Positions 1-64,000 of a stretch of DNA of 64,000 bases are shown one piece after another. The stretch lies in assembly GCA_964452045.1 (NCBI GenBank), contig CAYVKM010000004.1, positions 2,659 to 66,658 of the forward strand, read 5' to 3'. The stretch comes from an uncultured Calditrichaceae bacterium. Its GTDB lineage: Bacteria; Calditrichota; Calditrichia; RBG-13-44-9. The notes under the pieces were generated by a model. That model was not told where the DNA came from. It saw nothing but the letters and a program-made list of their open reading frames with translations, and did not search any database. The translations under genes and the position numbers were made by a program. Positions within the stretch are counted from its first letter, which is position 1, and every line of letters starts with the position of its first letter.

Positions 1-800
1 TTTGGCAATTCAAATTTCTGGCACCACTCTCTGCTCAAAACACCTGCAATCTGGTCGCTGGTAACAGCCTGGGAATAGAGCCGATTTCTTAAATCGGCAA
101 AATCTGGTGACAAGTGGTGGAGGAATTCCGTATCAGGAAGTCCGCCCCAATCTGGGTGAAACATCGCCTTATGTCCGGCGGCGCAGATATTTCTTTTAAC
201 CTTTCGAACATCATTATTCCCACAGATCAGGGCCGGGATGTAATCGGACAGCTCGAGCCAGGAGTACGCAGTTTTGAAAACTTTGGGGTCGACCTTTAGG
301 CAATGGAAAATTTTAGAAAAAAACCATTCCGAAGAGTAGGCACCCCCGCATTTTTTTAGGTAGGCCGGACGCATTTTGCGCGCCAGGTCAGTAATTTCGG
401 CGGCTTCTGCAGCGGAGGTATGATCCTTCCACAGCCAGGTCTGGGCGTTCAAATTATCTTTGAATTCATCCCGGAATGCCAGCGGGGTAGCTGTTTCATC
501 TACCGGTAGGGGACTGGAACCGGTACCATCTGAACCAATCCCTTTTATATCATCCAAACGAATGCCAACGCTTCTGGCTTTTTTGAGGATCCGGGTGAAG
601 ACCTTTGCAAATGAAACCGAATAATCACCAGGATACTGCCGCGCCAGATGGGGATTTTTGTTATCCAGTAGGACGCCCAATTCACCGCTCTGATAATTCT
701 CGGTTTCACTGACAATTTCCTCACCACTGATCAGATCGAGCAGTAATGCCCGGACGGAATTGGTTCCGAAATCCAGACCAATAGAATAATATGATTTCAT
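1..800 (-). CDS. araB: FGGY-family L-ribulokinase (AraB-like). N-terminal portion only; the C-terminus runs off the window.
   Basis: Reverse-strand translation from ATG at 800-798 gives MKSYYSIGLDFGTNSVRALLLDLISGE. An internal segment AFRDEFKDNLNAQTWLWKDHTSAAEAAEITDLARKMRPAY aligns closely with E. coli AraB ([32 protein letters not shown]). Frame is open to position 1. Confidence 0.8.
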   Translation of the reverse strand, partial: MKSYYSIGLDFGTNSVRALLLDLISGEEIVSETENYQSGELGVLLDNKNPHLARQYPGDYSVSFAKVFTRILKKARSVGIRLDDIKGIGSDGTGSSPLPVDETATPLAFRDEFKDNLNAQTWLWKDHTSAAEAAEITDLARKMRPAYLKKCGGAYSSEWFFSKIFHCLKVDPKVFKTAYSWLELSDYIPALICGNNDVRKVKRNICAAGHKAMFHPDWGGLPDTEFLHHLSPDFADLRNRLYSQAVTSDQIAGVLSREWCQKFELP

Positions 801-808
801 TGTATTTC

Positions 809-1756
809 CTAAATGAATTCCTGTGCGTTACTGGAATCAATTGTCGCGGTTTGCAGGGTTATATTTTTATCTACCGATTCTCCGTTAAGAATTTTCAAGG
901 CCGTCTTGATGGCTTCACCGCCCCCGGTTGGGTAGAGGAAGGTTGCGCTTAGTTCCCCGTTGAGAACGGCCTGTGCTCCGCCTTCCGGACCAGGTAATCC
1001 ATCGATGCCGATGAAGAATATCCCCTGATCCCGATTGGCATTCTTTGCGGCAATATAAGCACCCATGGCCATCGGATCGTTGTGACCATAAACCAGATTT
1101 ATTTTTTCGAACCTTTGCAGGGCATTTTCCATAATTTCTCGTCCTTTGCGCCGCAGCCAAGCGCCATCCTGTTCATAGATAATTTTAATATCCGGATATT
1201 CAGCAATGCCTTTAATAAAACCCTCATGACGTTCGATTGCCGGGGTGGACCCTTTGAGTCCCCAAATCTCTATCACACTTCCTTTTCCGCCAAGTAATTT
1301 TGCTGCGTATTTTCCGGCGGCTTCTCCGATAACTCGGTTATCTGCACCGATAAAACAGGTATATGAGTCCGAAAGGATTTTACGGTCCAGTACAATAACC
1401 GGAATACCTTTAGTAAAAGCTTTTTCAACAACCGCCGTCAGGGGCTGTGCTTCATTGGGGGAAATGATCAATAAATCGATTTCTTTAACAATAAAATTTT
1501 CTACATCAGCGACCTGTTTGGAATTATCCTGCTGGGCGTCTGCTATAATCAATTCAATTTCAGGATGCTGATCTGCCGCTTCCTGCATTTTTTTATTCAT
1601 CGCTTCCCGCCAGGGTTCAGCGCTGTTGCATTGAGAAAATCCAATAATATATTTTTTGTTTTGAGACTTCTGACCGCATGAAATAATATTCATTGCGGTA
1701 AAAATTCCAACGATCAGGATGAGCAGTTTAATTTTCATATTGATTCTCCGCTTCAT
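809..1756 (-). CDS. Periplasmic sugar-binding protein (PBP type I, ribose/arabinose/galactose-binding family). Lipoprotein.
   Basis: 315 aa. N-terminal signal with lipobox-like NIISCGQ. PBP-I fold hallmarks (GFSQCNSAEPW, ADAQQDNSKQ, IGIDGLPGPEGG). No ABC permease or ATPase gene is adjacent. Confidence 0.7.
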   Translation of the reverse strand: MKRRINMKIKLLILIVGIFTAMNIISCGQKSQNKKYIIGFSQCNSAEPWREAMNKKMQEAADQHPEIELIIADAQQDNSKQVADVENFIVKEIDLLIISPNEAQPLTAVVEKAFTKGIPVIVLDRKILSDSYTCFIGADNRVIGEAAGKYAAKLLGGKGSVIEIWGLKGSTPAIERHEGFIKGIAEYPDIKIIYEQDGAWLRRKGREIMENALQRFEKINLVYGHNDPMAMGAYIAAKNANRDQGIFFIGIDGLPGPEGGAQAVLNGELSATFLYPTGGGEAIKTALKILNGESVDKNITLQTATIDSSNAQEFI

Positions 1757-2044
1757 TTAAATGGGATGAACTTTACGCACTGGTAACACAATATTTTCTC
1801 GAGAAACTACGGAAAGATTTTGATAAGAATCTGTGAATTTTCAAAAATACTCAAATTACAGTTTTATAAGAACTTATTACCATAAAATATATAAGTAAAC
1901 AGTCATAAAATCAATATTAAATCCGAAAGTCTGATCTGTCTTAACATTTGTCTGTTTATTATGAAATATTTTCTTTCTATTTACTTGGTATTTAGGTTTT
2001 ATAAATTATTTGTGAACTGAATTGAATGAAGGATCGGTTTAACT

Positions 2045-3019
2045 ATGCAGGATTTTCAGATTATCGTTCCGGGTGGTTTAAATACTGATATAGTTGGGTT
2101 AGGGGTGGAGAGAATTCTGGGACCGGGGGAGTTGACCCTGGGTGGAGAATTAAAAATTGGACCTGGAGGTAAGGCACGGAATATGGCCCAGATGGCTGCC
2201 ACTTACTTGGGAAAAGGTCAAGTGGCGATGATTGGACGGAGCAGCCGCGATCCCTTCGGACTTTGGGAAGTGCCAATTGCCTCCCTTAAAAATGTTGGTG
2301 TTGATATCAGTTTTGTCAAAGTAACCGAATTTAGTGAAAATGGAAATATTTTTCCGGGGATTGCCCTGATTCCAGTGGCCAAAAGCGGGCGAAATCAAAT
2401 TTATGTTTTACCGGGGGTAAACCTGGATTTCAGCCCGGAGGATATTGAGAACGCTTCAATATTATTTCGAAATCCAAGCCGGAAAAAGGTGATGATCCTG
2501 GCCTTGGAAATCCCGCTAGCGACGGCCAAGTCTGCCATCAGGAAAGCTCATGAAAACCATATCCGGATTATCCTGGATCCTGGTGGTATTGAAAAGCCAA
2601 TCGATGATTTGCTGAATGAGAATATCTTTTTAATTAAACCTAATGAGTATGAGGCGGAAATTATTACCGGTATCCGGATCAAGGATTTTGAATCTGCCCG
2701 GCGGTCGGCTCAAAAAATACTCTCCAAAGGTGTACAAAATGTTTTTATCACCCATGGAGATAAAGGCGGATATCTTTTTAATAATCATATTAACCTGATG
2801 ATTCAGATTCCCCAGATTGCAAAAAGCAGAATTCATGATGAGACCGGGTGTGGCGACCAAGTGACCGCTATTTTGGCAGCCTGTCTATCCGAAGACCGAA
2901 GCCTGACTGAATCTGCTGAGATTTCTATTGTAGCCGGTACCCTGCAATTTTACCGGGCCGGGATACAACCGGTAACCCGAACGGACCTAAATAAGTATAT
3001 CGAGACCTCCCAAACATAG
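2045..3019 (+). CDS. PfkB/ribokinase-family carbohydrate kinase
   Basis: 324 aa. N-terminal GGLNTD...GGKARNMA motif and C-terminal DETGCGDQ anion-hole motif typical of the ribokinase/PfkB family. Confidence 0.75.
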   Translation: MQDFQIIVPGGLNTDIVGLGVERILGPGELTLGGELKIGPGGKARNMAQMAATYLGKGQVAMIGRSSRDPFGLWEVPIASLKNVGVDISFVKVTEFSENGNIFPGIALIPVAKSGRNQIYVLPGVNLDFSPEDIENASILFRNPSRKKVMILALEIPLATAKSAIRKAHENHIRIILDPGGIEKPIDDLLNENIFLIKPNEYEAEIITGIRIKDFESARRSAQKILSKGVQNVFITHGDKGGYLFNNHINLMIQIPQIAKSRIHDETGCGDQVTAILAACLSEDRSLTESAEISIVAGTLQFYRAGIQPVTRTDLNKYIETSQT

Positions 3020-3108
3020 ATCTTTGAATGCGTAATATTCGAAAATAATGCTTGATTTTTTCTGTTACCGCTAACATTTTATATTAGTTAAAAGAGAGTC
3101 CTTCACCA

Positions 3109-4656
3109 ATGGAAAATCTCTTTCTGGGCATCGATTCTTCCACCCAAAGTTGTAAAATTATTTGTATCGATTCCGATGAGGGAACGATTGTCTTTCAGGA
3201 TTCGGTAAACTACGACCGGGATTTGCCAGAGTTTGGTACGAAGGACGGCGCTATTCCTTCCCGGGAGCCCGGTGTGTCTGAGGCCGATCCCCGAATGTGG
3301 ATCCGGGCACTGGAATTACTATTTGACCGATTAATAAATATTAAATTTCCGCTGAATTTAATCAAAGCAATTTCTGTCTCCGGGCAGCAGCACGGTCTGG
3401 TTTGTATGGACTCGCAGGGTAATCTTACCCGCAAGACCAGCAAATTATGGAATGATGTTTCCACCAAAGAGGAATGTGAGATTCTGACTGAAGCCGTTGG
3501 TGGCAAACAAGCGATGATCAAGAAAATTGCTAACAGTCAACGACCGGGATATACCGCCAGTAAAATACTAAATTTTTATCACCATGAACCGGAGGCAGCG
3601 GCAAAGACTAAAATATTTTTCCTGGTCCATAACTACCTGAACTGGTTCCTTACCGGCGGGATTGCCCGCATGGAACCGGGGGATGTGTCCGGAATGGCCC
3701 TTTCCTTTCCCGGATCCCACCAGTGGTCGGAAAAAGTCTGCTCGGCCATAGCCCCGGATTTTACCACAAAACTGCCACCAGTACGAAAATCTGATCTGAG
3801 TATCGGTCCAATTTCCGGAAATCTGGTCCAACGATATGGTTTTTCATCCACCTGTCGAATCGATGCAGGTAGTGGTGATAATATGTACGGGGCCATCGGG
3901 ACCGGTAATGTTCGTCCGGGAATTGTTACAATTAGTCTGGGAACCAGCGGTACCGCTTATATCATTCTGGATGAACCCTATGTAGATCCCTTGGGAGAAA
4001 TCGCCCTGTTTTGTGATAGTACCGGTAAATTCATGCCACTGCTTTGTGTCTCAAATATGGCCAATGGTTATAACGATTTATTGCGAATCCATAAATTGGA
4101 TCATGATAAATTTGATCAGTTGCTCAAAAAGACCTCGCCGGGGAACGACGGTAAATTCATCTTCCCCTGGTTTGTCGGGGAACGAACACCGGACCTGCCG
4201 AAAGCCAAACCAATTTTCTGGGGATTTGGTCTGGAGGATTTTCAACTTCAGACCATGTGCCGGGCAGTTCTGGAAGGTCACATTCTGAATTTATTTGATG
4301 GTTATCGGCGCCTGCCGGTGAATTCACGTGAGATCAGATTGACCGGTGGGTTGAGTAATTCTGACAGCTGGTGTCAAACGATTGCCGATATTTTTGATTG
4401 CGAAACTGTACCGGTTAAAGGCGAAGGAGCAGCTCTGGGAGCCGCCTTACACGCAGCCTGGGTTTACTTTAAGGAAAACAACAATCAGGACAGACTAGAT
4501 GAGCTGGTTGACGGATTTGTCATTCTGGATAAAGGTCGCCGAAAAAAACCAGTAAATGCAGGAGCTTATCAGAATTTAAAAAAAGTCTATAGCGAAGCAA
4601 GCCGCCGACTCCGGCAGGGTAGTGGGGATATTGATCCATTCTTACAAGTCTTATAA
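3109..4656 (+). CDS. FGGY-family carbohydrate kinase, xylulokinase-like
   Basis: 515 aa. N-terminal LGIDSSTQSCK phosphate-1 motif and GTSGT motif in the second FGGY domain. Substrate not assignable from sequence. Confidence 0.7.
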   Translation: MENLFLGIDSSTQSCKIICIDSDEGTIVFQDSVNYDRDLPEFGTKDGAIPSREPGVSEADPRMWIRALELLFDRLINIKFPLNLIKAISVSGQQHGLVCMDSQGNLTRKTSKLWNDVSTKEECEILTEAVGGKQAMIKKIANSQRPGYTASKILNFYHHEPEAAAKTKIFFLVHNYLNWFLTGGIARMEPGDVSGMALSFPGSHQWSEKVCSAIAPDFTTKLPPVRKSDLSIGPISGNLVQRYGFSSTCRIDAGSGDNMYGAIGTGNVRPGIVTISLGTSGTAYIILDEPYVDPLGEIALFCDSTGKFMPLLCVSNMANGYNDLLRIHKLDHDKFDQLLKKTSPGNDGKFIFPWFVGERTPDLPKAKPIFWGFGLEDFQLQTMCRAVLEGHILNLFDGYRRLPVNSREIRLTGGLSNSDSWCQTIADIFDCETVPVKGEGAALGAALHAAWVYFKENNNQDRLDELVDGFVILDKGRRKKPVNAGAYQNLKKVYSEASRRLRQGSGDIDPFLQVL

Positions 4657-4679
4657 AGATAAAATAAAGGGAGATATTA

Positions 4680-5222
4680 GTGAAATTATCAGAGGCGAAG
4701 GAATTAAGGGAAAAAACATATCAGATGCTCCGGGAAGCGAATATCGTAATCTCTCCCGAAGAAAGGGCAAATATCGAGATCGCTGATTTTGGACTGGACG
4801 ACATAAACAATATGGGCTTACAGCTGGTGGTGTATGAAAATAATGACCGTTATTGCGCCAAGGAACTAGTACTGTTTCCCCGGCAAACCTGTCCGGAACA
4901 CCGGCATCCGCCATTAAGTCATCAGAACATCGGAAAACAGGAAACCTTTCGGTGTCGTTGGGGTGAGGTATACCTCTATCTGGATGGCGAGCCAACCAAA
5001 GATCCAAAAGCGGTAATTCCTAGGAAATATAAAGATTATTTCCAGGTTTGGAAGGAAATCATTCTAAAACCGGGTGATCAGTTTACTTTGCCTCCCAACA
5101 CCAAGCACTGGTTCCAAGCCGGGGATAATGGGGCGATTGTCTCGGAATTTTCTTCTACCAGCAGCGATGAGATGGACATTTTTACCGATCCGAATATAAA
5201 CCGACTTCCGGTTTACGAATAA
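4680..5222 (+). CDS. D-lyxose/D-mannose ketol-isomerase (cupin, YdaE-like)
   Basis: 180 aa, GTG start preceded by an AGGGAG ribosome-binding site. Aligns with B. subtilis YdaE along almost its full length (RYCAKELVLFPxQTCPEHRHPP...GKQETFRCRxGxVYLY...PPNTKHWFQAG...STSxDxxDIFTDP). Confidence 0.85.
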   Translation: MKLSEAKELREKTYQMLREANIVISPEERANIEIADFGLDDINNMGLQLVVYENNDRYCAKELVLFPRQTCPEHRHPPLSHQNIGKQETFRCRWGEVYLYLDGEPTKDPKAVIPRKYKDYFQVWKEIILKPGDQFTLPPNTKHWFQAGDNGAIVSEFSSTSSDEMDIFTDPNINRLPVYE

Positions 5223-5245
5223 ATCGTTCTATACAGGTTTACTAG

Positions 5246-6415
5246 ATGGAAGAAGAGTGGACAGCAAAAAAAAGGTTTATCGCCGCTTTGGAAAGGCGAA
5301 AGGCGGACCGATTACCCGCAACAACCCACCATGTGATGCCTTATTTTCTGGAAAAATACATGGATGGGATCCCATACCAAAAATTCTTCGATCACTTTGG
5401 ATTGGATCCTATCAATTGGGTGGTTGCCCAGCGACCCAACCAGGAGAATAGCGAATATTATGATCCTACCCAGAAAGAATTTGGTTTTCTGGAACCTCAA
5501 CGTATCTGTTCCGATAATTGGCGAATTAGACCGGAAATTGTCTCCGATCCCGATTATAAGACCATCCTGTACAATATCGAAACACCTCAAAAAACCCTTT
5601 CCATGATCCTGCAAAGTAATAATTACACAACCTGGGTTTCTAAACGTTTGATTGAACAGAAAGGTGACATAGACATCCTGGCCAAGTACGGAACCATGCC
5701 GTTGTGTGATGTGGAAAAGGTTAATACTGAGGCGGTTAAATTTGGTGAGCGTGGATTGATCCGTGGATTTATCCCTGGTTTTGATATTTATGGTCAGTCC
5801 GGTTGCTGGCAGGATGCAGCTGTCCTTTATGGAGTGGAACAGCTCATTATGGAAACTTTCTACGATCCGCAATGGGTGCATGCTTTCATGAAAATTTTGC
5901 AGGAGCGAAAAAGGACTTATTTGGTCTCCATAAAAGGTGCCCGGTTTGATGTGATTGAGCATGGAGGTGGTGACGCCTCTTCTACTGTAATTTCTCCGGA
6001 AATTCTGGAAACCTTTGTCCTGCCATATGATGCAGAACTAACCGACCTGGCGCACCGGATGGGTCAGCGGGTGGTATACCATACCTGTGGTGGCATGATG
6101 CCCTTCCTGGAAATGATTGCGGCCACTAAACCGGATGCGATGGAAACGTTTACGCCATCTTCCATGGGTGGAGATACCGTTCTGAAAGAAGCAAAGCGGA
6201 GAATTGGAAACCGGGTCTGTATGATCGGCGGTTTTGACCAATTTCATTATTTCCAGGATTGCTCTCCGGATGAAACCAGAAAGGCAGTCCGACAATGTTT
6301 TGAGGATGCCGGGGAAGGGGGTGGATTTATTCTAGCTCCCTCGGACCACTTTTTTGATGCTGATACCCAGCTCATCGCAGCCTTTGCTGATGAAGCAAAG
6401 AAATGCCGTTATTGA
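5246..6415 (+). CDS. Uroporphyrinogen-decarboxylase (URO-D)/MtaA-family protein, paralog 1
   Basis: 389 aa. URO-D-like N-terminus (KKRFIAALERRKADRLP). C-terminal HTCGG...GNRVCMIGGFDQ...GGGFILAPS pattern as in MtaA/URO-D TIM barrels. Confidence 0.6.
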   Translation: MEEEWTAKKRFIAALERRKADRLPATTHHVMPYFLEKYMDGIPYQKFFDHFGLDPINWVVAQRPNQENSEYYDPTQKEFGFLEPQRICSDNWRIRPEIVSDPDYKTILYNIETPQKTLSMILQSNNYTTWVSKRLIEQKGDIDILAKYGTMPLCDVEKVNTEAVKFGERGLIRGFIPGFDIYGQSGCWQDAAVLYGVEQLIMETFYDPQWVHAFMKILQERKRTYLVSIKGARFDVIEHGGGDASSTVISPEILETFVLPYDAELTDLAHRMGQRVVYHTCGGMMPFLEMIAATKPDAMETFTPSSMGGDTVLKEAKRRIGNRVCMIGGFDQFHYFQDCSPDETRKAVRQCFEDAGEGGGFILAPSDHFFDADTQLIAAFADEAKKCRY

Positions 6416-6475
6416 AAAATTTTTGATGAGGGTGAACTCTTCCTCCAAAACATACCCTAGTGTTAGTAAACTAGT

Positions 6476-7651
6476 TTGATTCAAAATAATATTACCATGA
6501 AAAAAATTATTGAGATTGCCGTACCTATTGAAGAAATTGAGAAACGCAAGGAAAGAGTCACCCGGGCAAAGAACTTTCAAACACCGGACCGGGTACCGGT
6601 TATTCCGGCGATTGCCCATCGTTTTCTGGTGCCGCAGGTTGGTGTAAAATTTCGGGATTATTATGACGATCCGGAAACCATGCTGCGTACCCAGATTTTG
6701 GCGCAAAAATGGCTCCTGGAAAATATCAGGACCGATGCCTATAGCATTACTGGTGCCTGGGTAGGTGCCTGGACAGATTTTCAAAATTCTTTTGAGGCGG
6801 GAAGCCTTGGATGTGAGGTGGTTTTTCCGGAGAATGATATTCCCTGGGTCGGAGAAAGTTGGGTTAAAGAGGATCGGGATCTGAAAAAACTGGAAGCATT
6901 CGATTTCGTCCATACCGGTTTGAATGCCCGCCAGATTAACTACCGGAATCAAATGATTGAAGTTGCTGAGAAATATCCGGTTCGGTTCCAGGGAGGCGAA
7001 GTGTTTTATCCCGGAGAAACTCCCAACCTTACCCATACCTCGGACGGACCTTTTGGCGTGGCTGGAGATGTGATGGGAATAACTGAAATTTTTACTGCAG
7101 TATCCGAACGACCTGATTTTGTAAGGGAAGTTATGCGAATCGTGACGGATAAATTGATTGAATATCTGGATTTCTGCTGGGAGGAAGAAGGTTTGTCGGT
7201 GCCAAAGGATTTTGCCTGGACTGATGATCTGGCAGTTTCGCTTTCCGAGGAGATGTACCGGGATCTGGTTCTACCATTTGAAAAAAAATTGCGTTTCAAT
7301 TTTGATGGTTACTTAAGCTTGCATATGTGCGGTAAGTCAGATCACTTGTTAAAAACATTCCGCGACGAACTGCAGATTCATGAGCTTCAGGGATTCGGTT
7401 ACCAGGTGGATCTGGATTATATTGCCTCAGTGATGGGTGGAAAGGTAGTTCTTATCGGTAATGTCGATCCAATGTTGATTCATTCCGGAACCCCGGATGA
7501 AGTGATGGAAGCCTCCCGGAAAGTGATCGAGAAACTGTCACCTTTCAAGGGATTTATCCTGCAGGATGGGAATAACATTCCGCCCGGCACACCCATCGAT
7601 AATATAAACGCCATGATGGAGGCAGCAGAAAAATATGGCGTTTTTGAATAA
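6476..7651 (+). CDS. URO-D/MtaA-family protein, paralog 2
   Basis: 391 aa. TPDRVPVIPA N-terminal motif, LHMCGKSDHLL motif, C-terminal GNVDP...ILQDGNNIPPGTP. Confidence 0.6.
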   Translation: MIQNNITMKKIIEIAVPIEEIEKRKERVTRAKNFQTPDRVPVIPAIAHRFLVPQVGVKFRDYYDDPETMLRTQILAQKWLLENIRTDAYSITGAWVGAWTDFQNSFEAGSLGCEVVFPENDIPWVGESWVKEDRDLKKLEAFDFVHTGLNARQINYRNQMIEVAEKYPVRFQGGEVFYPGETPNLTHTSDGPFGVAGDVMGITEIFTAVSERPDFVREVMRIVTDKLIEYLDFCWEEEGLSVPKDFAWTDDLAVSLSEEMYRDLVLPFEKKLRFNFDGYLSLHMCGKSDHLLKTFRDELQIHELQGFGYQVDLDYIASVMGGKVVLIGNVDPMLIHSGTPDEVMEASRKVIEKLSPFKGFILQDGNNIPPGTPIDNINAMMEAAEKYGVFE

Positions 7652-7690
7652 AAGCAGTTTTAAGGCAAACATCAGGATTTTCTTCCAAGA

Positions 7691-8815
7691 ATGATAAATA
7701 CTATTCAACAAACAAAAGACTTTTTAACACGGCTCTGGCGAATGGAAAACGAGGAGCGTCCGGGATATGTGTTGAGTTATCTCGGTCCGGAGGTCGGGGG
7801 AGGCCCGGTAGTAAGAAGTGCCCTTTTTTCGACCGAGGGTAAAGATACGGTGCGGGACAGGCTGCTTAATCCCGGTAAATATTTGCAGGCCCAACTGGAC
7901 GAAATAGAAGATCAGTTAAAACTCCGGGGAGATTTTATACCCAGCCTTTGCCCGTCACTCGGTGTTATTGCGATTGCTTCTGCCTTTGGTTGTGAGGTGG
8001 TCTGGTGGGAAAAGGATTTTCCCGCGGTAAAACCCATTATGGAAGGGGAATTGGAGGAAGTACAAGATTTGTCCAAACCGGATCTCACTGCCGGTGAACT
8101 TGGCAGAATTCTGGATTACACCCATTTTTTTATTGAGGAAACCAGCAGCGAATATCCGATCCGGCTTACGGATATCCAGGGACCTTTGGATAATGCCGGA
8201 CTTATTATGGGGCATAACAATCTTCTGACTGCCATGCTGTCCCATCCGTCAGCAGTCCATCATCTGATGGATCTGGTAACCGATCTCATGATTGATTTTA
8301 TTAAGGCCCAGCGGGAAATTGTATACAAAGCAGGGATTGATTTCGTTCCGGCCATGTTTCTGCCCTGGATGCCGGATGGACTGGGAGTTGCAATTTCCAA
8401 TGACGACTGGGTAATGATTTCTCCTGAGATGCACAATGAATTTCATCTCCCTTACCTGAACCGGCTCTCGGAAGAGTTTGGTGGGATTTACCTCCATTCC
8501 TGCGGAAACTGGCAGCATCAGATTTCCAGCATAAAGAAGATATATCAACTTCGTGGACTGGAATTTGGGGCAAGCGAGACCCCGCCTGAAGCTGTTTTTG
8601 GCGCGTTCAATGGGAAAATCGTCTTAGCCTGCCGGGTGGGATTTAACCGGGATTATCCTTTCGCCGGGATGGCGGATTTTGTTCGGCGCATTCTGAAAAC
8701 CCGGAAAACCAATCGCGGTCTATTTATCAATATTGATGTGACAAATGGGCTTACCGACCATAATTGGCCGGAAACTGATATCGGCGAAATCTACCAATTA
8801 CTGGGAGTGGAATAG
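7691..8815 (+). CDS. URO-D/MtaA-family protein, paralog 3
   Basis: 374 aa. LHSCGNWQH motif and overall length and pattern shared with the neighbouring paralogs. Confidence 0.55.
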   Translation: MINTIQQTKDFLTRLWRMENEERPGYVLSYLGPEVGGGPVVRSALFSTEGKDTVRDRLLNPGKYLQAQLDEIEDQLKLRGDFIPSLCPSLGVIAIASAFGCEVVWWEKDFPAVKPIMEGELEEVQDLSKPDLTAGELGRILDYTHFFIEETSSEYPIRLTDIQGPLDNAGLIMGHNNLLTAMLSHPSAVHHLMDLVTDLMIDFIKAQREIVYKAGIDFVPAMFLPWMPDGLGVAISNDDWVMISPEMHNEFHLPYLNRLSEEFGGIYLHSCGNWQHQISSIKKIYQLRGLEFGASETPPEAVFGAFNGKIVLACRVGFNRDYPFAGMADFVRRILKTRKTNRGLFINIDVTNGLTDHNWPETDIGEIYQLLGVE

Positions 8816-8816
8816 A

Positions 8817-11216
8817 ATGATCTCTGCTCCACGAAATGCTCCGCCAGGTTTCGACTGGATCGTCCGGGTAAAAATCTGGGAAATGAAAGACAGTTCATTT
8901 ACGCTCCACGTACAAACCGCAAATGGCAAACAAGCCAGTGTTATCTTTCGAGTAATTACTCCCTGGATCTGGCACATCGTATTTTTACCTCCTGGTGTTA
9001 AATATATAGCAATGGATGAAGTTGTTAAGTTTGTAGTCCCCCAAAAGCTTAAACTAAACTTAACGGAGAGCGGTAGGTTTTTAAAGATCACGGGTTCCAA
9101 ATTGACACTGCTAATATCAAAGGATCTCTGGTCATTTTCTTTTCAGGACAAAAGTGGAAATCATCTGCTGCGGGAAAATCCGGGTGATATCGACGGACTG
9201 GGGCAGCCCTTTGTTCAGAATCTTGGCTATATCAAACAAGAAGGTCGGATAAACACGGTAACCGAGTCCTTTCATTTGAAACCGGATGAACATCTGTACG
9301 GACTGGGGGAAAAATTTACCCGACTTGATAAAGTGGGTCAGAAAATAGTTACCTGGACTGTGGATGCTCTGGGCTCTACCAGTGAACGTTCCCATAAAAA
9401 TGTCCCATTACTTATCAGCACATGTGGATATGGCTTGTTTCTAAATTCTTCAGCCCGGATAACCTGGGAGCTGGGAACCGAATCTACCCAGTCCTACTGC
9501 ATTTTTCAGGAATCTTCATTTATAGATGCCTATTTGATCTATGGACCAAAACCAGCAAATATCCTATCTCGTTATGCTGACCTGACCGGGCATGCCCCGG
9601 TTCCGCCCAAATGGAGTTTTGGACTATGGATTTCTACTGCCGGAACCTATAGGGATCAGAAGTCGGTGATGAAACTGTTAAGAGGAATTGAACAACATAG
9701 GATCCCTGCTAACGTTTTGCATATTGATACCTGGTGGATGCGGGAACGAAAATACTGCGATTTTATCTGGGATCGCCATGCTTTTCCTGAGGTAGAGAAG
9801 CTTATTCACAAAATTAAACAGAAAAAGCTCAAACTATCCCTTTGGATTCAACCCTATATCTCCACCGAAAGCGAACTTTTTGATATCGGTAAGCAAAAGG
9901 GATATTTCTTGAAACGTTTGAATGGCGAAGTCTATATTATAAACTATGGTCTCTCACTTGCGCCGGCACCTGATGGGGTTGTAAGACTAGCGGAAGAGAA
10001 ACAAGGGTGGAATGCACCGGTGGCGCTGGTGGATTTCACCAATCCGGAGGCATATCGGTGGTTCCAGGATCTGGCCAGGCCTGTTTTACAAATGGGTGCC
10101 GACATCTATAAAACTGATTTTGGTGAAGACGTCCCCAGGGATGCAGTATTTCATAATGGCCAGACCGGAGCACTCATGCACAATCTTTATCCTTTGCTCT
10201 ACAATAAAGCAATCTTTGAAGTTGTGAAACAGGAAAAAGATTATGGACTGGTCTGGGCTCGGTCGGGATTTGCCGGTAGCCAGAAATATCCGGTTTGCTG
10301 GTCCGGAGATCCGGCAGCGGATTGGGATAGTCTGGCGGTGACCATTCGCGGCGGACTCTCCCTGGGATTTTCCGGTATTCCCTTTTGGAGCAATGACATT
10401 GGCGGCTACCGGGGTATGCCGTCAGCAGAATTATATGTTCGTTGGGCGCAATTTGGGTTATTTTGCTCCCATAGCCGTATGCATGGAGATAGTCCCCGTG
10501 AACCCTGGTATTTTGGTGATACTGCACTGCGGATTGTCAGAAAATATATTCTTCTGCGTTACCGGTTATTTCCCTACATCTATTGTACAGCAATTGAATC
10601 ACACCGGACGGGGATGCCGGTCATTCGGCCCATGCCGCTGCTCTTCCCGGAGGATCCCAACTACCATAGCCTGGATCTGCAATATATGTTCGGACCCTGG
10701 CTGCTGGTAGCCCCCATGTATAATGATTCGGATTTCCGCTGGATTTATCTGCCGAAAGGCAAATGGATTGATTTCTTTAATGGTAAAATTTTTAAAGGTC
10801 CGGCCAATATCAGGTTCAAGGCGCCTCTGGACAAATTACCCTTGTTTGTTCGATCCGGTGCCATTCTGCCAATGATGCGGAAAAGTTTTCGAATTCCGGA
10901 GGGTTCGATAAATCCGTTAATTGTTGAAGTCTTCCCTGAGGATAATAGTCATTACACCTTGTTTGAGGACGAGGGGAAAACCGATTTTCAGTGTTCAAAA
11001 TCGGAAAAAGAGATCATTCTAAGGATCACCGGTAAATTCGTACGAAATTATATTCTGCATTTTAGAACCATCAAGAATATCAAAGAAGCGCGGATTGAAA
11101 CAGGAGGGAAATTGGAGTTGGTTGATAAATTAAAAATTAAAAATTTCAGGAATGGCATTGAACTCTCCATTAACAGGATAACAGAAGCGAAAATTATTTT
11201 TGACATAGGAGTCTGA
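8817..11216 (+). CDS. Glycoside hydrolase family 31 (alpha-glucosidase/alpha-xylosidase-like)
   Basis: GH31 nucleophile-region motif YKTDFGEDVP as in YicI, and HIDTWWM. The track ORF starts at 8745 but overlaps the upstream stop. An in-frame ATG at 8817 lies 1 nt after that stop and is the more likely start. Confidence 0.8.
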   Translation: MISAPRNAPPGFDWIVRVKIWEMKDSSFTLHVQTANGKQASVIFRVITPWIWHIVFLPPGVKYIAMDEVVKFVVPQKLKLNLTESGRFLKITGSKLTLLISKDLWSFSFQDKSGNHLLRENPGDIDGLGQPFVQNLGYIKQEGRINTVTESFHLKPDEHLYGLGEKFTRLDKVGQKIVTWTVDALGSTSERSHKNVPLLISTCGYGLFLNSSARITWELGTESTQSYCIFQESSFIDAYLIYGPKPANILSRYADLTGHAPVPPKWSFGLWISTAGTYRDQKSVMKLLRGIEQHRIPANVLHIDTWWMRERKYCDFIWDRHAFPEVEKLIHKIKQKKLKLSLWIQPYISTESELFDIGKQKGYFLKRLNGEVYIINYGLSLAPAPDGVVRLAEEKQGWNAPVALVDFTNPEAYRWFQDLARPVLQMGADIYKTDFGEDVPRDAVFHNGQTGALMHNLYPLLYNKAIFEVVKQEKDYGLVWARSGFAGSQKYPVCWSGDPAADWDSLAVTIRGGLSLGFSGIPFWSNDIGGYRGMPSAELYVRWAQFGLFCSHSRMHGDSPREPWYFGDTALRIVRKYILLRYRLFPYIYCTAIESHRTGMPVIRPMPLLFPEDPNYHSLDLQYMFGPWLLVAPMYNDSDFRWIYLPKGKWIDFFNGKIFKGPANIRFKAPLDKLPLFVRSGAILPMMRKSFRIPEGSINPLIVEVFPEDNSHYTLFEDEGKTDFQCSKSEKEIILRITGKFVRNYILHFRTIKNIKEARIETGGKLELVDKLKIKNFRNGIELSINRITEAKIIFDIGV

Positions 11217-11218
11217 TC

Positions 11219-12358
11219 ATGTCACCAAAAAAGTCTAACCATAGCCTTTGTCGATGGACCTTTAATGCCGGTAAGGGTGGATTTGTCCCGGCTGATATTC
11301 GTCCTGCCTGGGACGAAGCAAAACTGGACACCCCGGGCGTTATCCGGCTCATCAAAGAGAAAATTGTCCCCCGTGTGCCGGAGCATATCCTCCTGGGCTT
11401 TGAAATCCATTACGATAATGAAGTGAACGAACAGAACGCTGAAGCGGTGGCGGAAGCCTTACTTGATTGTGGAATGTACCTGGCAATGATTACTCCCGGT
11501 GCCCATATTCACTATGGTTATGGTGGGCCTGCCTCAATGGATATCGAAGAACGGAAATCGGCCAATTTTTTTGCCCGACGAACGGTTGATCTGGCTTACC
11601 AGGAACTGCGTAAAGCCTGGCATCCCCACAAATCACTTTTTCCCAGCCTGGTGATCTGGAACGGTTCCTTTGGATACGATCTGGCTACTACTGGTGTGCA
11701 GCAGATGTATCAGAATCTGAAGGACGGTATCGCCGGAGTATGTCAATATGAAGCCCAAAAGGGGGGTGATCTATATATTGGAATTGAGCCCAAGCCGAAT
11801 GAGGGGCATGCTGCAATGCTGTTGCCAACGGTGGCCAGTACCATAATTTTCTGGCATAAATTGGAGAAGGAGTATGGCATTTCCCTACGGAAGAAGGGGG
11901 TGAATAAAGAGTTTGGTCATTCCGAGATGATCGGGCTGGATCACGTCTATGATACGGTGGAGGAAATTGACAACGATATGCTGGTACATATGCATGTTAA
12001 TAGTCAGGGTTATAATGATGGAATCCTGTTAGGTGGGCCAGGAAAGTTTGATATTGATAATGGAGTTCGGATCAACGGGATGAATATTGCTGTGGCTGGT
12101 TTAATGCAAAAGGCTGGGTATAAGCGCTGGAAGGGACATGACATGCAGCCCCGGCCCCATGACAATGAAGAACAGGCTATTAACCGGGTGGTGCGCAGTA
12201 TTCTCAGTTGGGAAGCCTGCGAGAAGGCAGCTGCGGAACTGGATGAAAAGAAACTGTTTGAATTTTTATCCTCTCGCCAAACAGCAGCAGTTGAGGATCT
12301 GATCCGTGGAGCCATAAATGATGCTCAAAAATATTTTGATGAATTGTATGCATCCTGA
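11219..12358 (+). CDS. Xylose-isomerase-family TIM-barrel isomerase (class I XylA-like, divergent)
   Basis: 379 aa. Contains GIEPKPNEG (the XylA IEPKPNEP motif), EIHYDNEV (FHDDD region), FGHSEM (TGHEQM region) and VHMHVNSQ (FHIDLNGQ region). The WGGREG motif is replaced by WNGSFG. Confidence 0.7.
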   Translation: MSPKKSNHSLCRWTFNAGKGGFVPADIRPAWDEAKLDTPGVIRLIKEKIVPRVPEHILLGFEIHYDNEVNEQNAEAVAEALLDCGMYLAMITPGAHIHYGYGGPASMDIEERKSANFFARRTVDLAYQELRKAWHPHKSLFPSLVIWNGSFGYDLATTGVQQMYQNLKDGIAGVCQYEAQKGGDLYIGIEPKPNEGHAAMLLPTVASTIIFWHKLEKEYGISLRKKGVNKEFGHSEMIGLDHVYDTVEEIDNDMLVHMHVNSQGYNDGILLGGPGKFDIDNGVRINGMNIAVAGLMQKAGYKRWKGHDMQPRPHDNEEQAINRVVRSILSWEACEKAAAELDEKKLFEFLSSRQTAAVEDLIRGAINDAQKYFDELYAS

Positions 12359-12418
12359 ATGGTAATATAATCTCCAGTTTAAAAATTATAACCGATATCG
12401 AGTAAGAATTTCGGATGG

Positions 12419-13420
12419 TTAATTCGTTTGATAAACCTTCCACGCCTTAAAAAAGCTTTTTAAATTTTCTTTCGGAACACCCGGTGGAATATCACACCCA
12501 GTGGATAGAATATAGTTTTTGTATTTCCTGGTTTTATCCAGCAGATCGAGGGTTGTCTGGTAAACCTGGTCGGGTGTCGACTCCTTGAAGATCCCAACCG
12601 GATCTAGATTGCCCATCACCAGCAAGTCTTTATTGAGATAAGCCAGGGCTGAGAGAATGTCACACTGATTGCCCAGATGGAGGGCCGCTGCTTTGGTATT
12701 TTGCATGCTTTCCAGTAGGGGATTAGTATTCCCGCAGTTGTGCAGTACCAGGATAAAACTATCGTCCTGAACCGTCTCAACCACCTGCCGGATGTAAATT
12801 GAGGAAAATTCCTGGCATAGTTCCGGGGAAAGCATACCGGCCGCCGGTTCGGCCATGATAACCCCGCCGGTCCCGGCTGTTTTAAAAGCCTGGCAATATA
12901 TTGTCAGGAAGGCAGTACATTTCTCCAGTAATAGATGGATTGAAATCGGATCGATCAGCATTTCTATCATGATCTCGGTCATGCCATAAAGGCGCCCGGC
13001 CAGGCTGAACGGTCCGATGCAACCTGCTAATACTGGCCGATCGGTAATATGCATTGCCGCTAATTGGGCAGCTTTCAGATATTCGGGCAGTCTTTTCCGA
13101 TCAAGCTCGGGCACCTTTAATTTGTCTATACTTTCCTTATCGCTCAGCAGTCTTCCGCATACAGTCGGAACATCATTTTCGCTGAAATGAACTTCAGCCC
13201 CGAAAGCTTCGGCTTCTACCGAGAGATCCATCATCATTGTGACAGCCGCGGTGGGATAGGTTTCAGCAAGCGCCTGAACGATCTGATAATGAACTGTACC
13301 ATCACTTACTGCCTGAAGGATTGTAGTGCCGATCATTTCAATCCCCGGGTGGGTCATGATTGGTATGGTTACCCTCTGTTTTTGAGTGATGATTCTGTTT
13401 TTCCATTCCTTCATATTCAT
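12419..13420 (-). CDS. URO-D/MtaA-family protein, paralog 4
   Basis: 333 aa. LHNCGNTNPLL motif, GNLDP, and C-terminal STGCDIPPGVP. Convergent with the plus-strand unit. Confidence 0.6.
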   Translation of the reverse strand: MNMKEWKNRIITQKQRVTIPIMTHPGIEMIGTTILQAVSDGTVHYQIVQALAETYPTAAVTMMMDLSVEAEAFGAEVHFSENDVPTVCGRLLSDKESIDKLKVPELDRKRLPEYLKAAQLAAMHITDRPVLAGCIGPFSLAGRLYGMTEIMIEMLIDPISIHLLLEKCTAFLTIYCQAFKTAGTGGVIMAEPAAGMLSPELCQEFSSIYIRQVVETVQDDSFILVLHNCGNTNPLLESMQNTKAAALHLGNQCDILSALAYLNKDLLVMGNLDPVGIFKESTPDQVYQTTLDLLDKTRKYKNYILSTGCDIPPGVPKENLKSFFKAWKVYQTN

Positions 13421-13543
13421 ATGCAGTATAGAGTTTCGAGATGATAAAATGAACCTATGATCTTTCAGATCCTTTAAAATTTTACCTCATTATCAGAATA
13501 TTTTAATTCCTAGAAGTTGACAAATGTCAGCTTTGGAGTATGA

Positions 13544-16500
13544 TCAATCCATCAGAGACTTAATTGAATTCGCCAATAATCGTCTGAGCAGAACCGGCTG
13601 CATGCCCTTTCCCGGTTGTTGTAAACCAGTAACCATTCCGGGCAGACTATGCCAGAGAATTTTCCCCTTTCCCAGCTTGGTAGTAAAACTGGCAGCGCCG
13701 ATATTTCGATCATGATCCCTGCCATAACCAACGAAAACATCCACATTTTGGCCCTCAAGCAGCAAGCCATCTGATCCGCTCACCGGTACCTGGTAATAGC
13801 TTTTCATGGCCTGATTAACCGGCATTCCATCAAAGACCGGGTGCTCCCGAACAAAAAACCAGGCGCCCATCCATGAGGCACGCACATTACCCACATGTCC
13901 CAGATAGTTGAAAGCGCCAGCTTCACCTAGCTTCTTGCCATAGGCATCGGCTGCCTCATGCCCGTCCGGAAGTACAAGCAGAGGTAATCCCGATTTTACC
14001 CGGGAGAGAACCTCATCGTCCAGGTTGAGTTTCTGACCATAAACTCCCCACACCAATCCGTTTTTGTCGGTGTAAGACTCTCCACCACAATTAATGGCGA
14101 TGACGGAATCTCCGGCCTCCACTTTTATGGCACTGAATTTGGCGTAATTGACCGTCAATTTGGGAACGGTGATCTTTACCACCCCATCCGGATCATTTAC
14201 CACAAAGGAGGTATCCAAGGCGATATTTGGCCCACCCACGGTTTTGACAATATCGAAATCTTTCAGAACGGTATCGCCATTTATGGCCATGTTCATTACC
14301 CGGTCACCGGGATTTTTCAGGGTAACTTCAGCCAGGCGTAGAGTCACCTTGGCAGTCCCTCTGGGAAGATCGGTGAAGACATATTCCAGATTTCGCCAGT
14401 ATCCCCAGCTCTCGGTATGGAAAAGCCGATCATCATCGGTATTGGCAATTTCCCGGGTCGAATCGACCACCGATCGCCAGCCATACAACAAGCGGGTTGA
14501 GGCAATAAGTAAATCATAAATCCCACTTTTTTGATAAGCTTCCGCCTTTACCCCGGGAAAGTTGTTAAGCTCATTTATAAATTCTGGTTCATGGGTCAGC
14601 ACACCAATCGAAACATTTCCCGCCAGATCAGGAAACTGGTCCACCACCAGAATTTTTTCTTCACCGAAAACAGTTTGGTTATCTATAGCGCTTAACTTAA
14701 GATCATAGAATCCTTCTTTGGTCAATTCCGGGGTAATTACTGAAATTTCTATGGGATAAACGAAACGGTCCTTTTGCCAATCTGATAACGCAAATTGATT
14801 TGATTTTATTTCAGTACCATCAGGATCGGTAATGGTCAAACGAAAACCTTTCGGATGTGGTTTTCCGGTTTCATTTAACAGATAAAGATCCAGTGTATCC
14901 GGTTGTCCCAGCGAAACGACCAATGATCTTGGTTTTATGAACGGGTGCAGGAGTTCCAGCCGTTTTTTAAGCAGTTCGGGATTGCCCTTAAAATTGCGCA
15001 GGTTGTCTACAAGTCCCGAGTGATTTTCGATGGCGGTCGATTCCCATCCACTGATGACCAGAAAATCGTTTGATTCGGATAATCGGGCGGTTTCAATAAC
15101 CCTTCCCCAGAAATCGTAACATTTATCACCAATATTCAGAAACAGTTTCTCGGTGGTGGGAAAAGCCGTGCGGAATTTCCATTTATCCAGAAAGGAATTG
15201 TAAGCCTGCAGGATCTCCTGGTGATCCTGCAGATCGTAACTCTGATTGCCATTATCTTTAATTTGCTGAATCATTGCCGGATGGTTATCGGGAACCGCCG
15301 CACCCAGCATTTCCCCCCAGACCACAATTTCTGAATCATTCTCCGAGTGATGAGTAAAATCTTTCATATCCTTGTACATGGGATCCTGCCAGACGCCCGG
15401 TCCTCCCACCGTGTGTTGATCCCACCAGCCGGAATAGCCATCACCCCGGTCGAGATAAATCGTGTCATCATAAGGCTGCATCCAGGCTTGATTGCGAGGT
15501 GGAATACCGGACTTCAATACAATAATCCGGCTGGGATCCTCAGCATGCACGCGTTTCAGCAAATGAAATATGCGTGGATTATGTAAATCCGGATTGATCT
15601 CATTTTGGATGGTATACATTATAAGAGAGGGGTGGCCGCGATGATCCCGGATCATCCGGATAATTTTTTCCTCCATATATTTTTCAGCAAACGTTCCTGG
15701 TTCGCCGTCTTTTCCGGAAATATCAATATTATCTTCGGGGGAATTTGCGTATAAAGAAAATTCTTCACCGAATGCAGTTTGTCCGCCACCCGGTTCCATA
15801 TACCGGAGTAAGCCCAGGCGATCCTGGGCATTTAAAACCTCGGCTTTGCCAATGTTCCGGTGAAATTGGATACAGTTCATCCCAAAAGCCTTTGCTGCCA
15901 GTACTTCTTTCTCGGCCAATTCTGGTGTTGGCCACAATCCGTTAAATCCCCAGAATCCCCAGGAAATGGCGGAGACTAGTCGTATTCGATTGCCATTTAA
16001 ACGCAGCACCGCGTTTTTTCCTATTCCACCAGCCTCAAACCAGCGGAAGCCAAAAGTCTGGTGATAGGTATCCGTAAATTTCTTCTTATTTTTCCTAGAA
16101 TTGCCGGTAAAACTGACCCGAACTTCATAAAGTTTGGGATTATCCAGAGACCAGATTTCTGCCCCTGGGCAAATAATTGATGATTCGAATTCAAGATTTT
16201 TCCCAGCAGCAATTTCCACTTTTTCTTTTCGCGAAGTTAATTTCTCCCCGTTCTGTGGATCAGTTACTTCAAAGTGCAACTCTCCATTAAATGCATCGGA
16301 AACCTCATTTTGAATCATTCCACGCACCCGGATAGTTTTAATATCAGGTGTATTGAGAACCGCCACATTTTCCAGATAAACAGGATCATGTGCAGTGATG
16401 AATATTCCCCGGTCCAATCCCCCAAAACCATGACCCATGTGGAACTGGTATTTTCCCCATTTGTGCATGCGGGTGTCTACCCAATCCATTTCCCCACCAG

Positions 16501-17071
16501 GATTGGTAATCCGGATTGCCAGCAGATTAGCTGCCCCCGGCAATACTACTTTGCTGATATCGCAGCTAAATGAAGTCTCAGTAATAATGTGATAACCCAC
16601 TAATTTCTGATTAAGGTATACCTCGGCCCGTAATCGGGCGTCCCGGATGTGTAAAATTATTTTTTTATTGGCATACTCATTTGGTATCTGCATTTTCTGC
16701 CACCACCAGGAAACTCCCTTGTAATATCCATTTTTAACCTGAGGATCTTCCTGTTCGAAATAGTATTCGTTATCATAAGGCTGAAAACCGAACTTTCCCC
16801 AATAATATTGTTCAACAGTGGCTGGCAGGGTCACTGGTATACCGATCTTTTCATTGAGAACTTCCCACCCACCGGTTGGCATGTTTACCGGTAGCTGGTC
16901 AAGCTCAAATTCACCGGGAAGGAAAATGTCATCATTTTGCCAGATGGCTGCAGTGTCCGGCCATAATCGCCAGTTGTTATCAGGAATATCGAGCCGATCC
17001 CCTGCGCGGCTGAAAGTTGGGTTCATCATTATAAGACAGAAAAAAAGTAATAAGTTGATATAGAATTTCAT
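13544..17071 (-). CDS. Secreted multidomain glycoside hydrolase (GH2-like, clan GH-A) with malectin-like carbohydrate-binding module(s)
   Basis: 1175 aa. Signal peptide MKFYINLLLFFCLIMMNPTFSRA. GH2-type N-terminal sugar-binding region. TIM barrel with an ...YTIQNEINPD acid/base-like motif. INCGGESYTDKNGLVWG matches the malectin signature. Confidence 0.6.
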   Translation of the reverse strand: MKFYINLLLFFCLIMMNPTFSRAGDRLDIPDNNWRLWPDTAAIWQNDDIFLPGEFELDQLPVNMPTGGWEVLNEKIGIPVTLPATVEQYYWGKFGFQPYDNEYYFEQEDPQVKNGYYKGVSWWWQKMQIPNEYANKKIILHIRDARLRAEVYLNQKLVGYHIITETSFSCDISKVVLPGAANLLAIRITNPGGEMDWVDTRMHKWGKYQFHMGHGFGGLDRGIFITAHDPVYLENVAVLNTPDIKTIRVRGMIQNEVSDAFNGELHFEVTDPQNGEKLTSRKEKVEIAAGKNLEFESSIICPGAEIWSLDNPKLYEVRVSFTGNSRKNKKKFTDTYHQTFGFRWFEAGGIGKNAVLRLNGNRIRLVSAISWGFWGFNGLWPTPELAEKEVLAAKAFGMNCIQFHRNIGKAEVLNAQDRLGLLRYMEPGGGQTAFGEEFSLYANSPEDNIDISGKDGEPGTFAEKYMEEKIIRMIRDHRGHPSLIMYTIQNEINPDLHNPRIFHLLKRVHAEDPSRIIVLKSGIPPRNQAWMQPYDDTIYLDRGDGYSGWWDQHTVGGPGVWQDPMYKDMKDFTHHSENDSEIVVWGEMLGAAVPDNHPAMIQQIKDNGNQSYDLQDHQEILQAYNSFLDKWKFRTAFPTTEKLFLNIGDKCYDFWGRVIETARLSESNDFLVISGWESTAIENHSGLVDNLRNFKGNPELLKKRLELLHPFIKPRSLVVSLGQPDTLDLYLLNETGKPHPKGFRLTITDPDGTEIKSNQFALSDWQKDRFVYPIEISVITPELTKEGFYDLKLSAIDNQTVFGEEKILVVDQFPDLAGNVSIGVLTHEPEFINELNNFPGVKAEAYQKSGIYDLLIASTRLLYGWRSVVDSTREIANTDDDRLFHTESWGYWRNLEYVFTDLPRGTAKVTLRLAEVTLKNPGDRVMNMAINGDTVLKDFDIVKTVGGPNIALDTSFVVNDPDGVVKITVPKLTVNYAKFSAIKVEAGDSVIAINCGGESYTDKNGLVWGVYGQKLNLDDEVLSRVKSGLPLLVLPDGHEAADAYGKKLGEAGAFNYLGHVGNVRASWMGAWFFVREHPVFDGMPVNQAMKSYYQVPVSGSDGLLLEGQNVDVFVGYGRDHDRNIGAASFTTKLGKGKILWHSLPGMVTGLQQPGKGMQPVLLRRLLANSIKSLMD

Positions 17072-17211
17072 GGTCTTGACCTTTCAATTCGTCAAAATTA
17101 TTCATACCAGATCAAAGGACAGTTCATCCCTGATATATATCTTTAAAAAAAATCAACTGGTAAAATCTATTTATTTAAATGCCACGATTTATTCGATTAA
17201 AGAGACGAGGT

Positions 17212-17625
17212 TTAAAAAATTACACCGGCAACCAATATTAAATTAGCGAATGGGGTGGCTTCTCCGGTACGAACAAAGGCAATATTATGGGTCTCCCGGG
17301 TAATTTGCTTAATTTGTTCGTGACTGATTTTTTGGATCGGCACATCAGGTACAGTTTTCTGAAGTAAATCTTCTAGTGCTTTGTAATAATGAGGTGAGCG
17401 CTTTTCCATTTCAACGGTGATGATAATTTTTTCAACCTGGAGCTCCTGAAGAATTACCTGAAGCACATCCAGAAAACGAGGCAAATTGGGTGTAACAGCC
17501 AGGTCAACTAGTTCTTTTCCATAAGGAATAGGCAGTCCGCTATCCGCAATCACCAGAAAATCCCCGTGACCCATTCGGGCAATTACCTTGGATAACGGAG
17601 CATTTAACAATGCTGTTTTTTTCAT
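17212..17625 (-). CDS. rbsD: RbsD/FucU-family sugar mutarotase/pyranase
   Basis: 137 aa. MKKTALLNAPLSKVIARMGHGDFLVIADSGLPIP closely matches the RbsD N-terminus. Confidence 0.8.
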   Translation of the reverse strand: MKKTALLNAPLSKVIARMGHGDFLVIADSGLPIPYGKELVDLAVTPNLPRFLDVLQVILQELQVEKIIITVEMEKRSPHYYKALEDLLQKTVPDVPIQKISHEQIKQITRETHNIAFVRTGEATPFANLILVAGVIF

Positions 17626-17650
17626 AGCACTATCTCTCTATATATCCTTT

Positions 17651-20098
17651 TTAGATTTCCGAAATCAGATCAACTTCACGCCATTTACCCTTTTTTTGAA
17701 TCCGGATAGTCTTTATTTCAAGAGGTGCGAAATTTAGTTTTATTTCAACCTCCGGATATTGAATTCTGATTTGAGAAATGGTATTTCTGCCGCTGGTCTC
17801 TTGAAGTCTCATAATAAGTGAGTTTTTATCCCCCGATGGTTTCAGGGAGGTAAGTCGGATATTCTGCGGAGAAAGTTTCAAAAAATCAGATTGATCAACA
17901 GGCTCCTTTATTTTCCACAACTTTCTATTTTTGGTGAATGATCCCATGGGAAGGTGAGCATAGGCCAGGGGAGGGGCAGCCAACCAGTCTGCCAGGGCGG
18001 TTATTTTTGTAAAAACATTATTTTTGGTACCCGTGGTCAGCGCGAGACGGATTTCATGTTTCCCCTGATCCATATACTTCCGGGCTGGATATTGCTCCAG
18101 CTTGAATCCCTGCTCATGGCAGTAAGCTGCACTTCTGAGCACCGATAATTCAAGAATCCCATCTTTGAGTTCCAACCCGTGCAGACCATTATGAACAATT
18201 CCCAGAGCCGTATCTTTTCCTTTGATTTTATTTGAAAGTAGAACCCATCGGCCATGAACATGGATATCCCCATCTGCTGGACGTGTAATTACGCCACCGG
18301 GAATTTCACACAATATATCCCTTTTCTTGAATACTGTTGGAATAATCAATTTAAGTCTTTTTCTCTCCTCCAGCCAAAAAACGCTTAGTCGAAATTCTAA
18401 TACGGACCATTTACTATAGGAAATCGTATGCAGGACAATACTGCTGTTATTGTATCGCAAGATTGATTCGTGAATGGTTCTTACCGGTCCCTGCTCAACA
18501 ACCCGGATGCTTTCCAGGTCGGCATGAAATTCCCCGATACGATTCGGAAAGCTACGACAACCCGTTCCCCAGGAATCGGCTTTGTCTTCAAAGACCACTG
18601 GTTGCAGTAATTCCCCCTTAAGTATTGGTATTTCCTTCTGAAGGTAGATCTGCTTTATCAAACCTGTAGTACGATTCAGCCTGAAATTTATAGTTGGTTT
18701 CTCCAGAACCGGTTTTTTGTGACCTTCGGTTAGTTTAACTGAATAATGTCTGACGCCAAGCGCAGGAAGTTTATCCAGGAAAGAAATTTTCCGTCGCCAA
18801 CTGTTGAAGGGTAATAGCGCTTCCGGTTGTTCCTCTTGGCAGATAATTTTACCCCCCTCTGAATTATACAATTCCACATGCCATTTACCACTCCATTTGG
18901 GCCGTTGGGAGATCATAAATTCCACTTCAACCGGTACCAAGTCCAATCCGGGATTTGTGTTAACAACCGTAATGGGGAGGTATTCATTTTTTCTTTTACC
19001 ACGGTTAAAGCAGACTGCGGCTTTCAAGTCCATTTCCCGGATTGCATTTTCAGATTCACCATAAAGGTTCAAGGCATCCTTCTCGGCTGGCTCGGTGCAG
19101 GAACCGGGAAGTATGTCATGAAAATCGTTGAACAGATGAGAATGCCAAACACTCTCGATTTTTTTGTGGGGGAATTTATATCCATATAACCACCAGGTAA
19201 CAGTACGAAGTGTTTCTGCCTGAATTAATTTTTGTAAGTTTTGATTGGCAGCTCTTTTCAGACGCGACAAGGATGTATAGCAACCGGTAAATACCCGTTG
19301 TAAATCTCCACGGAAGACGGGAGCATTTTGTCCATATTCCTTTATGGATTCATAAAAATAATCGGGTGTGCTATGAAGGATATTTACCCTGTACTCTTTT
19401 GCCCGAAATTCTTCTATTATCTCCAGATCTTCTCTGGTAGCCCCACCGCCATGATTTCCGATCCCCCAAAATACCGGTACATTTCTGTTTAATTTAATGG
19501 CAAGCTCAACCCCTTGTTCCAGACGCTGGATTATATTATCAAACTCGGTATGGTAAAGTCCTACGGAAATCCGGTAGGTAAGAATCTTGCTTCCATCCAC
19601 GCCCTCCCACCAGTATAAATCTGCTGACAGCTGTAAATCTTCCTCTTGCGGCCGCATATGGATATACATTTCGTATCCGCTCTTTTTCAGGATCTGGGGT
19701 AAACCACCCCCGTGTCCGAATGAATCAAAGTTGTAAGCGACGCGCGGAGAAACATTAAAATTTTTTTGAAAATATTTCCTGCCCACTTGAATATGTCGGA
19801 TAATGGATTCAATACCCGGCAAATTAACATCCGGCTGGAGATACCATCCACCACTGATAAACCATTTTCCTTTCCGGACGAGTTTTTGAATTTCCCTAAA
19901 AAGTGCTCGATCATATTTTTGAACCCATTGATAAAGAATAGCTTCGTTGTGGTTAAATATGAGTTCATTGCTCTCCTTAAGCAAGGTAACTGCATTCGTG
20001 AAAGTTGCCAGTGTCTCCGAGGCACCCTCTTCCCATCTCCATTGCCAGACCGGATCCAGATGAGCATTGCAGATAAGGTGAAGTGAAGGTTTTTTCAT
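17651..20098 (-). CDS. Glycoside hydrolase family 38 alpha-mannosidase
   Basis: 815 aa. N-terminal HLICNAHLDPVWQWRWEE metal-binding motif and NFDSFGHGGGLPQIL, both typical of GH38 (MngB-like). Confidence 0.8.
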   Translation of the reverse strand: MKKPSLHLICNAHLDPVWQWRWEEGASETLATFTNAVTLLKESNELIFNHNEAILYQWVQKYDRALFREIQKLVRKGKWFISGGWYLQPDVNLPGIESIIRHIQVGRKYFQKNFNVSPRVAYNFDSFGHGGGLPQILKKSGYEMYIHMRPQEEDLQLSADLYWWEGVDGSKILTYRISVGLYHTEFDNIIQRLEQGVELAIKLNRNVPVFWGIGNHGGGATREDLEIIEEFRAKEYRVNILHSTPDYFYESIKEYGQNAPVFRGDLQRVFTGCYTSLSRLKRAANQNLQKLIQAETLRTVTWWLYGYKFPHKKIESVWHSHLFNDFHDILPGSCTEPAEKDALNLYGESENAIREMDLKAAVCFNRGKRKNEYLPITVVNTNPGLDLVPVEVEFMISQRPKWSGKWHVELYNSEGGKIICQEEQPEALLPFNSWRRKISFLDKLPALGVRHYSVKLTEGHKKPVLEKPTINFRLNRTTGLIKQIYLQKEIPILKGELLQPVVFEDKADSWGTGCRSFPNRIGEFHADLESIRVVEQGPVRTIHESILRYNNSSIVLHTISYSKWSVLEFRLSVFWLEERKRLKLIIPTVFKKRDILCEIPGGVITRPADGDIHVHGRWVLLSNKIKGKDTALGIVHNGLHGLELKDGILELSVLRSAAYCHEQGFKLEQYPARKYMDQGKHEIRLALTTGTKNNVFTKITALADWLAAPPLAYAHLPMGSFTKNRKLWKIKEPVDQSDFLKLSPQNIRLTSLKPSGDKNSLIMRLQETSGRNTISQIRIQYPEVEIKLNFAPLEIKTIRIQKKGKWREVDLISEI

Positions 20099-20115
20099 AA
20101 TGGAATTCTCGCTGA

Positions 20116-21876
20116 TTAAACCTCTTCCGGTGAGGGAAGTTTTTTATACCAGGTAAAGTAAAGGAAAACACCCATTATTGCGAAAACAAACACCCATGTA
20201 ATCATGTTTTTCCACTGCCGGAGAAATAGAAAAAAGGGAATAAGAGCCAATGAAACCTGAAATATTGCCGTCAGGAATCCGTTAAGTATATCAAATTTGG
20301 GCATTGGATCTTTCACTGGTATTAATCCCCGTTTTTCAGCTTCCAGACGGACTGGTTTCCAGAAACCGAAGGGCCGGACTCTACTGTAAAATTTTAGCAA
20401 AGTCTCCATATTGGTTGGTTTAAATACAAATCCTGATATCAGAGAGATTATTACAGAAGAGATTGTGTCGAAGGAAAGGGATAGTTGGGCGGACCAGGAA
20501 TTAAAAAATAGTTTTTGGACAAGTATTACAACCGCGGAAAAGATCATACTCCAGACAAAGGCTTTGGCACTGAATCGCCACCAGTGCCAGCGCATCGTTG
20601 CCGGAGCTAAAATCATTGTCACTACGACAAAAATCATGGTTTCCCAGGCCGAAACGATATCCTTAAAATAGAGGCTGAATATAAAGGCAAGGGTTATGGC
20701 AAATATCGAGGCAATCTGACCTAATCGCACCAATTGTTTCTGTCCCAGGTTTTTGGTAAAGTAACGCTTCAAAAAATCGTTGGTAACCACGGAGCTGGTT
20801 ACATTCACCATGGCGCTAAGAGTAGACATGAGGGCGGCCAGCAATATTGCCATAAAGAGACCGCTTAAACCGATGGGCAATTTTTTCAAAACCAGAGGCA
20901 TTATTTTTTCCGCATCAAATCCGGCCTCGTTTCCGAGATAATAAATTCCCAGAATAAGAAAGGCACACCCGATTATCCACCGAAGCGTATACCCCACGGT
21001 CCACATTCCGGCAGCAAGTGAAGCATCCCTGGGACTTCGGGTAGTGAGAAAAAATTGAAAATCCCACACATTCGGTCCGGCCAGAACCCTGAAAATAAGC
21101 CAGGCAAATCCTGCCAGAAGAATGGTTCCAAAATCATTGTAATGTTGATAGGCAGCGGGGGTATCGGAAAGATAAGATGGCCAGAGTTTCCACACTGGTG
21201 CCAGTGAGCTCCATCCGGGATTCTTGCCGATTAAAAAATCAGTTCCCGAACCGGTGTTGAAGGCCATCACCCCAAGTATAATTGCACCAATAGCAATTAG
21301 TAACGTCTGGAATACATCGGTCAGGATTACCCCGATAAATCCGCCCAGGGTTACGTAGATACCAACCACCCCAAATACAAGTAGCGCAGATTGCCATCGG
21401 CCAAAGGGTAGAAACTCTTCAGCAAATTTTCCGGTGCCCACTGCCATGAACATGAGGTTAAAGATCATCAGGACCAATAAGAATGTTGCAGCAGCAATTC
21501 GGGCATATTCTGCATCACGGTCTGTTCCAAAGCGTGTTTCGTTCCATTCGGCAAAGGTCATTACACCGGAGCGCCGGATGTATTTGGCCTGGAATGCCAT
21601 ATAGAAGCATATGATTAACCAGCCCCAAAAGATGTGGGTTATCCAGATAGATTTTAGCCCGAGGTAGAACATTGCCCCAACCAAGGCCATCGTTCCACCA
21701 ATATCAATATAACTTGAGCAACCGGAAAGTCCGAGCATCCACCAAGGCACATTCCGACCGGCAAGATAATACCCGTCAAGGTGTTGAGTAGCCCGTTTTT
21801 GTACCCAAAACCCAATGAACGCCACAAAAATAAGGTATAAAGTGATAATCCCAAGATCGATCCAATGCATCTGCAT
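20116..21876 (-). CDS. Sodium:solute symporter (SSS family) transporter
   Basis: 586 aa, about 13 predicted TM segments. SSS-like YLAGRNVPWWMLGLS N-terminal region. Confidence 0.75.
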   Translation of the reverse strand: MQMHWIDLGIITLYLIFVAFIGFWVQKRATQHLDGYYLAGRNVPWWMLGLSGCSSYIDIGGTMALVGAMFYLGLKSIWITHIFWGWLIICFYMAFQAKYIRRSGVMTFAEWNETRFGTDRDAEYARIAAATFLLVLMIFNLMFMAVGTGKFAEEFLPFGRWQSALLVFGVVGIYVTLGGFIGVILTDVFQTLLIAIGAIILGVMAFNTGSGTDFLIGKNPGWSSLAPVWKLWPSYLSDTPAAYQHYNDFGTILLAGFAWLIFRVLAGPNVWDFQFFLTTRSPRDASLAAGMWTVGYTLRWIIGCAFLILGIYYLGNEAGFDAEKIMPLVLKKLPIGLSGLFMAILLAALMSTLSAMVNVTSSVVTNDFLKRYFTKNLGQKQLVRLGQIASIFAITLAFIFSLYFKDIVSAWETMIFVVVTMILAPATMRWHWWRFSAKAFVWSMIFSAVVILVQKLFFNSWSAQLSLSFDTISSVIISLISGFVFKPTNMETLLKFYSRVRPFGFWKPVRLEAEKRGLIPVKDPMPKFDILNGFLTAIFQVSLALIPFFLFLRQWKNMITWVFVFAIMGVFLYFTWYKKLPSPEEV

Positions 21877-21972
21877 AATAATATTATTCCTCGATTTTGA
21901 AATTCAGGCGGTTACCCGACTAATTCTTTAGTTGAATTACAATTTTTCTAAAATATACAATGTATGCATTTC

Positions 21973-22776
21973 TCATTTGTTTGTGGGCGGCCAATTTTCG
22001 CAGCCCTTGAAGGGCATATGTTGTCCCTCGACATATTTTGGAAATGCCTTATACTCATTTATTCCAGGTAAAAATTTTCCTCGTAAGAGCATAACACAAG
22101 GCCAGCTTTCCTCTGTCACCTGCGTTGAGGTTGGAATATAGCGAATGGTTAATCCCCGCCGCCACATATCAGAATCGTTGGCCTTTGAGCCGTGGATAAC
22201 ATTGGGATGATGAATGGAAATATCCCCGGGATTAAGAATTATGTCAACCGCTCTGGATTCATCGACCAGGGTTTCATCCATGGCAGATTCCAATACATTT
22301 GGAATATCGTGACGTTCTTTTAATTTTTGAAGATCCAGATGATGCGTTTGGGGAATAACTCTCATGCAGCCATTTGCCGGAATAGATGGATCGATTGCCA
22401 ACCACAGGGTAATTACACTCATTGGTTTTAAAGGCCAGTAACTACCATCCTGGTGCCAGAGCACAGCTTGTCCATCTTTAGGAGGTTTACAGATGTAATG
22501 GGATGCAAATAAAGCGATATCCGGGCCGATAAATTTCTCGGCGACGTCCAGTAATCGGTTATCACTAATCACCCGGACCCAAAAGGGTGAGCCCATTATT
22601 AAAGTATGATGCAGTTGTTCGGGACGGGTTCCCGGGTGCGTCTTCAGCAGCCAGTCCACGTGATTTATATTTTCCTGGATTAATTCAGGATCAAGAACAT
22701 TGCGGATAATCACGTATCCCTGTTGTTCATAGGTACTTTTTACGCCTTTGAGAGATTTCATAAAATCAAATTCCAC
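21973..22776 (-). CDS. Phytanoyl-CoA dioxygenase (PhyH)-family Fe(II)/2-oxoglutarate oxygenase
   Basis: 267 aa. WHQDGSYW (HxD facial-triad region) and IHHPNVIHGSKAN distal His. Confidence 0.7.
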   Translation of the reverse strand: MEFDFMKSLKGVKSTYEQQGYVIIRNVLDPELIQENINHVDWLLKTHPGTRPEQLHHTLIMGSPFWVRVISDNRLLDVAEKFIGPDIALFASHYICKPPKDGQAVLWHQDGSYWPLKPMSVITLWLAIDPSIPANGCMRVIPQTHHLDLQKLKERHDIPNVLESAMDETLVDESRAVDIILNPGDISIHHPNVIHGSKANDSDMWRRGLTIRYIPTSTQVTEESWPCVMLLRGKFLPGINEYKAFPKYVEGQHMPFKGCENWPPTNK

Positions 22777-22972
22777 GGAATTTTCCTTTGCCGGATTTTG
22801 TGTGAGAATTTTTTTGGTTATGAATCCAGTAAATTAAAATGTGTTCGGGCATATTTGTTTTGTATCGTCGATCAGTTTAGCAGAAAGGGTGTTAGCGTTA
22901 ACATGAAACTGAAAACAATATAAACATTAATTAAATAAATGTCAAAATTCATTTACCATTTTAACAATATTT

Positions 22973-24004
22973 CTAATTGTATTGACGGTATGCCAGAGCC
23001 ACTTCTTCAGGAGATTTGTCGATCATGGTCTCCAGATGATATTTTTCGAAAAAAGTGACATCGTTTCGGTAAAAGTTGGTAACAGCGGGACGGGTACAGA
23101 TTCTTAAAAAACTGGGAAATCGTGTCTGAAGCTTTGTATTCATGGGTGGTGAAAAGAGAACAATATTAAAACTGTTGTGTTCTATCTTATGATAAAACTG
23201 GAAGACTTTTTGGATCCCTTCCGCCAGATTTTTTAAAGTGTGTTCTGAGAGATCAGGATATCCTTTTCCATTCCCGATAATTGCGCAGACCTCATTAAAA
23301 CCCATAGGTGCGAAAGGGGTGTAGAAAAAGCAATCATCCAGTTCAAAAAGAAACCGATCGTTTTCTTTTTCCATGGTTTTTAATTTTTCCCAAAAATTTA
23401 CTTTGTACTTTTGCTGAAATTTTTTTGAATTGATAAGCACACCCCGGTGGTAATTAGTTGGAATAGGGTCGAGAAAAGGTTGCAAATGAGGGTGCAAGAT
23501 ACTGCTTCCTGCGGGCAAAAGATAATTACCATTCAGAGAAGGATATAGTTTTTGCTGATCCGATTCACCTACTATTGCAAAATAACTTTGACAGGCCTTT
23601 AATGCATCCAGGATCTGGTTCACGGTGAATTCATTAATCGCTATAAAATGTCTTTTGGAAAAAATACAAACAGCGCTGTATGCACCAAATCCTGATAAAT
23701 TGGGAAATAGAAAGGCCTCTCCGACCTCAATTCTACCTTTTTCATAAATATCTTGAGGTATCATGGGAGTGGTTGTCTCCACCTTCCCGGAGCAGAAAAA
23801 ACAGGGTTTTGCCTCACTTACAAACTGCTTTAGGGGATCGTCATCCGGAATTTTGTCCAGACCCTTAGGTTTACTAATACGCATTGTTCTTCCGGTAAGC
23901 GGATCCCAGCGGATTTCAATCTTTTCTTCGGTAAGTTCAAAATTCTTTAGCGGATTCCTGATTCTGGCAGTAATAAATTCCTTTTTGAATTCGATCGGCT
24001 TCAT
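22973..24004 (-). CDS. GalT-like HIT-superfamily hexose-1-phosphate nucleotidyltransferase
   Basis: 343 aa. RWDPLTGRTMRIS (GalT N-terminal region), CFFCSG (Zn-site CxxC) and ILHPHLQ (HPHxQ active-site motif). Confidence 0.55.
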   Translation of the reverse strand: MKPIEFKKEFITARIRNPLKNFELTEEKIEIRWDPLTGRTMRISKPKGLDKIPDDDPLKQFVSEAKPCFFCSGKVETTTPMIPQDIYEKGRIEVGEAFLFPNLSGFGAYSAVCIFSKRHFIAINEFTVNQILDALKACQSYFAIVGESDQQKLYPSLNGNYLLPAGSSILHPHLQPFLDPIPTNYHRGVLINSKKFQQKYKVNFWEKLKTMEKENDRFLFELDDCFFYTPFAPMGFNEVCAIIGNGKGYPDLSEHTLKNLAEGIQKVFQFYHKIEHNSFNIVLFSPPMNTKLQTRFPSFLRICTRPAVTNFYRNDVTFFEKYHLETMIDKSPEEVALAYRQYN

Positions 24005-24022
24005 AACCCTACCTGTGATTAA

Positions 24023-25036
24023 TTATTTTGATTTAACAACGATTTTCCCGATATGGAAACAATTCAAACTATTTTCTTCGATCATTGCTTTGATAGGTTC
24101 AAGATCACTGATATCTGCAACAACTACCAGACCAATTCCCATATTAAAGGTCTGACGAATATCGTCCGTTGGTACATTCCCGGATTTTTGGATGAGCTGG
24201 AAAATTGCCGGAACCTCCCAGGCACTCCAGTCGAATTCAGGGAGAAATCCTTCCGGTACGATCCGGATGGTATTTTTTAACAGACCACCACCGGTGATGT
24301 GAGCAAGCCCTTTTATGGAAAAATGCTCTTTAAGCTTTTTTATAATCGGGAAGTAATTAAGGTGAATTTTTAGTAATTCTTCGCCCAAAGTCAGGGACCT
24401 GCCGGGTAATCTCTCGTCCGGCTGAAATTTTGGGAACAGGACTTTTCTGGCCAGGGAATATCCGTTTGTATGGAGACCGTTTGAGGCAATCCCAATCATC
24501 ACATCGCCCTCCCGGATCTCTTTCCCGTCTATAATCTGATCTTTTTCCACCACTCCGACAATTGTTCCTACCAGATCATATTCCCCGGGATGGTAAACAT
24601 CCGGCATTTCTGCGGTTTCCCCGCCAATCAGGGGAAGTTTTGCGGTCCGGCAGGCTTTGACAAATCCCATGATGACATCATGATAAACCGAGGCAGATAA
24701 TTTTCCACATCCGAAATAATCCAGAAAGAACAACGGGGTAGCCCCACAGACGGCAATATCATTAATGCAGTGATTAACCAGGTCCTGACCTACTGTATCA
24801 TGTTTATTCATCATCACTGCTACTTTGAGTTTAGTTCCTACCCCATCGGTGCTGGATATAAGAATTGGATTTTTATATTCATTTATGGGAAATTGATAAA
24901 ATCCGCCAAATGCCCCTATATTTTTCAGGACGTTTTTATTATGTGTTTCAGCAATTGAAGTTTTAAGTCTTGAAAGTGCTTTTTCCGCTGTTTCAATGTC
25001 AACACCTGCTTTTTTATAACTAAACTTTTGGTTCAT
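24023..25036 (-). CDS. purM: Phosphoribosylformylglycinamidine cyclo-ligase (AIR synthetase)
   Basis: 337 aa. YKKAGVDIETAEKAL N-terminus and PurM-family architecture. Confidence 0.9.
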   Translation of the reverse strand: MNQKFSYKKAGVDIETAEKALSRLKTSIAETHNKNVLKNIGAFGGFYQFPINEYKNPILISSTDGVGTKLKVAVMMNKHDTVGQDLVNHCINDIAVCGATPLFFLDYFGCGKLSASVYHDVIMGFVKACRTAKLPLIGGETAEMPDVYHPGEYDLVGTIVGVVEKDQIIDGKEIREGDVMIGIASNGLHTNGYSLARKVLFPKFQPDERLPGRSLTLGEELLKIHLNYFPIIKKLKEHFSIKGLAHITGGGLLKNTIRIVPEGFLPEFDWSAWEVPAIFQLIQKSGNVPTDDIRQTFNMGIGLVVVADISDLEPIKAMIEENSLNCFHIGKIVVKSK

Positions 25037-25054
25037 TTCTTATCCTCGAAAATT

Positions 25055-25618
25055 TTAGGATTCTTCTTTTTTGAGTGAGTCAGCGTTTAAGGTTTTTAAC
25101 TGTTCCATATACAGAGTGCGGAGCTCTTCGAAATAATGAATGATCTTTTCTTGCTGGTAATCAGGATAAGTCCACTCGTTGATGCGGAAGTGTCCGTTTC
25201 TGTATCGGTAATGCACATCTCCGAATATCCCCATCCCCAGATAAATTCTATGATCAAAATCTTTTGTGGTCGCAAGAACCATTCGGGCGGCAGTCAGGTA
25301 ACCCGGATCAATATTTACTGTCCGTTTTCCACCCGACAGGAAATTTTCTTCAATCTCATTGGTGGCAGTTTTAATAACTGGCAATTGTTCGGCTGGTAGT
25401 AATGTTTCAAAGGAAATGATCCGTTTTTGTAGGGATTTTCCCATTTCCGATTGATAATAAGAAGTAAACCTGTCAAAATCAAACATCTCAGATTTAGTAT
25501 CAATTGTAGAGAATAACTTTTCTAAATCGCCATATAAATTGGCGGGATTATTTCCGATGGCCAAAGTTAGTGCAACAAAATATTTTACGGGCTGATATGG
25601 CTTAATACGTCCCATCAA
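25055..25618 (-). CDS. Hypothetical protein (DUF4416-like)
   Basis: 187 aa, no recognisable catalytic motif. Tightly spaced between the acyl-CoA ligase and purM on the same strand. Confidence 0.4.
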   Translation of the reverse strand: MMGRIKPYQPVKYFVALTLAIGNNPANLYGDLEKLFSTIDTKSEMFDFDRFTSYYQSEMGKSLQKRIISFETLLPAEQLPVIKTATNEIEENFLSGGKRTVNIDPGYLTAARMVLATTKDFDHRIYLGMGIFGDVHYRYRNGHFRINEWTYPDYQQEKIIHYFEELRTLYMEQLKTLNADSLKKEES

Positions 25619-25621
25619 AGA

Positions 25622-27442
25622 TCAGACAGAGTTTTCATCTTCGGCATAGAAGTGATCTATAATACTCTTATATTTCTGTTCTACAACATTCCGTTTTATC
25701 TTTAAGGTGGGCGTCAGATCCCCGCTTTCTATGGTAAAGGGCTCTTTGAGCAAATGGAACTTCTTAATGGTTTCATAACTGGCCAAATCCACCGACAAGC
25801 GATCGATCTCCTTTCGATACAGATCTTTAATTTCAGAAAGATTGATTAATTCTTCCTCATTGGTAAATTGGAGATTGTTCTTTTTGGCGTAGGCTTTCAG
25901 ATTGTCAAATGCCGGGACAATAAAGGCGGAACAGAATTTTCTCTTATCTCCCAGTACGATGGCTTGTTCGATATACTTTGAGGTGATCAGTAAATTTTCG
26001 ATACCTTGTGGGGCAACATTTTTTCCACCTGAAGTGACAATTATATTTTTCTTACGATCGGTAATATAGAGGAATCCATCTTTATCCAGATAACCGATAT
26101 CTCCGGTATGCAGCCATCCTTCACCATCCAGAGCTTCCTTGGTTTCCTCTTCATTTTTATAATATCCCTGCATGACATGCGGACCACGGGTCAGAATCTC
26201 ACCATCCTCCGCGATAGCTACCTCCACGTCTGGAATTGGCAAACCCGGCGTTCCGAATTTGAAATTATTTTCCTGGTTTACCGTTATCACCGGAGATGAT
26301 TCAGTTAATCCATATCCCTCGAGCAAAAGTAAACCAGCTGCATTAAAGAATTCGTTGATTTCCCGGGAAAGTGGAGCTCCTCCTGAGACAAAAAACCGGA
26401 TTTTCCCACCCACCCGCTCACGCAATTTAGAATAAACCAATTTGTTGGCTATACCATGTTTTATTTTCAGAAAACCGGTGAGTGGTAGTCCCTTCTGCTT
26501 ATAAACGTTTGCTTTTTTTCCTACTTCTATCGCCCAAAGGAATATTTTTTTCTTTAAAGCGGAACCTTCTTCCAGTGAATCCATGACACGAGCGTACACT
26601 TTTTCAAAGAACCGCGGTACACTGGTCATTATGGTGGGATGAATCTCGCCTAAGTTACTGGCAACTGTTTCCACGTTTTCGGCATAGGCAATGTTCGCAC
26701 CGCAATGAGTGGCTAGAAAATGTCCGGCCATTCGTTCAAACACATGAGAGAGAGGAAGAAAAGAGAGAAATGTGTCTTCTTCACTTACATGAAGGACGCT
26801 CAATCCGCCTTCAATATTAGAAAGAAAATTGCCATGAGACAGCATTACGCCTTTTGGCACACCAGTCGTACCCGAAGTATAAATAATGCTGGCCAGATCT
26901 TGCCTGCTGATTTGGGCAAGACATTCATCTAAAAAATTCGGGTGAGACTTCTGATATTCTGTTCCGATTTCCAGTATTTTCTTCCAGGAAATCACCTCCT
27001 GGGGTGCATCACCTTCCATGAGAATGATATTTTTCAGATTTGGTAATTTATTCCTGATTTCAAGTATTTTTTTTAACTGATAATCCTGGGATACGATGAT
27101 AGTTTTCCCATCGGAATTATCGATGATAAACTGAATGTGGGAAGGGAGCAAGGTAGGATAAATGGGTACTGTAATTGCTCCGAGTGAAAGAATGGCATAA
27201 TCGGAGAAGGCCCATTCTGGGCGGTTTTCGGATAATAAGAGAACTTTATCTGTTTTTCCTGTCCCCAGCGATGCCAGGCCCGCCGCAATTTGAGCTACCT
27301 GTGTATTAGCCTCTTTAAAGGTAATGGATTTGTACTGCTCGCCCTCCTTGTACATAAAGCCTGTTCGTTCCGGGAATTTCTCACACACGTCATGAAACAT
27401 CTTTCCCAAATTTGGATAACCCATATTGCCGTCCTCCATCAA
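25622..27442 (-). CDS. Long-chain fatty-acid--CoA ligase (AMP-dependent synthetase/ligase)
   Basis: 606 aa. AMP-binding motif YTSGTTGVPKGVMLSHGN. Confidence 0.85.
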   Translation of the reverse strand: MMEDGNMGYPNLGKMFHDVCEKFPERTGFMYKEGEQYKSITFKEANTQVAQIAAGLASLGTGKTDKVLLLSENRPEWAFSDYAILSLGAITVPIYPTLLPSHIQFIIDNSDGKTIIVSQDYQLKKILEIRNKLPNLKNIILMEGDAPQEVISWKKILEIGTEYQKSHPNFLDECLAQISRQDLASIIYTSGTTGVPKGVMLSHGNFLSNIEGGLSVLHVSEEDTFLSFLPLSHVFERMAGHFLATHCGANIAYAENVETVASNLGEIHPTIMTSVPRFFEKVYARVMDSLEEGSALKKKIFLWAIEVGKKANVYKQKGLPLTGFLKIKHGIANKLVYSKLRERVGGKIRFFVSGGAPLSREINEFFNAAGLLLLEGYGLTESSPVITVNQENNFKFGTPGLPIPDVEVAIAEDGEILTRGPHVMQGYYKNEEETKEALDGEGWLHTGDIGYLDKDGFLYITDRKKNIIVTSGGKNVAPQGIENLLITSKYIEQAIVLGDKRKFCSAFIVPAFDNLKAYAKKNNLQFTNEEELINLSEIKDLYRKEIDRLSVDLASYETIKKFHLLKEPFTIESGDLTPTLKIKRNVVEQKYKSIIDHFYAEDENSV

Positions 27443-27759
27443 TTTTTCTTAGGTTAATATAATGAAAACTTTCGAATTGTGTCAATATTTATATCATCCC
27501 GAAGCGATATTGTCAGACTAATACTTTTTTTATAAATATGTTGATGAAGAATTCATATTTTTTGAACTTTCTGTCGGATTTGGGAATTAGAGTAAGTTGA
27601 ATATATATTGGATTTTTGTTAGCAAATGTTTACTGTTAAAATTTTGGATAATTGAATTTGATTTTTTAAGTTTCGGTGTCGAAAATAATAGTTCAGCTTT
27701 CACTCAACTTTATGTTAAATTATGTGCTGAATTAAATTTATTATGTTTAGGATAATTGT

Positions 27760-30204
27760 ATGAAGAATCCGTTTGTAAATATTAAAAAGATTTTTGCCTC
27801 ACTTCGCAGTAAACGATTGTGGGGAAGATCTTTAGATGATGTACTGATTAAACTATCCATGGCGGTACTTCTGATATTGGTAATTGGTGCCTTATTACCC
27901 AGTGAAAGACCTTTTGAGTATAGTAATTTGACTGTTGGCAGTATTGCCCGGGAAGAAATTATTGCCCCTTTCACTTTTCCAATTATAAAAACAGATGCCG
28001 AGTTAAAAGAGGAACGGCAGCGAGCCTGGTTAAGTGTGCCAAAGGTATTTAAGCGGGAAAGCGAACCCAAAGATGTTCAGATATTAAAACTAAAAAATTT
28101 GTTTGATGAATTAACTGGCTATTTTAAGTATTTGCAAAAAGAGGTTGCGGTAAAGAAAGATACCACTCACGATCTCTGGACAAAAGTGAATATCGACAGT
28201 GTATTAAATCAGTACCAGGTGAAATATGGCATAGATTTAACTTTTGAGGATTTTGTGCATCTTTATCAGATGTATAAGGCTGGTAAGCTTGCAAATTTTG
28301 CCAAATTGTTGTCCAACGCTTTTTCCAAAGTATATGGAATGGGAATTATTAATATTTCCAAAGGCGAGATCCAGGAAAAAAGCATTGATATCATGCAAAA
28401 CGGTCTGGAAGAGAATGTCGATCCCAAGCAGGTTTTGGATGAGACTCAGGCTCAGGAGATGTTGTTTAACAGTATTATCAATCAATATCCGGAAGCGAGC
28501 CAGGAATTTAAAATAGCCGCAATCCTGATACCGGCTTTCCTCAAGCCGGATCTATTGTATGATGAAACCCTGACCACCAATCGAAAAAACAAAGCAGTCC
28601 GGGAAGTCCCATCAACTAGTGGCTTTGTTCATGAGAATCAGCGTATTGTTGATAATCATGAAATTATTACCGAGGATATTTATCAAAAATTACAATCTTT
28701 GGGAGCAGCAGAAGCGGAGAGAACAGCAGCTCAACAGGGCTGGCATAAGGTTTTATTTGTCTTTGGTAAATATATTTTTGCCCTGATTATTATTGCGTTA
28801 CTGGGTTTTTACCTATTCCGATATCGCCTCAAAATATTTAATAATAATAAAAGACTGGTCTTAATTGTCCTGGTTTTCCTCCTCCAATTCTTTGCGGCAA
28901 TGCTCATTTCTAATGTTCTGGGATGGAGCTACCTGAGCATTCCGATTACACTTGGTCCAATGCTCTTTTCCATGCTCCTGGATGCTTCTTTCGCCTTCAC
29001 TGCGACCATCCTCATCAGTCTGGTGCTTGGTGCTGTGGCGGGGAATAATTTCTATCTGGCTTTAATGACCTTTATTGTTGGATCAGTAGCACTTTACTCG
29101 GTTCAGAAAATCAGAAACCGTGGTCAGATGTTCAGGGCCATTTTTTATATTTTCTGTGGTTATGCGTTGATTAATTTCAGTTACGGATTCCTCCATTACG
29201 AATCTTTTCGGAGCATGCTCGAAAATTTGTTTTTCTATATGCTTCCGAATGCGATCCTGGTGCCAACCGCGGTATTTTTGCTCATCGGTGTATTTGAGAA
29301 ATTTTTTGATGTGACCACGGACATCACGCTACTCGAACTTTCGGATCTGAATCATCCCTTACTGAAGCGCCTCTCCGTTGAAGCTCCAGGGACATTTCAT
29401 CATAGTATCATCGTGGGAAATTTAGCAGAGGCAGCAGCAAAAGAAATTGGTGCAAATTCGTTACTGGCACGAGTTGGTTGCTACTATCATGATATAGGGA
29501 AAATGCAGCGAGCCGAGTACTTTGTCGAAAATCAGGCGGGTGCCATGAATAAGCACGATTCTCTTACACCGACCATGAGTTCGCTTATTCTATCCAAACA
29601 TGTCAGGGCCGGAATGGAATTAGCCGAGGAATATAAACTACCCCTTGCGGTGAAGCAATTTATACCGGAACATCACGGGACCAGCGTTATGGCCTACTTC
29701 TATCACAAGGCCCAGGAAACCATGGACGCCAAGGATATCAATGAGAACGACTTTCGCTATCCGGGACCTAAACCCCAATCGAAAGAAACGGCTATCGCCA
29801 TGCTTGCCGATACGGTTGAAGCGGCCTCCCGCACTTTACCGAATCCAAATTTACAGAGAGTAAGTGCCCTGGTGGAAAATTTAATTGAAAAGAGATTCCA
29901 GGAAGGTGAGCTTGATGAGTGCGATATCACCCTGCGTGAATTGAATAAAATAAAGGATGCATTTATCCATATCCTCATGGGCATCCATCACCTGCGCATT
30001 GAATATCCGGGTGGAGAAAAACAAGGGGAGAAGCCAAAGGCTGGTAAAAAAAGCGCAGATGATAAAGATACAGATCGGAATGTAATCAAGGAAAAAACAG
30101 AGCCGAATAAAGCAAATTCCGCAGATTTGAATAAAAAGCCAGACGACAAAGAGTTCGAGACGGTACATAAGCAGAACAATTCAGATGAAGATAAAAAAGT
30201 ATAA
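27760..30204 (+). CDS. pgpH: 7TM-receptor/HD-domain phosphohydrolase (PgpH/YqfF family)
   Basis: 814 aa. Extracellular 7TMR-HDED region, a 7-TM block (about residues 330-520) and an HD domain (HHSIIVGNLAE...YYHDIGK). C-terminal tail of about 65 aa is K/D/E-rich and low-complexity. Confidence 0.75.
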   Translation: MKNPFVNIKKIFASLRSKRLWGRSLDDVLIKLSMAVLLILVIGALLPSERPFEYSNLTVGSIAREEIIAPFTFPIIKTDAELKEERQRAWLSVPKVFKRESEPKDVQILKLKNLFDELTGYFKYLQKEVAVKKDTTHDLWTKVNIDSVLNQYQVKYGIDLTFEDFVHLYQMYKAGKLANFAKLLSNAFSKVYGMGIINISKGEIQEKSIDIMQNGLEENVDPKQVLDETQAQEMLFNSIINQYPEASQEFKIAAILIPAFLKPDLLYDETLTTNRKNKAVREVPSTSGFVHENQRIVDNHEIITEDIYQKLQSLGAAEAERTAAQQGWHKVLFVFGKYIFALIIIALLGFYLFRYRLKIFNNNKRLVLIVLVFLLQFFAAMLISNVLGWSYLSIPITLGPMLFSMLLDASFAFTATILISLVLGAVAGNNFYLALMTFIVGSVALYSVQKIRNRGQMFRAIFYIFCGYALINFSYGFLHYESFRSMLENLFFYMLPNAILVPTAVFLLIGVFEKFFDVTTDITLLELSDLNHPLLKRLSVEAPGTFHHSIIVGNLAEAAAKEIGANSLLARVGCYYHDIGKMQRAEYFVENQAGAMNKHDSLTPTMSSLILSKHVRAGMELAEEYKLPLAVKQFIPEHHGTSVMAYFYHKAQETMDAKDINENDFRYPGPKPQSKETAIAMLADTVEAASRTLPNPNLQRVSALVENLIEKRFQEGELDECDITLRELNKIKDAFIHILMGIHHLRIEYPGGEKQGEKPKAGKKSADDKDTDRNVIKEKTEPNKANSADLNKKPDDKEFETVHKQNNSDEDKKV

Positions 30205-30643
30205 ATTGCGGATAAATATTTTTAACAGCTATCCCAGTACACCATTTCCTGTAAAAATGTATCGGAAATTTGTCGAGATGGTTATGACTGCAGAAAATAT
30301 TACTCTACCTGAACTGAATATTATTGCGGTGGATGATGAGTACCTGGCTAAATTGCATAAAGCGTATTTATCGGATCCGTCCTATACTGATGTGATGTCC
30401 TTTCTGCTAGATGACCCTGAGGGGGCGGTCGGGGAAATTTACTTAAGTATCGACCGGGCAAAGTATCATGCAAAAATATATGAAGTCGGGGTGGAAGAAG
30501 AATATGCCCGACTAATCGTCCATGGACTTCTGCATCTTAAAGGAATGGATGATAAAACCGAGGCCGACCGTGAAAGGATGCATCAAATTGAAAACGGCTA
30601 TTTAGAGAAATTTTGGAAGATGGAGAATGGGGTAAAAAAATAA
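30185..30643 (+). CDS. ybeY: Endoribonuclease YbeY (rRNA maturation factor)
   Basis: HGLLHLKGMDD matches the HGxLHLxGYDH zinc motif. The track start overlaps pgpH by 20 nt. An alternative ATG at 30257 would not overlap. Confidence 0.85.
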   Translation: MKIKKYKLRINIFNSYPSTPFPVKMYRKFVEMVMTAENITLPELNIIAVDDEYLAKLHKAYLSDPSYTDVMSFLLDDPEGAVGEIYLSIDRAKYHAKIYEVGVEEEYARLIVHGLLHLKGMDDKTEADRERMHQIENGYLEKFWKMENGVKK

Positions 30644-30740
30644 TTAAAATTTTCCTGTCAAATTAATGGACTTCGGGAGATTATAAATTTATATTTTATT
30701 TGAAATATTGAGTCTAACTAATATGGGATTGTTTTCATAA

Positions 30741-32054
30741 TTGATTCTTGAATTCATTTTTTATGCACTTATTTTTATCATCTTATTAATTTTTTCCGCT
30801 TTTTTTTCCGGTTCGGAGACCGCCTATTTTTCTTTAACCCCGGCTCAGTTAGACCATTTTAAGAACTCCCGTAAGGTGAGCGATAAACGGGTAAGTAAAT
30901 TGATGATTTGGCCGCGCCAGCTGCTGATAACAATTGTTATTGGTAATACCGTGGTCAATATCACCATTGCATCTATCGCTGCAGTTCTCACGGTTCAGCT
31001 GAGCAGACAGGTGGGGCTCCATGAAAATGTAATTATCCTATTGGATGTATTAGTGGTCACGTTTGTTATTCTGGTAGTCAGCGAAATATTGCCAAAAGTG
31101 ATTGCCGTGCGAAACACCGAGCGATTTTCAAAAAGGACCTCTTTAATACTGACTATTATTTTCTATATTTTTTACCCGATATCGTACGGACTGGCAAGAT
31201 TTACTCACTTTTTGCAAAAAAATGTCGGGCTTACCGAGGAAAAAATCCTGCTCACCGAAGATGAGGTGAAAACTCTGGCAGAAGTAGGTGAGGAACATGG
31301 CACTTTGCATAAAGATGAAAAAGAGATGATCCACAGCATATTCGAATTTGGTGAAACCACGGTCAAGGAAATTATGGTCCCCCGAACCGATATGGTTATT
31401 GTGGATACGAATTCTACTCTGGCTAAATTAATGCAATTGGTTAAAGTAAAACTGCACTCACGTATCCCGGTCTATAAGGATGAAATTGATAATATCATCG
31501 GTATTTTATATGTCAAGGATTTATTGCCCTACCTGAATAAACGCAAGAAAGAGCCAATCGATCTGCAGAAATTAGCCAGACCGCCTTATTTTGTCCCGGA
31601 ACAGAAAAAAATTGACGATCTGCTGAAGGAGTTCCAGGAAGAACACATCCATATGGCATTGGTTGTTGATGAATACGGTGGCCTCTCCGGTTTAGTGACA
31701 CTGGAAGATATAATTGAGGAGATCGTGGGCGAAATTCAGGATGAGTATGATAAAGAGACACCCCTGTTTAAGAAAATAAGTGAAAATAGTTTTCTGGTTG
31801 ACGGCAGGATGTCAGTGGAGGAACTGAATGATGAACTAAATATGCAGCTACCGGAAATTGAGGGTGTGGAAACCATCAGTGGATTTATTCTAAATCTGCT
31901 CGGTTCTTTACCATTGGAAAAAGAGGAGGTGAAGTATAGCAATTATAAATTTATTGTGGAAAAAATTAACCGTAATAGAATTTTAAAAGTACGAGTGGAG
32001 ATTGTTCCCATTGCCGAAGATCAAAGCGAAAAGACCGAACCCGAAAAGCAATAG
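30741..32054 (+). CDS. CorC/HlyC-family transporter-associated protein (DUF21 TM + CBS pair + CorC_HlyC)
   Basis: 437 aa. Four N-terminal TM helices, tandem CBS domains and a C-terminal transporter-associated domain. Apparent TTG start. Confidence 0.8.
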   Translation: MILEFIFYALIFIILLIFSAFFSGSETAYFSLTPAQLDHFKNSRKVSDKRVSKLMIWPRQLLITIVIGNTVVNITIASIAAVLTVQLSRQVGLHENVIILLDVLVVTFVILVVSEILPKVIAVRNTERFSKRTSLILTIIFYIFYPISYGLARFTHFLQKNVGLTEEKILLTEDEVKTLAEVGEEHGTLHKDEKEMIHSIFEFGETTVKEIMVPRTDMVIVDTNSTLAKLMQLVKVKLHSRIPVYKDEIDNIIGILYVKDLLPYLNKRKKEPIDLQKLARPPYFVPEQKKIDDLLKEFQEEHIHMALVVDEYGGLSGLVTLEDIIEEIVGEIQDEYDKETPLFKKISENSFLVDGRMSVEELNDELNMQLPEIEGVETISGFILNLLGSLPLEKEEVKYSNYKFIVEKINRNRILKVRVEIVPIAEDQSEKTEPEKQ

Positions 32055-33423
32055 TTTAAAAGAAATTCCATCCGTCCAGGATATTCTCCTGTCGTTATCC
32101 CAAAAGAAATTAAAAATTGATGATGAGTATTTGAAGGTTCTCGTTCAGAAAGTGGTGCAGGATTTTCGGGAAAAAATTCTGTCTGGTGCTGCATCAGAAA
32201 ATCTATCCAAACAGAATATAACAGATGAAATTTTGGAAAGAACTATCGCGGAAATCGACAGGATTCGGTCGTATCGATTAAAACGGGTGATAAATGCCAC
32301 CGGTATTATCTTGCACACCAACCTGGGCCGGTCACCGATCGCATCGCAGGCGGTAAAACATCTTTCGGATATTTTAGAGAATTATTGCAACCTGGAAATT
32401 GATTTAGTAACCGGAAAACGTGGGGATCGAATCAATATTGTTGAAGAGATTATTTGTCTGATTACCGGGGCTGAGGGTGCGGTTGTGGTAAACAACAATG
32501 CCGGTGCGGTTCTGCTAACGCTCTACAGTCTTTGTCATAAAAAAGAGGTACCTGTTTCGAGAGGTGAACTAGTAGAAATCGGGGGCTCATTCCGGATGCC
32601 CGAGGTCATGAAAGCGGGTGGAGTTAAGATGGTCGAGGTGGGGACAACCAATAAAACCCATTTGAAAGATTATGCAGATAGAATCACTCCTAAAACCGGG
32701 GGAATACTCAAAGTTCATACCAGTAATTATAAGATAATGGGTTTTACTTCCAGTGTTCCGATTGATGAGTTAATCCAGCTGGCCGGGGAAAATCAGATTC
32801 CGCTGATTTATGACATGGGTAGCGGCGTAATCGAAGATCTGCGTAAATGGGGGTATTCCCGTGAGCCAGTTGCCAGAGAATATATTAAAGCAGGGGTAGA
32901 TATTGTAACCTTTAGCGCAGATAAGGTGCTTGGGGGACCACAGGCTGGAATCATCATTGGTAAAAAGAAATATATTGAAAAAATCAAAAAGAACCATCTT
33001 CTGCGTGCTTTACGCTGTGATAAGGTGACCTACGCTTTGCTGGATGCGACTTTGAGATTATATTTTCAGCCTAAAGAACTGAAGAAAAGCCTGCCAGTTG
33101 CTCAAATTTTAAATACCCCTATGGACGAACTCAGAGGGCGCGGGACCGGATTAATCTCCCGGGCATCAAAACGGCATCTGCATATGAACTTAATTGATAC
33201 CTACTCCCAGATGGGGAGTGGTGCATTACCTCTGGAAAAAATTCCTTCAGTGGCGGTGGCGGTAAGATCCAATAAATTTACCGTAACGGAGATCGCAAAG
33301 AAAATGCGGATTGGTACACCCCCGATTGTCGGGTATATTGAAAATGAGTGGTTTATGTTAAATCTCAGAACTGTGAGAAAAGATGAAATTCCGATTATCG
33401 TTACCGCACTTAAGGCCCTATAA
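32002..33423 (+). CDS. selA: L-seryl-tRNA(Sec) selenium transferase
   Basis: 473 aa. INATGIILHTNLGRSP (PLP region), SRGELVEIGGSFR and FSADKVLGGPQAGII (Lys-PLP site) match E. coli SelA. TTG start, overlapping corC by 53 nt. Confidence 0.85.
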   Translation: MFPLPKIKAKRPNPKSNSLKEIPSVQDILLSLSQKKLKIDDEYLKVLVQKVVQDFREKILSGAASENLSKQNITDEILERTIAEIDRIRSYRLKRVINATGIILHTNLGRSPIASQAVKHLSDILENYCNLEIDLVTGKRGDRINIVEEIICLITGAEGAVVVNNNAGAVLLTLYSLCHKKEVPVSRGELVEIGGSFRMPEVMKAGGVKMVEVGTTNKTHLKDYADRITPKTGGILKVHTSNYKIMGFTSSVPIDELIQLAGENQIPLIYDMGSGVIEDLRKWGYSREPVAREYIKAGVDIVTFSADKVLGGPQAGIIIGKKKYIEKIKKNHLLRALRCDKVTYALLDATLRLYFQPKELKKSLPVAQILNTPMDELRGRGTGLISRASKRHLHMNLIDTYSQMGSGALPLEKIPSVAVAVRSNKFTVTEIAKKMRIGTPPIVGYIENEWFMLNLRTVRKDEIPIIVTALKAL

Positions 33424-33491
33424 CTCATGAACTCTTCCCCAGGAAAAAGTAAGTAAAAATAATTTTAACATATTTAAATTTTAGTAAACAG

Positions 33492-35405
33492 ATGCAGCGA
33501 CAATTTGTTATCGGGATGGCGGGTCATATTGATCACGGTAAAACAGCTCTGGTGGAGGCGCTGACCGGAATTAATACGGACAGGTTAAAAGAAGAAAAGG
33601 ATCGGGGAATCACGGTTGATCTGGGATTTGCTCACCTATCGGAAAATGTCACCATTATCGATGTTCCCGGTCATGAAAAGTTGATAAAGAATATGGTGGC
33701 TGGGGTAACGACAATCGATCTGGTTCTGTTTGTGGTTGCTGCTGACGATGGCATCATGCCCCAAACCCGGGAACATCTAGAAATTGTCAATCTGCTTGGG
33801 ATAAAGAATGGCATTTTTGTCATCACCAAAACCGACCTAGCAGATCAGGAATGGATTTCCCTGGTGGAGGAGGAGTTACGGGAATTATTAAAAACTTCGA
33901 ATTTTGCTGATGCTCCAATTTTGAAAGTTTCTGCGCTAAAAAATAATGGAATCGAGGATCTACGCAGAGCCATACAGCAACAGCTGGACAAAATTAGTGC
34001 CCGAAGGGATGACGGTATTTTTCGTTTACCGGTCGATCGGGTATTCAGTAAAGCGGGTTTCGGCAGCATTGTTACCGGAAGTGTTATTTCGGGAAAAATA
34101 AAGACCGGAGAATCTGTTGAGATCCTACCGGAGAAATTAACTGCCAGAATTCGTGGATTACAAAGCCATGATTCTTCAGTGGACATGGTGGAAGCAGGAT
34201 TCCGCGCCGCCTTAAATTTGACTGGATTGGATCATCATCGACTCTACCGGGGGCAGGTGCTGACCCTCCCAGGATTTTATCAGGCAGTTGATCAGTTTAA
34301 TGCCCGATTTTCTTTGCTTGACTCCGCACCGATCTCGATAAAAAATCAAACCCGGGTAAGGGTTCATCTTCATACCATGGAGGCACTGGCCAGAGTGCTT
34401 TTACTGGAAGGTCGAGAAATCTTACCCGGAAATACCATCCTGGCCCAATTCAGATTCGAGAAGCCGATTTATGCCTCTTATAGGGACCGGTTTATTATCC
34501 GGCAATATTCTCCTCAGGTGACGTTGGGTGGCGGTATGGTTCTGGAGACAAATCCACCCAAATTCCGGAAAAAATATCTGGAACTTACCCGATCAAGTCT
34601 GCAGGGACTTCAATCGGATTTGCTTACCGAGAGAATTCGGTCGGTTTTTTCTCTGATAACCTTCAGTCCATTATCATTTGATGAAATACGAATTAAGACT
34701 GGAAGCAGTGAGCAAGTTTCCCGAGAGACTTTAGCGGAACTAGAAGACAAAAAAGAAATATTCCAGACCAGGCGCGCAGGACAATTGGTATACATATCGA
34801 AGGCGCAGAAAGATAAAATTCTTGAGCAAACTGAAAGTAATCTGGAAAAATTCCATAAGCAGTTTCCGGGAAGGACCGGAAAACGCCAAAATGAATTGAA
34901 AATGGAGCTCCAAAAATATTTTCCTGCAGAAGCCCTTGAAACAGTTATTGCTGTGGGGATACAAGAAAAATTATTACGGCAGGAGGGCGATTCTCTTTCT
35001 CTGACCACTTTTGAGTCAGCCCTGAGCGAACCGCAACAATTACTTTTGCAAAAAATTGAGGATATTTTTAAAGATAATTTGTTCACCCCACCTGGCCCTG
35101 AGGAAGTCCGGGAGATTCTAAAATTAAAGGATACGGAGTTCCGGGAATTGCTGGCAATTTTAAGAGAGCGGGGAATTTTGGTGATGGTGGAGGAAAAAAT
35201 ACTTTTTCATCAGGATGCCATCGACAAAATAGTTGAAATTCTTCATGATTATTTTCAAAAAAATTCAGAAATTCGGGTTGGAGATTTTAAGGATCTGATC
35301 AATTCCACCCGGAAGTATGCTATCCCGCTTTTAACTTTCCTTGATAATAAAGGTTATACCATCCGGCAGGAGGATATGCGAATCAAAGGGCCAAAGCTGA
35401 ATTAA
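33492..35405 (+). CDS. selB: Selenocysteine-specific translation elongation factor
   Basis: 637 aa. G-domain [31 protein letters not shown]. Long C-terminal winged-helix extension typical of bacterial SelB. Confidence 0.85.
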
Positions 35406-35430
35406 GTCAATCTACCAGCCTGTCTCCGTT

Positions 35431-36375
35431 TTAATCTCCTTTCAAATTCTTCTTGGCAACCCGGACATTTCTCTTAAATCTATCATATCCTAATCGTCTC
35501 ACCGGTGTACCCTCAAACATTTTTTCATAATCCGTTTGGGATAAATTCTCCAGTTTGGTGAGCAGTAAATCAGCCGGTTTATATCGGGATTGAAAATCCT
35601 TTTCCCGGGTATCCCGGGCAAACCTGATGTTCCACGGGCAAACTGCCTGACAGATATCACATCCAAAAATGTAATTATCCATTTGTTTGGCGAAACCTTG
35701 GTCAATAGTTCCTTTGTGTTCAATAGTGAGATATGAAATACATCGCCGGGCATCCAACCGGAAAGGTTCGGGAAAAGCGTTGGTTGGGCAGGCATCCTGG
35801 CATTTGTGACATTCACCGCAGAAATCAACGGTAATTGGTTCGTCAGGAGGAAGGGGTAGGTTTGTGATAATCCCACCCAGAAAAAAAAATGATCCTTTTG
35901 CTTTAAGAATTAATGTTGTGTTTTTGGCAATCCATCCCAGACCTGCCCGCATGGCGAGCGGTTTTTCCATGATCGGAAAAGAATCCACAAATATTCTGCC
36001 ATTAGTTCCAGGCTCAACCGAAATCAACCAGTTTAGAACCTTTTTAAATTTATTTCGCAAAACTTTGTGATAATCCCGTCCCCGGGCATATATGGAAATG
36101 TTGCCAGAATCTTCCTGAAAACGGATTTTATCCTTTTTCTGATAATAATTTTGTGCCGCAATAATAATCGATTTAGCTTCTTTAAAGAACGAGTTTGGAT
36201 CTGACTTCTGTTTATGTGTATCGGAAAGCCAAGACATGGTACCGTGAAAATTTTGCCGGATAAAACTTTTCAGATCGGCTCCTCCTTTTGTCAGAGGTTC
36301 AGCAGTGGTGATTCCTACCGCATCAAAACCGGTGGACAATATTTGTTGCTTGATTTGACTGGCAAGATCCTTCAT
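35431..36375 (-). CDS. queG: tRNA epoxyqueuosine(34) reductase
   Basis: 314 aa. Two ferredoxin-type 4Fe-4S motifs (CGECHKCQDACP, CDICQAVCP) and the QueG-family N-terminus. Confidence 0.8.
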   Translation of the reverse strand: MKDLASQIKQQILSTGFDAVGITTAEPLTKGGADLKSFIRQNFHGTMSWLSDTHKQKSDPNSFFKEAKSIIIAAQNYYQKKDKIRFQEDSGNISIYARGRDYHKVLRNKFKKVLNWLISVEPGTNGRIFVDSFPIMEKPLAMRAGLGWIAKNTTLILKAKGSFFFLGGIITNLPLPPDEPITVDFCGECHKCQDACPTNAFPEPFRLDARRCISYLTIEHKGTIDQGFAKQMDNYIFGCDICQAVCPWNIRFARDTREKDFQSRYKPADLLLTKLENLSQTDYEKMFEGTPVRRLGYDRFKRNVRVAKKNLKGD

Positions 36376-36513
36376 ATCACAGATATGAGTTCTATGTTAA
36401 AAAGTAAGATTCACTTTTATTTATCAAAACTATGTGTTCAATTGTACTATTTGGATTTGAAAAAGTAAAGAGGATAATTGCGTAGATTCAGAAATACGTA
36501 TCCGGTAATGTCA

Positions 36514-36750
36514 TTAAGTCAGATTTTTAATTCCGGATGTAGCTAAAGATTTAATGATTTTTCCTTGCATTGAGAGTGCCCGTACCGGACAAACCCAGAT
36601 ACATTTGCTGCAGCGGGTACATCCCTCATGATCAATAGATAATTTGCTGATAGACATACCCATAACATTTTCCGGGCAAACACCCACGCAGGTACCACAC
36701 AGGTCACATTTCTGGTCGTCAACTGAAATTTGTAGTAAATTTTTATCCAT
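36514..36750 (-). CDS. 2[4Fe-4S] ferredoxin
   Basis: 78 aa with CDLCGTCVGVCP and CTRCSKCIWVCP motifs. Confidence 0.75.
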   Translation of the reverse strand: MDKNLLQISVDDQKCDLCGTCVGVCPENVMGMSISKLSIDHEGCTRCSKCIWVCPVRALSMQGKIIKSLATSGIKNLT

Positions 36751-36756
36751 CTGATT

Positions 36757-37527
36757 TCAGGAATTCAGGGTAGGAGATGTGGGAATAGCTTTCTTGAAGA
36801 CTTCATTTCCGGACAATATGGATTTCTTCAGTTCCATAAAAATTTCCGGTTTATTGGTAATGATCCCGTCAATTCCTTTTTCGATTAACTCGATCATTTC
36901 CTCCCGTTTATCAACTGTCCAGGCATAGATCTTCCCGCTTCTCTGGTAGAGTTTCCGGATATATCTATTGCTTAATATCCGATATCGGGCATGCAGCGAT
37001 CTCACGGGTTGGCCATTCAGCACCATCATGCTGGATCGGTTGTGAAATATGAATCCCAGGTGAAAGTCTGGATCCAGCAAAGCTATTTTTTTCAAAACCC
37101 AAGGATTAAATGAAGAAATAATAATATTTTCCCGTAGTCCAAAATCTTTCAGGATATTTAGAAGCTTTTCTTCTAAAGCATTTTTACTGAATATCTCTTT
37201 TTTTACGTCTAAATTTATCAGTACTTTTTTTCCCGCCAGGTCCAGGACTTCTTCCAATAAGGGAATTTTTGCTTCTTGTTTTAGCGGTTCAAACAGACGC
37301 ATTCCTTTTAGAGTGGAATAATCCAGTCGGGAGACACTTGAGTGAAAGCTGGTCATACGAAAGGTATTACGGTCGTGAAATACAAAAATTTCTCCGCTGG
37401 TAGCTAACCGGACATCCAGTTCTATACCATCGCAACCTAATTCAATTGCTTTTTCGAATGCCGGAATTGAGTTTTCCGGAGCAAAAGTATGCGCCCCTCT
37501 ATGTGCAAAAACGATAGGATAATTCAA
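36757..37527 (-). CDS. Glycerophosphodiester phosphodiesterase
   Basis: 256 aa. IVFAHRGAHTFAPENSIPAF...ELDVRLATSGEIFVFHD GDPD catalytic motif. Confidence 0.8.
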   Translation of the reverse strand: MNYPIVFAHRGAHTFAPENSIPAFEKAIELGCDGIELDVRLATSGEIFVFHDRNTFRMTSFHSSVSRLDYSTLKGMRLFEPLKQEAKIPLLEEVLDLAGKKVLINLDVKKEIFSKNALEEKLLNILKDFGLRENIIISSFNPWVLKKIALLDPDFHLGFIFHNRSSMMVLNGQPVRSLHARYRILSNRYIRKLYQRSGKIYAWTVDKREEMIELIEKGIDGIITNKPEIFMELKKSILSGNEVFKKAIPTSPTLNS

Positions 37528-37720
37528 ATATGATTCACTTCCGATAGATTATTGAGATAGTCCAGACGAAGTCAAATTATTAGTGTCTTGCTGTAAATTG
37601 ATTAAACATAAAGAACCCGGAATATTTAGTCAAGCTATTTTTCTTTCGATCAATAAATTTCCATGTTTTATGAATTAGTCGTTTTTGAATCTATGACTAT
37701 GTTTTGCTGTCTGGCAACTA

Positions 37721-38503
37721 TTATTTTAGGTAAATGATTTGCAAATCGTGACCAATCTCGACTGTTCCTTTAAATTCTTTTTTTATTTGCTGGACTGGTT
37801 CCACCTTAAAGGTTTCGGGGTATAGATGGGTCAACATTACCTCTTTTACTTTGGCTTGTTTGGCAATTTTTGCCACACTACTGGGGGTAAGGTGTCCGCT
37901 CATAGGATTTTGATCTGGAAATGAGCATTCCAGGAATGCTAAAGTGGAATTCCTGCATAAATTTACTAAAGCCGGGCAATACTCACTGTCACCTGAAAAT
38001 ACAATAACTTTTTCATCGAAGACAAATCGGAAGCCGATGCTTTCGGTATTGTGAACAACCTTTTCCCAGGACAACTGAAATTCGGGAAATTTATAAGTCG
38101 GTTGAACAAGCTCTCGGATCTTGAATGTCCGTTTATACGGATCCAACCAATCTCCGTAGGCATGCCTCATTTTTAGTATAAAGTTTTTCAATCCCGGAGG
38201 ACCCGAGATCTGTAATTCTTCTTCAGAATTATCGGGTGATTTTAAATAATAATAGAGCAGGAAAGGGACCAGATCAGAAATATGATCGGGATGGAAATGA
38301 GTCACAAAGATATAATTCAAATCTTCCGGCATAACCTTGACCAGTTTTAGCTTTTCAAACGTCCCGGGACCGATATCGACCAGGATGTTGACAGATTTAT
38401 ACCGGAGCAGGGTTGAGGCGCAAGAGTGATTTTCATTTGATAATAAAGTTCCTGTTCCCAGGAGCTGAATAAATAATTCCTCATTTGAATTGCGGATAGC
38501 CAT
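37721..38503 (-). CDS. MBL-fold metallo-hydrolase (RNase Z-like)
   Basis: 260 aa. VTHFHPDHISD metal-binding motif. Confidence 0.6.
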   Translation of the reverse strand: MAIRNSNEELFIQLLGTGTLLSNENHSCASTLLRYKSVNILVDIGPGTFEKLKLVKVMPEDLNYIFVTHFHPDHISDLVPFLLYYYLKSPDNSEEELQISGPPGLKNFILKMRHAYGDWLDPYKRTFKIRELVQPTYKFPEFQLSWEKVVHNTESIGFRFVFDEKVIVFSGDSEYCPALVNLCRNSTLAFLECSFPDQNPMSGHLTPSSVAKIAKQAKVKEVMLTHLYPETFKVEPVQQIKKEFKGTVEIGHDLQIIYLK

Positions 38504-38622
38504 ATTAAAATTTCTTTTAATTATTGCGGTAACCAGGTTAATTTAATAAATATTTTTCCGAACATTATCTATACTTTTGTTTTAAATTATTGTATCTATT
38601 TTTACAAAATTAGGGAGTTTAA

Positions 38623-38823
38623 ATGGACAAGGTTACCATTTGGCATAATCCGCGCTGCAGAAAAAGCAGGGAAGGTTTACAATATTTAAAGGATAAGGGT
38701 GTCGAACCCGAGGTTTTTGAATATATGAAAACACCTTTTTCGCCTCAAGAATTAGCAGAGATTATCAGATTCTCCGCACAACGGCTTCTAAAAGATTATG
38801 CGAATATACAAATTCCATGGTAG
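38623..38823 (+). pseudogene. ArsC/Spx-family (thioredoxin-fold) gene, apparently C-terminally truncated
   Basis: 66 aa. VTIWHNPRCRKSREGLQYLKDKGVEPEV matches the N-terminal half of ArsC/YffB proteins (IYHNPxCxxSRxxL). Family members are 115-140 aa. The stop coincides with the start of an AT-rich segment. Confidence 0.45.
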
Positions 38824-39016
38824 CGAAATATGAAATTATTAAAACATATGCTTACTTCGGATACAAAGATTAGCCACTCTATTCAATAGAGATTGAACTA
38901 GTCTTTATATTCCAAGAAGTTTTATAGATAGACTAATATATTGGTCAGCTTAGGATTAAAACTATCTTTAGGGCTTCAGTAAAGATTATAGTTTAGTATA
39001 AGGTACTATTTCGATA

Positions 39017-39424
39017 ATGAAACTATTTCACATAATAATTTTTGTTTCATTTTTGTTGTTAGTTTTATGGCGATTTATGGCCAATTTGCTTTTTGCAGAA
39101 TATTTTGAAGAAAAAATTATTAATATCCCCATACTAAAAGTTCTTGAGAAGAGAGTCTTTAACATTTTGTTATTTGCTCTATATACCTACTATGCTTACT
39201 TATATGCGGAATTATCGATATTTTGGTTATTTATTTGGATTTTTTTTCTTCTGCTATTTATTTTTCAATTGTTTGTAATTTATCTATTTAAGGGGCGGCC
39301 AAGTGAAAATATTAATGTTACAGAAGCGAATTTAAAAAGGTTAGTTAGACATAGAAGAATATTTAGCGCATTTGACTTTTTTATATTAGCAATTTGGATT
39401 TATTCTTGGAGATTCTTGATATAG
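39017..39424 (+). CDS. Hypothetical small polytopic membrane protein in an AT-rich segment
   Basis: 135 aa with about 4 predicted TM helices and a positive-inside loop (KGRPSEN...KRLVRHRR). Extreme F/L/I/Y content reflects the local GC of about 25-30%. Weak ribosome-binding site. May not be a real gene. Confidence 0.35.
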   Translation: MKLFHIIIFVSFLLLVLWRFMANLLFAEYFEEKIINIPILKVLEKRVFNILLFALYTYYAYLYAELSIFWLFIWIFFLLLFIFQLFVIYLFKGRPSENINVTEANLKRLVRHRRIFSAFDFFILAIWIYSWRFLI

Positions 39425-39838
39425 GATACTCTCCATCATTTAATATAATAAGATTATATGTTTATCGTAAACCACAATAGAAAATTCAAAATAGAAAAAC
39501 CTCAAAAGACAAGCCCAAGAAAACATTAATACAATTCCATAAAAATATTAAAATAATTTATTAAGAATATATACAATTCGCCAATTATAGTTAACTGAGG
39601 TTTACTGGTAGTACTGATTAAAATTCGTGATAATTTCACTTAGAATATATAAAGTTATGATTATTGATTTTTTCACCATTGGCGGACAAATAGATTATAA
39701 ATTGAGCTTTTCATATTGAAGAAGAAAAAAATAATTTTTTTAATCAATAAAATATTCAAAAGGAGCGAAAAAGATTTAGCTTGAAATAACTGCCAATTAA
39801 TTTTAATTTTCCATTGCTTTAAATTTCAGCTAGAGGTT

Positions 39839-40396
39839 TTGATGATTCAACATTTCCGAAAATCTATCTTTTTTCTTGTCTTTTTGATTTTTTTATTTGG
39901 TTGTGCAGGTACAAAAAAACAGACCGGTGAGCAACCCCCTTCTGGTGAGAAGATTGAACTGAATGAATCCTTTGATCCGCTTTTGTTAGATGATGAAGAT
40001 ATTAAATTTGAAAAGAAAAGTAAACCTTCGGAAACCATTGCACCGTTAAATCTGCCCCCGGAACAAAAAGCGACAATTCCCATCAACGAATTGGTGGATG
40101 GATTCCGGATTCAACTAATTTCAACAAAAGATCTGGAAAGCGCCACGAAAGCCAAGCTCATCGCCGAAGAACAATTCTCCGACTTACAAATTAACTTTTA
40201 TCTGGAATTCGATTCACCTTATTATAAAGTGAGGGTAGGAGACTTTAAAACTCGTGACGATGCGGAGAGCATCCGCGAGGTTATACGTTCCCGGGGATAT
40301 CCGAAAGCATGGATTGTGAAAACAAAAGTATGGACTCATCCTGAAATCAATCTGATTTCAGACTCCACCGAAGTTGAAACCCCAGATATTGACTGA
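39839..40396 (+). CDS. SPOR-domain lipoprotein (septal peptidoglycan-binding)
   Basis: 185 aa. Lipobox FLFGCAG. C-terminal SPOR repeat (GFRIQLISTKDLESATKAK...YYKVRVGDFKTRDDAE...). Confidence 0.7.
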   Translation: MMIQHFRKSIFFLVFLIFLFGCAGTKKQTGEQPPSGEKIELNESFDPLLLDDEDIKFEKKSKPSETIAPLNLPPEQKATIPINELVDGFRIQLISTKDLESATKAKLIAEEQFSDLQINFYLEFDSPYYKVRVGDFKTRDDAESIREVIRSRGYPKAWIVKTKVWTHPEINLISDSTEVETPDID

Positions 40397-40434
40397 GTAC
40401 TATATATCATCATATATGTCTTTGGAGGCATTTT

Positions 40435-41181
40435 ATGTCAGGTCATTCCAAATGGGCAAACATAAAATTTAGAAAAGAACGGCAGGATGCCGCGCGGGGA
40501 AGGATTTTCACCCGGCTCATTAAAGAAATTACCGTTGCTGCCCGAGTGGGTGGCGGGGACCTTGATGCCAATCCCCGTTTGAGAACTGCCGTTCAAAATG
40601 CAAAGGCACAAAATATGCCCCAGAAAAACATTGAGAATGCAATTCTGAAAGGAACCGGGGAATTACCAGGCATGGTTTACGAAGATGTGGCATTTGAAGG
40701 TTATGGACCCGGTGGAATTGCCATGTATATATTGACCACGACCGATAACCGCAACCGAACCGTGGCTGAAATCAGACATATTCTAAATAAGTATGGTGGA
40801 AATCTGGGTGAAACAGGAAGTGTGAGCTGGGTTTTCGAAAAGAAAGGGCTTATTCGGATAGATAAAGAAAATTATGATGAAGAAGAATTGATGCTGAAGG
40901 CGATAGATGCCGGTGCAGATGACTTCAAAGTAGAAGACGATTACTACGAGGTTTACACCCAGTTTGAAGATCTGAATAAGGTACGATCCACACTGGAAGA
41001 CAGTGGAATTGCCATCGAAAATGCTGAAATTGCTATGATCCCACAGAATGTGATTGAGTTAGAGGGTAAACAGGCAGAACAAATGTTACGGTTAATGGAT
41101 GCGCTGGAAGACAACGATGATGTGCAGAATATCTTCGCCAATTTTGATATCGATGAAAAAATCATGGAAAAAATGCAATAA
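40435..41181 (+). CDS. yebC: YebC/PmpR-family DNA-binding transcriptional regulator
   Basis: 248 aa. MSGHSKWANIKFRK...RGRIFTRL signature N-terminus. Confidence 0.9.
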   Translation: MSGHSKWANIKFRKERQDAARGRIFTRLIKEITVAARVGGGDLDANPRLRTAVQNAKAQNMPQKNIENAILKGTGELPGMVYEDVAFEGYGPGGIAMYILTTTDNRNRTVAEIRHILNKYGGNLGETGSVSWVFEKKGLIRIDKENYDEEELMLKAIDAGADDFKVEDDYYEVYTQFEDLNKVRSTLEDSGIAIENAEIAMIPQNVIELEGKQAEQMLRLMDALEDNDDVQNIFANFDIDEKIMEKMQ

Positions 41182-41196
41182 TGAAGGTATGTTTTT

Positions 41197-41691
41197 TTGA
41201 GAATTCTTGGAATAGATCCCGGGATTAGCACGACCGGGTATGGTGTTATTGAAATAGAATCAAGTGGGCTCAGGTGTCTTGCTTTTGGAGGAATCCGTAG
41301 CTCTTCAAAATTGAAATTCAGTCAAAAACTTAAATCAATTCATCAAGCAGTAAATCAAATTATTCAGGAATTTCAGCCGGACTTTTGTTCGGTGGAAGAT
41401 ATATTTTATCACCAGAATAAAAAAACGGCAATTATTATGGGACACGCACGGGGTGTGGCCATGCTAGCCGCTGCGGTAAACAACATTCCGGTATTCGAAT
41501 ATACCCCCCGGGAAGTCAAGATGTCCATAGTCGGGTCCGGAGCGGCTTCAAAGGTCCAGGTTCAGGCAATGGTAAAAAATATACTTAAAATGCCTGAAAA
41601 ACCGACTCCTGAGGATGCTGCAGATGCATTGGCAGTCGCGTTGTGCCATCATCACCGTTTGAAATTTCAGCAAATCAGGGAGAGGGCTTAA
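41197..41691 (+). CDS. ruvC: Holliday junction resolvase RuvC
   Basis: 164 aa. MRILGIDPGISTTGYGVIE catalytic Asp region. Confidence 0.9.
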   Translation: MRILGIDPGISTTGYGVIEIESSGLRCLAFGGIRSSSKLKFSQKLKSIHQAVNQIIQEFQPDFCSVEDIFYHQNKKTAIIMGHARGVAMLAAAVNNIPVFEYTPREVKMSIVGSGAASKVQVQAMVKNILKMPEKPTPEDAADALAVALCHHHRLKFQQIRERA

Positions 41692-41835
41692 ATCTGTTTG
41701 TAGAGGTTCAGTCCATGGCGTGTTATTTTGCTGGGAAAATTATAAAATAGTTGAAAAATATAACAGTTTGTTGCTTTCGTGTATTTATCCCGTATATTAG
41801 CCTTGTTTGGAAATTACTAATATGCAAATTCCGGT

Positions 41836-42438
41836 ATGATTGAGCAGATTCAGGGAAAACTGATTAAAAAATCTCCTACTTATTGTGTGGTAGATTGTCA
41901 TGGAGTGGGACTTGGTGTTTTTATCAGTCTAAATACCTATGAATCTTTAAATGATAAAAATGAAGAAATCGCATTACTAACGTATTTACACGTCCGGGAA
42001 GACGCGCTTCAGTTATTTGGATTTACCACGGATGACGAAAGAAATATTTTTAGAATGTTGATGAGTATCAGCGGCATAGGCCCAAAATTAGCAATTACTA
42101 TATTATCCGGGCTCAGTGTGCAGGAGCTGGTTGAGGCGATTGCCATAGAGGATTTTATGCAGTTAACTCAAATTCCCGGTGTCGGGAAAAAGACCGCGCA
42201 ACGGGTTGTCCTGGAACTGAAAGAAAAGGTGGCTGCCGGTCTGGAGCCTGGAATCTCCAAGGAATTTCCGAAGTTACCCAGCCGGGAAGGTGATAAGGTA
42301 AATGAAGCATTCCTTGCCCTGCTTGCGCTTGGCTATAAACAGCAGGATGCCCGGAAGGCGATTCATAAAGTGATCCAGAATAATTCTGCGGATCTTTCGG
42401 TTGAAGAGCTGGTAAAAACGGCATTGAAGGAAGTCTAG
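41836..42438 (+). CDS. ruvA: Holliday junction branch-migration protein RuvA
   Basis: 200 aa. MIEQIQGKL...VDCHGVGLGVFIS, and the HhH region GIGPKLAITILS. Confidence 0.9.
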   Translation: MIEQIQGKLIKKSPTYCVVDCHGVGLGVFISLNTYESLNDKNEEIALLTYLHVREDALQLFGFTTDDERNIFRMLMSISGIGPKLAITILSGLSVQELVEAIAIEDFMQLTQIPGVGKKTAQRVVLELKEKVAAGLEPGISKEFPKLPSREGDKVNEAFLALLALGYKQQDARKAIHKVIQNNSADLSVEELVKTALKEV

Positions 42439-42441
42439 CAT

Positions 42442-43464
42442 ATGGAACGAGACGTTATAAGTCCTCGCCCTTTAAGTGAAGATCAGGAATTTGATATTTC
42501 ACTGCGTCCCCGAAATTTGAAAGATTTTGTGGGACAGGATAAAGTCAAAGAAAATTTAAGCATTTACATTGAAGCAGCCAAGCAACGCTCGGAGGCTCTG
42601 GATCATGTATTACTCTATGGTCCGCCCGGATTGGGAAAAACCACACTGGCTCATATCATCGCTAATGAACTATCGGTGGATATTAAAACCACTTCCGGTC
42701 CGGTGCTCGATAAGGCAGGGGATCTTGCCGGACTACTTACCAATTTAAAGGAGTACGATGTTATTTTTATTGATGAGATTCATCGTCTGAATAATGTCGT
42801 GGAGGAATATCTGTATTCTGCCATGGAAGATTTTAAACTGGACATCATGATTGACCGGGGACCAAATGCCCGCAGCATCCAGATTGATCTACCACAATTT
42901 ACTTTGATTGGTGCCACCACCCGGGCTGGTTTGTTGACTTCACCAATGCGGGCCAGATTTGGAGTAGTGTCACGACTTGATTATTATAACTCGGATAACC
43001 TGAAAAGTATTATTTTGCGATCTGCTAAAATTCTGGATGTTAAAATTGATGATGAAGGCGCATTTGAAATTGCCCGACGGTCCCGGGGAACCCCCAGAAT
43101 AGCCAATCGGTTATTAAGGAGAACACGCGATTTTGCTCAGGTCCGTGCCGATGGGAATATCACCAAAGAGGTAGCAGACAATAGCCTGAAAATGCTGGAA
43201 GTGGATGAGCGTGGGCTGGATGATATGGATAAACGTATCATCAAAACCATTATTGAGAAATATAATGGAGGCCCGGTAGGATTGAATACTATTGCGGTTG
43301 CGGTGGCAGAGGAAAGTGAAACAATTGAAGAATTATATGAACCATTTTTAATTCAGGAAGGTTTTATTAAAAGAACACCCAGGGGTAGGGTAGCTACTCA
43401 ACTGGCGTTTGAGCATTTTAACTATACATTTAATAATTATGGATTCCAGGAAAAACTATTTTGA
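42442..43464 (+). CDS. ruvB: Holliday junction ATP-dependent DNA helicase RuvB
   Basis: 340 aa. Walker [12 protein letters not shown] and FIDEIHRL. Confidence 0.9.
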
Positions 43465-44512
43465 GCATATCGATGGTCTTAAATATAAATTAGATGATTT
43501 TATATATGATCTGCCCGAAAAACTCATTGCTCAGTATCCTCTAGAAAAAAGAGATACTTGCCGTTTAATGGTCGCTGACCGTGAGTCGGGTAAAATAAGC
43601 CATCGACAATTTCGGGATATTTCAGAATATCTTGCACCGGATGATTGCCTGGTATTAAATGATACCAGGGTATTTCCAGCCAGACTGATGGGGAGAAAAG
43701 ATCGAACCGGGGCACAGGTGGAAATATTTCTGCTTCGTAATCTCGAGGGAAAACTCTGGGAGGTTCTGGTTAAACCTGCTAGAAAAGTTCGAATCGGTAA
43801 TAAAATAATATTTGGTGACGATCTTTCCTGCGACATTGTAGATAATACTCTGTCTGGCGGAAGAGTGGTTGAGTTTAATTCCAACGGTAATTTTTTCAGT
43901 GTGCTGGAAGGATTGGGAAATACCCCTTTACCGCCTTATATAAAGAGGAAACCGGAAAATCTGGATAAGGAATATTACCAAACGGTTTATGCCGATAAAC
44001 ACGGTGCCGTGGCAGCTCCGACTGCTGGCCTGCATTTTACCCAAAAACTCATTGATAAATTACAATCAGATGGAATAAAAATCGCCAAAATTACATTGCA
44101 TGTGGGTTTGGGGACTTTTCGACCGGTACAGGTGGAAGATATCACCCGGCATAAAATGGATTCGGAGTATTATGAGATTGATGCTCATGCTGCCTCATTG
44201 ATTAATATGGTGCCGCAAAGGGGTGGAAATGTTATTGCCGTTGGCACGACTGTGGTACGGGCACTGGAAAGTGTAGCCGATCAGCGCGGGTTCGTGCGGC
44301 CCGCCCGGGGCTGGACAGATAAGTATATTTATCCTCCCTATGATTTTAAAGCGATCAACAAACTCTTGACTAATTTTCATCTTCCAGGTTCTACTTTATT
44401 AATGATGGTGAGTGCTTTTGCCGGAATGAAATTGATGAGGGAGGCTTATGAACTTGCCATAAAGGAAAAGTATCGCTTTTTTAGTTATGGTGATGCCATG
44501 TTGATTTGCTAA
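43439..44512 (+). CDS. queA: S-adenosylmethionine:tRNA ribosyltransferase-isomerase
   Basis: [25 protein letters not shown] matches the QueA N-terminus. The track ORF starts at 43409. The ATG at 43439 gives a smaller overlap with ruvB. Confidence 0.85.
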
Positions 44513-44698
44513 TCCTTATTGGCTTTGTATTATTTTTTTGCTATTTCCTGCTCCTTTGAAAATTTCTCAACTATAATTTGTTTAGGTTATCAAACCTCCT
44601 CTATAGTTTATCCTCAGATAATTTTCCTCCCCAGATAATGCTGAATTGAAATCAGATTTATTCTCAAATAGAAAAAATCAAAAAATTAAACTTAATAC

Positions 44699-44750
44699 TT
44701 GCATTTTTTAAAAAATTTCTTAATATATGGTGTGTGGTTGAAAATGGGGC
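44699..44750 (+). promoter_or_regulatory. Putative dcw-cluster promoter region with possible MraZ-box-like GTGG/TGGGG repeats
   Basis: TTGCAT (-35-like) followed by TAATAT (-10-like) about 15-19 nt downstream. Then TGGTGTGTGGTTGAAAATGGGG directly upstream of mraZ. Spacing is not canonical. Confidence 0.25.
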
Positions 44751-44780
44751 AAATTCCATCGAATTTCACTAAAATCATCA

Positions 44781-45236
44781 ATGGATTGCATGGAAGAATA
44801 TTTCGGACGATATAGGAATGTTTTGGATGCGAAGGGCAGGGTGAATATGCCCGCCCGGTTCCGTGAGATGACCGACGCTTTGGCTGAAGGGAATCAAATT
44901 TTTATTCTCACTCGGGGGACTGAAAAGTATGTCGCAATGTTTCCTATCGGGGAATGGCGCCGTAAAATTGTGGAATTAGAGCAAAATGTTGAAGACGGAG
45001 AGCAGCGTCGCATCCTTAATCGCCGAATTAATTTTCACGCCTCACACCAAAAAGTAGATAAACAAGGTCGCATTAACATTCCTGCAGAGCTTATCCAGTA
45101 CGCCAATCTGGAAAAAGATGTGGTTGTGCTGGGTACCGGAAAGAAAATTGAAATTTGGAATCCCGAAGAGCTTAATAAATATCTCCAGAAAGCAGAAACC
45201 AAGTATCAAGAGCTCTCGAATTTCCTGGATTTTTAA
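44781..45236 (+). CDS. mraZ: Division/cell-wall cluster transcriptional regulator MraZ
   Basis: 151 aa. Duplicated MraZ fold with DAKGRVNMP and DKQGRINIP motifs. Confidence 0.9.
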   Translation: MDCMEEYFGRYRNVLDAKGRVNMPARFREMTDALAEGNQIFILTRGTEKYVAMFPIGEWRRKIVELEQNVEDGEQRRILNRRINFHASHQKVDKQGRINIPAELIQYANLEKDVVVLGTGKKIEIWNPEELNKYLQKAETKYQELSNFLDF

Positions 45237-45253
45237 TTATATCGGCTTTTTAT

Positions 45254-46207
45254 ATGGCGCAGGAATTTTATCACATCCCGGTTTTGGCTGGGGAAGCGGT
45301 TGATTATTTAGTATGGGACCCTGAGGGTATTTATGTGGATTGTACAGTCGGTGGTGGCGGTCATTCTGAACTCATCTTAGAAAAATTGAATGGGAAAGGA
45401 ACGCTACTCTGTCTCGATGCTGACATAGATGCTATTAAGCAGGCAGGCGAAAGGTTGGCTAGTTTTTCTAATAAAATAATTAAAAGGGCATTCTTTGATC
45501 AACTGGATATTGTACTTATGCAGGAAAAATTATTACCTGCGAATGGATTTTTGTTTGATCTGGGAATTTCCTCCTATCAGATCGATAGGGAAGAGAAAGG
45601 TTTTTCCTTTAGTGAAAATGGGCCACTGGATATGAGGTTTAATAAACAACAGCGATTTTCGGCATCCGATGTCGTCAACACTTATGTCGAAGAAAAATTA
45701 GGTGAAATCTTCAGAACCTTTGGCGAAGAAAGGTACTGGCGAAAAATTGCCCGCCAGGTTGTTAAAGCACGATCTGCAAAAAACATCAACACTACCGGAG
45801 AGTTGAAAGATATCATTTCCTCGGTGACCCCGGATAGATTTCGGAACAAAACTCTGGCTCGGATTTTCCAGGCAATCCGGATAGAAGTGAATCAGGAATT
45901 GGAAAGACTGAAAACAGCCTTAAACAAAGCGTTTGATTCTTTGCGGATCAATGGGCGAATTGTCGTGATAAGCTATCATTCCTTAGAAGACCGGATTGTA
46001 AAAGAGTTTTTTCGCTACAAAGAACTGGATTGTATCTGTCCTCCGGATTTTCCCCAGTGCCTTTGTGATAAAGAAAAAGAAATGAAGATTCTCACCAAAA
46101 AACCCATTCAGCCATCAGCAGCAGAAATTGTGGATAATCCAAGGGCCAGGAGCGCCAGAATGCGGGTGGCGGAAAAAATTGTTGAGTTCAAGGACCTGGT
46201 TAAATGA
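45254..46207 (+). CDS. rsmH: 16S rRNA (cytosine1402-N4)-methyltransferase
   Basis: 317 aa. HIPVL...VDCTVGGGGHS SAM motif. Confidence 0.9.
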   Translation: MAQEFYHIPVLAGEAVDYLVWDPEGIYVDCTVGGGGHSELILEKLNGKGTLLCLDADIDAIKQAGERLASFSNKIIKRAFFDQLDIVLMQEKLLPANGFLFDLGISSYQIDREEKGFSFSENGPLDMRFNKQQRFSASDVVNTYVEEKLGEIFRTFGEERYWRKIARQVVKARSAKNINTTGELKDIISSVTPDRFRNKTLARIFQAIRIEVNQELERLKTALNKAFDSLRINGRIVVISYHSLEDRIVKEFFRYKELDCICPPDFPQCLCDKEKEMKILTKKPIQPSAAEIVDNPRARSARMRVAEKIVEFKDLVK

Positions 46208-46584
46208 TACAGAAACGGAAGCCGAAAGGAAAAACAATCTATCATATGAAAAAAGGTGCCACGAATGTGGTTACCAATTTTCTATCTGCTTTTAGCATTT
46301 TCATCATTTTACTTTTTCTTACCGGTTTCTTCATTTTTTTTCAGTGGAAAAATGTCATGTTTCGTTCCGTTCTCACTCAAATAGACAGGCTCTCAGAAGA
46401 AATTCTGGTTTTGAATAACGAAAAAGCCCGGCTGGAAACCACCAGGAATGAATTGCTGAAAACAGTTCCGGAAAAAGCGGAGAAAAAACTTGGACTTGTT
46501 ACCTCAGTAAATGCAGGTCAAAAACTTATTGTAGATAAAAAACAGTATGTGCTCTATGAAGAAAAAGATAAACAAATACCATAA
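46204..46584 (+). CDS. ftsL: Cell division protein FtsL-like (single TM + coiled coil)
   Basis: 126 aa. Its position between rsmH and ftsI, a TM helix (FSIFIILLFLTGFFIFF) and a leucine-zipper-like segment. Confidence 0.6.
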   Translation: MIQKRKPKGKTIYHMKKGATNVVTNFLSAFSIFIILLFLTGFFIFFQWKNVMFRSVLTQIDRLSEEILVLNNEKARLETTRNELLKTVPEKAEKKLGLVTSVNAGQKLIVDKKQYVLYEEKDKQIP

Positions 46585-48685
46585 TTTATTGACGCCGTCA
46601 CGACCATCCAGCGCTGGTTCAAACTTCCGTTTGATTCTTATTACTCTCTTTGTGGTAATCTGTTTTGGTCTGGTGGTCTATCGGTTGTTTACCGTCCAGG
46701 TTATAATGCATGACGAATATGAAGAGAAAGCCCTAAAGAATATTGAGAACCGGCATATCCTCCAGGCCAGGCGAGGTACCATTTTTGACCGGGCGGGTCG
46801 TCCCCTGGCCAAGGATGTTATACAATATTCTGTAGGAGTGGTCAAAAACCAGGTACAGGGTAAATCAAAATTAATTGATGCCTTATCTCGCCTTCCCGGT
46901 CAATCCCGTTCAATTATCCAGAGAAAACTAAAATCGGGTTTAAATTTTGTATATCTGGCTCATAAGGTGCAGCCGGAAGACGCGGAAGTTCTGCATAAAA
47001 TAAATGAACCCGGTTTGGTTTTGGAGAAACGATTTCTCCGCACTTACCCATACAGCAGAAATGCGGCACAGGTGATTGGATTTTGTGATCTCGATAACCA
47101 TGCTCTGGGTGGGATAGAGTACCAGTATAATCAATTCTTGCAGGGAAAGTCCGGCTGGAAGATTTACCAGCGGGATGCACTGGGCAACCAGTTACCAAAT
47201 CTGGATTTTCCGGGCCAGGATCCGATTGATGGATTTGACATTTATCTCTCTCTGGATATGGAATATCAGACTATTGTTGAGGATGGGTTGCGAAGCGCTG
47301 TAGAAAATGCCAAAGCCACCGAAGGTGTAGCGATTCTGATGGATCCCAATTCCGGAGAAATTTTAGCGCTTTCTAATTATCCCCAGTTTGATGCTAATGA
47401 AGCAAATAGATATGATACAGTCGACCGGAAAAACCGGGCTGTTACCGATATTGTTGAGCCGGGTTCCACATTTAAAATAGCTATGCTGGCTACTGCCTTG
47501 GAGAGAATTCATCTTAATATTGATAAGGATATCTATTTCTGCGAGAATGGTTCGTACCGGTTGTATGGAAGCAAAGTTGTTGATCACAAGGGCTATGGCT
47601 GGTTAACACCACGCAGGATCATCGAAAATTCCAGTAATATCGGCACCATGAAAATTGCCGCCGATGTAAAACCGGAACTTTTTTATAAATACATCCGGAA
47701 TTTGGGTTTTGGTATGATAACCGGGATCGATCTACCGGGAGAAAGTCAGGGAATTCTCCATCCGTTGAATAAGGCTTCTAAACTTACCCACTTTTTTATG
47801 AGTATTGGTTATGAAATTGGCGTTACACCCATCCAGTTGATAAATGCGTATACAGTTGTCGCTAACGGCGGTAAGTTATATACCCCTCATCTAATGAAAC
47901 AAATTTTGGGACCGAATGATACGATTCTGAAACAAAACAAGTCCGCGGTCGTCCGGCATGTTCTCTCAGAAGAAACCAGCTCAGTCATCAGGGAAATATT
48001 GTGCGGTGTGGTGGAGAAGGGCACCGGCAAAGCGGCCAATATTGAAGGGATTCAGGTGGCCGGAAAAACCGGGACCGCCCAATTGTATGATCCGAAAACG
48101 AAATCCTATAATTCAAAAAAGCACCTTGCCTCTTTTATCGGATTCTTTCCGGCTGAACATCCCCAATACGTACTTCTGGTAATGATTCGCCAACCGCAGG
48201 GTGATTTTTATGGCGGACTCGTTGCTGCACCAGCATTTAAGAATATTGCCAGACGCATCATCAGTTTAGCCTCTTTGGAAAATCTTGAACTGGCGCAACT
48301 TAGTTTAAGCCAAAATCAAAATAGTGGGGATATTTTACCTCATGTTGAAAATTTAAATGTGGAACTGGCATGCAAAATACTTGAAGAATCAAATATGGAT
48401 TATAAAATCTCCGGCTCAGGGCCAATAGTAATCAAGCAGAAAGAGTTAGTGGAAGATGAAAAAATAACAGGTTTGATGCTCTATCTGGGAAAATCTGCCG
48501 AGGAAAATATTTCGATAATGCCTTCACTCACTGGATTATCTATGAAAGAGGCAATAAGCTCATTATCTAATTTAAAATTAAACCCTTTGATTGAGGGAAA
48601 TGGGGTGGTGGTCAATCAGATTCCCAAACCGGGCGCTAAGATAAATAAAGATATTTCAATAAAACTAATATGTAAACCCTCATGA
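46547..48685 (+). CDS. ftsI: Peptidoglycan D,D-transpeptidase FtsI (class B PBP) with C-terminal PASTA-like domain(s)
   Basis: 712 aa. Transpeptidase motifs STFK (EPGSTFKIA), SSN (ENSSNIG) and KTGT (AGKTGTA). The C-terminal ~120 aa resemble PASTA (MPSLTGLSMKEAISSL...GNGVVVNQIPKPGAKI). Confidence 0.85.
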   Translation: MCSMKKKINKYHNLLTPSRPSSAGSNFRLILITLFVVICFGLVVYRLFTVQVIMHDEYEEKALKNIENRHILQARRGTIFDRAGRPLAKDVIQYSVGVVKNQVQGKSKLIDALSRLPGQSRSIIQRKLKSGLNFVYLAHKVQPEDAEVLHKINEPGLVLEKRFLRTYPYSRNAAQVIGFCDLDNHALGGIEYQYNQFLQGKSGWKIYQRDALGNQLPNLDFPGQDPIDGFDIYLSLDMEYQTIVEDGLRSAVENAKATEGVAILMDPNSGEILALSNYPQFDANEANRYDTVDRKNRAVTDIVEPGSTFKIAMLATALERIHLNIDKDIYFCENGSYRLYGSKVVDHKGYGWLTPRRIIENSSNIGTMKIAADVKPELFYKYIRNLGFGMITGIDLPGESQGILHPLNKASKLTHFFMSIGYEIGVTPIQLINAYTVVANGGKLYTPHLMKQILGPNDTILKQNKSAVVRHVLSEETSSVIREILCGVVEKGTGKAANIEGIQVAGKTGTAQLYDPKTKSYNSKKHLASFIGFFPAEHPQYVLLVMIRQPQGDFYGGLVAAPAFKNIARRIISLASLENLELAQLSLSQNQNSGDILPHVENLNVELACKILEESNMDYKISGSGPIVIKQKELVEDEKITGLMLYLGKSAEENISIMPSLTGLSMKEAISSLSNLKLNPLIEGNGVVVNQIPKPGAKINKDISIKLICKPS

Positions 48686-50145
48686 TGTCTGTTAAAGCGA
48701 TGTTGGAAAAGATTCCGGTTCTGTCGGTAACTGGTGACCGTAAAATTTATTTTGATGATATCCAGTATGATTCCCGGAAAATCCAAAAGGATGCCGCCTT
48801 TATTGCCATTCGCGGTTTTAATGTCGACGGGCATCTTTTCGCCAAATCTGCTTACGATAATGGGGCGAGGGTATTTTTTGTCGAGGATGAAATCCAATTT
48901 CCCGAAGCGACTGTTGTGCAGGTTCCGGATACCCGGGCTTTACTTCCGGAAATTGCCCGGGTGTTCTTTGACTATCCGGATCAAAAAATGAAAATAGTAG
49001 GCATCACCGGTACCAATGGAAAAACCACTACTGCCTACTTGCTTTATTCGATCCTTAAACAAGCGCATTGGCATCCGGGATTAATTACCACAGTTGATTA
49101 TTTCGATGGCGAGGAATTCCGGCGTTCCGAACGCACCACCCCGGAGTCACTGGATCTGATCAGACTTTTTTCCCACATGGTGAATCATCATCTGAAAAGC
49201 GTGGTGATGGAAGTGTCCTCCCATGCCCTGAGCCTGTACCGGGTGGATGGTATTCATTTTGATGCTGGTATTTTTACAAATTTGGGACGGGATCATCTCG
49301 ATTTTCATAAGACCATGGAGGAATATTTTAAGGCAAAGTATAAACTGTTTGAAAAATTTTCGGAATTTCAGAAAGCGGTATTGAACCTGGATGATCCTTA
49401 TTCCCGCCGAATAATGAAATCCACCTCCGGCGAAGTTTTTACCTTTTCCTTCAGTGATAAATCAGCCATGGTGTATCATCTTTCTCACTATATGGATGCC
49501 AAAGGGATGCAGGTTAAAATTGCTGTCCCATCCGGTGAATTAGATATACAGACATCGCTTCTCGGAGAATATAATATTTACAATATTATGGCGGCAGTTG
49601 CTGCAGCTCTGAGTCTGGGCATCAACGAAAATTTTATTATTGATGGCATAAATCAGGTCAAAAATATTCCCGGCCGATGCGAAAGGTATAATTCTTCTAA
49701 AGGTACCAGTATCTATCTGGATTATGCCCACACTCCGGATGCTTTAAAAAGAATATTACAGGCTATCTGGAGGACTAAACCAAAAAATCTGATCGTGGTT
49801 TTTGGTGCGGGTGGTGCCCGGGATAAGGGTAAACGTCCTGAAATGGGCAAAGCTGCCGGGGAATATGCGGATATCATTATCCTGACCAACGATAATCCCA
49901 GAAATGAAGATCCCGATCAGATCATTGCTGATATACTTGCAGGCATAACTGACCGGGATAAGGTCCGGATTATTCCCGATCGCAAAGAGGCAATATTAAC
50001 CGCCCTGCAACTTGCGGGATCTAAAGACAGTGTCCTGATTGCCGGAAAAGGGCATGAGAATTATCAGGAAATCGGCGAGCGCAGAATTCCTTTTGATGAT
50101 CATAAAATTATCGAGGAGTTCTTAAAAACCTCGGGCAAGAATTAA
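48682..50145 (+). CDS. murE: UDP-N-acetylmuramoyl-L-alanyl-D-glutamate--2,6-diaminopimelate ligase
   Basis: 487 aa. Mur ligase with GITGTNGKTTT, and a DNPR motif (LTNDNPRNEDP) indicating a meso-DAP-type MurE. Confidence 0.9.
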   Translation: MMSVKAMLEKIPVLSVTGDRKIYFDDIQYDSRKIQKDAAFIAIRGFNVDGHLFAKSAYDNGARVFFVEDEIQFPEATVVQVPDTRALLPEIARVFFDYPDQKMKIVGITGTNGKTTTAYLLYSILKQAHWHPGLITTVDYFDGEEFRRSERTTPESLDLIRLFSHMVNHHLKSVVMEVSSHALSLYRVDGIHFDAGIFTNLGRDHLDFHKTMEEYFKAKYKLFEKFSEFQKAVLNLDDPYSRRIMKSTSGEVFTFSFSDKSAMVYHLSHYMDAKGMQVKIAVPSGELDIQTSLLGEYNIYNIMAAVAAALSLGINENFIIDGINQVKNIPGRCERYNSSKGTSIYLDYAHTPDALKRILQAIWRTKPKNLIVVFGAGGARDKGKRPEMGKAAGEYADIIILTNDNPRNEDPDQIIADILAGITDRDKVRIIPDRKEAILTALQLAGSKDSVLIAGKGHENYQEIGERRIPFDDHKIIEEFLKTSGKN

Positions 50146-50176
50146 AAATGAATGATAGCGGGTATTAGTTGAGTAT

Positions 50177-51565
50177 ATGGAACAGATCAATCTGAATAAG
50201 TTTATCGGTCAGTCAGAGACAGTGGTTGAGACCAGGGATATCCCGGCGGTTTTTATGGTCAAGCATTTTTCCATCGATTCCCGGACTATTGAAAAAGGAG
50301 ATGCGTTTATTGCCATAAAAGGAGAACGGGTTGACGGACATCAGTATATCAATCAGGCGCTGGAAAAAGGGGCCTCGTTGCTGGTGATCGATCAAAATTG
50401 TCCGATCGAGAATATGCAAAAGGGGATGCCTCTCCTGAAGGTTATGGATACCACCCGATTCCTGATGGAATTTTCCGGATGGTACCGCAGGCTTTTTGAC
50501 ATCCCGGTTATCGGATTGACCGGTTCTTCGGGAAAAACAACCACCAAGGAATTTCTGGCCGCTATTCTTCAATTGCGCTATCATCTAGTAAAAACCGAAG
50601 GTAACAGAAATAATTTTATCGGTGTCCCGCTTACCCTGCTTAATCTTGCCAAGGATGCCGAAATCGCGGTTATCGAGATGGGCACAAACCACCCCGGAGA
50701 AATTGCAGAACTTACCAATATTGTTCAACCTACTATTGCGACTATTACCAATATCGGAACCGGACACATAGGATTCTTTGGTTCCCGGGAAGCGATTTAT
50801 GCTGAAAAAAAGACACTCTTCGATAAACTTGAGAATGGATCAGTCATTTTTTTGAATATGGAAGATCCGTACTTACGAAACTGCCAGCGAAAGGGTATTT
50901 CTGTTAAAAGGGTGGGATTATCAGAGAATGCGGAATACTTCGCAGAATTAACCGGAGTCGATCGGTTCGGCTGTATTTTATTCAGGGTCAATCATGGCCC
51001 TGAGATCCAGCTTAAAGTACCAGGGCATCACCAGCTGATGAACGCTCTTCTCGCAGCTGCCATTTCCTTGCATTTGGGAATCTCTCCGGAGCTGGTGAAG
51101 AAAGGCCTGGAGAAGAAAATTGATTCAAACCAGCGGATGGAAATTTTCGAGGATGGTGGCATAATTTTTATCAATGATGCCTATAATTCTAATCCTCAAT
51201 CCTTAGAAGCAGCAATTGATTACCTCTCAGAATTTAGAGCTAACTCCGGTGCAAGAAAATTTTTAATTGTTGGCGATATGCTGGAACTGGGAGATCAGAG
51301 TCAGGATTTGCATAGTCAGATTGGAAAATACCTGTTAAACCACCCGGTAGATTTCGTTTACGGATACGGCCCCTATTGCCAGATTCTGATAGAAAATGCC
51401 GGAAAAAATGGCTCTCCGGTGGGAGAAGCAATTTGGTTTGGCACCCATCAGGATATAGCAGAAACACTCAGGAAGCAACTGAAACAGGGTGATGTGGTGC
51501 TGATCAAAGGTTCGCGGGGGATGACCATGGAAAAGGTGTTGAGTTATTTAGGAATAGGGAGATAA
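50177..51565 (+). CDS. murF: UDP-N-acetylmuramoyl-tripeptide--D-alanyl-D-alanine ligase
   Basis: 462 aa. GLTGSSGKTTTKE. Position after murE. Confidence 0.85.
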   Translation: MEQINLNKFIGQSETVVETRDIPAVFMVKHFSIDSRTIEKGDAFIAIKGERVDGHQYINQALEKGASLLVIDQNCPIENMQKGMPLLKVMDTTRFLMEFSGWYRRLFDIPVIGLTGSSGKTTTKEFLAAILQLRYHLVKTEGNRNNFIGVPLTLLNLAKDAEIAVIEMGTNHPGEIAELTNIVQPTIATITNIGTGHIGFFGSREAIYAEKKTLFDKLENGSVIFLNMEDPYLRNCQRKGISVKRVGLSENAEYFAELTGVDRFGCILFRVNHGPEIQLKVPGHHQLMNALLAAAISLHLGISPELVKKGLEKKIDSNQRMEIFEDGGIIFINDAYNSNPQSLEAAIDYLSEFRANSGARKFLIVGDMLELGDQSQDLHSQIGKYLLNHPVDFVYGYGPYCQILIENAGKNGSPVGEAIWFGTHQDIAETLRKQLKQGDVVLIKGSRGMTMEKVLSYLGIGR

Positions 51566-51567
51566 CT

Positions 51568-52677
51568 ATGCTTGCAGATTTTCTCTATCAATTTAAGGAC
51601 ATTTTCTTCGGATTTAATCTGTTCCGGTATATAACCGTCCGGGCTGCTCTGGCGGCGATCACCGCTCTGTTGTTCAGCCTGTTTATCGGGCCGAAAATTA
51701 TCAGGATTTTAAAAGCAAAGCAGATTGGTGAAGAGATCCGGGAAGACGGACCTTCCAGTCATCAGCAAAAGGCGGGCACACCAACCATGGGCGGAGTAAT
51801 CATTTTGGCCGGGATTGTTCTGGGTGTTCTGCTCTGGGCAAAAATTAGCAATTTTTATATTCAGTTAACCTTTATTGCAACCCTGTGGATGGGACTGGTT
51901 GGTTTTATTGATGATTATTTGAAGTCGGTCAAAAAAGTGAAAAAAGGATTGGTGGGTCGGTATAAACTGGTCGGGCAAATTATTCTGGGACTCTTCATTG
52001 GCAGCATGATCTTTTTTAATCCGGACTATGTTTCAATCGGGATCAACTCCAACACCAGCGCCCCTTTCTTTAAAAATCTGGAAATCGATTTCTGGTGGTT
52101 CTATATACCATTCGTAGTCTTTGTTATCACCGGTACCTCAAATGCGGTGAATCTCACCGATGGGTTGGATGGTCTGGCCACCGGTCTCATGGCTGTTGCC
52201 ATACTGGCATTTGCCGGCATGAGCTATGTGACCGGAAATATAAATTTTAGCGATTATCTGAATATTATCTATTTACCGGGATCAGGAGAATTAACGGTTT
52301 ATTGTTTTGCCATCGTGGGTGCGGCCATGGGATTTCTCTGGTATAACGCTTACCCGGCGGAGGTTTTTATGGGGGATACCGGAGCCCTGGCCCTTGGAAG
52401 TACCCTCGGCACCCTGGCAGTGCTTTTAAAGAAAGAGATACTTTTAGTGCTGATCGGTGGTGTATTCGTCGCCGAAGCTGTTTCGGTCATCATTCAGACC
52501 AGCTATTTTAAATACACCAAAAAGAAATATGGGAAAGGACGGCGGATTTTTAAAATGGCGCCGCTCCATCATCATTTTGAACTCAAAGGCTGGCATGAAT
52601 CCAAGGTAGTGACGCGTTTCTGGATTCTGGGGATTTTATTGACTCTGTTAAGCCTTACCACCTTTAAGGTGCGCTAA
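51568..52677 (+). CDS. mraY: Phospho-N-acetylmuramoyl-pentapeptide transferase
   Basis: 369 aa. MraY motifs GTPTMGG, NAVNLTDGLDGLA and HHHFE. Confidence 0.9.
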   Translation: MLADFLYQFKDIFFGFNLFRYITVRAALAAITALLFSLFIGPKIIRILKAKQIGEEIREDGPSSHQQKAGTPTMGGVIILAGIVLGVLLWAKISNFYIQLTFIATLWMGLVGFIDDYLKSVKKVKKGLVGRYKLVGQIILGLFIGSMIFFNPDYVSIGINSNTSAPFFKNLEIDFWWFYIPFVVFVITGTSNAVNLTDGLDGLATGLMAVAILAFAGMSYVTGNINFSDYLNIIYLPGSGELTVYCFAIVGAAMGFLWYNAYPAEVFMGDTGALALGSTLGTLAVLLKKEILLVLIGGVFVAEAVSVIIQTSYFKYTKKKYGKGRRIFKMAPLHHHFELKGWHESKVVTRFWILGILLTLLSLTTFKVR

Positions 52678-52690
52678 ACAAAGCAGAAAA

Positions 52691-54073
52691 ATGATAAGCA
52701 TAACTTCAAATCTAAAAAATAATGTGGAACAACTGGCCGGTGCCCGTGTGGCAGTATTGGGAGCCGCCCGGAGTGGTGTTGCCGTATCGGTCTTAATGGC
52801 AGAAGCTGGTGCATCCGTTTTACTTAGCGATATAAAATCGGCAGACCTTTTGGATCTACCTTATAAAAAATTATCGGAGAAGAATATAGAAGTGGTTACC
52901 GGAAAACACCCGGATAAAATACTGGGATTCGATTTAATTTGCATCAGCCCGGGAATTCCCTTAACCATCCCTGTCTTGGAAAAAGCTCAGGATAAAAATA
53001 TTCCGATTGTTGGTGAAATAGAAGTGGCCTCCTGGTTTTGCTCGAGTCCGATTATTGCCATTACCGGTTCGAATGGGAAAACTACCACCACCACGCTCAC
53101 CGGAGAGATCTTTAAGAAGAACTATCCCAATACAATTGTTGCAGGAAATATCGGAAGTCCCTTCACCGATTATGTGCTTCATTCTACCCCAAATGGCTTT
53201 GCGATCCTGGAAATAAGCAGTTTTCAGCTGGAGACCATTGTCAGCTTCCATCCCCGGACAGTGGTGTTTATGAACTTGACCCCTAATCACCTGGATCGTT
53301 ACCCAAATTTCACTGCCTATGCTGAGGCCAAACTCAACATTCTTAAAAATCTCGAGGCTGAAGATATTATTATCTACAACAAAGATGATGAATTCCTTTC
53401 AAAATCTCTGCAAAATAATAATTGTCATAAAATGGTTTTCAGTCGCCAAGCTCATGACCAGGAAGGTGCTTATTGGAAAGATGATACTGTTTTTATCAAT
53501 CTGGATAATAAATCCGAAGCGGTACCGATTTCCGAATATAAATTACTGGGTCCACACAACCAATATAATATGACTGTCGCCACGCTGCTGGGAACCATCG
53601 CTAAAATTTCTCCGGAAGTGATTGCCAGCGAAATCGCTGCTTTTCCGGGGATTGAGCATCGGCTTGAGTTTGTGCGGGAAATTCAGGGAGTAAGGTTTAT
53701 AAATGATTCGAAGGCTACCACGGTCGATTCTCTGGCATTTGCCTTACAGAGTTTCCAAGAAAAGATAATTCTGATCGCCGGGGGGAAGGACAAAGGTGGC
53801 TCATATGATAAAATCAATGATCTTCTGGCCGCTAAAGTGAAGCATGCGGTGCTTCTGGGCAATGCCGCGGAAAAAATGGAAAAAAGCTGGAAAAATGTTA
53901 TTCCCTCATCCAGAGTGAATTCCCTGGTGGAAGCGGTGAATGCGGCTTATCAGCACGCTGGCAAAGGTGACATTGTCTTGCTATCTCCGGCCTGCTCCAG
54001 TTTTGATATGTTTCGGGATTATGAAGACCGAGGAGAAAAATTTAAACAGATTGTAAAGAGTCTTAAAGCATGA
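52691..54073 (+). CDS. murD: UDP-N-acetylmuramoylalanine--D-glutamate ligase
   Basis: 460 aa. ITGSNGKTTTT. Position in cluster. Confidence 0.85.
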   Translation: MISITSNLKNNVEQLAGARVAVLGAARSGVAVSVLMAEAGASVLLSDIKSADLLDLPYKKLSEKNIEVVTGKHPDKILGFDLICISPGIPLTIPVLEKAQDKNIPIVGEIEVASWFCSSPIIAITGSNGKTTTTTLTGEIFKKNYPNTIVAGNIGSPFTDYVLHSTPNGFAILEISSFQLETIVSFHPRTVVFMNLTPNHLDRYPNFTAYAEAKLNILKNLEAEDIIIYNKDDEFLSKSLQNNNCHKMVFSRQAHDQEGAYWKDDTVFINLDNKSEAVPISEYKLLGPHNQYNMTVATLLGTIAKISPEVIASEIAAFPGIEHRLEFVREIQGVRFINDSKATTVDSLAFALQSFQEKIILIAGGKDKGGSYDKINDLLAAKVKHAVLLGNAAEKMEKSWKNVIPSSRVNSLVEAVNAAYQHAGKGDIVLLSPACSSFDMFRDYEDRGEKFKQIVKSLKA

Positions 54074-55221
54074 AAGAAAATCAAATAGATCGCTGGATTT
54101 TTTATACCGTTTTGGGATTGATGGCCTTTGGTATAATCATGGTATACAGTGCCAGTGCCTTTTATGCGGATAAATTCCGGCACGATCATCTTTATTATTT
54201 AAAGCGGCAACTGCTCTGGGTATTTCTGGGAATTATCCTGATTCTGGTGACCTATAAGTTCCCTTACGAAAAATTACAGAAAAAAACCTGGGTGCTTATT
54301 TTTTTCAGTCTGATTCTATTGATGTATCTGAATCTGAAAAGTGGAGGTCGCTGGATTCCTCTGGGATTTTTAAATATTCAGGTAAGTGATATTGCCCGGT
54401 TATCCCTCATCATTTTCCTGGCGGATTCGTTAAGCCGCAAGGAACAATTTCTGGAAAGTTTCAAAGAGGGATTCATTCCTCATCTGTTCTATATCCTGTT
54501 GTTTGCCTTCCTAATTGTGATCCAACCGGATTTCAGCTCGGCATTTATGTTAGTGCTAATCGGCCTGGTAATTTTGTTTATTTCACCGATACCGGTCCGC
54601 TATTTTGTTTATAGTTTTCTGTTAATTGCCCCGGCTGCGGCATTCCTGATAAAAATTTCGGCCTATAAATTTGATCGGATTATTGCCTTTTTACATCCCG
54701 AACAGGATGGGCTGGGCAAAGGCTATCAGATACTACAATCCCTGATAAGCCTCGGGGCAGGGGGTGTAACCGGGGTGGGATTTGCCCAGAGTAATCAAAA
54801 ATTATTCTTTTTGCCGGAAGCGCACACAGATTTTATCTATTCCATTATCGGTGAGGAATGGGGCCTGCTGGGAACGGTGTTTGTTTTAAGTCTTTTCCTT
54901 ATCCTGATGATGCGGGGACTGGCTCTTACCCGAAAGGCACCGGATAAATTTACCCGCTATCTGGCATTCGGATTAACTGCTAATCTGGTTTTTTATGCGC
55001 TGATCAATATGATGGTGGCAACCCATCTGGCCCCTCCCACCGGTCTTCCACTACCTTTTATCAGTTATGGGGGAAGTTCCATGTTGATATCCAGTATTTG
55101 CGTCGGACTGTTACTCAATATCTCAAATAATGTAAACTCAACCGTACGAACCAGTAATTATCACTTTGCCAATCGGGCGGTGGAGAATTTCAAGAACCGT
55201 AAATTACGGTATGTCAGATGA
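54070..55221 (+). CDS. ftsW: Peptidoglycan glycosyltransferase FtsW (SEDS family)
   Basis: 383 aa polytopic membrane protein with FtsW/RodA conserved regions (PEAHTDFIYS, ISYGGSS). Confidence 0.85.
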   Translation: MKENQIDRWIFYTVLGLMAFGIIMVYSASAFYADKFRHDHLYYLKRQLLWVFLGIILILVTYKFPYEKLQKKTWVLIFFSLILLMYLNLKSGGRWIPLGFLNIQVSDIARLSLIIFLADSLSRKEQFLESFKEGFIPHLFYILLFAFLIVIQPDFSSAFMLVLIGLVILFISPIPVRYFVYSFLLIAPAAAFLIKISAYKFDRIIAFLHPEQDGLGKGYQILQSLISLGAGGVTGVGFAQSNQKLFFLPEAHTDFIYSIIGEEWGLLGTVFVLSLFLILMMRGLALTRKAPDKFTRYLAFGLTANLVFYALINMMVATHLAPPTGLPLPFISYGGSSMLISSICVGLLLNISNNVNSTVRTSNYHFANRAVENFKNRKLRYVR

Positions 55222-56348
55222 GTACCTCTTTATCTAAAATAATTTTTGCCGGTGGAGGTACCGGTGGCCATGTTTATCCGGCTTTGGCGACTATCGAAGC
55301 TCTGAAAAAGACGGGAAATTTTGATATCCTTTATATCGGGGGATACCGCGGGATTGAAAAGGAAATTCTGCCGGGTCAGTCCATTGCTTTTAAGATAATC
55401 TGGATCTCCGGATTCCAGCGTTATTTCACCCTTCAGAATTTTCTGTTCTTTCTGAAATTGTTTATCAGTCTTATCCAAAGTACTATCATTCTTTTGAGAT
55501 TTAAACCGGATGTGGTGGTAGGGACCGGCGGTTATGTGAGTGGTCCAGTGCTGTATATGGCGGCAAAATTTGGTTATCCGACCCTGATCCAGGAACAGGA
55601 CAGTTATCCGGGTATCACTACCCGGTTGTTGGCCAGGCATGTGGATGTTATCTGTTTACCGTATGCCGGTGTCGACCAACATTTGAAAAAGTCAAAAGGG
55701 AAAGTTGTCATCACCGGGAATCCAGTTCGGAGTTCTTTTAATCTGGTGGATAAAGCGCAGGCTGTGCAAACCTGGCAATTTGATCCGGATCGGCCGGTTG
55801 TTTTCATTTTCGGTGGTAGCCAGGGTGCGGAAGCGGTTAATCAGGTGATAGCCCAAATTGCTGATGAGTTTATTAAAGATTACCAGATTCAGATCCTCTG
55901 GCAGACCGGCAAGAAAAATTTCGAGGCTTACCGCCAATCGGAAATTGGCCAAAACAAAAACATCTTGCTTAAAGCCTATATCGAAAAAATGGATCTGGCA
56001 TATTCGGCGGCGGATATTATCATCAGTCGGGCCGGGGCGATAACCTTGGCCGAGCTTGCTCTGGCCGGTAAACCCTGCATTCTGGTGCCCTATCCGCATG
56101 CCGCAGCCAATCATCAGGAAAAAAATGCCGTGGCCATTGAGCAGGCAGGTGCAGCGATGGTGGTCCGGGAGGGTGATGATTTTAAGGATGATATGGTAAT
56201 TGCTTTAAAGACCCTATTGGATAAACCGCAACTGCATAAACAAATGTCTGAAAGTTGGCAGAAAATACGACAACCGGAGGCGGCTCAAAAAGTGGTAACT
56301 GAAATTTTACAGCTTATGGAAGGAAATGATGAACATCCGGCTCGGTAA
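55218..56348 (+). CDS. murG: UDP-GlcNAc:lipid I N-acetylglucosaminyltransferase
   Basis: 376 aa. GGGTGGHVYPALA N-terminal motif and GGSQGA. Confidence 0.9.
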   Translation: MSTSLSKIIFAGGGTGGHVYPALATIEALKKTGNFDILYIGGYRGIEKEILPGQSIAFKIIWISGFQRYFTLQNFLFFLKLFISLIQSTIILLRFKPDVVVGTGGYVSGPVLYMAAKFGYPTLIQEQDSYPGITTRLLARHVDVICLPYAGVDQHLKKSKGKVVITGNPVRSSFNLVDKAQAVQTWQFDPDRPVVFIFGGSQGAEAVNQVIAQIADEFIKDYQIQILWQTGKKNFEAYRQSEIGQNKNILLKAYIEKMDLAYSAADIIISRAGAITLAELALAGKPCILVPYPHAAANHQEKNAVAIEQAGAAMVVREGDDFKDDMVIALKTLLDKPQLHKQMSESWQKIRQPEAAQKVVTEILQLMEGNDEHPAR

Positions 56349-57750
56349 AATCAAAAACATTCACTTTGTCGGAATTGGTGGTATTGGCATGAGCGGTATT
56401 GCGGAAGTACTCATCAATCTGGGTTACAAAGTAACCGGTTCGGATCGCAGCCTCACCGAGGTAACCGAGCATCTGGAGAAAATCGGAGCAAAAATTTATC
56501 CCGGCCACTCTCCGGAAAATGCCAAAAAAGCCGATGTGCTGGTTTATTCCTCGGCTGTCACCCCGGATAATCCGGAAGTTCAGGAAGCCATACGGCGAAA
56601 GATTCCGGTGATTAAACGGGCAGAAATGCTGGCAGAGCTGATGCGTTTGAAATTCGGGATTGCCATCGCCGGGACCCATGGTAAAACGACCACCACCTCG
56701 CTGGTAGGGGCGGTACTTACTGCAGGTGGCCTCGATCCGACGCTCATCATTGGCGGCCGGGTCAGGGCGTTGGACACCAATGCAAAATTGGGTGGTAGTG
56801 AATTTCTGGTGGCGGAAGCGGATGAATTTGACAAATCGTTCCTGAAATTAATTCCCACCATTGCCGTCATCACCAATATCGAAGCGGATCATCTGGATTC
56901 GTACGATGGCATTGAAGATCTGCATAATTCATTTATTGAGTTTGTCAACAAAGTACCGTTTTATGGGCGGGCGATTGTTTGTCTGGATAATCCCGGTGTC
57001 CAGGAAGTACTTAGCCAGATTCAGCGAAGTCTGACTAGTTTTGGTTTTAACAAACAGGCAGATTTCCAGGCCACTGGGATCAGGCAGAAAGCAGGTGAGA
57101 TCAGTTTCGAAGTGGAGTTTAAGAATGAAAAATTGGGAAGAATCACCCTCCAGATTCCCGGCGAGCACAATGTGCTGAATGCACTTGCCGCAATTGCAGT
57201 TGGGATGGAGTTGGATATTCCCTTTGAAAAAATAAAGATCGGTCTGGAGAAATTTACCGGTGTCAGGAGACGATTCGAAGTGAAAGGAGTCGTGAATGAT
57301 ATCATGATAGTGGACGATTATGCTCATCATCCGACGGAAATCTCCGCTACCTTAAATGGTGCCCGGGGTGGCTGGCCAAAGAAGAGGATAGCCGCTATAT
57401 TTCAACCACACCTTTATAGCCGCACACGTGATTTCTTCAGGGAATTTGCCCGCGCCTTTTTTCAGGCCGATCTATTAATTGTGACCGATGTTTACCCGGC
57501 CAGGGAAAAACCTATTCCCGGAATTGATGGTAAACTGATCGCCGACATGGCCATTGAACTTGGTCACCGGGATGTCCATTACGTGCCGGAAAAGACTAAA
57601 CTTACTTCTTATGTGCTTGAGTTACTTAAACCAAACGATCTGGTAATTACCATTGGTGCCGGGGATATCTGGAAGGTGAGTGATGAGCTGGTAGAAAAGC
57701 TGAAAGAAAAATATAGCGCAGCAGATTCACCGAAGTTAAAAAAGGTTTAA
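56326..57750 (+). CDS. murC: UDP-N-acetylmuramate--L-alanine ligase
   Basis: 474 aa. HFVGIGGIGMSGIAE and AIAGTHGKTTTTS. Confidence 0.9.
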   Translation: MMNIRLGKIKNIHFVGIGGIGMSGIAEVLINLGYKVTGSDRSLTEVTEHLEKIGAKIYPGHSPENAKKADVLVYSSAVTPDNPEVQEAIRRKIPVIKRAEMLAELMRLKFGIAIAGTHGKTTTTSLVGAVLTAGGLDPTLIIGGRVRALDTNAKLGGSEFLVAEADEFDKSFLKLIPTIAVITNIEADHLDSYDGIEDLHNSFIEFVNKVPFYGRAIVCLDNPGVQEVLSQIQRSLTSFGFNKQADFQATGIRQKAGEISFEVEFKNEKLGRITLQIPGEHNVLNALAAIAVGMELDIPFEKIKIGLEKFTGVRRRFEVKGVVNDIMIVDDYAHHPTEISATLNGARGGWPKKRIAAIFQPHLYSRTRDFFREFARAFFQADLLIVTDVYPAREKPIPGIDGKLIADMAIELGHRDVHYVPEKTKLTSYVLELLKPNDLVITIGAGDIWKVSDELVEKLKEKYSAADSPKLKKV

Positions 57751-57760
57751 AGTTATCAGT

Positions 57761-58714
57761 ATGGCAGAAAGTCGAATACAGGAATTTGCGATTGAATTGT
57801 GGAACAGGTTTCCGGGGCAGGTTCGAAATAATGAACTGATGCGGAACCATACCACCTACCGGGTTGGTGGACCCGCCGCGGCTTTTTGCCAGCCTGAATC
57901 AATAGAAGTGTTGGAAGAAATTGTCAAAACCTGTTACCGGGAGAAGACCCCGGTTTACCTGCTGGGGACAGGTTCAAATGTGCTGATACATGATAGTTAC
58001 CTGGATATGATCGTGATCAATCTGGAAAAATGCTGCGCTGAACTCTCGCTGGATGGAAAGAAATTATACGTTGGTGCCGGGGTGCTGGTATCAGATCTGG
58101 TCGATTTTTGTGAGCAACACGATCTTGCCGGTCTGGATTTTATGGCGGGCATACCGGGAATGGTAGGTGGTGCCTTGCGCATGAATGCCGGTGCATTTGT
58201 TGGGGAAATTGGCGACCGGGTTCTTTGGGTGGATGCCATGTCTTACCAGGGCAATACAATGAAAATAATAAAGGACGAGGCCGGATTTGGCTATCGCCAG
58301 GCGACCAATCTGCAGGATAAAATAATGCTTGGCTGTCAGCTGGAACTTTTGGATGGATCCAGGGCGGAATTGCAAAAATCAAAAGAATCCTATCTGCAGC
58401 GTCGGGCAGATAAACAACCGCTGGATTATGGTTCTTGCGGCAGTGTGTTTAAACGTCCTCCGGGAAACTACGCTGGAGCCTTAATCGAGCAAACCGGATG
58501 CAAAGGATTGCGTATTGGCGGGGCAATGGTTTCGGAAAAACATGCCAATTTTATCGTCAACTATCAGGATGCTACTGCTATGGATATTTATCATCTGATC
58601 GCTGAGGTGCAGGAAAGGGTATTCCTGAAATTTAAGGTGTGGCTGGAACTGGAAGTGAAATTGATTGGGTTTTCTCCGGAAGAGGAAGCAAAAGTGAGAA
58701 ATCCCCATGAATAG
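57761..58714 (+). CDS. murB: UDP-N-acetylenolpyruvoylglucosamine reductase
   Basis: 317 aa. FAD-binding MurB fold (TTYRVGGPA, GTGSNVL). Confidence 0.85.
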   Translation: MAESRIQEFAIELWNRFPGQVRNNELMRNHTTYRVGGPAAAFCQPESIEVLEEIVKTCYREKTPVYLLGTGSNVLIHDSYLDMIVINLEKCCAELSLDGKKLYVGAGVLVSDLVDFCEQHDLAGLDFMAGIPGMVGGALRMNAGAFVGEIGDRVLWVDAMSYQGNTMKIIKDEAGFGYRQATNLQDKIMLGCQLELLDGSRAELQKSKESYLQRRADKQPLDYGSCGSVFKRPPGNYAGALIEQTGCKGLRIGGAMVSEKHANFIVNYQDATAMDIYHLIAEVQERVFLKFKVWLELEVKLIGFSPEEEAKVRNPHE

Positions 58715-59486
58715 ACAATACAAACTGGTCCCCCGGACAAAGCCGGAAAAAGCACCTTTCCCTTCGCTCGCCTCTGTTTTGGCGCTGGTTGTGATTGTGA
58801 TGTGTGCCTATGGTTTTTTCCGTTTCACCAAGTATATGATTACCGATAGTCAGATGTTCCTATTGAAAGAAATCAAGGTTGAGAATAACTACTATTTGGG
58901 CGAACAGGATATTATCCGGTTGGCCGGCATAAAGACGGGAGTCAAATTATTTCAGGTTTCCAGGGAGGTCGTTATCAAGAAAATTCTTGAGAATCCTTAT
59001 TTGGAAGGGGTGAGTATCGGGCGGTCGATTCCTTCGACGCTAATCATTTCAGTGCAGGAGAGACAACCGGTCGCCTATCTGGTGGATCAGAAAATTTATA
59101 TGGTGGATCCGGAGGGTATAATATTGCTTCAGAAAGAAGGGATGCAATTGCAGAATCTTCCCTTGATTACCGGTTTTACTGTAAATGAACTGTTAAAAGA
59201 CCGGAGTCCCTTGTTCAAAGCGTTGAAACTGATTGAATTCATCACCGAAGTAAATCCGGGTATTTTTCAATTTATCTCCGAGATTCATTTGTCCAAAAAT
59301 GAACCGGCCGAACTCTTTCTGATCCGGGGAAGTGCCAGGGTTGAACTGGGTGAATCCCAGATATATGAGAGGCTTTATTTACTGGGAGAGTTGATAAAAC
59401 GGGCCGAGGTCCTGAATGAACTAAAAGATATAAAGCGAATAGATTTAACCTATAATAATAAAGTTTTTATCACGCGAAAAAATTAG
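58707..59486 (+). CDS. ftsQ: Cell division protein FtsQ (POTRA domain)
   Basis: 259 aa. Single N-terminal TM helix followed by a POTRA-like region. Sits between murB and ftsA. Confidence 0.7.
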   Translation: MNRQYKLVPRTKPEKAPFPSLASVLALVVIVMCAYGFFRFTKYMITDSQMFLLKEIKVENNYYLGEQDIIRLAGIKTGVKLFQVSREVVIKKILENPYLEGVSIGRSIPSTLIISVQERQPVAYLVDQKIYMVDPEGIILLQKEGMQLQNLPLITGFTVNELLKDRSPLFKALKLIEFITEVNPGIFQFISEIHLSKNEPAELFLIRGSARVELGESQIYERLYLLGELIKRAEVLNELKDIKRIDLTYNNKVFITRKN

Positions 59487-59495
59487 GATGTCAAA

Positions 59496-60728
59496 ATGGA
59501 AGGTCGAATACTTACCGGGTTAGATATTGGCACCACCAAGGTGTGTGCAGTGATTGTGAAGGAGGATCCCGGCGGCCGATTAAATGTGGTTGGAATCGGT
59601 AGTGCACCGTCCCACGGGTTGAGGAAAGGTGTGGTGGTCAATATCGAACAAACCGTACAATCGGTTCAGCAGGCTTTAAGTGAAGCAGAGCAGATGGCCG
59701 GGGTAAATGTGGATAGCGTTTTTGTGGGTATTGCCGGTGATCATATTCGCAGTCTGAACAGCAAAGGGGTGGTCGGTGTTTCCCGTGATGATCATGAAAT
59801 TACCGAAGAGGATGTGGACCGGGCCATCAGTGCGGCAAAAGCGCTGGCATTGCCCATCGACCGGGAAATTCTCCATGTTATTCCCCAGGAATTTATTGTT
59901 GATGATCAGGATGGAATTCCTGATCCGGTGGGACTTTCCGGGGTTCGGTTGGAGGTAGAAGTCCATCTGGTGACCGCTGCAGTGACCTCTGCCCAAAATA
60001 TCGTTAAAAGCGTACAGCGGGCGGGTTATCAGGTAGAGGAGATTATTCTGGAACCGCTCGCCAGCAGTCTGGCCGTATTGGATGATGATGAACGGAATCT
60101 CGGTATTGCCCTGGTTGATCTGGGAGGCGGAACAACCGACATTGCCATGTTTTTCGAGGGCCACATCCGGCACACCTCAGTGGTGGCCCTGGGTGGCCAA
60201 CACGTGACTAACGATATTGCCATCGGTTTGCGCACACCGCCGGAGCAGGCGGAAACCATCAAGATTGACCATGGCTGCGCAATTGCGGAATTCATCAAAC
60301 AAAATGAAACCCTTACCGTACCGGGAGTCGGCGGACGGGCGCCTCGTGTGATATCGCGGTCAGTATTGGTGGATATTATAGAACCCCGCATGGAGGAAAT
60401 CCTGCGCTTGACTTATCAGGAAATGGAAAAATCTGATTTGCTTAATCTGATGGCGGCCGGTGTGGTGATTACCGGTGGTGGTGCCATGTTAAAAGGTACC
60501 ATAGAACTGGCAGAAAAATTATGGGGACTTCCGGTCAAACTCGGCCTTCCGAAGTACCTGGGTGGACTCACTGAATCCGTGAGAAGTCCTATTTATGCCA
60601 CGGCAGTAGGATTGACCCTTTACGGACAAAGTTATCATGAAGGCAAATCGTTTCATAAACGCCGCTCGGATAACCTGTGGGAAGATGTAAGAGACAGTAT
60701 CGCAACTTTCTTTAAACGGTTTTTTTAA
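59496..60728 (+). CDS. ftsA: Cell division protein FtsA
   Basis: 410 aa. Actin-fold motifs [13 protein letters not shown] and [13 protein letters not shown]. Confidence 0.9.
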
Positions 60729-60777
60729 TATGAAAATTATTAATCAATTAAATTTATTCTCTAACGAGGAGGTTCAT

Positions 60778-61971
60778 ATGAGTGATTTTGGACATCTGAA
60801 TATTTTGCTGGACGAGAAGTTTGAAAACAGCGCGAAGATGAAAGTTATCGGAGTAGGAGGGGCCGGTGGAAATGCCCTCAATACTATGGTTGAAGGCGGT
60901 CTGCAGGGGGTAGATTTTATCTCTATCAATACCGATGCCCAGGCCCTGGAGCAAAACAAAGCACAGACGAAAATCCAGATCGGCAAAAGATTGACCCAGG
61001 GGCTTGGTGCCGGGGCAAATCCGGAAATTGGTCGCAGGGCAATCGAAGAGGATAAAGATGAAGTGATAGAAGCCGTTCAAAATGCGGATATGGTTTTTAT
61101 CACTGCCGGTATGGGCGGTGGAACCGGGACTGGTGCTGCGCCAATCGTGGCCGAAATTGCCAAAGATCATGGCGCTTTAACCGTAGGTATTGTCACCAAA
61201 CCATTCCATTTTGAGGGAATGAAGCGGATGCAGCGGGCAGATCAGGGAATTGAGGAGCTCCGCCGGAATGTGGATACTCTGATCATTATTCCCAATCAGA
61301 GGCTCTTTGCAGTGGTCGATAAATCCACCCCGTTACTGGACGCATTCAAGGTTGCCGATGAAGTCCTGCTTCATGCAACTAAAGGTATCTCCGATTTAAT
61401 TGCCATACCCGGTCTGATTAATCTGGATTTTGCCGATGTCCGTACGGTGATGGCGGAGATGGGTCACGCCCTGATGGGTACCGGTTATGCCAATGGCGAA
61501 GGAAAGGCGGTTCAGGCTGCCCAACAGGCCATCAGCAGTCCTCTGCTGGAGGGCGTTTCAATAAAGGGTGCCCAGGGTGTACTGGTGAATATTACCGGTG
61601 GTTCGCAAATGACCCTGCATGAAATCAGCGAAGCCACCACAATTATTTATGAAGAGGCCGGAGATAAAGCCAATATTATATTTGGTGCAGTGATTGACGA
61701 AAATTTACAGGATTCAATCTTTGTTACGGTCATTGCAACCGGTTTTGATTCGGATACCCGCTTTCAGGCTGTTCCGAAAAGGGTTGAGGAAAAGGAACAG
61801 GAGCGAGTTAATCTGGATTTGCCAACGTTCATGAGGGAAAAACAAAAACAGCAGAACGTTGCCAAAACTATTTCCTTAAAACAGGAAACTCCCAAGGAAG
61901 AAAACGGCGATCTGAAGTTACCGTTGGATGATTTTGATATTCCGACATTCTTGCGAAAACAAATTGATTGA
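60778..61971 (+). CDS. ftsZ: Cell division GTPase FtsZ
   Basis: [11 protein letters not shown], tubulin signature [17 protein letters not shown]. Start assigned to the ATG at 60778 preceded by GAGGAGG. The track ORF starts at 60730 inside the ftsA stop region. Confidence 0.9.
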
Positions 61972-61979
61972 ACTGTCAC

Positions 61980-62018
61980 AGGCCGGCGGTTATGAGTCTA
62001 ACTGCTGGCCTTTTTTTA
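61980..62018 (+). terminator. Rho-independent terminator after ftsZ
   Basis: 10-bp stem AGGCCGGCGG/CUGCUGGCCU (two G-U pairs), a 13-nt loop, then a T7 run, 9 nt after the ftsZ stop. Confidence 0.6.
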
Positions 62019-62078
62019 TCCCTTTCTGACAATATTTTAAAAATTATCAGGTATAACCCGGTGCCTCAGAATTAAATA

Positions 62079-62990
62079 TTGAGCTTACCTGAGTTTTATA
62101 TTATCTTTAAAGCTGATTATACATTCGAGGTAAAATTGATTGAAACCGGTCTTCAGTTAGAACATATTTTGAATTTACTGGATGATGAAAGCCGGGAAAT
62201 TCAGAAGATTCTTCGCCAGACAATTTTGGATAACAGCCTGGAGTTTATCCTTGGCAAAGAGTCAGTCTATGAGAACTTAAGTGAAACACATCGTCAGTTG
62301 CTGGACGAGCTATATCTGGAATTGCATTTTGAATTGGTTTATTCGGCCATGCAGCAATTACTTTCCTATAACCTGGAAGATCTGGATCTGGAAAAAGCGG
62401 TTTTACTTCTGACTTACTGGAACTCTTCCAGGGTGAAACTCCCTGATATTATCAATGAACTGGATGAAATTGCTGCCGAGATCAGAAAGTCAATTCCCAC
62501 AACCGGGCATCCTTTAAGTTTTATTGATACGGTAAGTGATTTTTTAAATAAAAATTTAGGTTTTCGGGGAAATTCTACCGATTACTACAATCCGGATAAC
62601 AGTTTTATCGACAAGGTATTGGAAACCAAAAACGGCATACCCATTACCTTATCAGTGATTTATATTCTTATCGCCAGACGCCTGGATTTACCGATATTAG
62701 GAGTCCCAATGCCCGCCCATTTTATCATAAAATATGATGATGGGATAGATGAAATTTTCTTCGATCCTTTTTATGGTGGAAAAGTTTATTCACGACAGGA
62801 ATGTCTAAAATATCTGGAACAAGCAGATATCGAAGATCATGATAAAGTCTTGGATGGTTGCTCTAATTTTGATATCATCCTGCGCATGATGCGAAATATC
62901 CATCTGGTCTATTCTTCCTATAAGGATGAAGCTCAAAAAATTTCCGAAATAGAACAGTTATTGAGTCTGGTAGAACAAAACTTCAAATGA
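62079..62990 (+). CDS. SirB1/YchA-like transglutaminase-like family protein
   Basis: 303 aa. RRLDLPILGVPMPAHFIIK...DPFYGGKVYS aligns with E. coli SirB1 (RLDLPLLPVIFPTQLILR...NPFNGESLS). Confidence 0.55.
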   Translation: MSLPEFYIIFKADYTFEVKLIETGLQLEHILNLLDDESREIQKILRQTILDNSLEFILGKESVYENLSETHRQLLDELYLELHFELVYSAMQQLLSYNLEDLDLEKAVLLLTYWNSSRVKLPDIINELDEIAAEIRKSIPTTGHPLSFIDTVSDFLNKNLGFRGNSTDYYNPDNSFIDKVLETKNGIPITLSVIYILIARRLDLPILGVPMPAHFIIKYDDGIDEIFFDPFYGGKVYSRQECLKYLEQADIEDHDKVLDGCSNFDIILRMMRNIHLVYSSYKDEAQKISEIEQLLSLVEQNFK

Positions 62991-63385
62991 ACCAAGAATT
63001 GAGACACACCATACACTTTAGCATTGCCGAAGCCATCGAAACACTGCATACCATGAAACCGATGATTCAGCGGATGCGGGAGTTGTCAAAGAGATTACTG
63101 CAGGAGGGATATGATATTTATCATATGAATATATCCAATGGTTTTGGCAATAACGGACATGGTGAAATTTCCGGGAAAATGGAAATGCTGATCGATGTTC
63201 TAAAAAAGTTGATATCTGCAGGGATCCAGATAAAAGGTCTGGAGGAAGGACTGGTGGATTTTCCCCATATCCGCTCCAATGGTGAAGAAGTATACCTGTG
63301 TTACAAGTATGGTGAGGATTCGATTAATTACTGGCACCGGATTGATGCCGGTTTTGCCGGAAGACAACCTCTTTCTTCCATATAA
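62987..63385 (+). CDS. Hypothetical protein (DUF2203-like), translationally coupled to the upstream gene
   Basis: 132 aa. 4-nt ATGA overlap with the preceding gene. Confidence 0.45.
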   Translation: MNQELRHTIHFSIAEAIETLHTMKPMIQRMRELSKRLLQEGYDIYHMNISNGFGNNGHGEISGKMEMLIDVLKKLISAGIQIKGLEEGLVDFPHIRSNGEEVYLCYKYGEDSINYWHRIDAGFAGRQPLSSI

Positions 63386-63422
63386 CAGATCATAAAATAA
63401 ACGAAAAACGAGGAAACCTGGA

Positions 63423-64000
63423 ATGAGTTCAAAGGCATACGATTTTGATGTTTTAATTATTGGCGGTGGCCCCGGTGGTTATGTTGCGGCAATTCGGGCG
63501 GCCCAGAAGGGTCTGAAAACCGGCGTAGTCGAAAAGGATGCGCTTGGTGGGGTCTGTTTGAACTGGGGCTGTATTCCCACCAAAGCATTGTTAAAGAATG
63601 CGGAATTAATGCACTATTATAAAAGATCCGAAGAATTTGGATTCGCGATAAAAGGTTTTTCCTTCAATTTTGGAAAAATCATTCAGCGGAGCCGGGAAGT
63701 CGCTGAGGTGAATTCCAAGGGGGTAGATTTTCTGTTTAAGAAAAATAAAATAGAGCATATTCCCGGAACCGGCTCATTGACGGATGAACATACCATTTCG
63801 GTAAAGGACGGAAAGGGCAAAGAAGTCAGGAAAGTATCAGGGGATAAGATCATTATTGCGACCGGAGGACGGGCCAGACCTTTCCCCAATGTAGATTTTG
63901 ACGGAAAGAAAATTTTGTCCTCCAAGGAATCCATGATCTTGAAAAATCCTCCCAAGAAGATGATCATCGTTGGGGCGGGGGCAATTGGGGTTGAGTTTGC
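63423..64000 (+). CDS. lpdA: Dihydrolipoyl dehydrogenase (N-terminal portion, runs off the window)
   Basis: MSSKAYDFDVLIIGGGPGGYVAAIRAAQ...GGVCLNWGCIPTKALL: FAD-binding motif and redox-active disulfide. Confidence 0.85.
   Translation, partial: MSSKAYDFDVLIIGGGPGGYVAAIRAAQKGLKTGVVEKDALGGVCLNWGCIPTKALLKNAELMHYYKRSEEFGFAIKGFSFNFGKIIQRSREVAEVNSKGVDFLFKKNKIEHIPGTGSLTDEHTISVKDGKGKEVRKVSGDKIIIATGGRARPFPNVDFDGKKILSSKESMILKNPPKKMIIVGAGAIGVEF

Follow-up and report, generated by a model that had tools for sequence, protein, structure and literature searches.

What does the sugar-related gene cluster at the left end of the window (the whole 64-kb stretch of DNA analyzed here) break down, and which of its genes define it? 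A preliminary description treated positions 1 to 24004 as one coherent locus for the catabolism of mannosides. Searches of Pfam, NCBIfam, and the PDB provided the family calls for this region. Positions 1 to approximately 21900 are best explained as the right-hand section of a conserved locus for catabolism in a Calditrichia-like anaerobe. It is a real sugar-breakdown gene cluster that has been kept across phyla, but very probably not an N-glycan system. The coherence of the locus as one functional unit was borne out, with the same gene set syntenic in other Calditrichia, Ignavibacteria/Melioribacter, Aminicenantes, Anaerolineae, and further phyla. The boundaries were not, as the left window edge cuts the locus. 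At the other end, genes for a PhyH-family Fe(II)/2-oxoglutarate dioxygenase (21973 to 22776, minus strand; Pfam, 115 bits) and a protein with a GalT/ADP-glucose-phosphorylase fold (22973 to 24004, minus strand; no Pfam family) had no counterpart in any related locus compared and lie outside the conserved locus. Every gene named earlier is present, but the inventory was seriously incomplete. It lacked these two genes, the genes for an orphan lipoprotein that binds sugar and for a TIM barrel resembling xylose isomerase, and four genes of the URO-D/MtaA superfamily, designated UD1 to UD4. No published description of the locus was found.

The previously named sugar kinases, isomerase, mutarotase, and symporter were all recovered, with three kinases in total. 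The left edge truncates an FGGY-family, ribulokinase-like kinase, of which the N-terminal 256 codons were identified by six-frame translation (1 to 768, minus strand); orthologues of 557 to 563 amino acids occupy the same position in four related loci (L009, L010, L012, and L144). The periplasmic RbsB/YtfQ-like binding lipoprotein (809 to 1756, minus strand; Peripla_BP_4, Pfam 174.5 bits; NCBIfam scores for YtfQ and RbsB below cutoff) carries a signal peptide and Cys, with neither an ABC permease gene nor an ATPase gene adjacent. The pair that it forms with the FGGY kinase is retained even in a different context (L062). On the plus strand are a ribokinase-like PfkB-family kinase (2045 to 3019; Pfam 120 bits; TIGR02152, 162 against a cutoff of 300) and an XylB-like FGGY kinase, a probable xylulokinase (3109 to 4656; TIGR01312, 354.8 against a cutoff of 380). 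The cupin D-lyxose (/D-mannose) ketol-isomerase (4680 to 5222, plus strand; Pfam Lyx_isomer above cutoff) matched the Thermofilum D-lyxose isomerase (7NZO) at 262 bits versus 218 bits for Bacillus subtilis YdaE (2Y0O), and its closest characterized relative is a D-lyxose-specific enzyme (PMC8378251). The xylose-isomerase-like protein (11219 to 12358, plus strand), distantly related to class I xylose isomerase, scored 69.6 bits with TIGR02631, far below cutoff, and approximately 52 bits with xylose isomerases in the PDB; precomputed Pfam annotation tags its orthologues AP_endonuc_2. On the minus strand are an RbsD-type sugar pyranase (17212 to 17625; D-ribose pyranase equivalog NF008761, 159 bits against a cutoff of 93) and a sodium:solute symporter (SSS; 20116 to 21876; Pfam SSF, 116 bits) with orthologues in L022, L024, and L060, which is a probable importer of a glycoside or oligosaccharide.

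Regulation of these genes had been sought in the divergent, AT-rich intergenic region at 1757 to 2044. Its sole conserved block is the promoter, with a sigma-70-like sequence on the minus strand (TTGATT-17-TATATT, 1914 to 1886) serving the binding-protein gene. The repeats proposed as operators exist but are neither above chance nor conserved. GTCTG is present at 1929 and 1950, but the window has 97 copies, so that approximately 0.44 copies are expected per 288 nt (Poisson P of approximately 0.07), which leaves an operator role unsupported. The inverted repeat (arms 1896 to 1905 and 1949 to 1958) is one of 19 inverted-repeat pairs in this AT-rich stretch, and neither element is conserved among six orthologous intergenic regions. 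The reported absence of a transcription factor did hold. No open reading frame of at least 100 amino acids within 1 to 24004 has a helix-turn-helix or response-regulator domain, and intergenic gaps in the locus do not exceed 288 nt. However, this real absence is weak evidence of anything unusual because the locus is truncated at its left edge and no regulator is found within 10 kb of the sister loci in the Calditrichia and Ignavibacteria (FCB) lineages either. A GntR-PBP regulator is present in the Anaerolineae versions.

Profile and PDB searches confirmed all three glycoside hydrolases that had suggested the breakdown of N-glycans. The GH31 enzyme is encoded on the plus strand at 8817 to 11216 (longest open reading frame from 8745); translation probably starts with the ATG at 8817, giving the 799 amino acids also called in an 89%-identical relative (L146). 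The GH38 alpha-mannosidase-family enzyme (17651 to 20098, minus strand) has three GH38 Pfam domains above cutoff and matches PDB entry 7UFS and the Ams1 class at 155 bits. The GH2-like hydrolase (13544 to 17071, minus strand) carries a single malectin/CBM57-type domain (residues 870 to 972; 61.9 bits), and its nearest named relatives, all weak matches, are beta-galactosidases and beta-glucuronidases. Signal peptides read in the sequence place the GH2 enzyme outside the cell; GH31 and GH38 have none and are assigned to the cytoplasm.

The preliminary description proposed that these enzymes serve the import and breakdown of glucose-capped high-mannose N-glycans, with GH31 as a trimming alpha-glucosidase, malectin for recognition, and GH38 for demannosylation. 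The GH38 gene here and beside UD genes in 19 related loci is consistent with this proposal, as are the Malectin Pfam domain and an isomerase and PfkB kinase that could convert mannose to fructose-6-P. However, the GH31 enzyme is of the YicI type. It matched Escherichia coli YicI alpha-xylosidase at 429 bits, versus approximately 200 bits for endoplasmic reticulum glucosidase II, scored at the threshold of the NCBIfam alpha-xylosidase model (604.4; cutoff, 606), and has the KTDFGE nucleophile motif of the YicI clade, with Trp in place of YicI F308. An alpha-xylosidase-type assignment was an outcome by which the preliminary description itself said that it would be refuted. Furthermore, Pfam searches of the locus open reading frames revealed no endo-beta-N-acetylglucosaminidase, GH18/GH85, GH92, GH125, GH130, GH20, hexosaminidase, or beta-mannosidase. 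The malectin domain (PF11721) is a generic carbohydrate-binding module, not a sign that glucosylated mannose glycans are bound. The proposal also leaves the four UD genes, the xylose-isomerase-like gene, the xylulokinase, and RbsD without a role, and we consider it highly improbable. Its sugar branches are plausible by family assignment, one from GH38 through the lyxose/mannose isomerase to a kinase, the other from GH31 through the xylose-isomerase-like enzyme and XylB to xylulose-5-P.

The genes most consistently associated with GH31 are the UD genes. UD2 has orthologues (63 to 81% identity) in 49 separate loci, which belong to Calditrichia, Ignavibacteria, Anaerolineae, Aminicenantes, Planctomycetaceae, Spirochaetia, Eubacteriales, and Bathyarchaeia. 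The core cupin-UD1-UD2-UD3-GH31 recurs across related loci, often with GH38, GH2-malectin, and SSS. UD3 lies immediately 3' of UD2 in 29 of 44 loci, GH31 follows within 2.5 kb in 21 of 38, and a cupin gene accompanies UD2 in 23 loci. The full order, RbsD-cupin-UD1-UD2-UD3-GH31 followed on the opposite strand by GH2-malectin, GH38, and SSS, is repeated in two Melioribacter loci (L022 and L038) and in L144.

This linkage bears on the possibility of a conventional locus for hemicellulose oligosaccharides, such as xyloglucan side chains, in which an alpha-xylosidase and a beta-galactosidase act, xylose is converted to xylulose-5-P, and the URO-D-like genes are passengers or serve methionine or cofactor metabolism. 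The YicI-like GH31, the beta-galactosidase and beta-glucuronidase affinities of GH2, and the presence of both a xylose-isomerase-like enzyme and XylB would all fit. However, across eight phyla no other genes are linked to GH31 as tightly as the UD genes, which are in the same operon and therefore do not behave as passengers. Endo-xyloglucanase, beta-glucosidase, and fucosidase were all missing from the locus in Pfam searches, and GH38 and the lyxose isomerase would be left unexplained. Thus, this alternative is unlikely.

The UroD superfamily includes methyl-transferring O-demethylase components, some with zinc (PMC13222342). UD4 (12419 to 13420, minus strand; Pfam URO-D, 186.9 bits) is a homologue of MtaA-like methyltransferases and, when aligned to MtaA (4AY7), shows a complete HxC...C zinc motif; its NCBIfam MtaA/CmuA score, 135.7 bits, is below the cutoff of 235. 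The other three, all on the plus strand and all below that cutoff, are very remote from characterized enzymes (15 to 28 bits to PDB entries). UD1 (5246 to 6415; Pfam URO-D, 71.8 bits) is very divergent and essentially without a match in the PDB sequence search, yet retains the HxC motif (YHTCGG), as does UD3 (7691 to 8815; HSCG; Pfam, 67.9 bits). UD2 (6476 to 7651; Pfam) has MtaA as its best fold match (TMt 0.75) and the methyltransferases CdmB and MtaA as its best sequence matches, but two of the four zinc ligands of MtaA are lost. HxCG is invariant among UD2 orthologues and across all four paralogues.

A corrinoid protein and a MetH-type reactivation domain (Met_synt_B12) are encoded between XylB and the cupin in five of five sister Calditrichia loci that cover this interval. 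Five Ignavibacteria loci likewise have the module beside their UD genes, for a total of 10 loci with the module in the operon, and in two (L009 and L038) it is followed by an S-methyl_trans (homocysteine-binding) domain. Because this module accompanies the UD genes in all covering Calditrichia and Ignavibacteria sister loci, we infer, with somewhat less than even confidence, that the UD proteins act in a corrinoid-dependent, oxygen-free process to demethylate methylated sugars that the glycosidases set free.

The demethylation model would proceed as follows. The secreted GH2-malectin enzyme would trim an extracellular glycan, and fragments would enter via the SSS symporter, possibly with involvement of the orphan binding protein. 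In the cytoplasm, GH31 (alpha-xylosidase-like) and GH38 (alpha-mannosidase-like) would cleave terminal residues. UD1 to UD3, as substrate-specific methyl-sugar:corrinoid methyltransferases, would most likely demethylate sugars that are otherwise closed to the isomerases and kinases. UD4 would hand the corrinoid-bound methyl group on to a thiol, a step that the homocysteine S-methyltransferase of some sister loci could perform. The D-lyxose/D-mannose and xylose-isomerase-like enzymes would then isomerize the sugars, and XylB, the PfkB kinase, and the second FGGY kinase would phosphorylate them to xylulose-5-P and fructose-6-P.

Several observations count against the demethylation model. Neither a corrinoid protein nor a MetH activation domain or S-methyltransferase was detected in the whole 64-kb window, even at E values up to 10; this copy has cleanly lost the module and must either take one from elsewhere in the genome or do without. 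No corrinoid protein was found within 10 kb of UD2 in the Aminicenantes, Planctomycetes, Spirochaetes, or Anaerolineae loci either, and therefore UD2 and UD3 may not need one; Anaerolineae loci have DUF455 and a ferredoxin in its place, which fits only loosely. The remoteness of UD1 to UD3 and the zinc ligands lost in UD2 are further difficulties. The substrates of known corrinoid O-demethylases are aryl methyl ethers, and the aliphatic ethers of sugars are chemically more demanding. In addition, the model offers no source of lyxose for a cupin with a D-lyxose-specific relative.

It is possible, though unlikely on balance, that UD1 to UD3 are instead new cofactor-free or metal-dependent TIM-barrel enzymes that yield D-lyxose or D-xylose, for example by decarboxylating a uronic acid to a pentose or cleaving another sugar substituent, with the FCB corrinoid module as an accessory. 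D-Lyxose, for which the closest relative of the cupin is specific, is not known to have an abundant source in nature. The minimal unit cupin-UD2-UD3-GH31 is found without a corrinoid protein in Aminicenantes and other phyla, as in the window. The extreme divergence of UD1 to UD3 and the founding member of the superfamily, a cofactor-free decarboxylase, point the same way. However, HxCG, which is invariant, is the zinc motif of MtaA and not a UroD catalytic motif, the best fold and sequence matches of UD2 are methyltransferases, and 10 loci have a corrinoid module within the operon. To our knowledge, nonoxidative decarboxylation of a uronate is without precedent.

MtsA-type URO-D enzymes use zinc on methyl thioethers, which raises the alternative that demethylation by the UD proteins acts on S-methyl sugars (for instance 5-methylthio-pentoses) and not on O-methyl sugars. 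For related MtaA-like clusters, a connection to methyl-sulfur and methyl-selenium metabolism has been drawn (PMC10418091), and the locus has ribose-type genes (RbsD, the PfkB kinase, and the RbsB-like binding protein). However, the UD genes are linked to GH31, GH38, and GH2 glycosidases rather than to nucleosidases or methionine-salvage genes, and the resulting thio-sugar would have no route in the locus, making this alternative very improbable indeed.

Thus, demethylation of sugars is the explanation that we tentatively prefer for the four methyltransferase-like genes, which, although overlooked earlier, are both the best-conserved core of this catabolic locus and its least understood part.

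The gene map of the interval from 1 to 24004, drawn from the ORF listing and from Pfam and NCBIfam scans, opens on the minus strand with an FGGY kinase gene cut by the window edge (1-768) and a gene for an RbsB/YtfQ-like binding lipoprotein without ABC partner genes (809-1756). Beyond a divergent intergenic region (1757-2044), the plus strand encodes a PfkB kinase (2045-3019), an XylB-like kinase (3109-4656), a cupin isomerase (4680-5222), three URO-D-like proteins designated UD1 (5246-6415), UD2 (6476-7651), and UD3 (7691-8815), a GH31 enzyme (8817-11216), and a xylose-isomerase-like protein (11219-12358). The minus strand then encodes a fourth such protein, the URO-D/MtaA-like UD4 (12419-13420), a GH2 enzyme with a Malectin domain (13544-17071), RbsD (17212-17625), a GH38 enzyme (17651-20098), an SSS symporter (20116-21876), a PhyH dioxygenase (21973-22776), and a 343-amino-acid protein with no family match (22973-24004); purM and housekeeping genes lie beyond 24004. 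All of the genes named in the preliminary description of this interval were confirmed by these scans. Its inventory had omitted eight genes, including all four URO-D-like genes.

The proposal that the locus is one functional unit was borne out by evidence beyond the sequence alone, because the gene set recurs in synteny across phyla. Orthologues of UD2 with 63-81% identity were found in 49 distinct loci, all of them metagenome-assembled, from Calditrichia, Ignavibacteria/Melioribacter, Anaerolineae, Aminicenantes, Planctomycetaceae, Spirochaetia, Eubacteriales, and a Bathyarchaeia bin. When 1.84 billion representatives were considered at 50% identity clustering, the UD2 orthogroup was essentially one full-length cluster. 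A catabolic enzyme is not usually so conserved, and the pattern suggests horizontal spread combined with strong constraint. The gene for UD3 was immediately downstream of that for UD2 in 29 of 44 loci, and a GH31 gene was no more than 2.5 kb downstream in 21 of 38. Among UD2 loci, the cupin was a partner in 23 and UD1 and GH38 in 19 each. The minimal unit, found in Aminicenantes, was cupin-UD2-UD3-GH31, and nearly the whole arrangement of the window, including the GH2-malectin enzyme, GH38, and the SSS symporter, was present in two Melioribacter-type loci (L022 and L038; L numbers denote related loci from other metagenome assemblies) and in L144. The PhyH and 343-amino-acid protein genes were absent from every related locus compared.

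The longest GH31 ORF starts at 8745, which would give a 71-nt overlap with UD3. However, an ATG at 8817, one base past the UD3 stop codon, gives a product of 799 amino acids, equal in length to the gene predicted in L146, an 89%-identical relative. UD3 and GH31 are therefore probably translationally coupled. A UD3-GH31 fusion in Aminicenantes, hinted at by long ORFs, was rejected, as UD3 and GH31 do not share a reading frame there.

All four UD proteins scored above the Pfam URO-D threshold. None reached the cutoff of 235.4 bits for TIGR01463 (MtaA/CmuA), with scores of 135.7 for UD4, 78.8 for UD2, 54.5 for UD1, and 48.6 for UD3. Against TIGR01464 (HemE; cutoff, 303), UD4 scored 78 bits and UD2 37 bits, and UD1 and UD3 were not among the matches listed. 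The motif HxCG was invariant in the four paralogues and in 44 UD2 orthologues. UD4 aligned with MtaA over about 280 residues and kept the HxC...C zinc motif, with the distal Cys, retained in UD4 only, in GCD. In UD2, Gln and Asn replace the Glu and Cys zinc ligands of MtaA. The sequence matches of UD2 were weak, the best being the chloromethane methyltransferase CdmB, with MtaA listed next; its structural model (pLDDT 90.7) had MtaA as the best fold match (TMt 0.75), followed by UroD. UD1 to UD3 scored 15-28 bits against solved superfamily members, and for UD1 and UD3 almost no solved structure was detected by sequence. The fold of UD2 and the zinc motif of UD4 are thus like those of the MtaA/MtbA/MtsA methylcobamide:coenzyme M methyltransferases, but the window comes from an organism that is not a methanogen, and nothing here points to coenzyme M. 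Anaerobic O-demethylases and dehalogenases draw their substrate-specific methyltransferases from the UroD superfamily, and some of these bind zinc (PMC13222342).

The decisive context for methyl chemistry came from sister loci. In each of the five further Calditrichia loci spanning the interval (L009, L010, L011, L012, and L015), a corrinoid module, consisting of a corrinoid (B12-binding) protein and a MetH-type activation domain, is encoded between XylB and the cupin. L144 has a corrinoid protein gene at the same position, followed by a 205-amino-acid gene that has no Pfam tag and that matches the activation-domain profile. In Ignavibacteria (L007, L020, L026, and L038), the module is just upstream of the UD genes. 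The corrinoid protein was present in 10 distinct sister loci, five from Calditrichia and five from Ignavibacteria. L009, in which the corrinoid-related genes occupy 5633-7991, and L038 additionally encode a homocysteine-type S-methyltransferase domain. Together, corrinoid protein, activation domain, and S-methyltransferase form a methionine-synthase-like methyl relay without a folate domain, for which the UD proteins are the evident source of methyl groups.

The window copy is the exception. The gap between XylB and the cupin (4657-4679) is only 23 nt, and corrinoid protein (at E<=10), activation domain, S-methyltransferase, and DUF455 were all absent from the 64-kb window. This copy has lost the genes for the corrinoid protein and the MetH-type activation domain, plus the S-methyltransferase found in L009. 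In Anaerolineae loci (L005, L016, L027, L028, L031, L033, L035, L047, L051, and L142), one or two genes for the ferritin-like DUF455 stand in place of the corrinoid module, and some of these loci add a 2Fe-2S ferredoxin, an ABC sugar transporter, a different GH38 subfamily, or a GntR-PBP regulator. The DUF455 set may be an oxygen-dependent counterpart of the corrinoid module. UD2 loci of Aminicenantes, Planctomycetes, and Spirochaetes had neither the corrinoid module nor DUF455.

The glycosidases suggest what the substrates might be. GH31 had been assigned to a family noted to include N-glycan-trimming alpha-glucosidases, but it scored as a YicI alpha-xylosidase type, with 429 bits to Escherichia coli YicI over about 610 residues versus about 200 bits to endoplasmic reticulum glucosidase II. 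Its score of 604.4 bits fell 1.6 bits short of the NCBIfam equivalog cutoff of 606 (NF007940). The nucleophile motif YKTDFGED aligned with D416 of YicI in KTDFGE, and the acid/base motif CWSGD aligned with D482 in WGGD; both were conserved in 21 orthologues. YicI C307/F308, a pair that according to Okuyama et al. in 2006 reportedly sets the preference for xylose over glucose, is replaced by Thr329/Trp330, and the Trp was conserved across the 21 orthologues. In YicI, Cys307/Phe308 excludes the C6 hydroxymethyl group. The Thr/Trp pair differs from that of YicI but keeps its aromatic character, which is compatible with a pentose, 6-deoxy, or modified sugar. Because the YicI motifs are kept and this pair differs, the predicted -1 pocket resembles, but does not equal, a xylosidase pocket. 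Like GH31, YicI (yicI-yicJ alpha-xyloside operon) is cytoplasmic and paired with a cation symporter, although the GH31 gene here sits inside a much larger locus.

The preliminary description interpreted the locus as one for breakdown of glucose-capped high-mannose N-glycans. This was not supported, as genes for endo-beta-N-acetylglucosaminidases (GH18/GH85), mannoside enzymes of GH92/GH125/GH130, and hexosaminidases were all absent among ORFs of at least 100 amino acids in the first 30 kb. The Malectin domain (PF11721) that had been thought to recognize glucosylated high-mannose glycans is indeed present on GH2 (residues 870-972; 61.9 bits versus a cutoff of 23), but it is a generic domain, widespread on bacterial enzymes with varied targets. 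GH2 itself was above the Pfam cutoff for Glyco_hydro_2 (31.6 versus 23) and just below those for GH2_N (27.5 versus 28) and GH2_C (19.2 versus 21); its similarity to beta-galactosidases and beta-glucuronidases is weak, and its closest PDB relative scored 75 bits. The alpha-mannosidase-type activity of GH38 is predicted from N-terminal, middle, and C-terminal Pfam domains that scored 175.2, 58.8, and 49.9 bits (cutoffs, 25, 31.1, and 25); despite having all three family domains, it is far from characterized members. None of the enzymes typical of xyloglucan-backbone breakdown was present in the locus. Signal peptides are present on GH2 and the binding protein but absent from GH31 and GH38, so the latter two probably cleave imported fragments in the cytoplasm.

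The cupin is a predicted D-lyxose isomerase. It scored 34.1 bits against Pfam Lyx_isomer (cutoff, 20.8) and resembles group I cupin D-lyxose isomerases (Thermofilum TsLI, Dictyoglomus LI, and Bacillus subtilis YdaE) over its full length at 262 and 218 bits, the former being the match of residues 6-177 to the Thermofilum enzyme (7NZO). Its metal-binding stretches EHRHP and HWFQAG also align with those of group I enzymes. TsLI is specific for D-lyxose, and related isomerases take mannose too (PMC8378251). The xylose-isomerase-like protein, which scored 69.6 bits against TIGR02631 (cutoff, 447) and about 52 bits against xylose isomerases in the PDB, is a distant relative of xylose isomerase.

Considered together, the imported fragments would derive from a glycan with alpha-xylosyl-type and alpha-mannosyl-type residues. 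The fragments would be cleaved in the cytoplasm, the UD proteins would strip methyl substituents, and the demethylated sugars would enter xylulose-5-phosphate and fructose-6-phosphate. Family assignments and synteny give high confidence in the predicted glycosidase and kinase framework. Demethylation by the UD proteins is more tentative, and we consider it a little less probable than the contrary. The more specific proposal that UD1 to UD3 would be the first oxygen-independent, corrinoid-dependent O-demethylases of methylated sugars, such as 2-O-methyl-xylose or 3-O-methyl-mannose freed by the adjacent GH31 and GH38, with the methyl group passed to homocysteine or another thiol, appears rather unlikely. 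The absence of a corrinoid protein beside the UD genes in the window and in several phyla, the extreme divergence of UD1 to UD3 from characterized enzymes, and the chemical difficulty of demethylating aliphatic ethers argue against demethylation. Nor does demethylation account for the lyxose-type isomerase being the partner most faithfully associated with UD2 and UD3. As a serious alternative, UD2 and UD3 may catalyze a non-methyl reaction that yields the isomerase substrate, although the relay encoded in sister loci favors methyl transfer. The potential of the finding is real but unproven.

Three-component corrinoid O-demethylases (MtvABC, OdmABD, and VdmABD of acetogens, archaeal Mto, and the related CdmBCA chloromethane system) are among the known systems that come nearest. 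They also have a UroD-superfamily methyltransferase I, and a small corrinoid protein with B12-binding_2 and B12-binding domains like that of the sister loci, and a second methyltransferase takes the methyl group off cobalt. However, their substrates are aryl methyl ethers or halomethanes rather than the sugars proposed here, and they employ a pterin-type methyltransferase II, tetrahydrofolate, and an ATP-dependent activator. Here a MetH-type activation domain is instead combined with either an MtaA-like protein or a homocysteine-type S-methyltransferase, and the genes are part of a glycoside-hydrolase operon.

Glycans of plants, algae, fungi, and bacteria often contain methylated sugars, and methylation blocks the usual isomerases and kinases. 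In porphyran loci of marine Bacteroidetes, Reisky et al. in 2018 are said to have described oxidative demethylation of 6-O-methyl-galactose by a P450. In that system too, a demethylase embedded in a glycan-utilization locus delivers a methylated monosaccharide to central metabolism, but the chemistry is O2 dependent and the protein families are wholly different, making it a functional analogy rather than a homology. We know of no other demethylation route for methylated sugars, and this one needs oxygen. A full-text literature search found no account of URO-D-like genes in glycoside-hydrolase loci or of corrinoid-dependent sugar demethylation, and nothing relevant on DUF455. The closest published work is on other MtaA-like clusters, which are sulfur or selenium linked (PMC10418091). 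These type 1 mlp clusters, proposed by Kountz and Balskus to act on methyl-sulfur or methyl-selenium compounds, are likewise widespread in non-methanogens and encode MtaA-like and corrinoid proteins for unknown substrates, but their gene sets differ, and sugars and glycoside hydrolases are not mentioned (PMC10418091).

The suggestion that the interval encodes no regulator was correct for what the window shows: no HTH, ROK, or response-regulator domain was found among ORFs of at least 100 amino acids, and the widest gap between genes is 288 nt. However, this has little weight because the locus continues past the left edge, where sister loci have another GH2 gene next after the FGGY kinase, and because Calditrichia and Ignavibacteria sister loci also lack a regulator (none within 10 kb), whereas a GntR-type regulator that includes a sugar-binding domain is encoded in the Anaerolineae versions. 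Among 80 metagenome loci with relatives of the left FGGY kinase, only three were syntenic, and none of these had a regulator. Window bases 1-44 had no exact match in the metagenome contigs scanned, and look-ups of GH31 and the binding protein from ORF-derived start codons found none either, so that the locus was not extended leftward. The matches for RbsD and the 100%-identical GalT-like P0391 were on contigs of just 1-4 kb and gave no left extension either.

Repeats in the divergent region had been put forward as regulatory candidates. The GTCTG repeat does occur twice (1929 and 1950) but is not conserved in related loci, and with 97 copies in the window about 0.44 would be expected per 288 nt. 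The TAAACAG/CTGTTTA inverted repeat exists (arms, 1896-1905 and 1949-1958) but is 1 of 19 such pairs in an AT-rich stretch. When six related loci were aligned at the orthologous region, the sole conserved block was window positions 1884-1921. It contains, on the minus strand, TTGATT-17-TATATT (1886-1914), a sigma-70-like predicted promoter of the binding-protein gene, and one arm of the inverted repeat falls within its non-conserved spacer. The exact 10-mer GGGATGAACT at 1763-1772 has its reverse complement within 17072-17211, these being the leader regions of the binding-protein and GH2 genes. It was rejected as a shared operator because its orientation relative to the two genes is opposite and its frequency is about that expected by chance. 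Neither the window nor four sister loci had an Rfam match, whether to a riboswitch (including cobalamin) or to another RNA element. The binding lipoprotein and FGGY kinase genes (1-1756, minus strand) also adjoin in L062 (8343-11686), an unrelated glycoside-hydrolase context with GH113, an MGH1-like hydrolase, and ABC permeases. It is odd for a binding protein to be paired with a kinase in the absence of a permease, and the pairing could reflect sensing.

The 343-amino-acid protein (22973-24004, minus strand) had no Pfam, NCBIfam, or PDB sequence match. Its model (pLDDT 91.9) folds like GalT and ADP-glucose phosphorylase (TM 0.6-0.7), and Cys67, Cys70, His170, and His172, a Cys pair plus HxH, are invariant. 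With about 80 relatives, mostly from Calditrichia metagenomes, it may represent a branch of the sugar-1-phosphate nucleotidyltransferases or phosphorylases that has not been described before. Elsewhere in the window, a complete-looking dcw cluster from mraZ to ftsZ, with a penicillin-binding protein that has a PASTA domain, occupies 44781-61971 on the plus strand. The stretch 38001-40000 has a GC content of 0.31 versus about 0.42 elsewhere and holds a 135-amino-acid ORF (39017-39424) without a Pfam match. The presence of selA and selB, genes for selenocysteine incorporation (32002-35405, plus strand), indicates that the organism makes selenoproteins, consistent with an anaerobic lifestyle.

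In the operon, which several phyla share, three UroD-superfamily proteins are linked with a GH31 of the alpha-xylosidase type and a lyxose isomerase; in two lineages a B12 protein is encoded there too. Thus, the locus offers a well-defined candidate, open to testing, for an anaerobic route of sugar demethylation that is still missing. Should the demethylase hypothesis fail, the extreme conservation of UD2 and its constant association with GH31 would remain signs of a sugar chemistry not yet known. If the hypothesis is correct, this would be an undescribed, widespread pathway by which anaerobes in sediments and digesters mineralize methylated glycans without oxygen, and it would provide a first function for many metagenome genes now annotated as "uroporphyrinogen decarboxylase family" or "hypothetical."

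Follow-up and report, generated by a model that had tools for sequence, protein, structure and literature searches.

Four URO-D/MtaA-fold paralogs in a glycan-utilization locus as probable parts of a cobamide-dependent system that transfers methyl groups from O-methylated sugars

Methyltransferases of the URO-D superfamily differ in the ligands of their metal site: S-methyltransferases carry His-Cys-Cys, while O-methyltransferases have carboxylates in place of Cys (PMC10418091, a preprint). MT-I O-demethylases also belong to the URO-D/MtaA superfamily (PMC13222342). The premise of the original prediction for this DNA, that characterised members are only uroporphyrinogen decarboxylases (UroD) or MT-II enzymes, is therefore not supported, and paralogs of this fold can themselves be the "missing MT-I". 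Type 1 mlp clusters have several features in common with the loci described here, namely several MtaA-like paralogs, a corrinoid protein, an activator, and no folate methyltransferase, but the activator found here is Met_synt_B12-like and not RACE.

We analyzed a 64-kb stretch of DNA (the window) with four URO-D-fold genes, U1 to U4, in a glycan-utilization locus. We estimate a probability of roughly 60% that their products belong to a system for cobamide (B12)-dependent methyl transfer from O-methylated sugars. Among the activities proposed originally, O-demethylation, with methylated sugars as the presumed substrate class, agrees best with the evidence. A literature search found no description of such a system. 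It had been argued that a consistently co-occurring corrinoid protein, MT-I, and activator would make this an ordinary methyltransferase system; co-occurrence of a corrinoid protein and an activator was indeed found, but the system is not a described, ordinary one, being unusual in its context, its presumed substrate class, and its type of activator.

The paralogs and their neighbours

The four URO-D-family genes are located where they had been predicted. Their products all exceed the PF01208 gathering score of 23.9 bits (Table 1), and all four ORFs are intact. The identity of the paralogs to U1 is 15–23%, and they are thus ancient paralogs rather than recent duplicates. Comparison of U1–U3 with the closest relative gave dN/dS values of 0.05–0.12, which indicates purifying selection on the genes. 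The MtaA/URO-D motifs ascribed to all four proteins are only partly shared: H-x-C-G is invariant in U1–U4, while the N-terminal DR.P is present in U1 and U2, replaced by EERP in U3, and missing from the shorter U4, and the C-terminal G.FIL motif fits U1 and U2 only. The GH31, xylose-isomerase-like, GH2-malectin, GH38, and RbsD neighbours were all confirmed by Pfam, NCBIfam, and PDB matches.

Table 1. Features of the locus (window coordinates)
Feature	Position	Strand	Basis or remark
Periplasmic sugar-binding protein, RbsB/YtfQ-like	809..1756	-	Pfam Peripla_BP_4, 174.5 bits; divergent from main operon
PfkB-family sugar kinase, ribokinase-like	2045..3019	+	Pfam PfkB; plus-strand unit starts here
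FGGY kinase, xylulokinase-like	3109..4656	+	Pfam FGGY_N and FGGY_C
FGGY-isomerase junction, 23 nt	4657..4679	+	Sequence read
D-lyxose/D-mannose isomerase (cupin)	4680..5222	+	Pfam Lyx_isomer
U1, URO-D-fold paralog, 389 aa	5246..6415	+	PF01208, 71.8 bits
U2, URO-D-fold paralog, 391 aa	6476..7651	+	PF01208, 125.2 bits
U3, URO-D-fold paralog, 374 aa	7691..8815	+	PF01208, 67.9 bits
GH31 alpha-xylosidase-like hydrolase	8745..11216	+	Pfam GH31 domains; true start probably downstream of 8745
Distant xylose-isomerase homologue	11219..12358	+	PDB xylose isomerases, E about 6e-13
U4, MtaA-like paralog, 333 aa	12419..13420	-	PF01208, 186.9 bits
GH2 and malectin-domain glycosidase	13544..17071	-	Pfam Malectin and GH2 domains; upstream of U4
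RbsD-type pyranase/mutarotase	17212..17625	-	Pfam RbsD_FucU
GH38 alpha-mannosidase-family hydrolase	17651..20098	-	Pfam GH38 N, middle, and C domains
Sodium:solute symporter (SSF)	20116..21876	-	Pfam SSF; likely sugar or oligosaccharide importer
PhyH-family Fe(II)/2-oxoglutarate dioxygenase	21973..22776	-	Pfam PhyH, 115 bits

Gaps of 2–89 nt from the PfkB gene through the xylose-isomerase-like gene fit one transcription unit, as had been proposed for the plus strand; promoter and terminator scans gave chance-level results only, which carry no evidential weight. The RbsD protein exceeds the cut-off of the D-ribose pyranase model NF008761 (159 bits, cut-off 93), and the cupin isomerase matches PDB entries 7nzo (E 2.5e-77) and 2y0o (E 5.6e-64). 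Other proteins of the locus stay below the cut-offs of the models with which they were compared: GH31 narrowly in the case of NF007940 alpha-xylosidase (YicI) (604.4 bits, cut-off 606), the FGGY kinase for TIGR01312 XylB (354.8 bits, cut-off 380), the PfkB kinase for TIGR02152 (162 bits, cut-off 300), the sugar-binding protein for the NCBIfam YtfQ/RbsB-like model, and the xylose-isomerase homologue, which had no match in the Pfam scan, far under for TIGR02631 (69.6 bits). The PfkB gene holds the identical position in L007, L009, and L010, where the sugar-binding gene is also syntenic (74–79% identity). Membership of the PhyH dioxygenase in the methyl-transfer system is uncertain; it recurs in L004 (Pfam), L053, and L059 (both tblastn).

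The zinc ligands, whose inspection had been suggested together with structure prediction, divide the paralogs into two groups. In U4, invariant His227-Cys229-Cys309 corresponds to the canonical MtaA zinc site, and the best PDB match, 4ay7, aligns at the H-x-C and GC ligands. In U1–U3, the site is His-Cys-Asp: His279-Cys281-Asp367 in U1 (family-invariant residues H279, C281, D367, and H368), His283-Cys285-Asp364 in U2, and His269-Cys271-Asp349 in U3, the latter two being likewise invariant in their families. The AF2 models of U2 (pLDDT 76.8) and U3 (pLDDT 92.4, pTM 0.93) both matched M. mazei MtaA (4ay8/4ay7) first, with E 1e-13 in the case of U3, and the C-terminus of U2 matched the MT-I protein CdmB (9rui, E 8e-8). 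Profile comparisons with hhalign connected U1 to the U4 family (probability 96.4%) and U3 to U2 (98.3%). Uroporphyrinogen decarboxylase identity was rejected, since the paralogs score 37–78 bits with the HemE model (cut-off 303) and their sequences show no arginine motif of the MRQAGR type. They also score under every curated MtaA/MtbA cut-off.

From these features, U1 is a candidate O-demethylase of the MT-I type, U3 a candidate methyl-xyloside O-demethylase, and U4 a candidate methyl-corrinoid:thiol methyltransferase of the MT-II type. We infer the MT-I and MT-II assignments of U1–U4 from the ligand rule of the preprint (PMC10418091). Alternatively, U2 could be the shared MT-II, judging by its extreme conservation: its homologues, 68–84% identical to the window protein, come from MAGs that bear the labels of seven phyla (with Chloroflexi and Chloroflexota taken together) and, additionally, one cyanobacterial label. 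U4 could be substrate-specific too, judging by its recurrent pairing with GH2-malectin (L002, L006, L019, L076, and L172).

Corrinoid carrier and reactivator

As the original prediction stated, the window encodes no corrinoid protein: tblastn, a six-frame HMM search, and Pfam scans that covered almost every other large ORF found no match in the whole 64 kb. No RACE or pterin-binding methyltransferase domain and no MetH-activation-domain-like reactivator were seen in the window either. A different pattern was observed in relatives. In 5/5 loci with the gene order of the window (L007, L009, L010, L019, and L172), the cupin gene is immediately preceded by genes for a corrinoid protein and a Met_synt_B12-like (MetH-activation-domain-like) protein. 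The cupin gene itself lies directly before U1 in 7/7 loci with both genes. Four of these loci read FGGY, corrinoid protein, Met_synt_B12, cupin, U1, U2, with U3 and GH31 following where the contig extends and PfkB first (not visible in L019); L172 repeats the entire window locus. At the place where relatives hold about 1.5 kb of corrinoid protein and Met_synt_B12-like genes, the window has the clean 23-nt junction, with a normal ribosome-binding site and spacing. In Ignavibacteria (L002, L039, L052, and L076), the two genes lie 0.1–2.3 kb, or a few genes, upstream of U1-U2-U3-GH31. The corrinoid proteins of the relatives carry GDLHDIGK, SALLTTT, and GGAP and resemble methyltransferase-cognate corrinoid proteins, while the MetH-activation-domain-like protein has four invariant cysteines.

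In the source genome, turnover of the system would require that carrier and reactivator are encoded at another place. That the locus is a disabled remnant, in which carrier and reactivator were lost and the four methyltransferase genes are functionless orphans, would account for their clean absence from a slot filled in 5/5 syntenic relatives and from all 64 kb of the window. We consider this unlikely, given the intact ORFs, the low dN/dS of U1–U3, the normal junction, and other lineages (for example L001 and L017) that encode the corrinoid protein away from the methyltransferases, at about 9–10 kb.

The lack of a local partner had led to the suggestion of cofactor-independent chemistry. In such a reading, the URO-D barrel of U1–U3, or of all four proteins, would directly decarboxylate, isomerise, or epimerise sugars, for instance, with no corrinoid carrier involved. 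UroD itself is a cofactor-free enzyme. A corrinoid protein was found within 10 kb in only 11/81 non-redundant U2 loci and was absent in 70/81; it is not in view in most Anaerolineae, Aminicenantes, and Planctomycetota loci, and the minimal loci of Anaerolineae are limited to U2, GH38, and an ABC transporter. The corrinoid dependence of U1 and U2 is thus supported by operon membership in some lineages only. Among the best 80 matches listed, the metagenomic relatives of the corrinoid protein are mostly not beside U1–U3, although this does not decide the matter. Carrier and reactivator nevertheless lie in the operon of all loci that share the gene order of the window, in Ignavibacteria, and in the U4 cassettes described below, and one fusion protein joins a U3-like to a corrinoid domain. 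The invariant H-x-C and Asp metal-site residues are typical of the methyltransferase branch, and the HemE scores and absent arginine motif also speak against this reading. Cofactor-independent activity is consequently improbable.

Glycosidase partners, U4 cassettes and a fusion protein

Co-occurrence with GH38 and GH31 across related genomes had been suggested as a check. The paralogs proved to be functionally tied to glycoside hydrolases in many phyla, and pairing with glycosidases and sugar enzymes spans MAGs labelled as seven phyla. U2 and U3 are adjacent in 41/41 loci, and U3 is directly followed by GH31 in 22 of the 29 loci with both. U1 in relatives adjoins the cupin or GH38 gene, and GH38 adjoins U1 or U2 in many Anaerolineae loci.

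Relatives of U4 (52–58% identity) have a corrinoid protein gene adjacent or within a few genes and a Met_synt_B12 gene adjacent, often overlapping. In the cassettes formed in this way (U4-like genes at 52–57% identity), the three genes are contiguous in L098, L113, L169, and L170, and the U4-like gene touches or overlaps the Met_synt_B12 gene in L098, L113, L167, L169, and L171. The cassette was found in environmental polysaccharide-utilization loci and in Bacteroidales; the individual sites are a Bacteroidota polysaccharide-utilization locus (L098), L113, Phocaeicola (a cluster of 2885 sequences), Alistipes, Paludibacter, and a JGI contig. In 5/6 loci (L113, L167, L169, L170, and L171), the cassette adjoins GH31 and an SSF transporter; in the exception, L098, the GH31-like match is only weak and RhaT replaces SSF. 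An SSF gene also adjoins GH38 in L172. GH141, whose founder BT1002 releases 2-O-methyl-D-xylose-alpha1,3-L-fucose (PMC10154630), is present in 4/6 cassette loci. Together with the GH78, GH127, and pectinesterase genes that L170 and L171 carry as well, this connects the cassette to rhamnogalacturonan II. A 600-aa Phocaeicola protein is a Rosetta-stone fusion of a U3-like domain to a corrinoid-binding domain; the fused domain is a distant relative of U3 (hhalign probability 92.8%, E 3.9e-7, 320 columns), and the fusion clusters contain 3545 and 1170 member sequences.

Two other methyl sources were weighed against sugar ethers. The His-Cys-Cys site of U4 is that ascribed to S- and Se-methyltransferases, and, together with the mlp-like architecture, the ribose-type genes (RbsD, ribokinase-like, and RbsB-like), and SelA and SelB encoded in the window ~10 kb from the locus, it would fit sulfur or selenium methyl transfer as in mlp clusters, with a methyl-thio or methyl-seleno donor or acceptor such as methylthio-pentoses, methanethiol, or dimethyl selenide. 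However, Asp replaces the second Cys in U1–U3, the activator is not RACE, unrelated genes separate SelA and SelB from the locus, and the conserved partners are GH31, GH38, GH2, GH141, and sugar isomerases and kinases rather than sulfur or selenium genes, making this source very unlikely.

We regard as similarly unlikely the proposal that the methyl groups come from methyl esters of the pectin type, or from methanol that these release, as C1 salvage during pectin breakdown. A carboxylate is a better leaving group than an alkoxide, a GDSL/pectinesterase gene lies between the corrinoid protein and U4-like genes in L171, and in L170 and L171 the cassette is surrounded by hydrolases of the pectin/rhamnogalacturonan II type. 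Yet the window locus and most U2 loci lack pectinesterase and uronate genes, the closest association is with GH31 alpha-xylosidase and with isomerases and kinases for neutral sugars, and, to our knowledge, methanol:corrinoid methyltransferases (MtaB) are not URO-D-family proteins.

A possible route for sugar demethylation

In the preferred reading, cobamide-dependent demethylation of O-methylated sugars, glycosidases and SSF or ABC importers would bring O-methylated sugars or small methylated glycosides into the cytoplasm, where the His-Cys-Asp Lewis-acid site of U1, U2, and U3 would activate the sugar methyl ether and hand the methyl group to Co(I) of a small corrinoid protein (the MT-I half-reaction). 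It speaks against this step that an alkyl methyl ether is a more difficult leaving group than the aryl ethers on which known O-demethylases act. U4, with its His-Cys-Cys zinc site, would pass the methyl group of methyl-Co(III) to an acceptor that is probably a thiol (the MT-II half-reaction), and the MetH-activation-domain-like protein would repair oxidised Co(II). In the source genome, the carrier would be supplied in trans. The sugars, once demethylated, would continue into pathways encoded in the same locus: the product of the GH31 alpha-xylosidase may pass through the xylose-isomerase-like enzyme to the XylB-like kinase, and GH38 may supply the lyxose/mannose isomerase and, after it, the PfkB kinase.

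The sharpest prediction is that U3 and GH31 act on 2-O-methyl-alpha-D-xylosides, for example the 2-O-Me-Xyl-alpha1,3-Fuc fragment of rhamnogalacturonan II. GH38 and the mannose/lyxose isomerase do not fit rhamnogalacturonan II, and the window locus must therefore target an additional glycan or glycans. The window also encodes a QueG-like protein; QueG is a known cobalamin enzyme, and the organism thus probably uses cobamides.

Family, fold, and putative metal site of the four paralogs

The four URO-D/MtaA-fold genes of the window, designated U1 to U4 (see table), all score above the PF01208 gathering cut-off of 23.9 bits (U1 71.8, U2 125.2, U3 67.9, and U4 186.9 bits), and the URO-D-family members named in the original prediction were thus recovered where they had been placed. 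An identity as ordinary HemE was considered and rejected. On the HemE model TIGR01464 (cut-off 303 bits), U2 scored 37 bits and U4 78 bits, while U1 and U3 gave no match at all, and the surrounding genes encode glycosidases, sugar isomerases, kinases, and transporters, with no haem or tetrapyrrole biosynthesis among them. HemE shares the TIM-barrel fold and the Pfam family with U1–U4, but the H-x-C metal motif found in U1–U4 belongs to the methyltransferase branch.

The closest characterized relatives are MtaA, MtbA, and MtsA (PDB 4ay7/4ay8), which are the best sequence and structure matches of U4, U2, and U3. The best solved match of U4 is 4ay7, the methylcobalamin:CoM methyltransferase of M. 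mazei, with both zinc motifs aligned. The scores are nevertheless far below the curated cut-offs: U4 reached 145.7 bits on PRK06252 (MtaA-type, cut-off 244), U1–U3 reached 59–92 bits on MtaA/MtbA models, and none of the four proteins attained the cut-off of the NCBIfam models PRK06252, TIGR01463, MtaA_Meth, and MtbA or the curated cut-off for CmuA. Nothing in the loci suggests methanogenesis, and we know of no coenzyme M synthesis in these bacteria.

Structure prediction, which had been proposed together with the PF01208 search as a check of family membership, agreed with it. AlphaFold models of U3 (pLDDT 92.4) and U2 (pLDDT 76.8) matched 4ay8/4ay7 first and UroD structures second (E 1e-13 to 1e-9, TM 0.6–0.7). 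A full-length UroD/MtaA (beta/alpha)8-barrel was assigned to U2 and U3 from these models, to U1 from hhalign (U1 versus U4, 96.4% over 214 columns), and to U4 from its PDB sequence match; U3 and U2 aligned with each other at 98.3% over 331 columns. Since both models match MtaA and then UroD, the fold searches did not separate substrate:corrinoid methyltransferases (MT-I) from methyl-corrinoid:acceptor methyltransferases (MT-II).

The motif pattern originally read in all four proteins proved to be only partly shared: H-x-C-G is kept in each, while the other motifs are present in U1 and U2 and missing from U3 and U4. The putative metal ligands are His279, Cys281, and Asp367 in U1; His283, Cys285, and Asp364 in U2; His269, Cys271, and Asp349 in U3; and His227, Cys229, and Cys309 in U4, the last set aligning with the ligands of 4ay7. 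Each set is invariant within its own family. The His-x-Cys...Cys zinc site of MtaA/MtbA, whose conservation was to be checked in every paralog, is therefore found in U4 alone, whereas the second Cys is replaced by Asp in U1–U3. In the superfamily, S-methyltransferases are reported to have His-Cys-Cys ligands and O-methyltransferases to have carboxylates replacing Cys (PMC10418091, a preprint), and by this rule U1, U2, and U3 have the putative site of a corrinoid-dependent O-demethylase of the MT-I type. The URO-D superfamily includes MT-I O-demethylases along with halomethane methyltransferases and with clades whose substrates are unknown, and some MT-I enzymes contain zinc (PMC13222342, 2026). 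That the MT-I and MT-II roles would be assigned by a ligand rule is a weak point of the model developed below.

The paralogs are only 15–23% identical to U1, and each represents a family of its own conserved across phyla, which rules out a recent tandem duplication. Conservation is extreme in the case of U2. Its homologues among the best database matches are 73–95% identical to the window protein, and identities of 68–84% are seen in metagenome-assembled genomes labelled Calditrichia, Chloroflexota, Ignavibacteria/Bacteroidota, Aminicenantes/Acidobacteriota, Planctomycetota, Verrucomicrobia, and Eubacteriales. Across a series of homologous loci (L006–L085), identity to the window proteins was 68–84% for U2, compared, among its co-transferred neighbours, with 57–70% for U1, 56–68% for U3, and 50–59% for GH31. 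U2 might be a shared component that contacts the carrier; alternatively, its conservation could mark it as a shared MT-II.

Corrinoid carrier and putative reactivator: absence from the window and presence in related loci

The plus-strand unit that carries U1–U3 also holds a PfkB kinase, a XylB-like FGGY kinase, a cupin isomerase, a GH31 glycosidase, and a distant xylose-isomerase homologue. The cupin gene clearly encodes a D-lyxose/D-mannose isomerase (PDB 7nzo, E 2.5e-77), and the GH31 protein scored 604 bits on the YicI alpha-xylosidase model, whose cut-off is 606. The convergent minus-strand unit comprises PhyH, SSF, GH38, RbsD, GH2-malectin, and U4. With three glycosidases (GH31, GH2-malectin, and GH38), SSF, a sugar-binding protein, RbsD, the lyxose/mannose isomerase, and XylB-like and PfkB kinases, the region has the composition of a glycan-utilization locus. 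Its gene order is conserved in four loci from other genomes or metagenomes (L010, L019, L076, and L172), and SusC/SusD versions occur in three more (L098, L167, and L169). The GH31 ORF as listed begins 71 nt before U3 ends (window 8745–8815); because the proteins of relatives are shorter (788–807 aa versus 823 aa), the true start is probably a downstream ATG. The counterpart of the FGGY-family kinase at the left edge of the window is, in L007 and L010, a 557-aa protein adjoining the sugar-binding protein.

Table. Coordinates of features in the window and in homologous loci (locus handles precede the colon)
Feature	Location	Strand	Remark
U1	window 5246-6415	+	PF01208
U2	window 6476-7651	+	PF01208
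U3	window 7691-8815	+	PF01208
U4	window 12419-13420	-	PF01208
Second FGGY-family kinase	window 3-800	-	runs off left end
PhyH-family Fe(II)/2-oxoglutarate dioxygenase	window 21973-22776	-	recurs at L004:15002-15814; L053, L059 by tblastn
343-aa ORF	window 22973-24004	-	no Pfam or NCBIfam match
AIR-synthase-related protein, DUF4416, AMP-binding enzyme	window 24023-27442	-	next to 343-aa ORF, adjoining sugar locus
SelA and SelB (selenocysteine machinery)	window 32002-35405	+	~10 kb from sugar locus
QueG-like epoxyqueuosine reductase	window 35431-36375	-	Fer4_16 and QueG_DUF1730
QueA	window 43409-44512	+
Met_synt_B12-like genes	L010:7449-8195, L009:4517-5269, L076:5844-6575, L002:7571-8266
Met_synt_B12-like genes	L167:11004-11690, L169:10968-11714, L113:11008-11709, L098:11665-12366
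600-aa fusion of U3-like domain and C-terminal corrinoid-binding domain	L167:13588-15390	-	Phocaeicola; fused counterpart of ~340-aa protein

As had been noticed, no corrinoid protein is encoded in the 64-kb window, and tblastn, six-frame HMM, and Pfam searches of it likewise revealed no RACE/RamA-type reductive activase and no pterin-binding methyltransferase; a PF00809-type protein was found neither in the window nor in the Pfam-annotated related loci. The broader claim that the gene set has no corrinoid partner did not survive comparison with relatives. In the Calditrichia loci L007, L009, L010, and L019, which have the gene order of the window, a corrinoid protein (motifs GDLHDIGK, SALLTTT, and GGAP) and a protein resembling the MetH activation domain (PF02965, Met_synt_B12-like) are encoded between the FGGY kinase and the isomerase. 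L172 contains the full window locus (SSF, GH38, RbsD, GH2-malectin, and U4, facing XylA-like, GH31, U3, U2, U1, and cupin genes on the opposite strand), with the Met_synt_B12 and corrinoid protein genes upstream of the cupin gene. In Ignavibacteria, the same pair precedes U1-U2-U3-GH31. Altogether, the corrinoid protein lies within the operon in L007, L009, L010, L019, L172, L002, L039, L052, and L076. The FGGY–isomerase junction of the window is 23 nt long and includes a ribosome-binding site; thus, the pair is cleanly absent from its slot.

A disabled remnant in the source genome is a rival reading of this absence; the dN/dS values of U1–U3 relative to their closest relative are 0.05–0.12. 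In the reading that we prefer, carrier and reactivator would be supplied from elsewhere in the source genome, and the clean absence from the operon would constitute a natural experiment on carrier supply in trans. The window encodes a QueG-like protein, and QueG is a cobalamin enzyme; the source organism therefore probably takes up or makes cobamides, though the window itself holds no corrinoid methyl carrier. An Rfam scan of the window gave no cobalamin riboswitch and no other family, and promoter and terminator scans of it did not rise above chance level.

Gene presence in related loci was scored by six-frame HMM and tblastn searches, and locus statistics were drawn from 81 non-redundant U2 loci. 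A corrinoid protein lies within 10 kb of U2 in 11 of these 81, and most U2 loci outside Calditrichia and Ignavibacteria have none in view; in two Anaerolineae loci it is found ~9–10 kb away, in one of them together with RACo. RACo domains were seen in L001 only, and other relatives have the PF02965 Met_synt_B12-like protein instead. The latter proteins are 228–250 aa long and share four invariant Cys (SPGYCGW ... YxCxxCxxxxC), a motif that suggests an Fe-S or zinc site. Two of these proteins were compared with NCBIfam, which has a model for neither, and the protein may represent an undescribed type of corrinoid reactivator.

A metagenome search with the corrinoid protein alignment yielded mostly unrelated contexts among the matches listed. 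It also revealed, as did a protein-database search with U4, a recurring cassette composed of a corrinoid protein, a U4-like gene (52–57% identity), and Met_synt_B12, the last two abutting or overlapping in L098, L113, L167, L169, and L171. The cassette occurs in Phocaeicola (a protein cluster of 2885 sequences), Alistipes, Paludibacter, a JGI contig, a Bacteroidota locus with SusC/SusD, GH109, RhaT, and a second URO-D gene (L098), and a contig with rhaM, GH31, SSF, GH2-malectin, and LacZ-type GH2 (L113). GH31 and an SSF transporter adjoin it in five of six loci; L098 has a weak GH31-like match and the RhaT transporter instead. The cassette loci of Phocaeicola, Alistipes, and Paludibacter and L171 additionally carry GH141; GH78 and rhaM are found in L170 and L171, GH127 in L170, and a pectinesterase in L171.

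Between GH31 and SSF, four cassette loci (L113, L169, L170, and L171) encode a protein of ~340 aa with no Pfam match, and its counterpart in Phocaeicola (L167) is fused to a corrinoid-binding domain. Gut metagenomes abound in the 600-aa fusion, whose clusters number 3545 and 1170 members. The U3-like domain of the fusion is invisible to Pfam, precomputed annotation recognizing the B12-binding domains only, yet hhalign identifies it as a full-length distant homologue of U3 (92.8%, E 3.9e-7, 320 columns) with His-x-Asp at the His-x-Cys position. Cofactor-independent chemistry by the paralogs is a rival explanation. The fusion is direct Rosetta-stone evidence that U3-type proteins would work on a corrinoid carrier, and it also shows two different URO-D-fold methyltransferases predicted to serve one carrier, the classical MT-I/MT-II layout.

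Glycosidase partners and proposed methylated-sugar substrates

U3 is present in 41 of the 81 U2 loci and is next to U2 in all 41; of the 29 loci that hold both U3 and GH31, 22 have GH31 immediately downstream of U3. U1, present in 36 of 81, adjoins the lyxose/mannose isomerase (7/7) or, in Anaerolineae, GH38, and U4, or a further paralog, U5, adjoins GH2-malectin. Each methyltransferase lineage thus has a particular glycosidase or sugar enzyme as its companion, and the co-occurrence with GH31 and GH38 that had been put forward for checking is borne out. The accessory set differs in Chloroflexota (e.g., L018, L022, L011, and L037), where U1 and U2 are accompanied by DUF455 (ferritin-like), a GFO/IDH/MocA oxidoreductase, a NosD/beta-helix protein, a DUF6259/GH-like protein, ABC sugar transporters, and a long GH38. 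Other accessory families that Pfam assigned in the Anaerolineae and Aminicenantes loci (beta-helix/NosD, DUF6259-like, FG-GAP, and sulfatase-TPR) did not point to the glycan.

Sugars with O-methyl groups are widespread. Rhamnogalacturonan II contains 2-O-methyl-xylose and 2-O-methyl-fucose; algal, fungal, and invertebrate glycans contain methyl-mannose and methyl-galactose; bacterial polymers contain methyl-rhamnose; and methyl sugars are also part of dissolved and sedimentary organic matter. Such methylation obstructs both glycosidases and central metabolism. In the original study of rhamnogalacturonan II, 2-O-Me-Xyl-alpha1,3-Fuc was reportedly the one linkage that Bacteroides thetaiotaomicron could not cleave. 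This disaccharide, 2-O-methyl-D-xylose-alpha1,3-L-fucose, is released from rhamnogalacturonan II by BT1002, the founder of GH141 (PMC10154630), and its consumption would need a GH31 alpha-xylosidase and a methyltransferase. GH141 is missing from the window locus, which has GH38 and genes of the mannose/lyxose and ribose types in addition, and its targets probably extend to other methylated glycans that contain pentose or mannose.

The best-supported model is corrinoid-dependent demethylation of sugar methyl ethers, in which U1–U3 would act as MT-I-type O-demethylases and U4 as a thiol-directed MT-II, together with the carrier and the four-Cys Met_synt_B12-like reactivator. A weak point is that alkoxides leave poorly; in a rival explanation the methyl donor is a methyl ester or methanol, and a pectinesterase accompanies one cassette locus. 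For the sugar-ether model in its widest form, we put the probability at somewhat below one half (about 0.45). In that form, cobamide-dependent URO-D-fold methyltransferases in glycan-utilization loci would remove sugar methyl ethers by a widespread, undescribed anaerobic route with a new four-Cys MetH-activation-like reactivator, and U3 or its fused relative would act with GH31 (with GH141 in Bacteroidales) to demethylate and cleave 2-O-methyl-xylose-alpha1,3-fucose. The hosts would range from abundant gut Bacteroidales (Phocaeicola and Alistipes) to Calditrichia, Ignavibacteria, Anaerolineae, and Aminicenantes of sediments and digesters. A full-text search turned up no paper within the searchable literature that describes URO-D or corrinoid genes as part of glycan loci, and apparent leads referred to corrinoids in unrelated senses only; papers outside that literature are possible.

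If this reading is correct, an anaerobic solution to the problem of O-methylated sugars is identified, and corrinoid methyltransferase chemistry is extended from aryl ethers, amines, thiols, and halomethanes to carbohydrate alkyl ethers. Gut Bacteroidales would gain a new B12-dependent role in fibre digestion, which predicts a new reason for their competition for B12, and a possible explanation would be at hand for how the last recalcitrant part of rhamnogalacturonan II is consumed. Because each paralog pairs with a specific glycosidase, many testable enzyme–substrate pairs would follow, and a possible new class of corrinoid reactivators would be flagged.

Comparison with known methyl transfer systems

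The nearest known systems are the anaerobic O-demethylases of aryl methyl ethers (MtvABC of Moorella, Odm/Vdm of Acetobacterium dehalogenans, and MtoABCD of methoxydotrophic archaea) and the chloromethane system CdmBCA. The likeness consists in a URO-D-superfamily MT-I, a small DxHxxG corrinoid protein, a second methyltransferase, and a reactivating protein, with several paralogous MT-I enzymes sharing one carrier in O-demethylase systems; the C-terminus of U2 matches CdmB (9rui, E 8e-8). These systems, however, act on methoxylated aromatics or halomethanes and not in a context of glycoside hydrolases and sugar catabolism, and the present hosts, Calditrichia, Ignavibacteria, Anaerolineae, and Bacteroidales with a fermentative or heterotrophic way of life, are neither acetogens nor methanogens. 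Their MT-II methylates tetrahydrofolate (CdmA, related to MtqA, has been modelled with a folate site; PMC13222342), and their activator is an ATP-dependent RACE; the window encodes neither type of protein, the annotated parts of related loci have no folate-binding methyltransferase, and, except in L001, the Met_synt_B12-like protein takes the place of the activator.

In the type 1 mlp clusters, as here, several MtaA-like paralogs of distinct ancient lineages are encoded with a corrinoid protein and an activator but no folate methyltransferase, and are transferred horizontally among anaerobes (PMC10418091). The clusters were linked to selenium metabolism in the same preprint, and S/Se-methyl metabolism is a rival explanation for the paralogs; SelA and SelB are encoded in the window, with unrelated genes in between, and their proximity is treated as coincidental. 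The mlp proteins are almost all His-Cys-Cys (Mlp2 and Mlp3 included), are accompanied by sulfur/selenium genes and RACE, and come mostly from Firmicutes, whereas three of the four paralogs described here are His-Cys-Asp, with glycosidase partners and a Met_synt_B12-like activator; this distinction follows the published criteria, which call for at least an Mlp2 and an Mlp3 alongside the corrinoid protein and RACE. Demethylation of sugar ethers would resemble O-demethylase and MtaABC-type systems in its working and mlp clusters in its architecture, while departing from them in RACE, the pterin-binding MT-II, the aromatic or S/Se context, and the curated cut-offs.

CmuA of the methylotrophic chloromethane pathway, an MT-I fused to a corrinoid domain, has the architecture of the 600-aa Phocaeicola protein. 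The methyltransferase domain in the latter is a distant U3 relative with His-x-Asp, its gene being a neighbour of GH31 and GH141 in a polysaccharide-utilization locus, and the window has no such fusion. Similarity to MetH is modular: the corrinoid protein is similar to the cap and cobalamin module of MetH (a partial TIGR02082 match, 143 bits), the reactivator matches the activation domain, and U4 would act as the zinc thiol-methylating module. In contrast to MetH, each module is a protein of its own, the one for methyl donation has the URO-D fold and is not pterin-binding, and the activation-domain homologue is short, with a four-Cys motif absent from the MetH description. Homocysteine as the methyl acceptor is only a guess.

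Marine porphyran degraders oxidatively demethylate 6-O-methyl-D-galactose with a cytochrome P450, which needs oxygen and releases formaldehyde; to our knowledge, an oxygen-dependent P450 is the only dedicated sugar demethylase described. In both cases, a sugar methyl ether that stands in the way of catabolism would be removed by a dedicated demethylase encoded with glycoside hydrolases, but the system proposed here would rely on oxygen-independent nucleophilic methyl transfer by Co(I). It is pure speculation that the PhyH-family dioxygenase of the minus-strand unit is an oxygen-dependent alternative that modifies or demethylates the same sugars in facultative organisms.

The remainder of the window is occupied by housekeeping genes, including SelA/SelB, QueG, Ruv proteins, QueA, and the dcw cell-division cluster. 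One segment (38001–40000) has a GC content of 0.31, compared with ~0.43 elsewhere, and contains few long ORFs.

Follow-up and report, generated by a model that had tools for sequence, protein, structure and literature searches.

[quoted passage not shown] Immunity genes are situated directly downstream of the C-terminal toxin regions (CTs) of Rhs proteins, and toxin-less, orphan immunity genes are known that are experimentally protective (PMC10539506). Protection of this kind extends to non-self toxins (PMC10539506, PMC10470768, PMC12247911, PMC5361080, PMC3150448). Integral-membrane immunity proteins that counter membrane-depolarising or pore-forming toxins are represented by TsaI, which acts against TspA (PMC9484751).

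Here, a locus that touches on both of these systems is described from an uncultured Calditrichaceae bacterium of sediment (assembly GCA_964452045.1, contig CAYVKM010000004.1). The stretch of DNA that was analyzed, 64 kb in length, is referred to as the window, and its numbering is used throughout. At this locus arsC has been truncated by a replacement, and we consider it probable that the part left behind is an inactive remnant and that the cassette which took the place of its 3' end carries an orphan immunity gene directed against an Rhs toxin.

The truncated gene is a 66-aa ORF at 38623..38823 (+), whose product ends in DYANIQIPW before the stop codon, as the preliminary description of this DNA had reported. 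Its first 54 codons (38623..38784, +) constitute a 5' fragment of arsC, as delimited by protein and DNA alignments, by a blastn end point at 38782 and by a match to positions 1-46 of the 114 positions of TIGR00014 (arsC, glutaredoxin type; NCBIfam). The remaining 12 codons (LLKDYANIQIPW) and the stop codon are read from inserted DNA. With 59.4 bits, the ORF fails to give an end-to-end match at the curated TIGR00014 cut-off of 106.05 bits, while three full-length orthologues (P0002, P0007 and P0030) cover positions 1-114 with 112-131 bits, above the equivalog cut-off. A full-length orthologue also aligns over residues 1-115 with the R773 ArsC structure 1i9d. The preliminary description had placed the ORF in the ArsC/Spx family and had found it to match the N-terminal half only. 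The latter point is borne out by the model positions covered and by the length of the relatives (113-116 aa). The family assignment holds for glutaredoxin-type ArsC, the model that the orthologues pass, but not for Spx or YffB. The fragment does have the thioredoxin-like N-terminal beta-alpha-beta unit in common with the Spx/MgsR and YffB branches of the ArsC superfamily, but it scores far under their cut-offs (13-15 bits with Spx/MgsR models; 14.9 bits and E 0.024 with TIGR01617, whose cut-off is 75 bits), and the full-length orthologues, which reach 49-55 bits with TIGR01617, are assigned to arsC instead. A Pfam search of the ORF returned a glutaredoxin match only, below threshold. The N-terminal fragment (38623-38775) also matches phrog_16693 (unknown function, 132-position profile; E 8e-8), so ArsC/Spx-like proteins occur in phage genomes too; no further phage signal was seen at the locus.

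Relatives of the 66-aa protein numbered 33 in a search of 5.8 billion proteins, and nearly all of them are 113-116 aa in length and carry PF03960. One of the 33 is identical to it (66 aa, present on several contigs); beside this protein, none exceeded 83% identity to the N-terminal fragment. In alignments with the relatives, similarity to the window protein extends up to approximately residue 53-54 and is lost beyond. Cys12, Arg60 and Arg94 are invariant in 15 relatives, and the arginine triad is invariant or near-invariant in the orthologues.

Eight related Calditrichaceae loci (L001, L009-L016), among them L016, a GTDB representative labelled "uncultured Calditrichaceae bacterium", have 80-90% nucleotide identity to the window and its gene order: queG, ferredoxin, GDPD and MBL-fold genes, all on the minus strand, followed by arsC, SPOR, yebC, ruvC and ruvA on the plus strand. 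The comparison of the orthologous locus that had been proposed earlier found in these loci a full-length, 116-aa arsC and an uninterrupted spacer of 119 nt between it and the SPOR gene. The window remnant occupies the orthologous position, with the MBL-fold gene on one side and the SPOR gene on the other. A full-length arsC is also present in a more distant Calditrichaceae MAG (L019) and in 557 relatives across phyla. By this comparison of sequences the short form is the derived state, because the closer relatives, the distant L019 and hundreds of genomes elsewhere have the full-length gene. In L001 the MBL-fold gene upstream of arsC (L001:55-911) was called as two ORFs of 110 and 175 aa in place of one of 260 aa, which is probably a frameshift or sequencing error in that contig.

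Conserved orthologues of about 66 aa, which would have spoken for a naturally short protein, were not encountered. The only other relative of this length, P0022 (L002:334-534), is distant (61% identity) and represents a separate truncation, which breaks at approximately codon 51, within four codons of the window break, and continues into an unrelated tail; its downstream neighbor, by sequence appearance an FtsX-like permease gene, is likewise different. Two further short relatives were noted, P0013 (101 aa, on a 45.8-kb contig) and P0036 (98 aa). Together with P0022 they may reflect repeated decay of arsC in the group, or artefacts of contigs.

The extent of the replacement was determined by blastn of window positions 35000-43000 against the related loci, which gave two blocks every time. 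The left block ends at 38782 (80-85% identity) and the right block starts at 39756 (89-90%). Junction alignments place the left break at 38782-38784, in codon 54 (CGG in the window, CCG in the relatives), and the right break at approximately 39750-39756. Neither block contains another large structural difference over the 8 kb compared. The piece of L016 that is missing from the window (L016:3876-4096) measures 221 nt, of which 189 nt are arsC codons 55-116 and the stop codon and 32 nt are spacer. In its place the window has an AT-rich segment of ~971 nt (38785..39755; GC 0.254), delimited by the blastn break points, the junction alignments and composition, which is absent from all related loci. 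Beyond it, the retained part of the ancestral arsC-SPOR spacer (39756..39838, +) is ~90% identical to the relatives, and the SPOR-domain lipoprotein gene (39839..40396, +; Pfam PF05036, E 1e-9), which directly follows arsC in the relatives and was confirmed by synteny, is intact. By sequence alignment a single change thus sets the window apart from its syntenic relatives, namely ~971 nt of AT-rich DNA for ~221 nt, and the earlier proposal that an insertion or deletion had disrupted the gene, in place of a naturally short protein, is upheld.

GC content in 200-nt windows falls from 0.38-0.41 to 0.23-0.27 between ~38800 and 39840. The AT-rich block is the lowest-GC stretch of the 64 kb (0.26 in 800-nt windows, most others having 0.36-0.50), with a GC content of ~0.25 against a mean of ~0.43 for the window. 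A sharp drop had been described before as lying exactly at the stop codon of the ORF; the drop is present, but the change in homology and GC content occurs ~39 nt upstream of the stop, at codon 54. The low GC content suggests a foreign origin of the segment, and we infer that it was acquired horizontally.

The remnant keeps the genomic position of the full-length arsC of its relatives. Its 54 codons are orthologous to glutaredoxin-coupled ArsC and retain HNPRCRKSREGLQYL with Cys12, and WHNPRCRKSREG, the HNPxCxxSR motif with the catalytic cysteine, is the same in the ORF as in the orthologues. It differs from ArsC in that only 46 of the 114 model positions are covered, with no arginine triad and no C-terminal half: homology stops at residue 54, Arg60, Arg94 and Arg107 are missing from the 66-aa product, and the fold is short of two of its four beta-strands. 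A continuation of ArsC by frameshift was considered and rejected. Neither tblastn with R773 ArsC, a search that had been suggested earlier, nor three-frame translation recovered the C-terminal half in any frame of 38600-39900 or in the rest of the window, and a sequencing frameshift is therefore excluded. Having lost the three arginines along with half of its thioredoxin-like fold, the remnant is most likely an inactive pseudogene. The ORF is a gene remnant and no member of ArsC in the functional sense. Taken alone, a truncated arsC is an ordinary pseudogene, produced by an indel event that is itself ordinary, and it should be annotated as such and not as a short ArsC/Spx-like protein.

The preliminary description had missed that the AT-rich segment carries a gene of its own. 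The ORF at 39017..39424 (+) encodes 135 aa and is a real gene. When 2000 sequences matched in composition were drawn from a first-order Markov model, their longest open frames had a mean of 61 codons and a maximum of 124, and none reached 135. An exhaustive phmmer search of 1.84 billion cluster representatives identified eight full-length, distant relatives (140-154 aa, 26-34% identity, E 5e-9 to 8e-4), and a profile search added one further family member (P0052); a word-indexed protein search with the 135-aa protein returned only the protein itself. The family has in common an FWL motif, a basic RR/RK pair and a C-terminal ILxxWIxSW. Every homologue is AT-rich (GC 0.20-0.31 against 0.34-0.46 in the flanks), as is the window gene (0.26 against 0.43).

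AlphaFold2, run on a small alignment, modelled the 135-aa protein with a pLDDT of 89.9 and a pTM of 0.78 as four long helices and one short helix, which fits a polytopic, integral membrane protein. No fold match to this model was found in the PDB, and the family has no match above threshold in Pfam, NCBIfam, PADLOC or PHROG. A partial match of the window protein to AgrB (PF04647; 18.9 bits, E 0.001) lies below the gathering threshold of 23 bits and is present in only two of nine family members; an AgrB identity was thus rejected, and the match is treated as a compositional one between hydrophobic proteins. With no PADLOC match, a defence-system protein was also rejected.

Between the stop codon of the arsC remnant and the 135-aa ORF lies a leader of 193 nt that contains a long, imperfect hairpin (38859..38911, +; self inverted match at 38855-38916). 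The RNA fold of 38824-39016 has a predicted energy of -41.4 kcal/mol (z = -2.9), and none of 200 shuffles was as stable. The hairpin could be the remnant of a terminator or a regulatory structure. No terminator-like site was predicted on the plus strand between the arsC remnant and the ORF. Because no terminator is predicted and the leader folds more stably than shuffled sequences, transcription of the 135-aa ORF from the old arsC promoter is possible, and we would speculate that it may take place.

Rhs polymorphic toxins are built from a core followed by a C-terminal region, and it is next to genes of this architecture that the homologues of the 135-aa protein were found. Six homologue loci could be read (L096-L101), two of which belong to a single assembly, with a third belonging to a sister assembly. 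In all five with enough upstream sequence (L097, L098, L099, L100 and L101) a gap of 15-39 nt separates the homologue from a preceding same-strand gene that encodes an Rhs core (TIGR03696, E 1e-12 to 4e-20, all above cut-off) and then a variable C-terminal region of 150-250 aa. Only the last 45 codons of the upstream ORF are present in the sixth (L096), and they have an ending of the same kind; the six upstream ORFs resemble one another in closing with a short hydrophobic segment rich in Gly. The C-terminal regions of four of the five are detectably homologous to one another (L097:7236-7985, L098:2-895, L100:3-1931 and L101:1-1074 contain these toxin tips, each followed by a member of the 135-aa family) and have a conserved C-terminal pattern, ...GxxNxWNYFxHIxKGKK...W...G[FY]xxG. 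Of the upstream ORFs tested, none has a Pfam match in this region, nor did any tip match an NCBIfam, PADLOC or PHROG family. L097, L098 and L099 have additional fragments of Rhs core or YD repeats downstream of the homologue, which resembles the layout of orphan toxin/immunity arrays.

The tips and the 135-aa family probably form an undescribed toxin/immunity pair, and neither partner is in Pfam or NCBIfam. The homologues take the position expected of Rhs immunity genes, directly after the toxin. The window gene does not take that position, but it does have the small size and the AT-rich composition; the family has no homology to any described immunity family. No toxin was found upstream of the window gene or elsewhere in the 64 kb, and it is for this reason that the gene is termed an orphan. 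The immunity function is attributed through guilt by association across the six loci. We hold with moderate confidence that the cassette carries a genuine gene, most readily understood as an orphan immunity gene directed at a single family of Rhs C-terminal toxins. The product would sit in the inner membrane and would neutralize one particular Rhs C-terminal toxin delivered by neighbouring bacteria, and the target toxin would probably be membrane-acting.

The comparison with known orphan immunity genes (those of Rhs/T6SS loci, orphan cdiI of CDI systems and the Bacteroidales acquired interbacterial defence arrays) bears on this reading. As in those cases, a small, AT-rich gene is present in the window with no toxin, and its homologues are located directly after Rhs toxin tips. 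Unlike them, it stands alone instead of forming part of an array, it does not terminate an rhs or T6SS locus, it is on no recognizable mobile element and next to no recombinase, and it has been placed within a housekeeping cluster in which the neighbouring gene was destroyed. Its protein family is moreover undescribed, and its host belongs to the phylum Calditrichota. With membrane immunity proteins such as TsaI the family has in common that its members are small, polytopic and encoded beside a secreted polymorphic toxin, and the hydrophobic, Gly-rich end of the cognate tips would be compatible with a membrane target; it differs in that neither its sequence nor its fold resembles an immunity family described so far.

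It is unlikely, in our estimation, that the segment is instead a decayed mobile element (an IS, a MITE or a prophage remnant) that carries the 135-aa ORF either as an unrelated passenger or as a gene for a membrane protein that has nothing to do with toxins. The low GC content, which points to a foreign origin, would agree with such an element, as would the variability of the arsC-SPOR interval within the clade. In the more distant relatives L019 (L019:3995-5544) and L023 (L023:4001-5368) a convergent gene for a cysteine desulfurase (NifS/IscS-like by sequence appearance, 390-437 aa) lies between arsC and SPOR, and the interval is therefore structurally variable in the clade; the insert, considered as a possible remnant of that gene, has no blastn match to either locus. 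In L023, arsC diverges past residue 89 and the arsC and desulfurase frames run together, which looks like a deletion that fused the 3' ends of the two genes. Against a mobile element stands the absence of inverted or direct repeats at the boundaries of the insert. A 9-nt match, AAAGATTAT, with collinear short matches, links the left end of the insert to the ancestral spacer, but it was equalled by 34% of control windows, and a target duplication was rejected on this account. Nor was a transposase or integrase found in the insert, whose sole ORF is the membrane protein, or a second copy of the insert in the window or among ~100 fetched loci. With no boundary repeats, no mobility gene and no extra copy, an IS, MITE or integrative element was rejected. 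A phage origin was rejected as well, since the 135-aa ORF has no PHROG match and no relative in IMG/VR. Rfam returned only sub-threshold eukaryotic snoRNA and miRNA noise for the insert, so that an RNA gene was also rejected, and the non-coding, AT-rich tail of the insert (39425..39755, 331 nt) contains no ORF, RNA family, repeat or stable fold (z = +1.1). Finally, an unrelated passenger is at odds with the position of the ORF homologues, which follow an Rhs toxin tip in five of five informative contexts.

A second alternative accepts the immunity gene and differs from the preferred reading in history only, not in present function. Here the segment would be what remains of a complete Rhs-CT/immunity module, or of a larger rhs locus, whose toxin was later deleted together with the 3' end of arsC. 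Such a two-step history would account for a replacement that left no repeats; in every homologous locus a toxin tip precedes the immunity gene by 15-39 nt, and 232 nt of non-coding, structured DNA lie upstream of the window ORF. A remnant of the toxin tip was sought in the insert and in the window with a profile of the toxin C-termini and by tblastn with full toxins, and none was detected. The reading frame that ends in NILVSLGLKLSLGLQ and a stop codon (38932-38982) resembles the toxin ends by eye but was scored by neither search, and it was rejected as a toxin remnant. We regard this history as improbable.

A natural mini-redoxin, short but functional, or a regulatory fragment kept by selection appears a very improbable reading of the 66-aa protein. 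Its ORF and upstream region are intact, the invariant HNPRCRKSREGLQYL with Cys12 is kept, and the ORF is identical in all sampled contigs. The dN/dS ratio shows no relaxation either: it was 0.4-0.9 for the remnant and 0.36-0.58 for intact orthologues over the same 54 codons, values that are not distinguishable with so few sites, and relaxed selection on the remnant is thus not demonstrated. The identity of all copies, however, means that they provide no evidence of constraint. No orthologue has the short form with this tail, P0022 having another break and another tail; the tail is translated from foreign, AT-rich DNA, and the fragment has lost two of four beta-strands and all three essential arginines.

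The remaining alternative concerns the assembly itself. Seven contigs from JGI and Logan metagenomes of different samples are 99.9-100% identical to the window, and an exact 31-mer scan of metagenome contigs retrieved contigs of the same strain only. The left junction is present in six of these contigs (L003-L008) and the right junction in four (L003, L007, L008 and L102), and every sampled contig of the strain has the short arsC allele. Because independent metagenome contigs carry the same junctions, the junctions are not an assembly artefact. Several of these contigs have shared ends within or close to the AT-rich segment, with L003 and L007 beginning at 38559, L004 and L005 stopping at 39155/39156 and L102 beginning at 39185, which suggests low coverage or graph tangles in AT-rich DNA. 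A single SNP (A>C at 38137, in the MBL-fold gene) separates the window from L004-L006. L102 (Ga0307419_10009779) is without window positions 40556-40587, 32 nt of yebC whose loss would shift the frame; L003, from another sample, has them, and the gap reflects strain variation or else a fault of assembly. The explanation that arsC is truly intact, with a chimeric junction or a stop produced by a sequencing frameshift, could draw on contigs that break in a region hard to assemble, but it is negligible and for practical purposes refuted, given that the left junction is identical in six and the right in four independent contigs from different samples and assemblers, and that the ArsC C-terminal half, whose continuation in another frame had been named as a possible outcome, is found in no frame downstream nor elsewhere in the 64 kb.

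Under the reading that we prefer, a replaced arsC 3' end and a captured immunity gene, a single replacement, or an insertion followed by an adjacent deletion, exchanged the 189 nt of the arsC 3' end and 32 nt of spacer for ~971 nt of AT-rich, foreign DNA. The segment may have arrived by illegitimate recombination after uptake, or within a larger insertion that a later deletion cut back together with the arsC 3' end. We offer only tentatively the further suggestion that the captured orphan immunity gene cost the cell its arsC, and that the promoter and 5' fragment left from arsC now supply that gene with a transcription and leader unit. If this were true, the locus would be a compact example of interbacterial defence selected over a detoxification gene in sediment communities, and it would define a new family of membrane-acting toxins and their immunity proteins.

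The locus provides a precise, population-supported case of replacement by a foreign, AT-rich cassette in Calditrichota, a little-studied phylum, and it has brought to light a rare family of small membrane proteins with about ten cluster representatives among 1.8 billion. Should the immunity role be true, stand-alone immunity genes could be acquired outside rhs/T6SS loci and mobile defence islands as well, and a new toxin/immunity pair would be at hand to characterize.

Follow-up and report, generated by a model that had tools for sequence, protein, structure and literature searches.

A probable orphan immunity gene of a polymorphic-toxin system in an AT-rich kilobase of a Calditrichaceae genome

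The AT-rich segment and its genomic surroundings

Between a truncated arsC gene and the co-oriented genes SPOR, yebC, ruvC, ruvA and ruvB of an uncultured Calditrichaceae bacterium lies a gap of 1015 bp (positions 38824-39838 of the 64-kb stretch of DNA analysed here, hereafter the window). It is the largest gap between long open reading frames (ORFs) in the window, where the median is 18 bp, the runner-up measures 317 bp and 45 of the 51 gaps are no longer than 150 bp. With a GC content of 25.5%, as against 42.7% for the whole window, it lies 4.6 standard deviations under the mean and is the sole stretch of 1015 bp below 30% GC. These values bear out the original prediction of an AT-rich, nearly non-coding kilobase with a single ORF. 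The predicted compactness of the surroundings also stands, although the GC content elsewhere had been put somewhat too high, at about 45%.

The gaps next in size have an ordinary composition. They are found at 27443-27759 (317 bp, between divergent genes), 1757-2044 (288 bp) and 44513-44780 (268 bp, upstream of the co-oriented genes past ruvB, which we take, without annotation, to be the cell-division and cell-wall (dcw) cluster). Some adjacent long ORFs in our mechanically generated list overlap by 53-71 bp (8745-8815, 32002-32054 and 43409-43464), which most likely reflects over-extended start codons and not true overlaps.

Comparison with related genomes placed the actual anomalous unit at approximately 38785-39755 (about 970 bp, 25% GC), offset from the gap as first delimited. 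It starts inside the upstream ORF and stops 83 bp before the SPOR gene. The features described below are all given on the plus strand.

The upstream ORF (38623-38823, 66 aa) was recognised as a truncated glutaredoxin-type arsC from its match to TIGR00014 and from an alignment with orthologues. It matches positions 1-46 of the 114 positions of the model (E = 4.4e-16) and fails the full-length test (59.4 bits against a cut-off of 106). Compared with the intact orthologues in two relatives (116 aa in L004 and 113 aa in L008), homology ends after about residue 55, and the final codons read into the foreign segment. The N-terminal part, 46-55 residues that retain the HNPxCxxS catalytic-cysteine motif, is shared with glutaredoxin-type ArsC, but the C-terminal half, which in R773 ArsC holds the Arg60/Arg94/Arg107 triad, is missing in the window. 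Because of this missing half, we regard the gene as a pseudogene or fragment. A frameshift-aware search throughout the segment for a remnant of the C-terminal half gave a score at the level of shuffled sequences.

Calditrichota is a little-studied sediment phylum known mostly from metagenome-assembled genomes (MAGs). Using a SPOR-protein scan with one genome per species, we collected 16 related loci, all from Calditrichota/Calditrichaceae MAGs. Calditrichota share the synteny queG-fer4-GDPD-MBL (minus strand) followed by SPOR-yebC-ruvC-ruvA (plus strand); the segment 38785-39755 is absent from 16 of 16 loci. A core gene, as the original prediction had noted, would show the same spacer and ORF in all relatives; neither occurs in any of them. 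MBL adjoins SPOR in six loci (gaps of 142-514 bp), while two others (L008 and L010) carry arsC and a cysteine desulfurase between MBL and SPOR. The presence of the desulfurase there marks the interval between arsC and SPOR as a recurrent variable spot in Calditrichaceae. The desulfurases measure 386-390 aa and look NifS/IscS-like by eye (L008, 8464-9636, minus strand; L010, 5072-6232, minus strand). The arsC of L010 (4714-5053) is apparently split over three frames: tblastn matches cover 4714-4764 and 4769-4867, and the C-terminal part falls in an ORF of its own at 4874-5053. This suggests either that arsC decayed independently there or that the MAG contains sequencing errors.

The closest relative, L004, shares 82-96% amino acid identity with the window in the complete flanking genes, and its site contains the intact 116-aa arsC followed by a spacer of 115 bp. 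In a base-level alignment, window positions 38533-38786 correspond to L004 3624-3877 and window positions 39756-39899 to L004 4097-4240 (88% identity), which puts the breakpoints at about 38785 and 39756. Between the aligned blocks there are about 970 bp in the window and 219 bp in L004, with nothing alignable. This alignment indicates that the lineage of the window exchanged 187 bp at the 3' end of arsC, along with 32 bp of the spacer, for foreign DNA, and, together with the absence from all 16 related loci, it supports the earlier suggestion that the kilobase is what remains of an island gained by horizontal transfer.

Outside this assembly, three contigs (two from JGI samples, one from a Logan run) match the window at 100% identity. 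One of them (L003) crosses both junctions, and the other two (L001 and L002) start within the arsC upstream region and cross the right junction only. Since three contigs from other assemblies are identical, the structure is not an assembly artefact.

Downstream of its single long ORF, orf135, the segment ends in a non-coding tail of 23% GC (39425-39755), in which no ORF of at least 40 codons was detected. We searched this tail for remnants of the genes that trail the orf135 homologues in other genomes and found none; the homologues elsewhere are also trailed by a non-coding stretch, of about 100-260 bp. The sole match in an Rfam 15 scan was a miRNA model (20.9 bits against a threshold of 85, E = 0.65), and no tRNA or tmRNA was found in the window. 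The remaining 83 bp of the gap (39756-39838) are the native upstream region of SPOR-yebC-ruvCAB; they belong to the right-hand block shared with L004 and lie outside the insertion.

Both copies of the direct repeat AGAATATATA reported in the original prediction were recovered in the tail (39564 and 39642). The segment has 9 pairs of repeated 10-mers, as against 6.3 +/- 4.2 in shuffles (p = 0.23); since repeated 10-mers match the shuffle frequency, these copies are at chance level and uninformative.

The orf135 family and its gene neighbourhoods

The only long ORF in the gap, orf135 (39017-39424), encodes 135 aa, of which 64 (47%) are leucine, phenylalanine or isoleucine. ORFs of at least 135 codons occurred in at most 0.0002 of the segment shuffles, and the GC content at third codon positions (GC3) is 0.265 compared with 0.435 +/- 0.041 in the host. 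Together with the homologues described below, these observations show that orf135 is a real gene. AlphaFold2 (AF2) with the family alignment (pLDDT 89.9, pTM 0.78) predicted helices at residues 2-25, 27-35, 39-63, 67-91 and 103-130, i.e., four long helices and one short, in agreement with the four-helix, F/L/I-rich membrane protein first proposed. From their positive charges, we infer that both large loops (26-47 and 92-113) are cytoplasmic.

A word-indexed protein search with orf135 retrieved only itself, whereas exhaustive scanning of 1.84 billion cluster representatives with HMMER detected eight full-length relatives of 140-154 aa (E = 5e-9 to 8e-4), to which a profile search added a ninth. 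The family is thus rare (about 10 members), and its members are 24-31% identical to orf135 and align with it end to end. Six residues are invariant (F12, W70, L124, W127, S130 and W131), and the family carries the motifs AYxYAxxSxFWL and LxxWIxSW.

No fitting family was found for orf135 or its relatives in Pfam, NCBIfam, PHROGs or PADLOC. Fold searches with the orf135 model returned generic helical bundles only, and a search of PDB sequences returned nothing. A match to AgrB (PF04647) was rejected: it reaches 18.9 bits against a threshold of 23 (E = 0.001), covers positions 82-159 of the 185 in the profile and is seen in two of nine family members.

Most of the nine known relatives lie on contigs of 0.5-3 kb. 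We obtained the contigs of all nine, and seven of these (L020-L026) reach far enough upstream to judge the neighbourhood. In seven of seven, the homologue follows a co-oriented gene after a gap of 15-39 bp. In L020, L023, L024, L025 and L026 this upstream gene encodes an Rhs protein matching TIGR03696 (Rhs_assc_core) above the cut-off (E = 1e-12 to 4e-20), with a variable extension of roughly 185-245 aa C-terminal to the Rhs core. The upstream neighbour in L021 contains a pretoxin-HINT (PT-HINT) domain (PF07591, E = 5.5e-14), and that in L022, with just 45 visible residues, is too short to assign. In the Rhs-core toxin of L023 (3-1931), matches to BACON_2/Ig-like and choice-of-anchor D domains lie N-terminal to the core, an unusual front end.

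The toxin ends have in common an unannotated domain of about 100 aa, which runs from GMGNxWNYFxHIxKGKK to a tail rich in W/Y-G-x-G. The genes carrying it are located at L020 1-1074, L021 3-596, L023 3-1931, L024 2-1225, L025 9236-9985 and L026 2-895. A profile of this domain found no matches among 5.8 billion clusters, the query fragments included; no Pfam relative was detected, and PDB sequences gave nothing meaningful. Two of the contigs (L025, 9236-11693; L026, 2-3209) contain arrays in which orphan Rhs C-terminal (Rhs-CT) fragments alternate with small, unrelated putative immunity genes. Among the latter are genes for a 60-aa membrane protein (L025) and a 170-aa protein with a PH_40 domain (L026).

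In every locus from L020 to L026 the putative immunity gene is much more AT-rich than its toxin gene (GC3 of 0.12-0.28 against 0.24-0.44), and amino acid content alone is insufficient to account for the split. This difference elsewhere matches the AT-rich contrast that drew attention to the window.

In polymorphic-toxin systems of the Rhs, CDI and related types, the immunity gene stands directly behind the C-terminal domain of its toxin (PMC3150448). Since its relatives occupy the slot directly after a toxin C-terminal end, we read orf135 as an immunity gene; by gene order and analogy with these relatives, it is probably an immunity protein. The homologues have the position of RhsI-type genes in seven of seven contigs, and the window copy has a vestigial toxin tail only, 69 nt upstream. 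Distribution and composition are likewise of the RhsI type, the one sporadic and the other distinct from the host: the gene occurs in none of the 16 related loci, the family has about 10 members, and the GC3 contrasts with that of the host.

The tail in question was found upstream of orf135, where all three forward frames are interrupted by stops. Frame 2 reads IPRSFIDRLIYWSA* at 38909-38953 and resembles the toxin tails RPKGFVNNVVFWTG (L020) and IPKGIINRIFWGAG (L028). A toxin-tail HMM against the stop-delimited peptides of the upstream 230 bp was not significant (p = 0.5), and a frameshift-tolerant Smith-Waterman alignment was used in place of the HMM on stop-delimited pieces. With the L020 tail it scored 38, compared with 21.9 +/- 3.6 in shuffles (p = 0.0033), and p was 0.025 when the best score among seven toxins was taken. 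The held-out tail of L028, fetched after the hypothesis had been formed, scored 38 at the same site against 19.0 +/- 3.2 in shuffles (p = 0.0007), a score that no 230-bp host window, of 544 examined, attained. The distance from the end of the motif to the orf135 start codon is 69 nt, and the equivalent in L020 is 72 nt. From the sequence similarity, 38909-38953 is probably the vestigial 3' end of a polymorphic-toxin gene; it spans about 14 codons, and its support comes from two toxin tails (L020 and L028) of related modules.

Origin of the segment and competing explanations

Taken together, the AT-rich kilobase is probably a horizontally acquired orphan module, composed of a toxin remnant and an immunity gene, from a polymorphic-toxin locus. 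The acquired fragment would comprise a dead toxin 3' stub, the intact immunity gene orf135 and the non-coding tail, and it may have entered through illegitimate recombination in the interval that separates arsC from the SPOR-yebC-ruv operon, removing 187 bp from the end of arsC together with 32 bp of the spacer. The original prediction had proposed looking for flanking repeats or att-like sites, and we found no target-site duplication (TSD), terminal inverted repeat (TIR), att or attC signature that accounts for the entry. No convincing TSD or TIR is present at the junctions, there is no transposase-type or multi-copy sign of an IS, MITE or transposon, and attC core pairs (RYYYAAC ... GTTRRRY, 40-140 nt apart) are lacking on both strands of 38701-39900. 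Searches with blastn and tblastx for further copies of the segment in the window and the related loci found none.

Among immunity proteins, those for colicins and TsaI span the membrane several times. The orf135 protein would be lodged in the inner membrane and there neutralise a small C-terminal toxin domain delivered by competitors on Rhs or PT-HINT proteins. No similarity to an Rhs core or toxin C-terminal domain was found in the 64-kb window, so orf135 would be an orphan within this stretch, and the host cell would resist a weapon that it does not carry itself, at least within these 64 kb. The combination of a membrane-embedded partner with a basic toxin domain that has an aromatic and glycine-rich tail suggests, by analogy, that the cognate toxin acts on the membrane, by depolarisation or pore formation. 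As for expression, read-through from the arsC promoter region, which is conserved in L004 (38533-38622), might drive transcription of orf135, a speculative step. A fuller version of this reading, which we hold tentatively and at slightly less than even weight, is that orf135 and its roughly ten relatives belong to an undescribed toxin/immunity pair, in which a basic C-terminal toxin domain of about 100 aa on Rhs/PT-HINT proteins may attack the cytoplasmic membrane and a four-helix protein may serve as its immunity partner, with the window copy solitary and expressed from the promoter of the destroyed arsC.

The explanation that survives best besides the acquired toxin/immunity module, though we consider it improbable, is that orf135 is a genuine orphan membrane protein, such as a transporter accessory protein or a fragment of an AgrB-like peptidase, and that its linkage to toxins is coincidental. 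The weak AgrB match and the small sample of seven contexts would allow for this. That match, however, is sub-threshold and covers half a domain, other family members match unrelated models equally weakly, and coincidence is hard to reconcile with the same architecture, with gaps of 15-39 bp, in seven of seven contexts.

Slightly less probable still is that orf135 is itself a small membrane toxin, a holin or a phage-exclusion (abortive-infection) protein on the remnant of a prophage or defence island. The original prediction had raised a small toxin or phage-exclusion membrane protein as one option, and its idea of a defence-type membrane protein holds, but the neighbourhoods point to immunity to Rhs/PT-HINT toxins and not to a toxin or exclusion function. 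In its favour, orf135 is small and polytopic and lies on AT-rich foreign DNA, and single family members show weak, sub-threshold holin matches (PF07332, E = 0.0084; phrog_14914, E = 0.081). Yet orf135 itself has no match in PHROGs or PADLOC, distant-mode blastn against phages and plasmids gave just chance matches of about 50 bp in AT-rich sequence (E of about 2e-3), and there are no phage genes nearby. Moreover, every relative contig that could be judged shows the immunity position, and six of the seven upstream genes encode Rhs/PT-HINT toxins.

We give very little weight to the view that the segment is decayed native DNA drifting towards AT, either the 3' half of arsC or a cysteine desulfurase gene of the kind seen in L008 and L010. 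The site does vary among the relatives, some of which carry the desulfurase there, and the arsC of L010 looks frameshifted. A tblastx search of the segment against all Calditrichota loci, those genes included, found nothing, though, the search for the C-terminal half of arsC stayed at shuffle level, and an intact 135-codon ORF with family-specific conserved motifs is unexpected in decayed DNA. The decayed gene once suggested for this gap is therefore seen in part, in the truncated arsC and the toxin 3'-end vestige, but orf135 is intact.

Least probable of all, a long leader, sRNA or promoter region for the SPOR-yebC-ruvCAB-queA operon, also among the options first raised, would fit the co-oriented position directly upstream and the 13 promoter-like hexamers, but shuffles contain 9.4 +/- 2.9 such hexamers (no enrichment, which leaves the consensus scan uninformative), Rfam yields only the chance miRNA match, and the role is excluded in practice since the operon functions in relatives that lack the segment, which have 142-585 bp between MBL and SPOR and, in L004, a spacer of which only the last 83 bp are shared.

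Relation to known toxin-immunity systems

Orphan toxin-CT/immunity modules and orphan immunity genes, sometimes located after displaced effector 3' ends, are established (PMC3150448, PMC5361080, PMC10539506, PMC12247911). Since such genes and Rhs C-terminal/immunity modules are well established, the locus does not represent a new kind of biology.

The closest parallels to the proposed acquired module are the orphan rhs-CT/rhsI and cdiA-CT/cdiI modules (Poole et al. 2011, PMC3150448; Koskiniemi et al. 2014, PMC3967940). Like the window module, these consist of a promoterless toxin C-terminal fragment, a short gap and an intact immunity gene, and they are horizontally acquired with a composition of their own; the arrays of L025 and L026 are textbook cases. 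The described modules follow a complete rhs or cdi locus, whereas there is no rhs within the 64 kb of the window. They also usually keep the whole C-terminal domain from the DPxGL or VENN motif, compared with about 14 recognisable toxin codons here. Unlike them, the window module lies in a housekeeping locus, where arsC was destroyed.

An immunity gene without its effector is likewise what characterises orphan immunity genes and islets, as in the arrays of Vibrio cholerae (PMC5361080), the acquired interbacterial defence of Bacteroidales (PMC12247911, PMC10470768), Rhs immunity in Serratia (PMC10539506) and an islet in Salmonella Typhi (PMC7400221). These are presumably retained to resist the toxins of other cells, and displaced effector 3' ends can persist upstream of them. 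In contrast to those islets, the window has a single gene and not an array, lacks a recombinase or T6SS cluster, and represents a new family in a phylum outside the coverage of those studies.

Being small and polytopic, predicted for the inner membrane and, in its relatives, encoded right after a toxin, orf135 also resembles the membrane immunity proteins for colicins A, E1 and Ia, TsaI for TspA (PMC9484751) and those for the T6SS pore-formers Ssp6, Tse4 and Tke5 (PMC6889166, PMC12909789), all of them partners of toxins that depolarise the membrane or form pores in it. It differs from these in having no sequence or specific fold similarity to them, and the mode of action of its toxin is suggested here by analogy only.

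Compared with these systems, the novelty lies in the family pair, in the phylum and in the solitary position within a housekeeping locus, where a native gene was lost. The catalogue of polymorphic toxins would gain an unannotated immunity family together with its partner toxin domain, and a compositional oddity would be accounted for as a trace of interbacterial warfare in Calditrichota. Next to the arrays and islets described in other phyla, the window would offer a clean example of an orphan immunity gene that lies outside any toxin locus and whose arrival cost its host a native gene.
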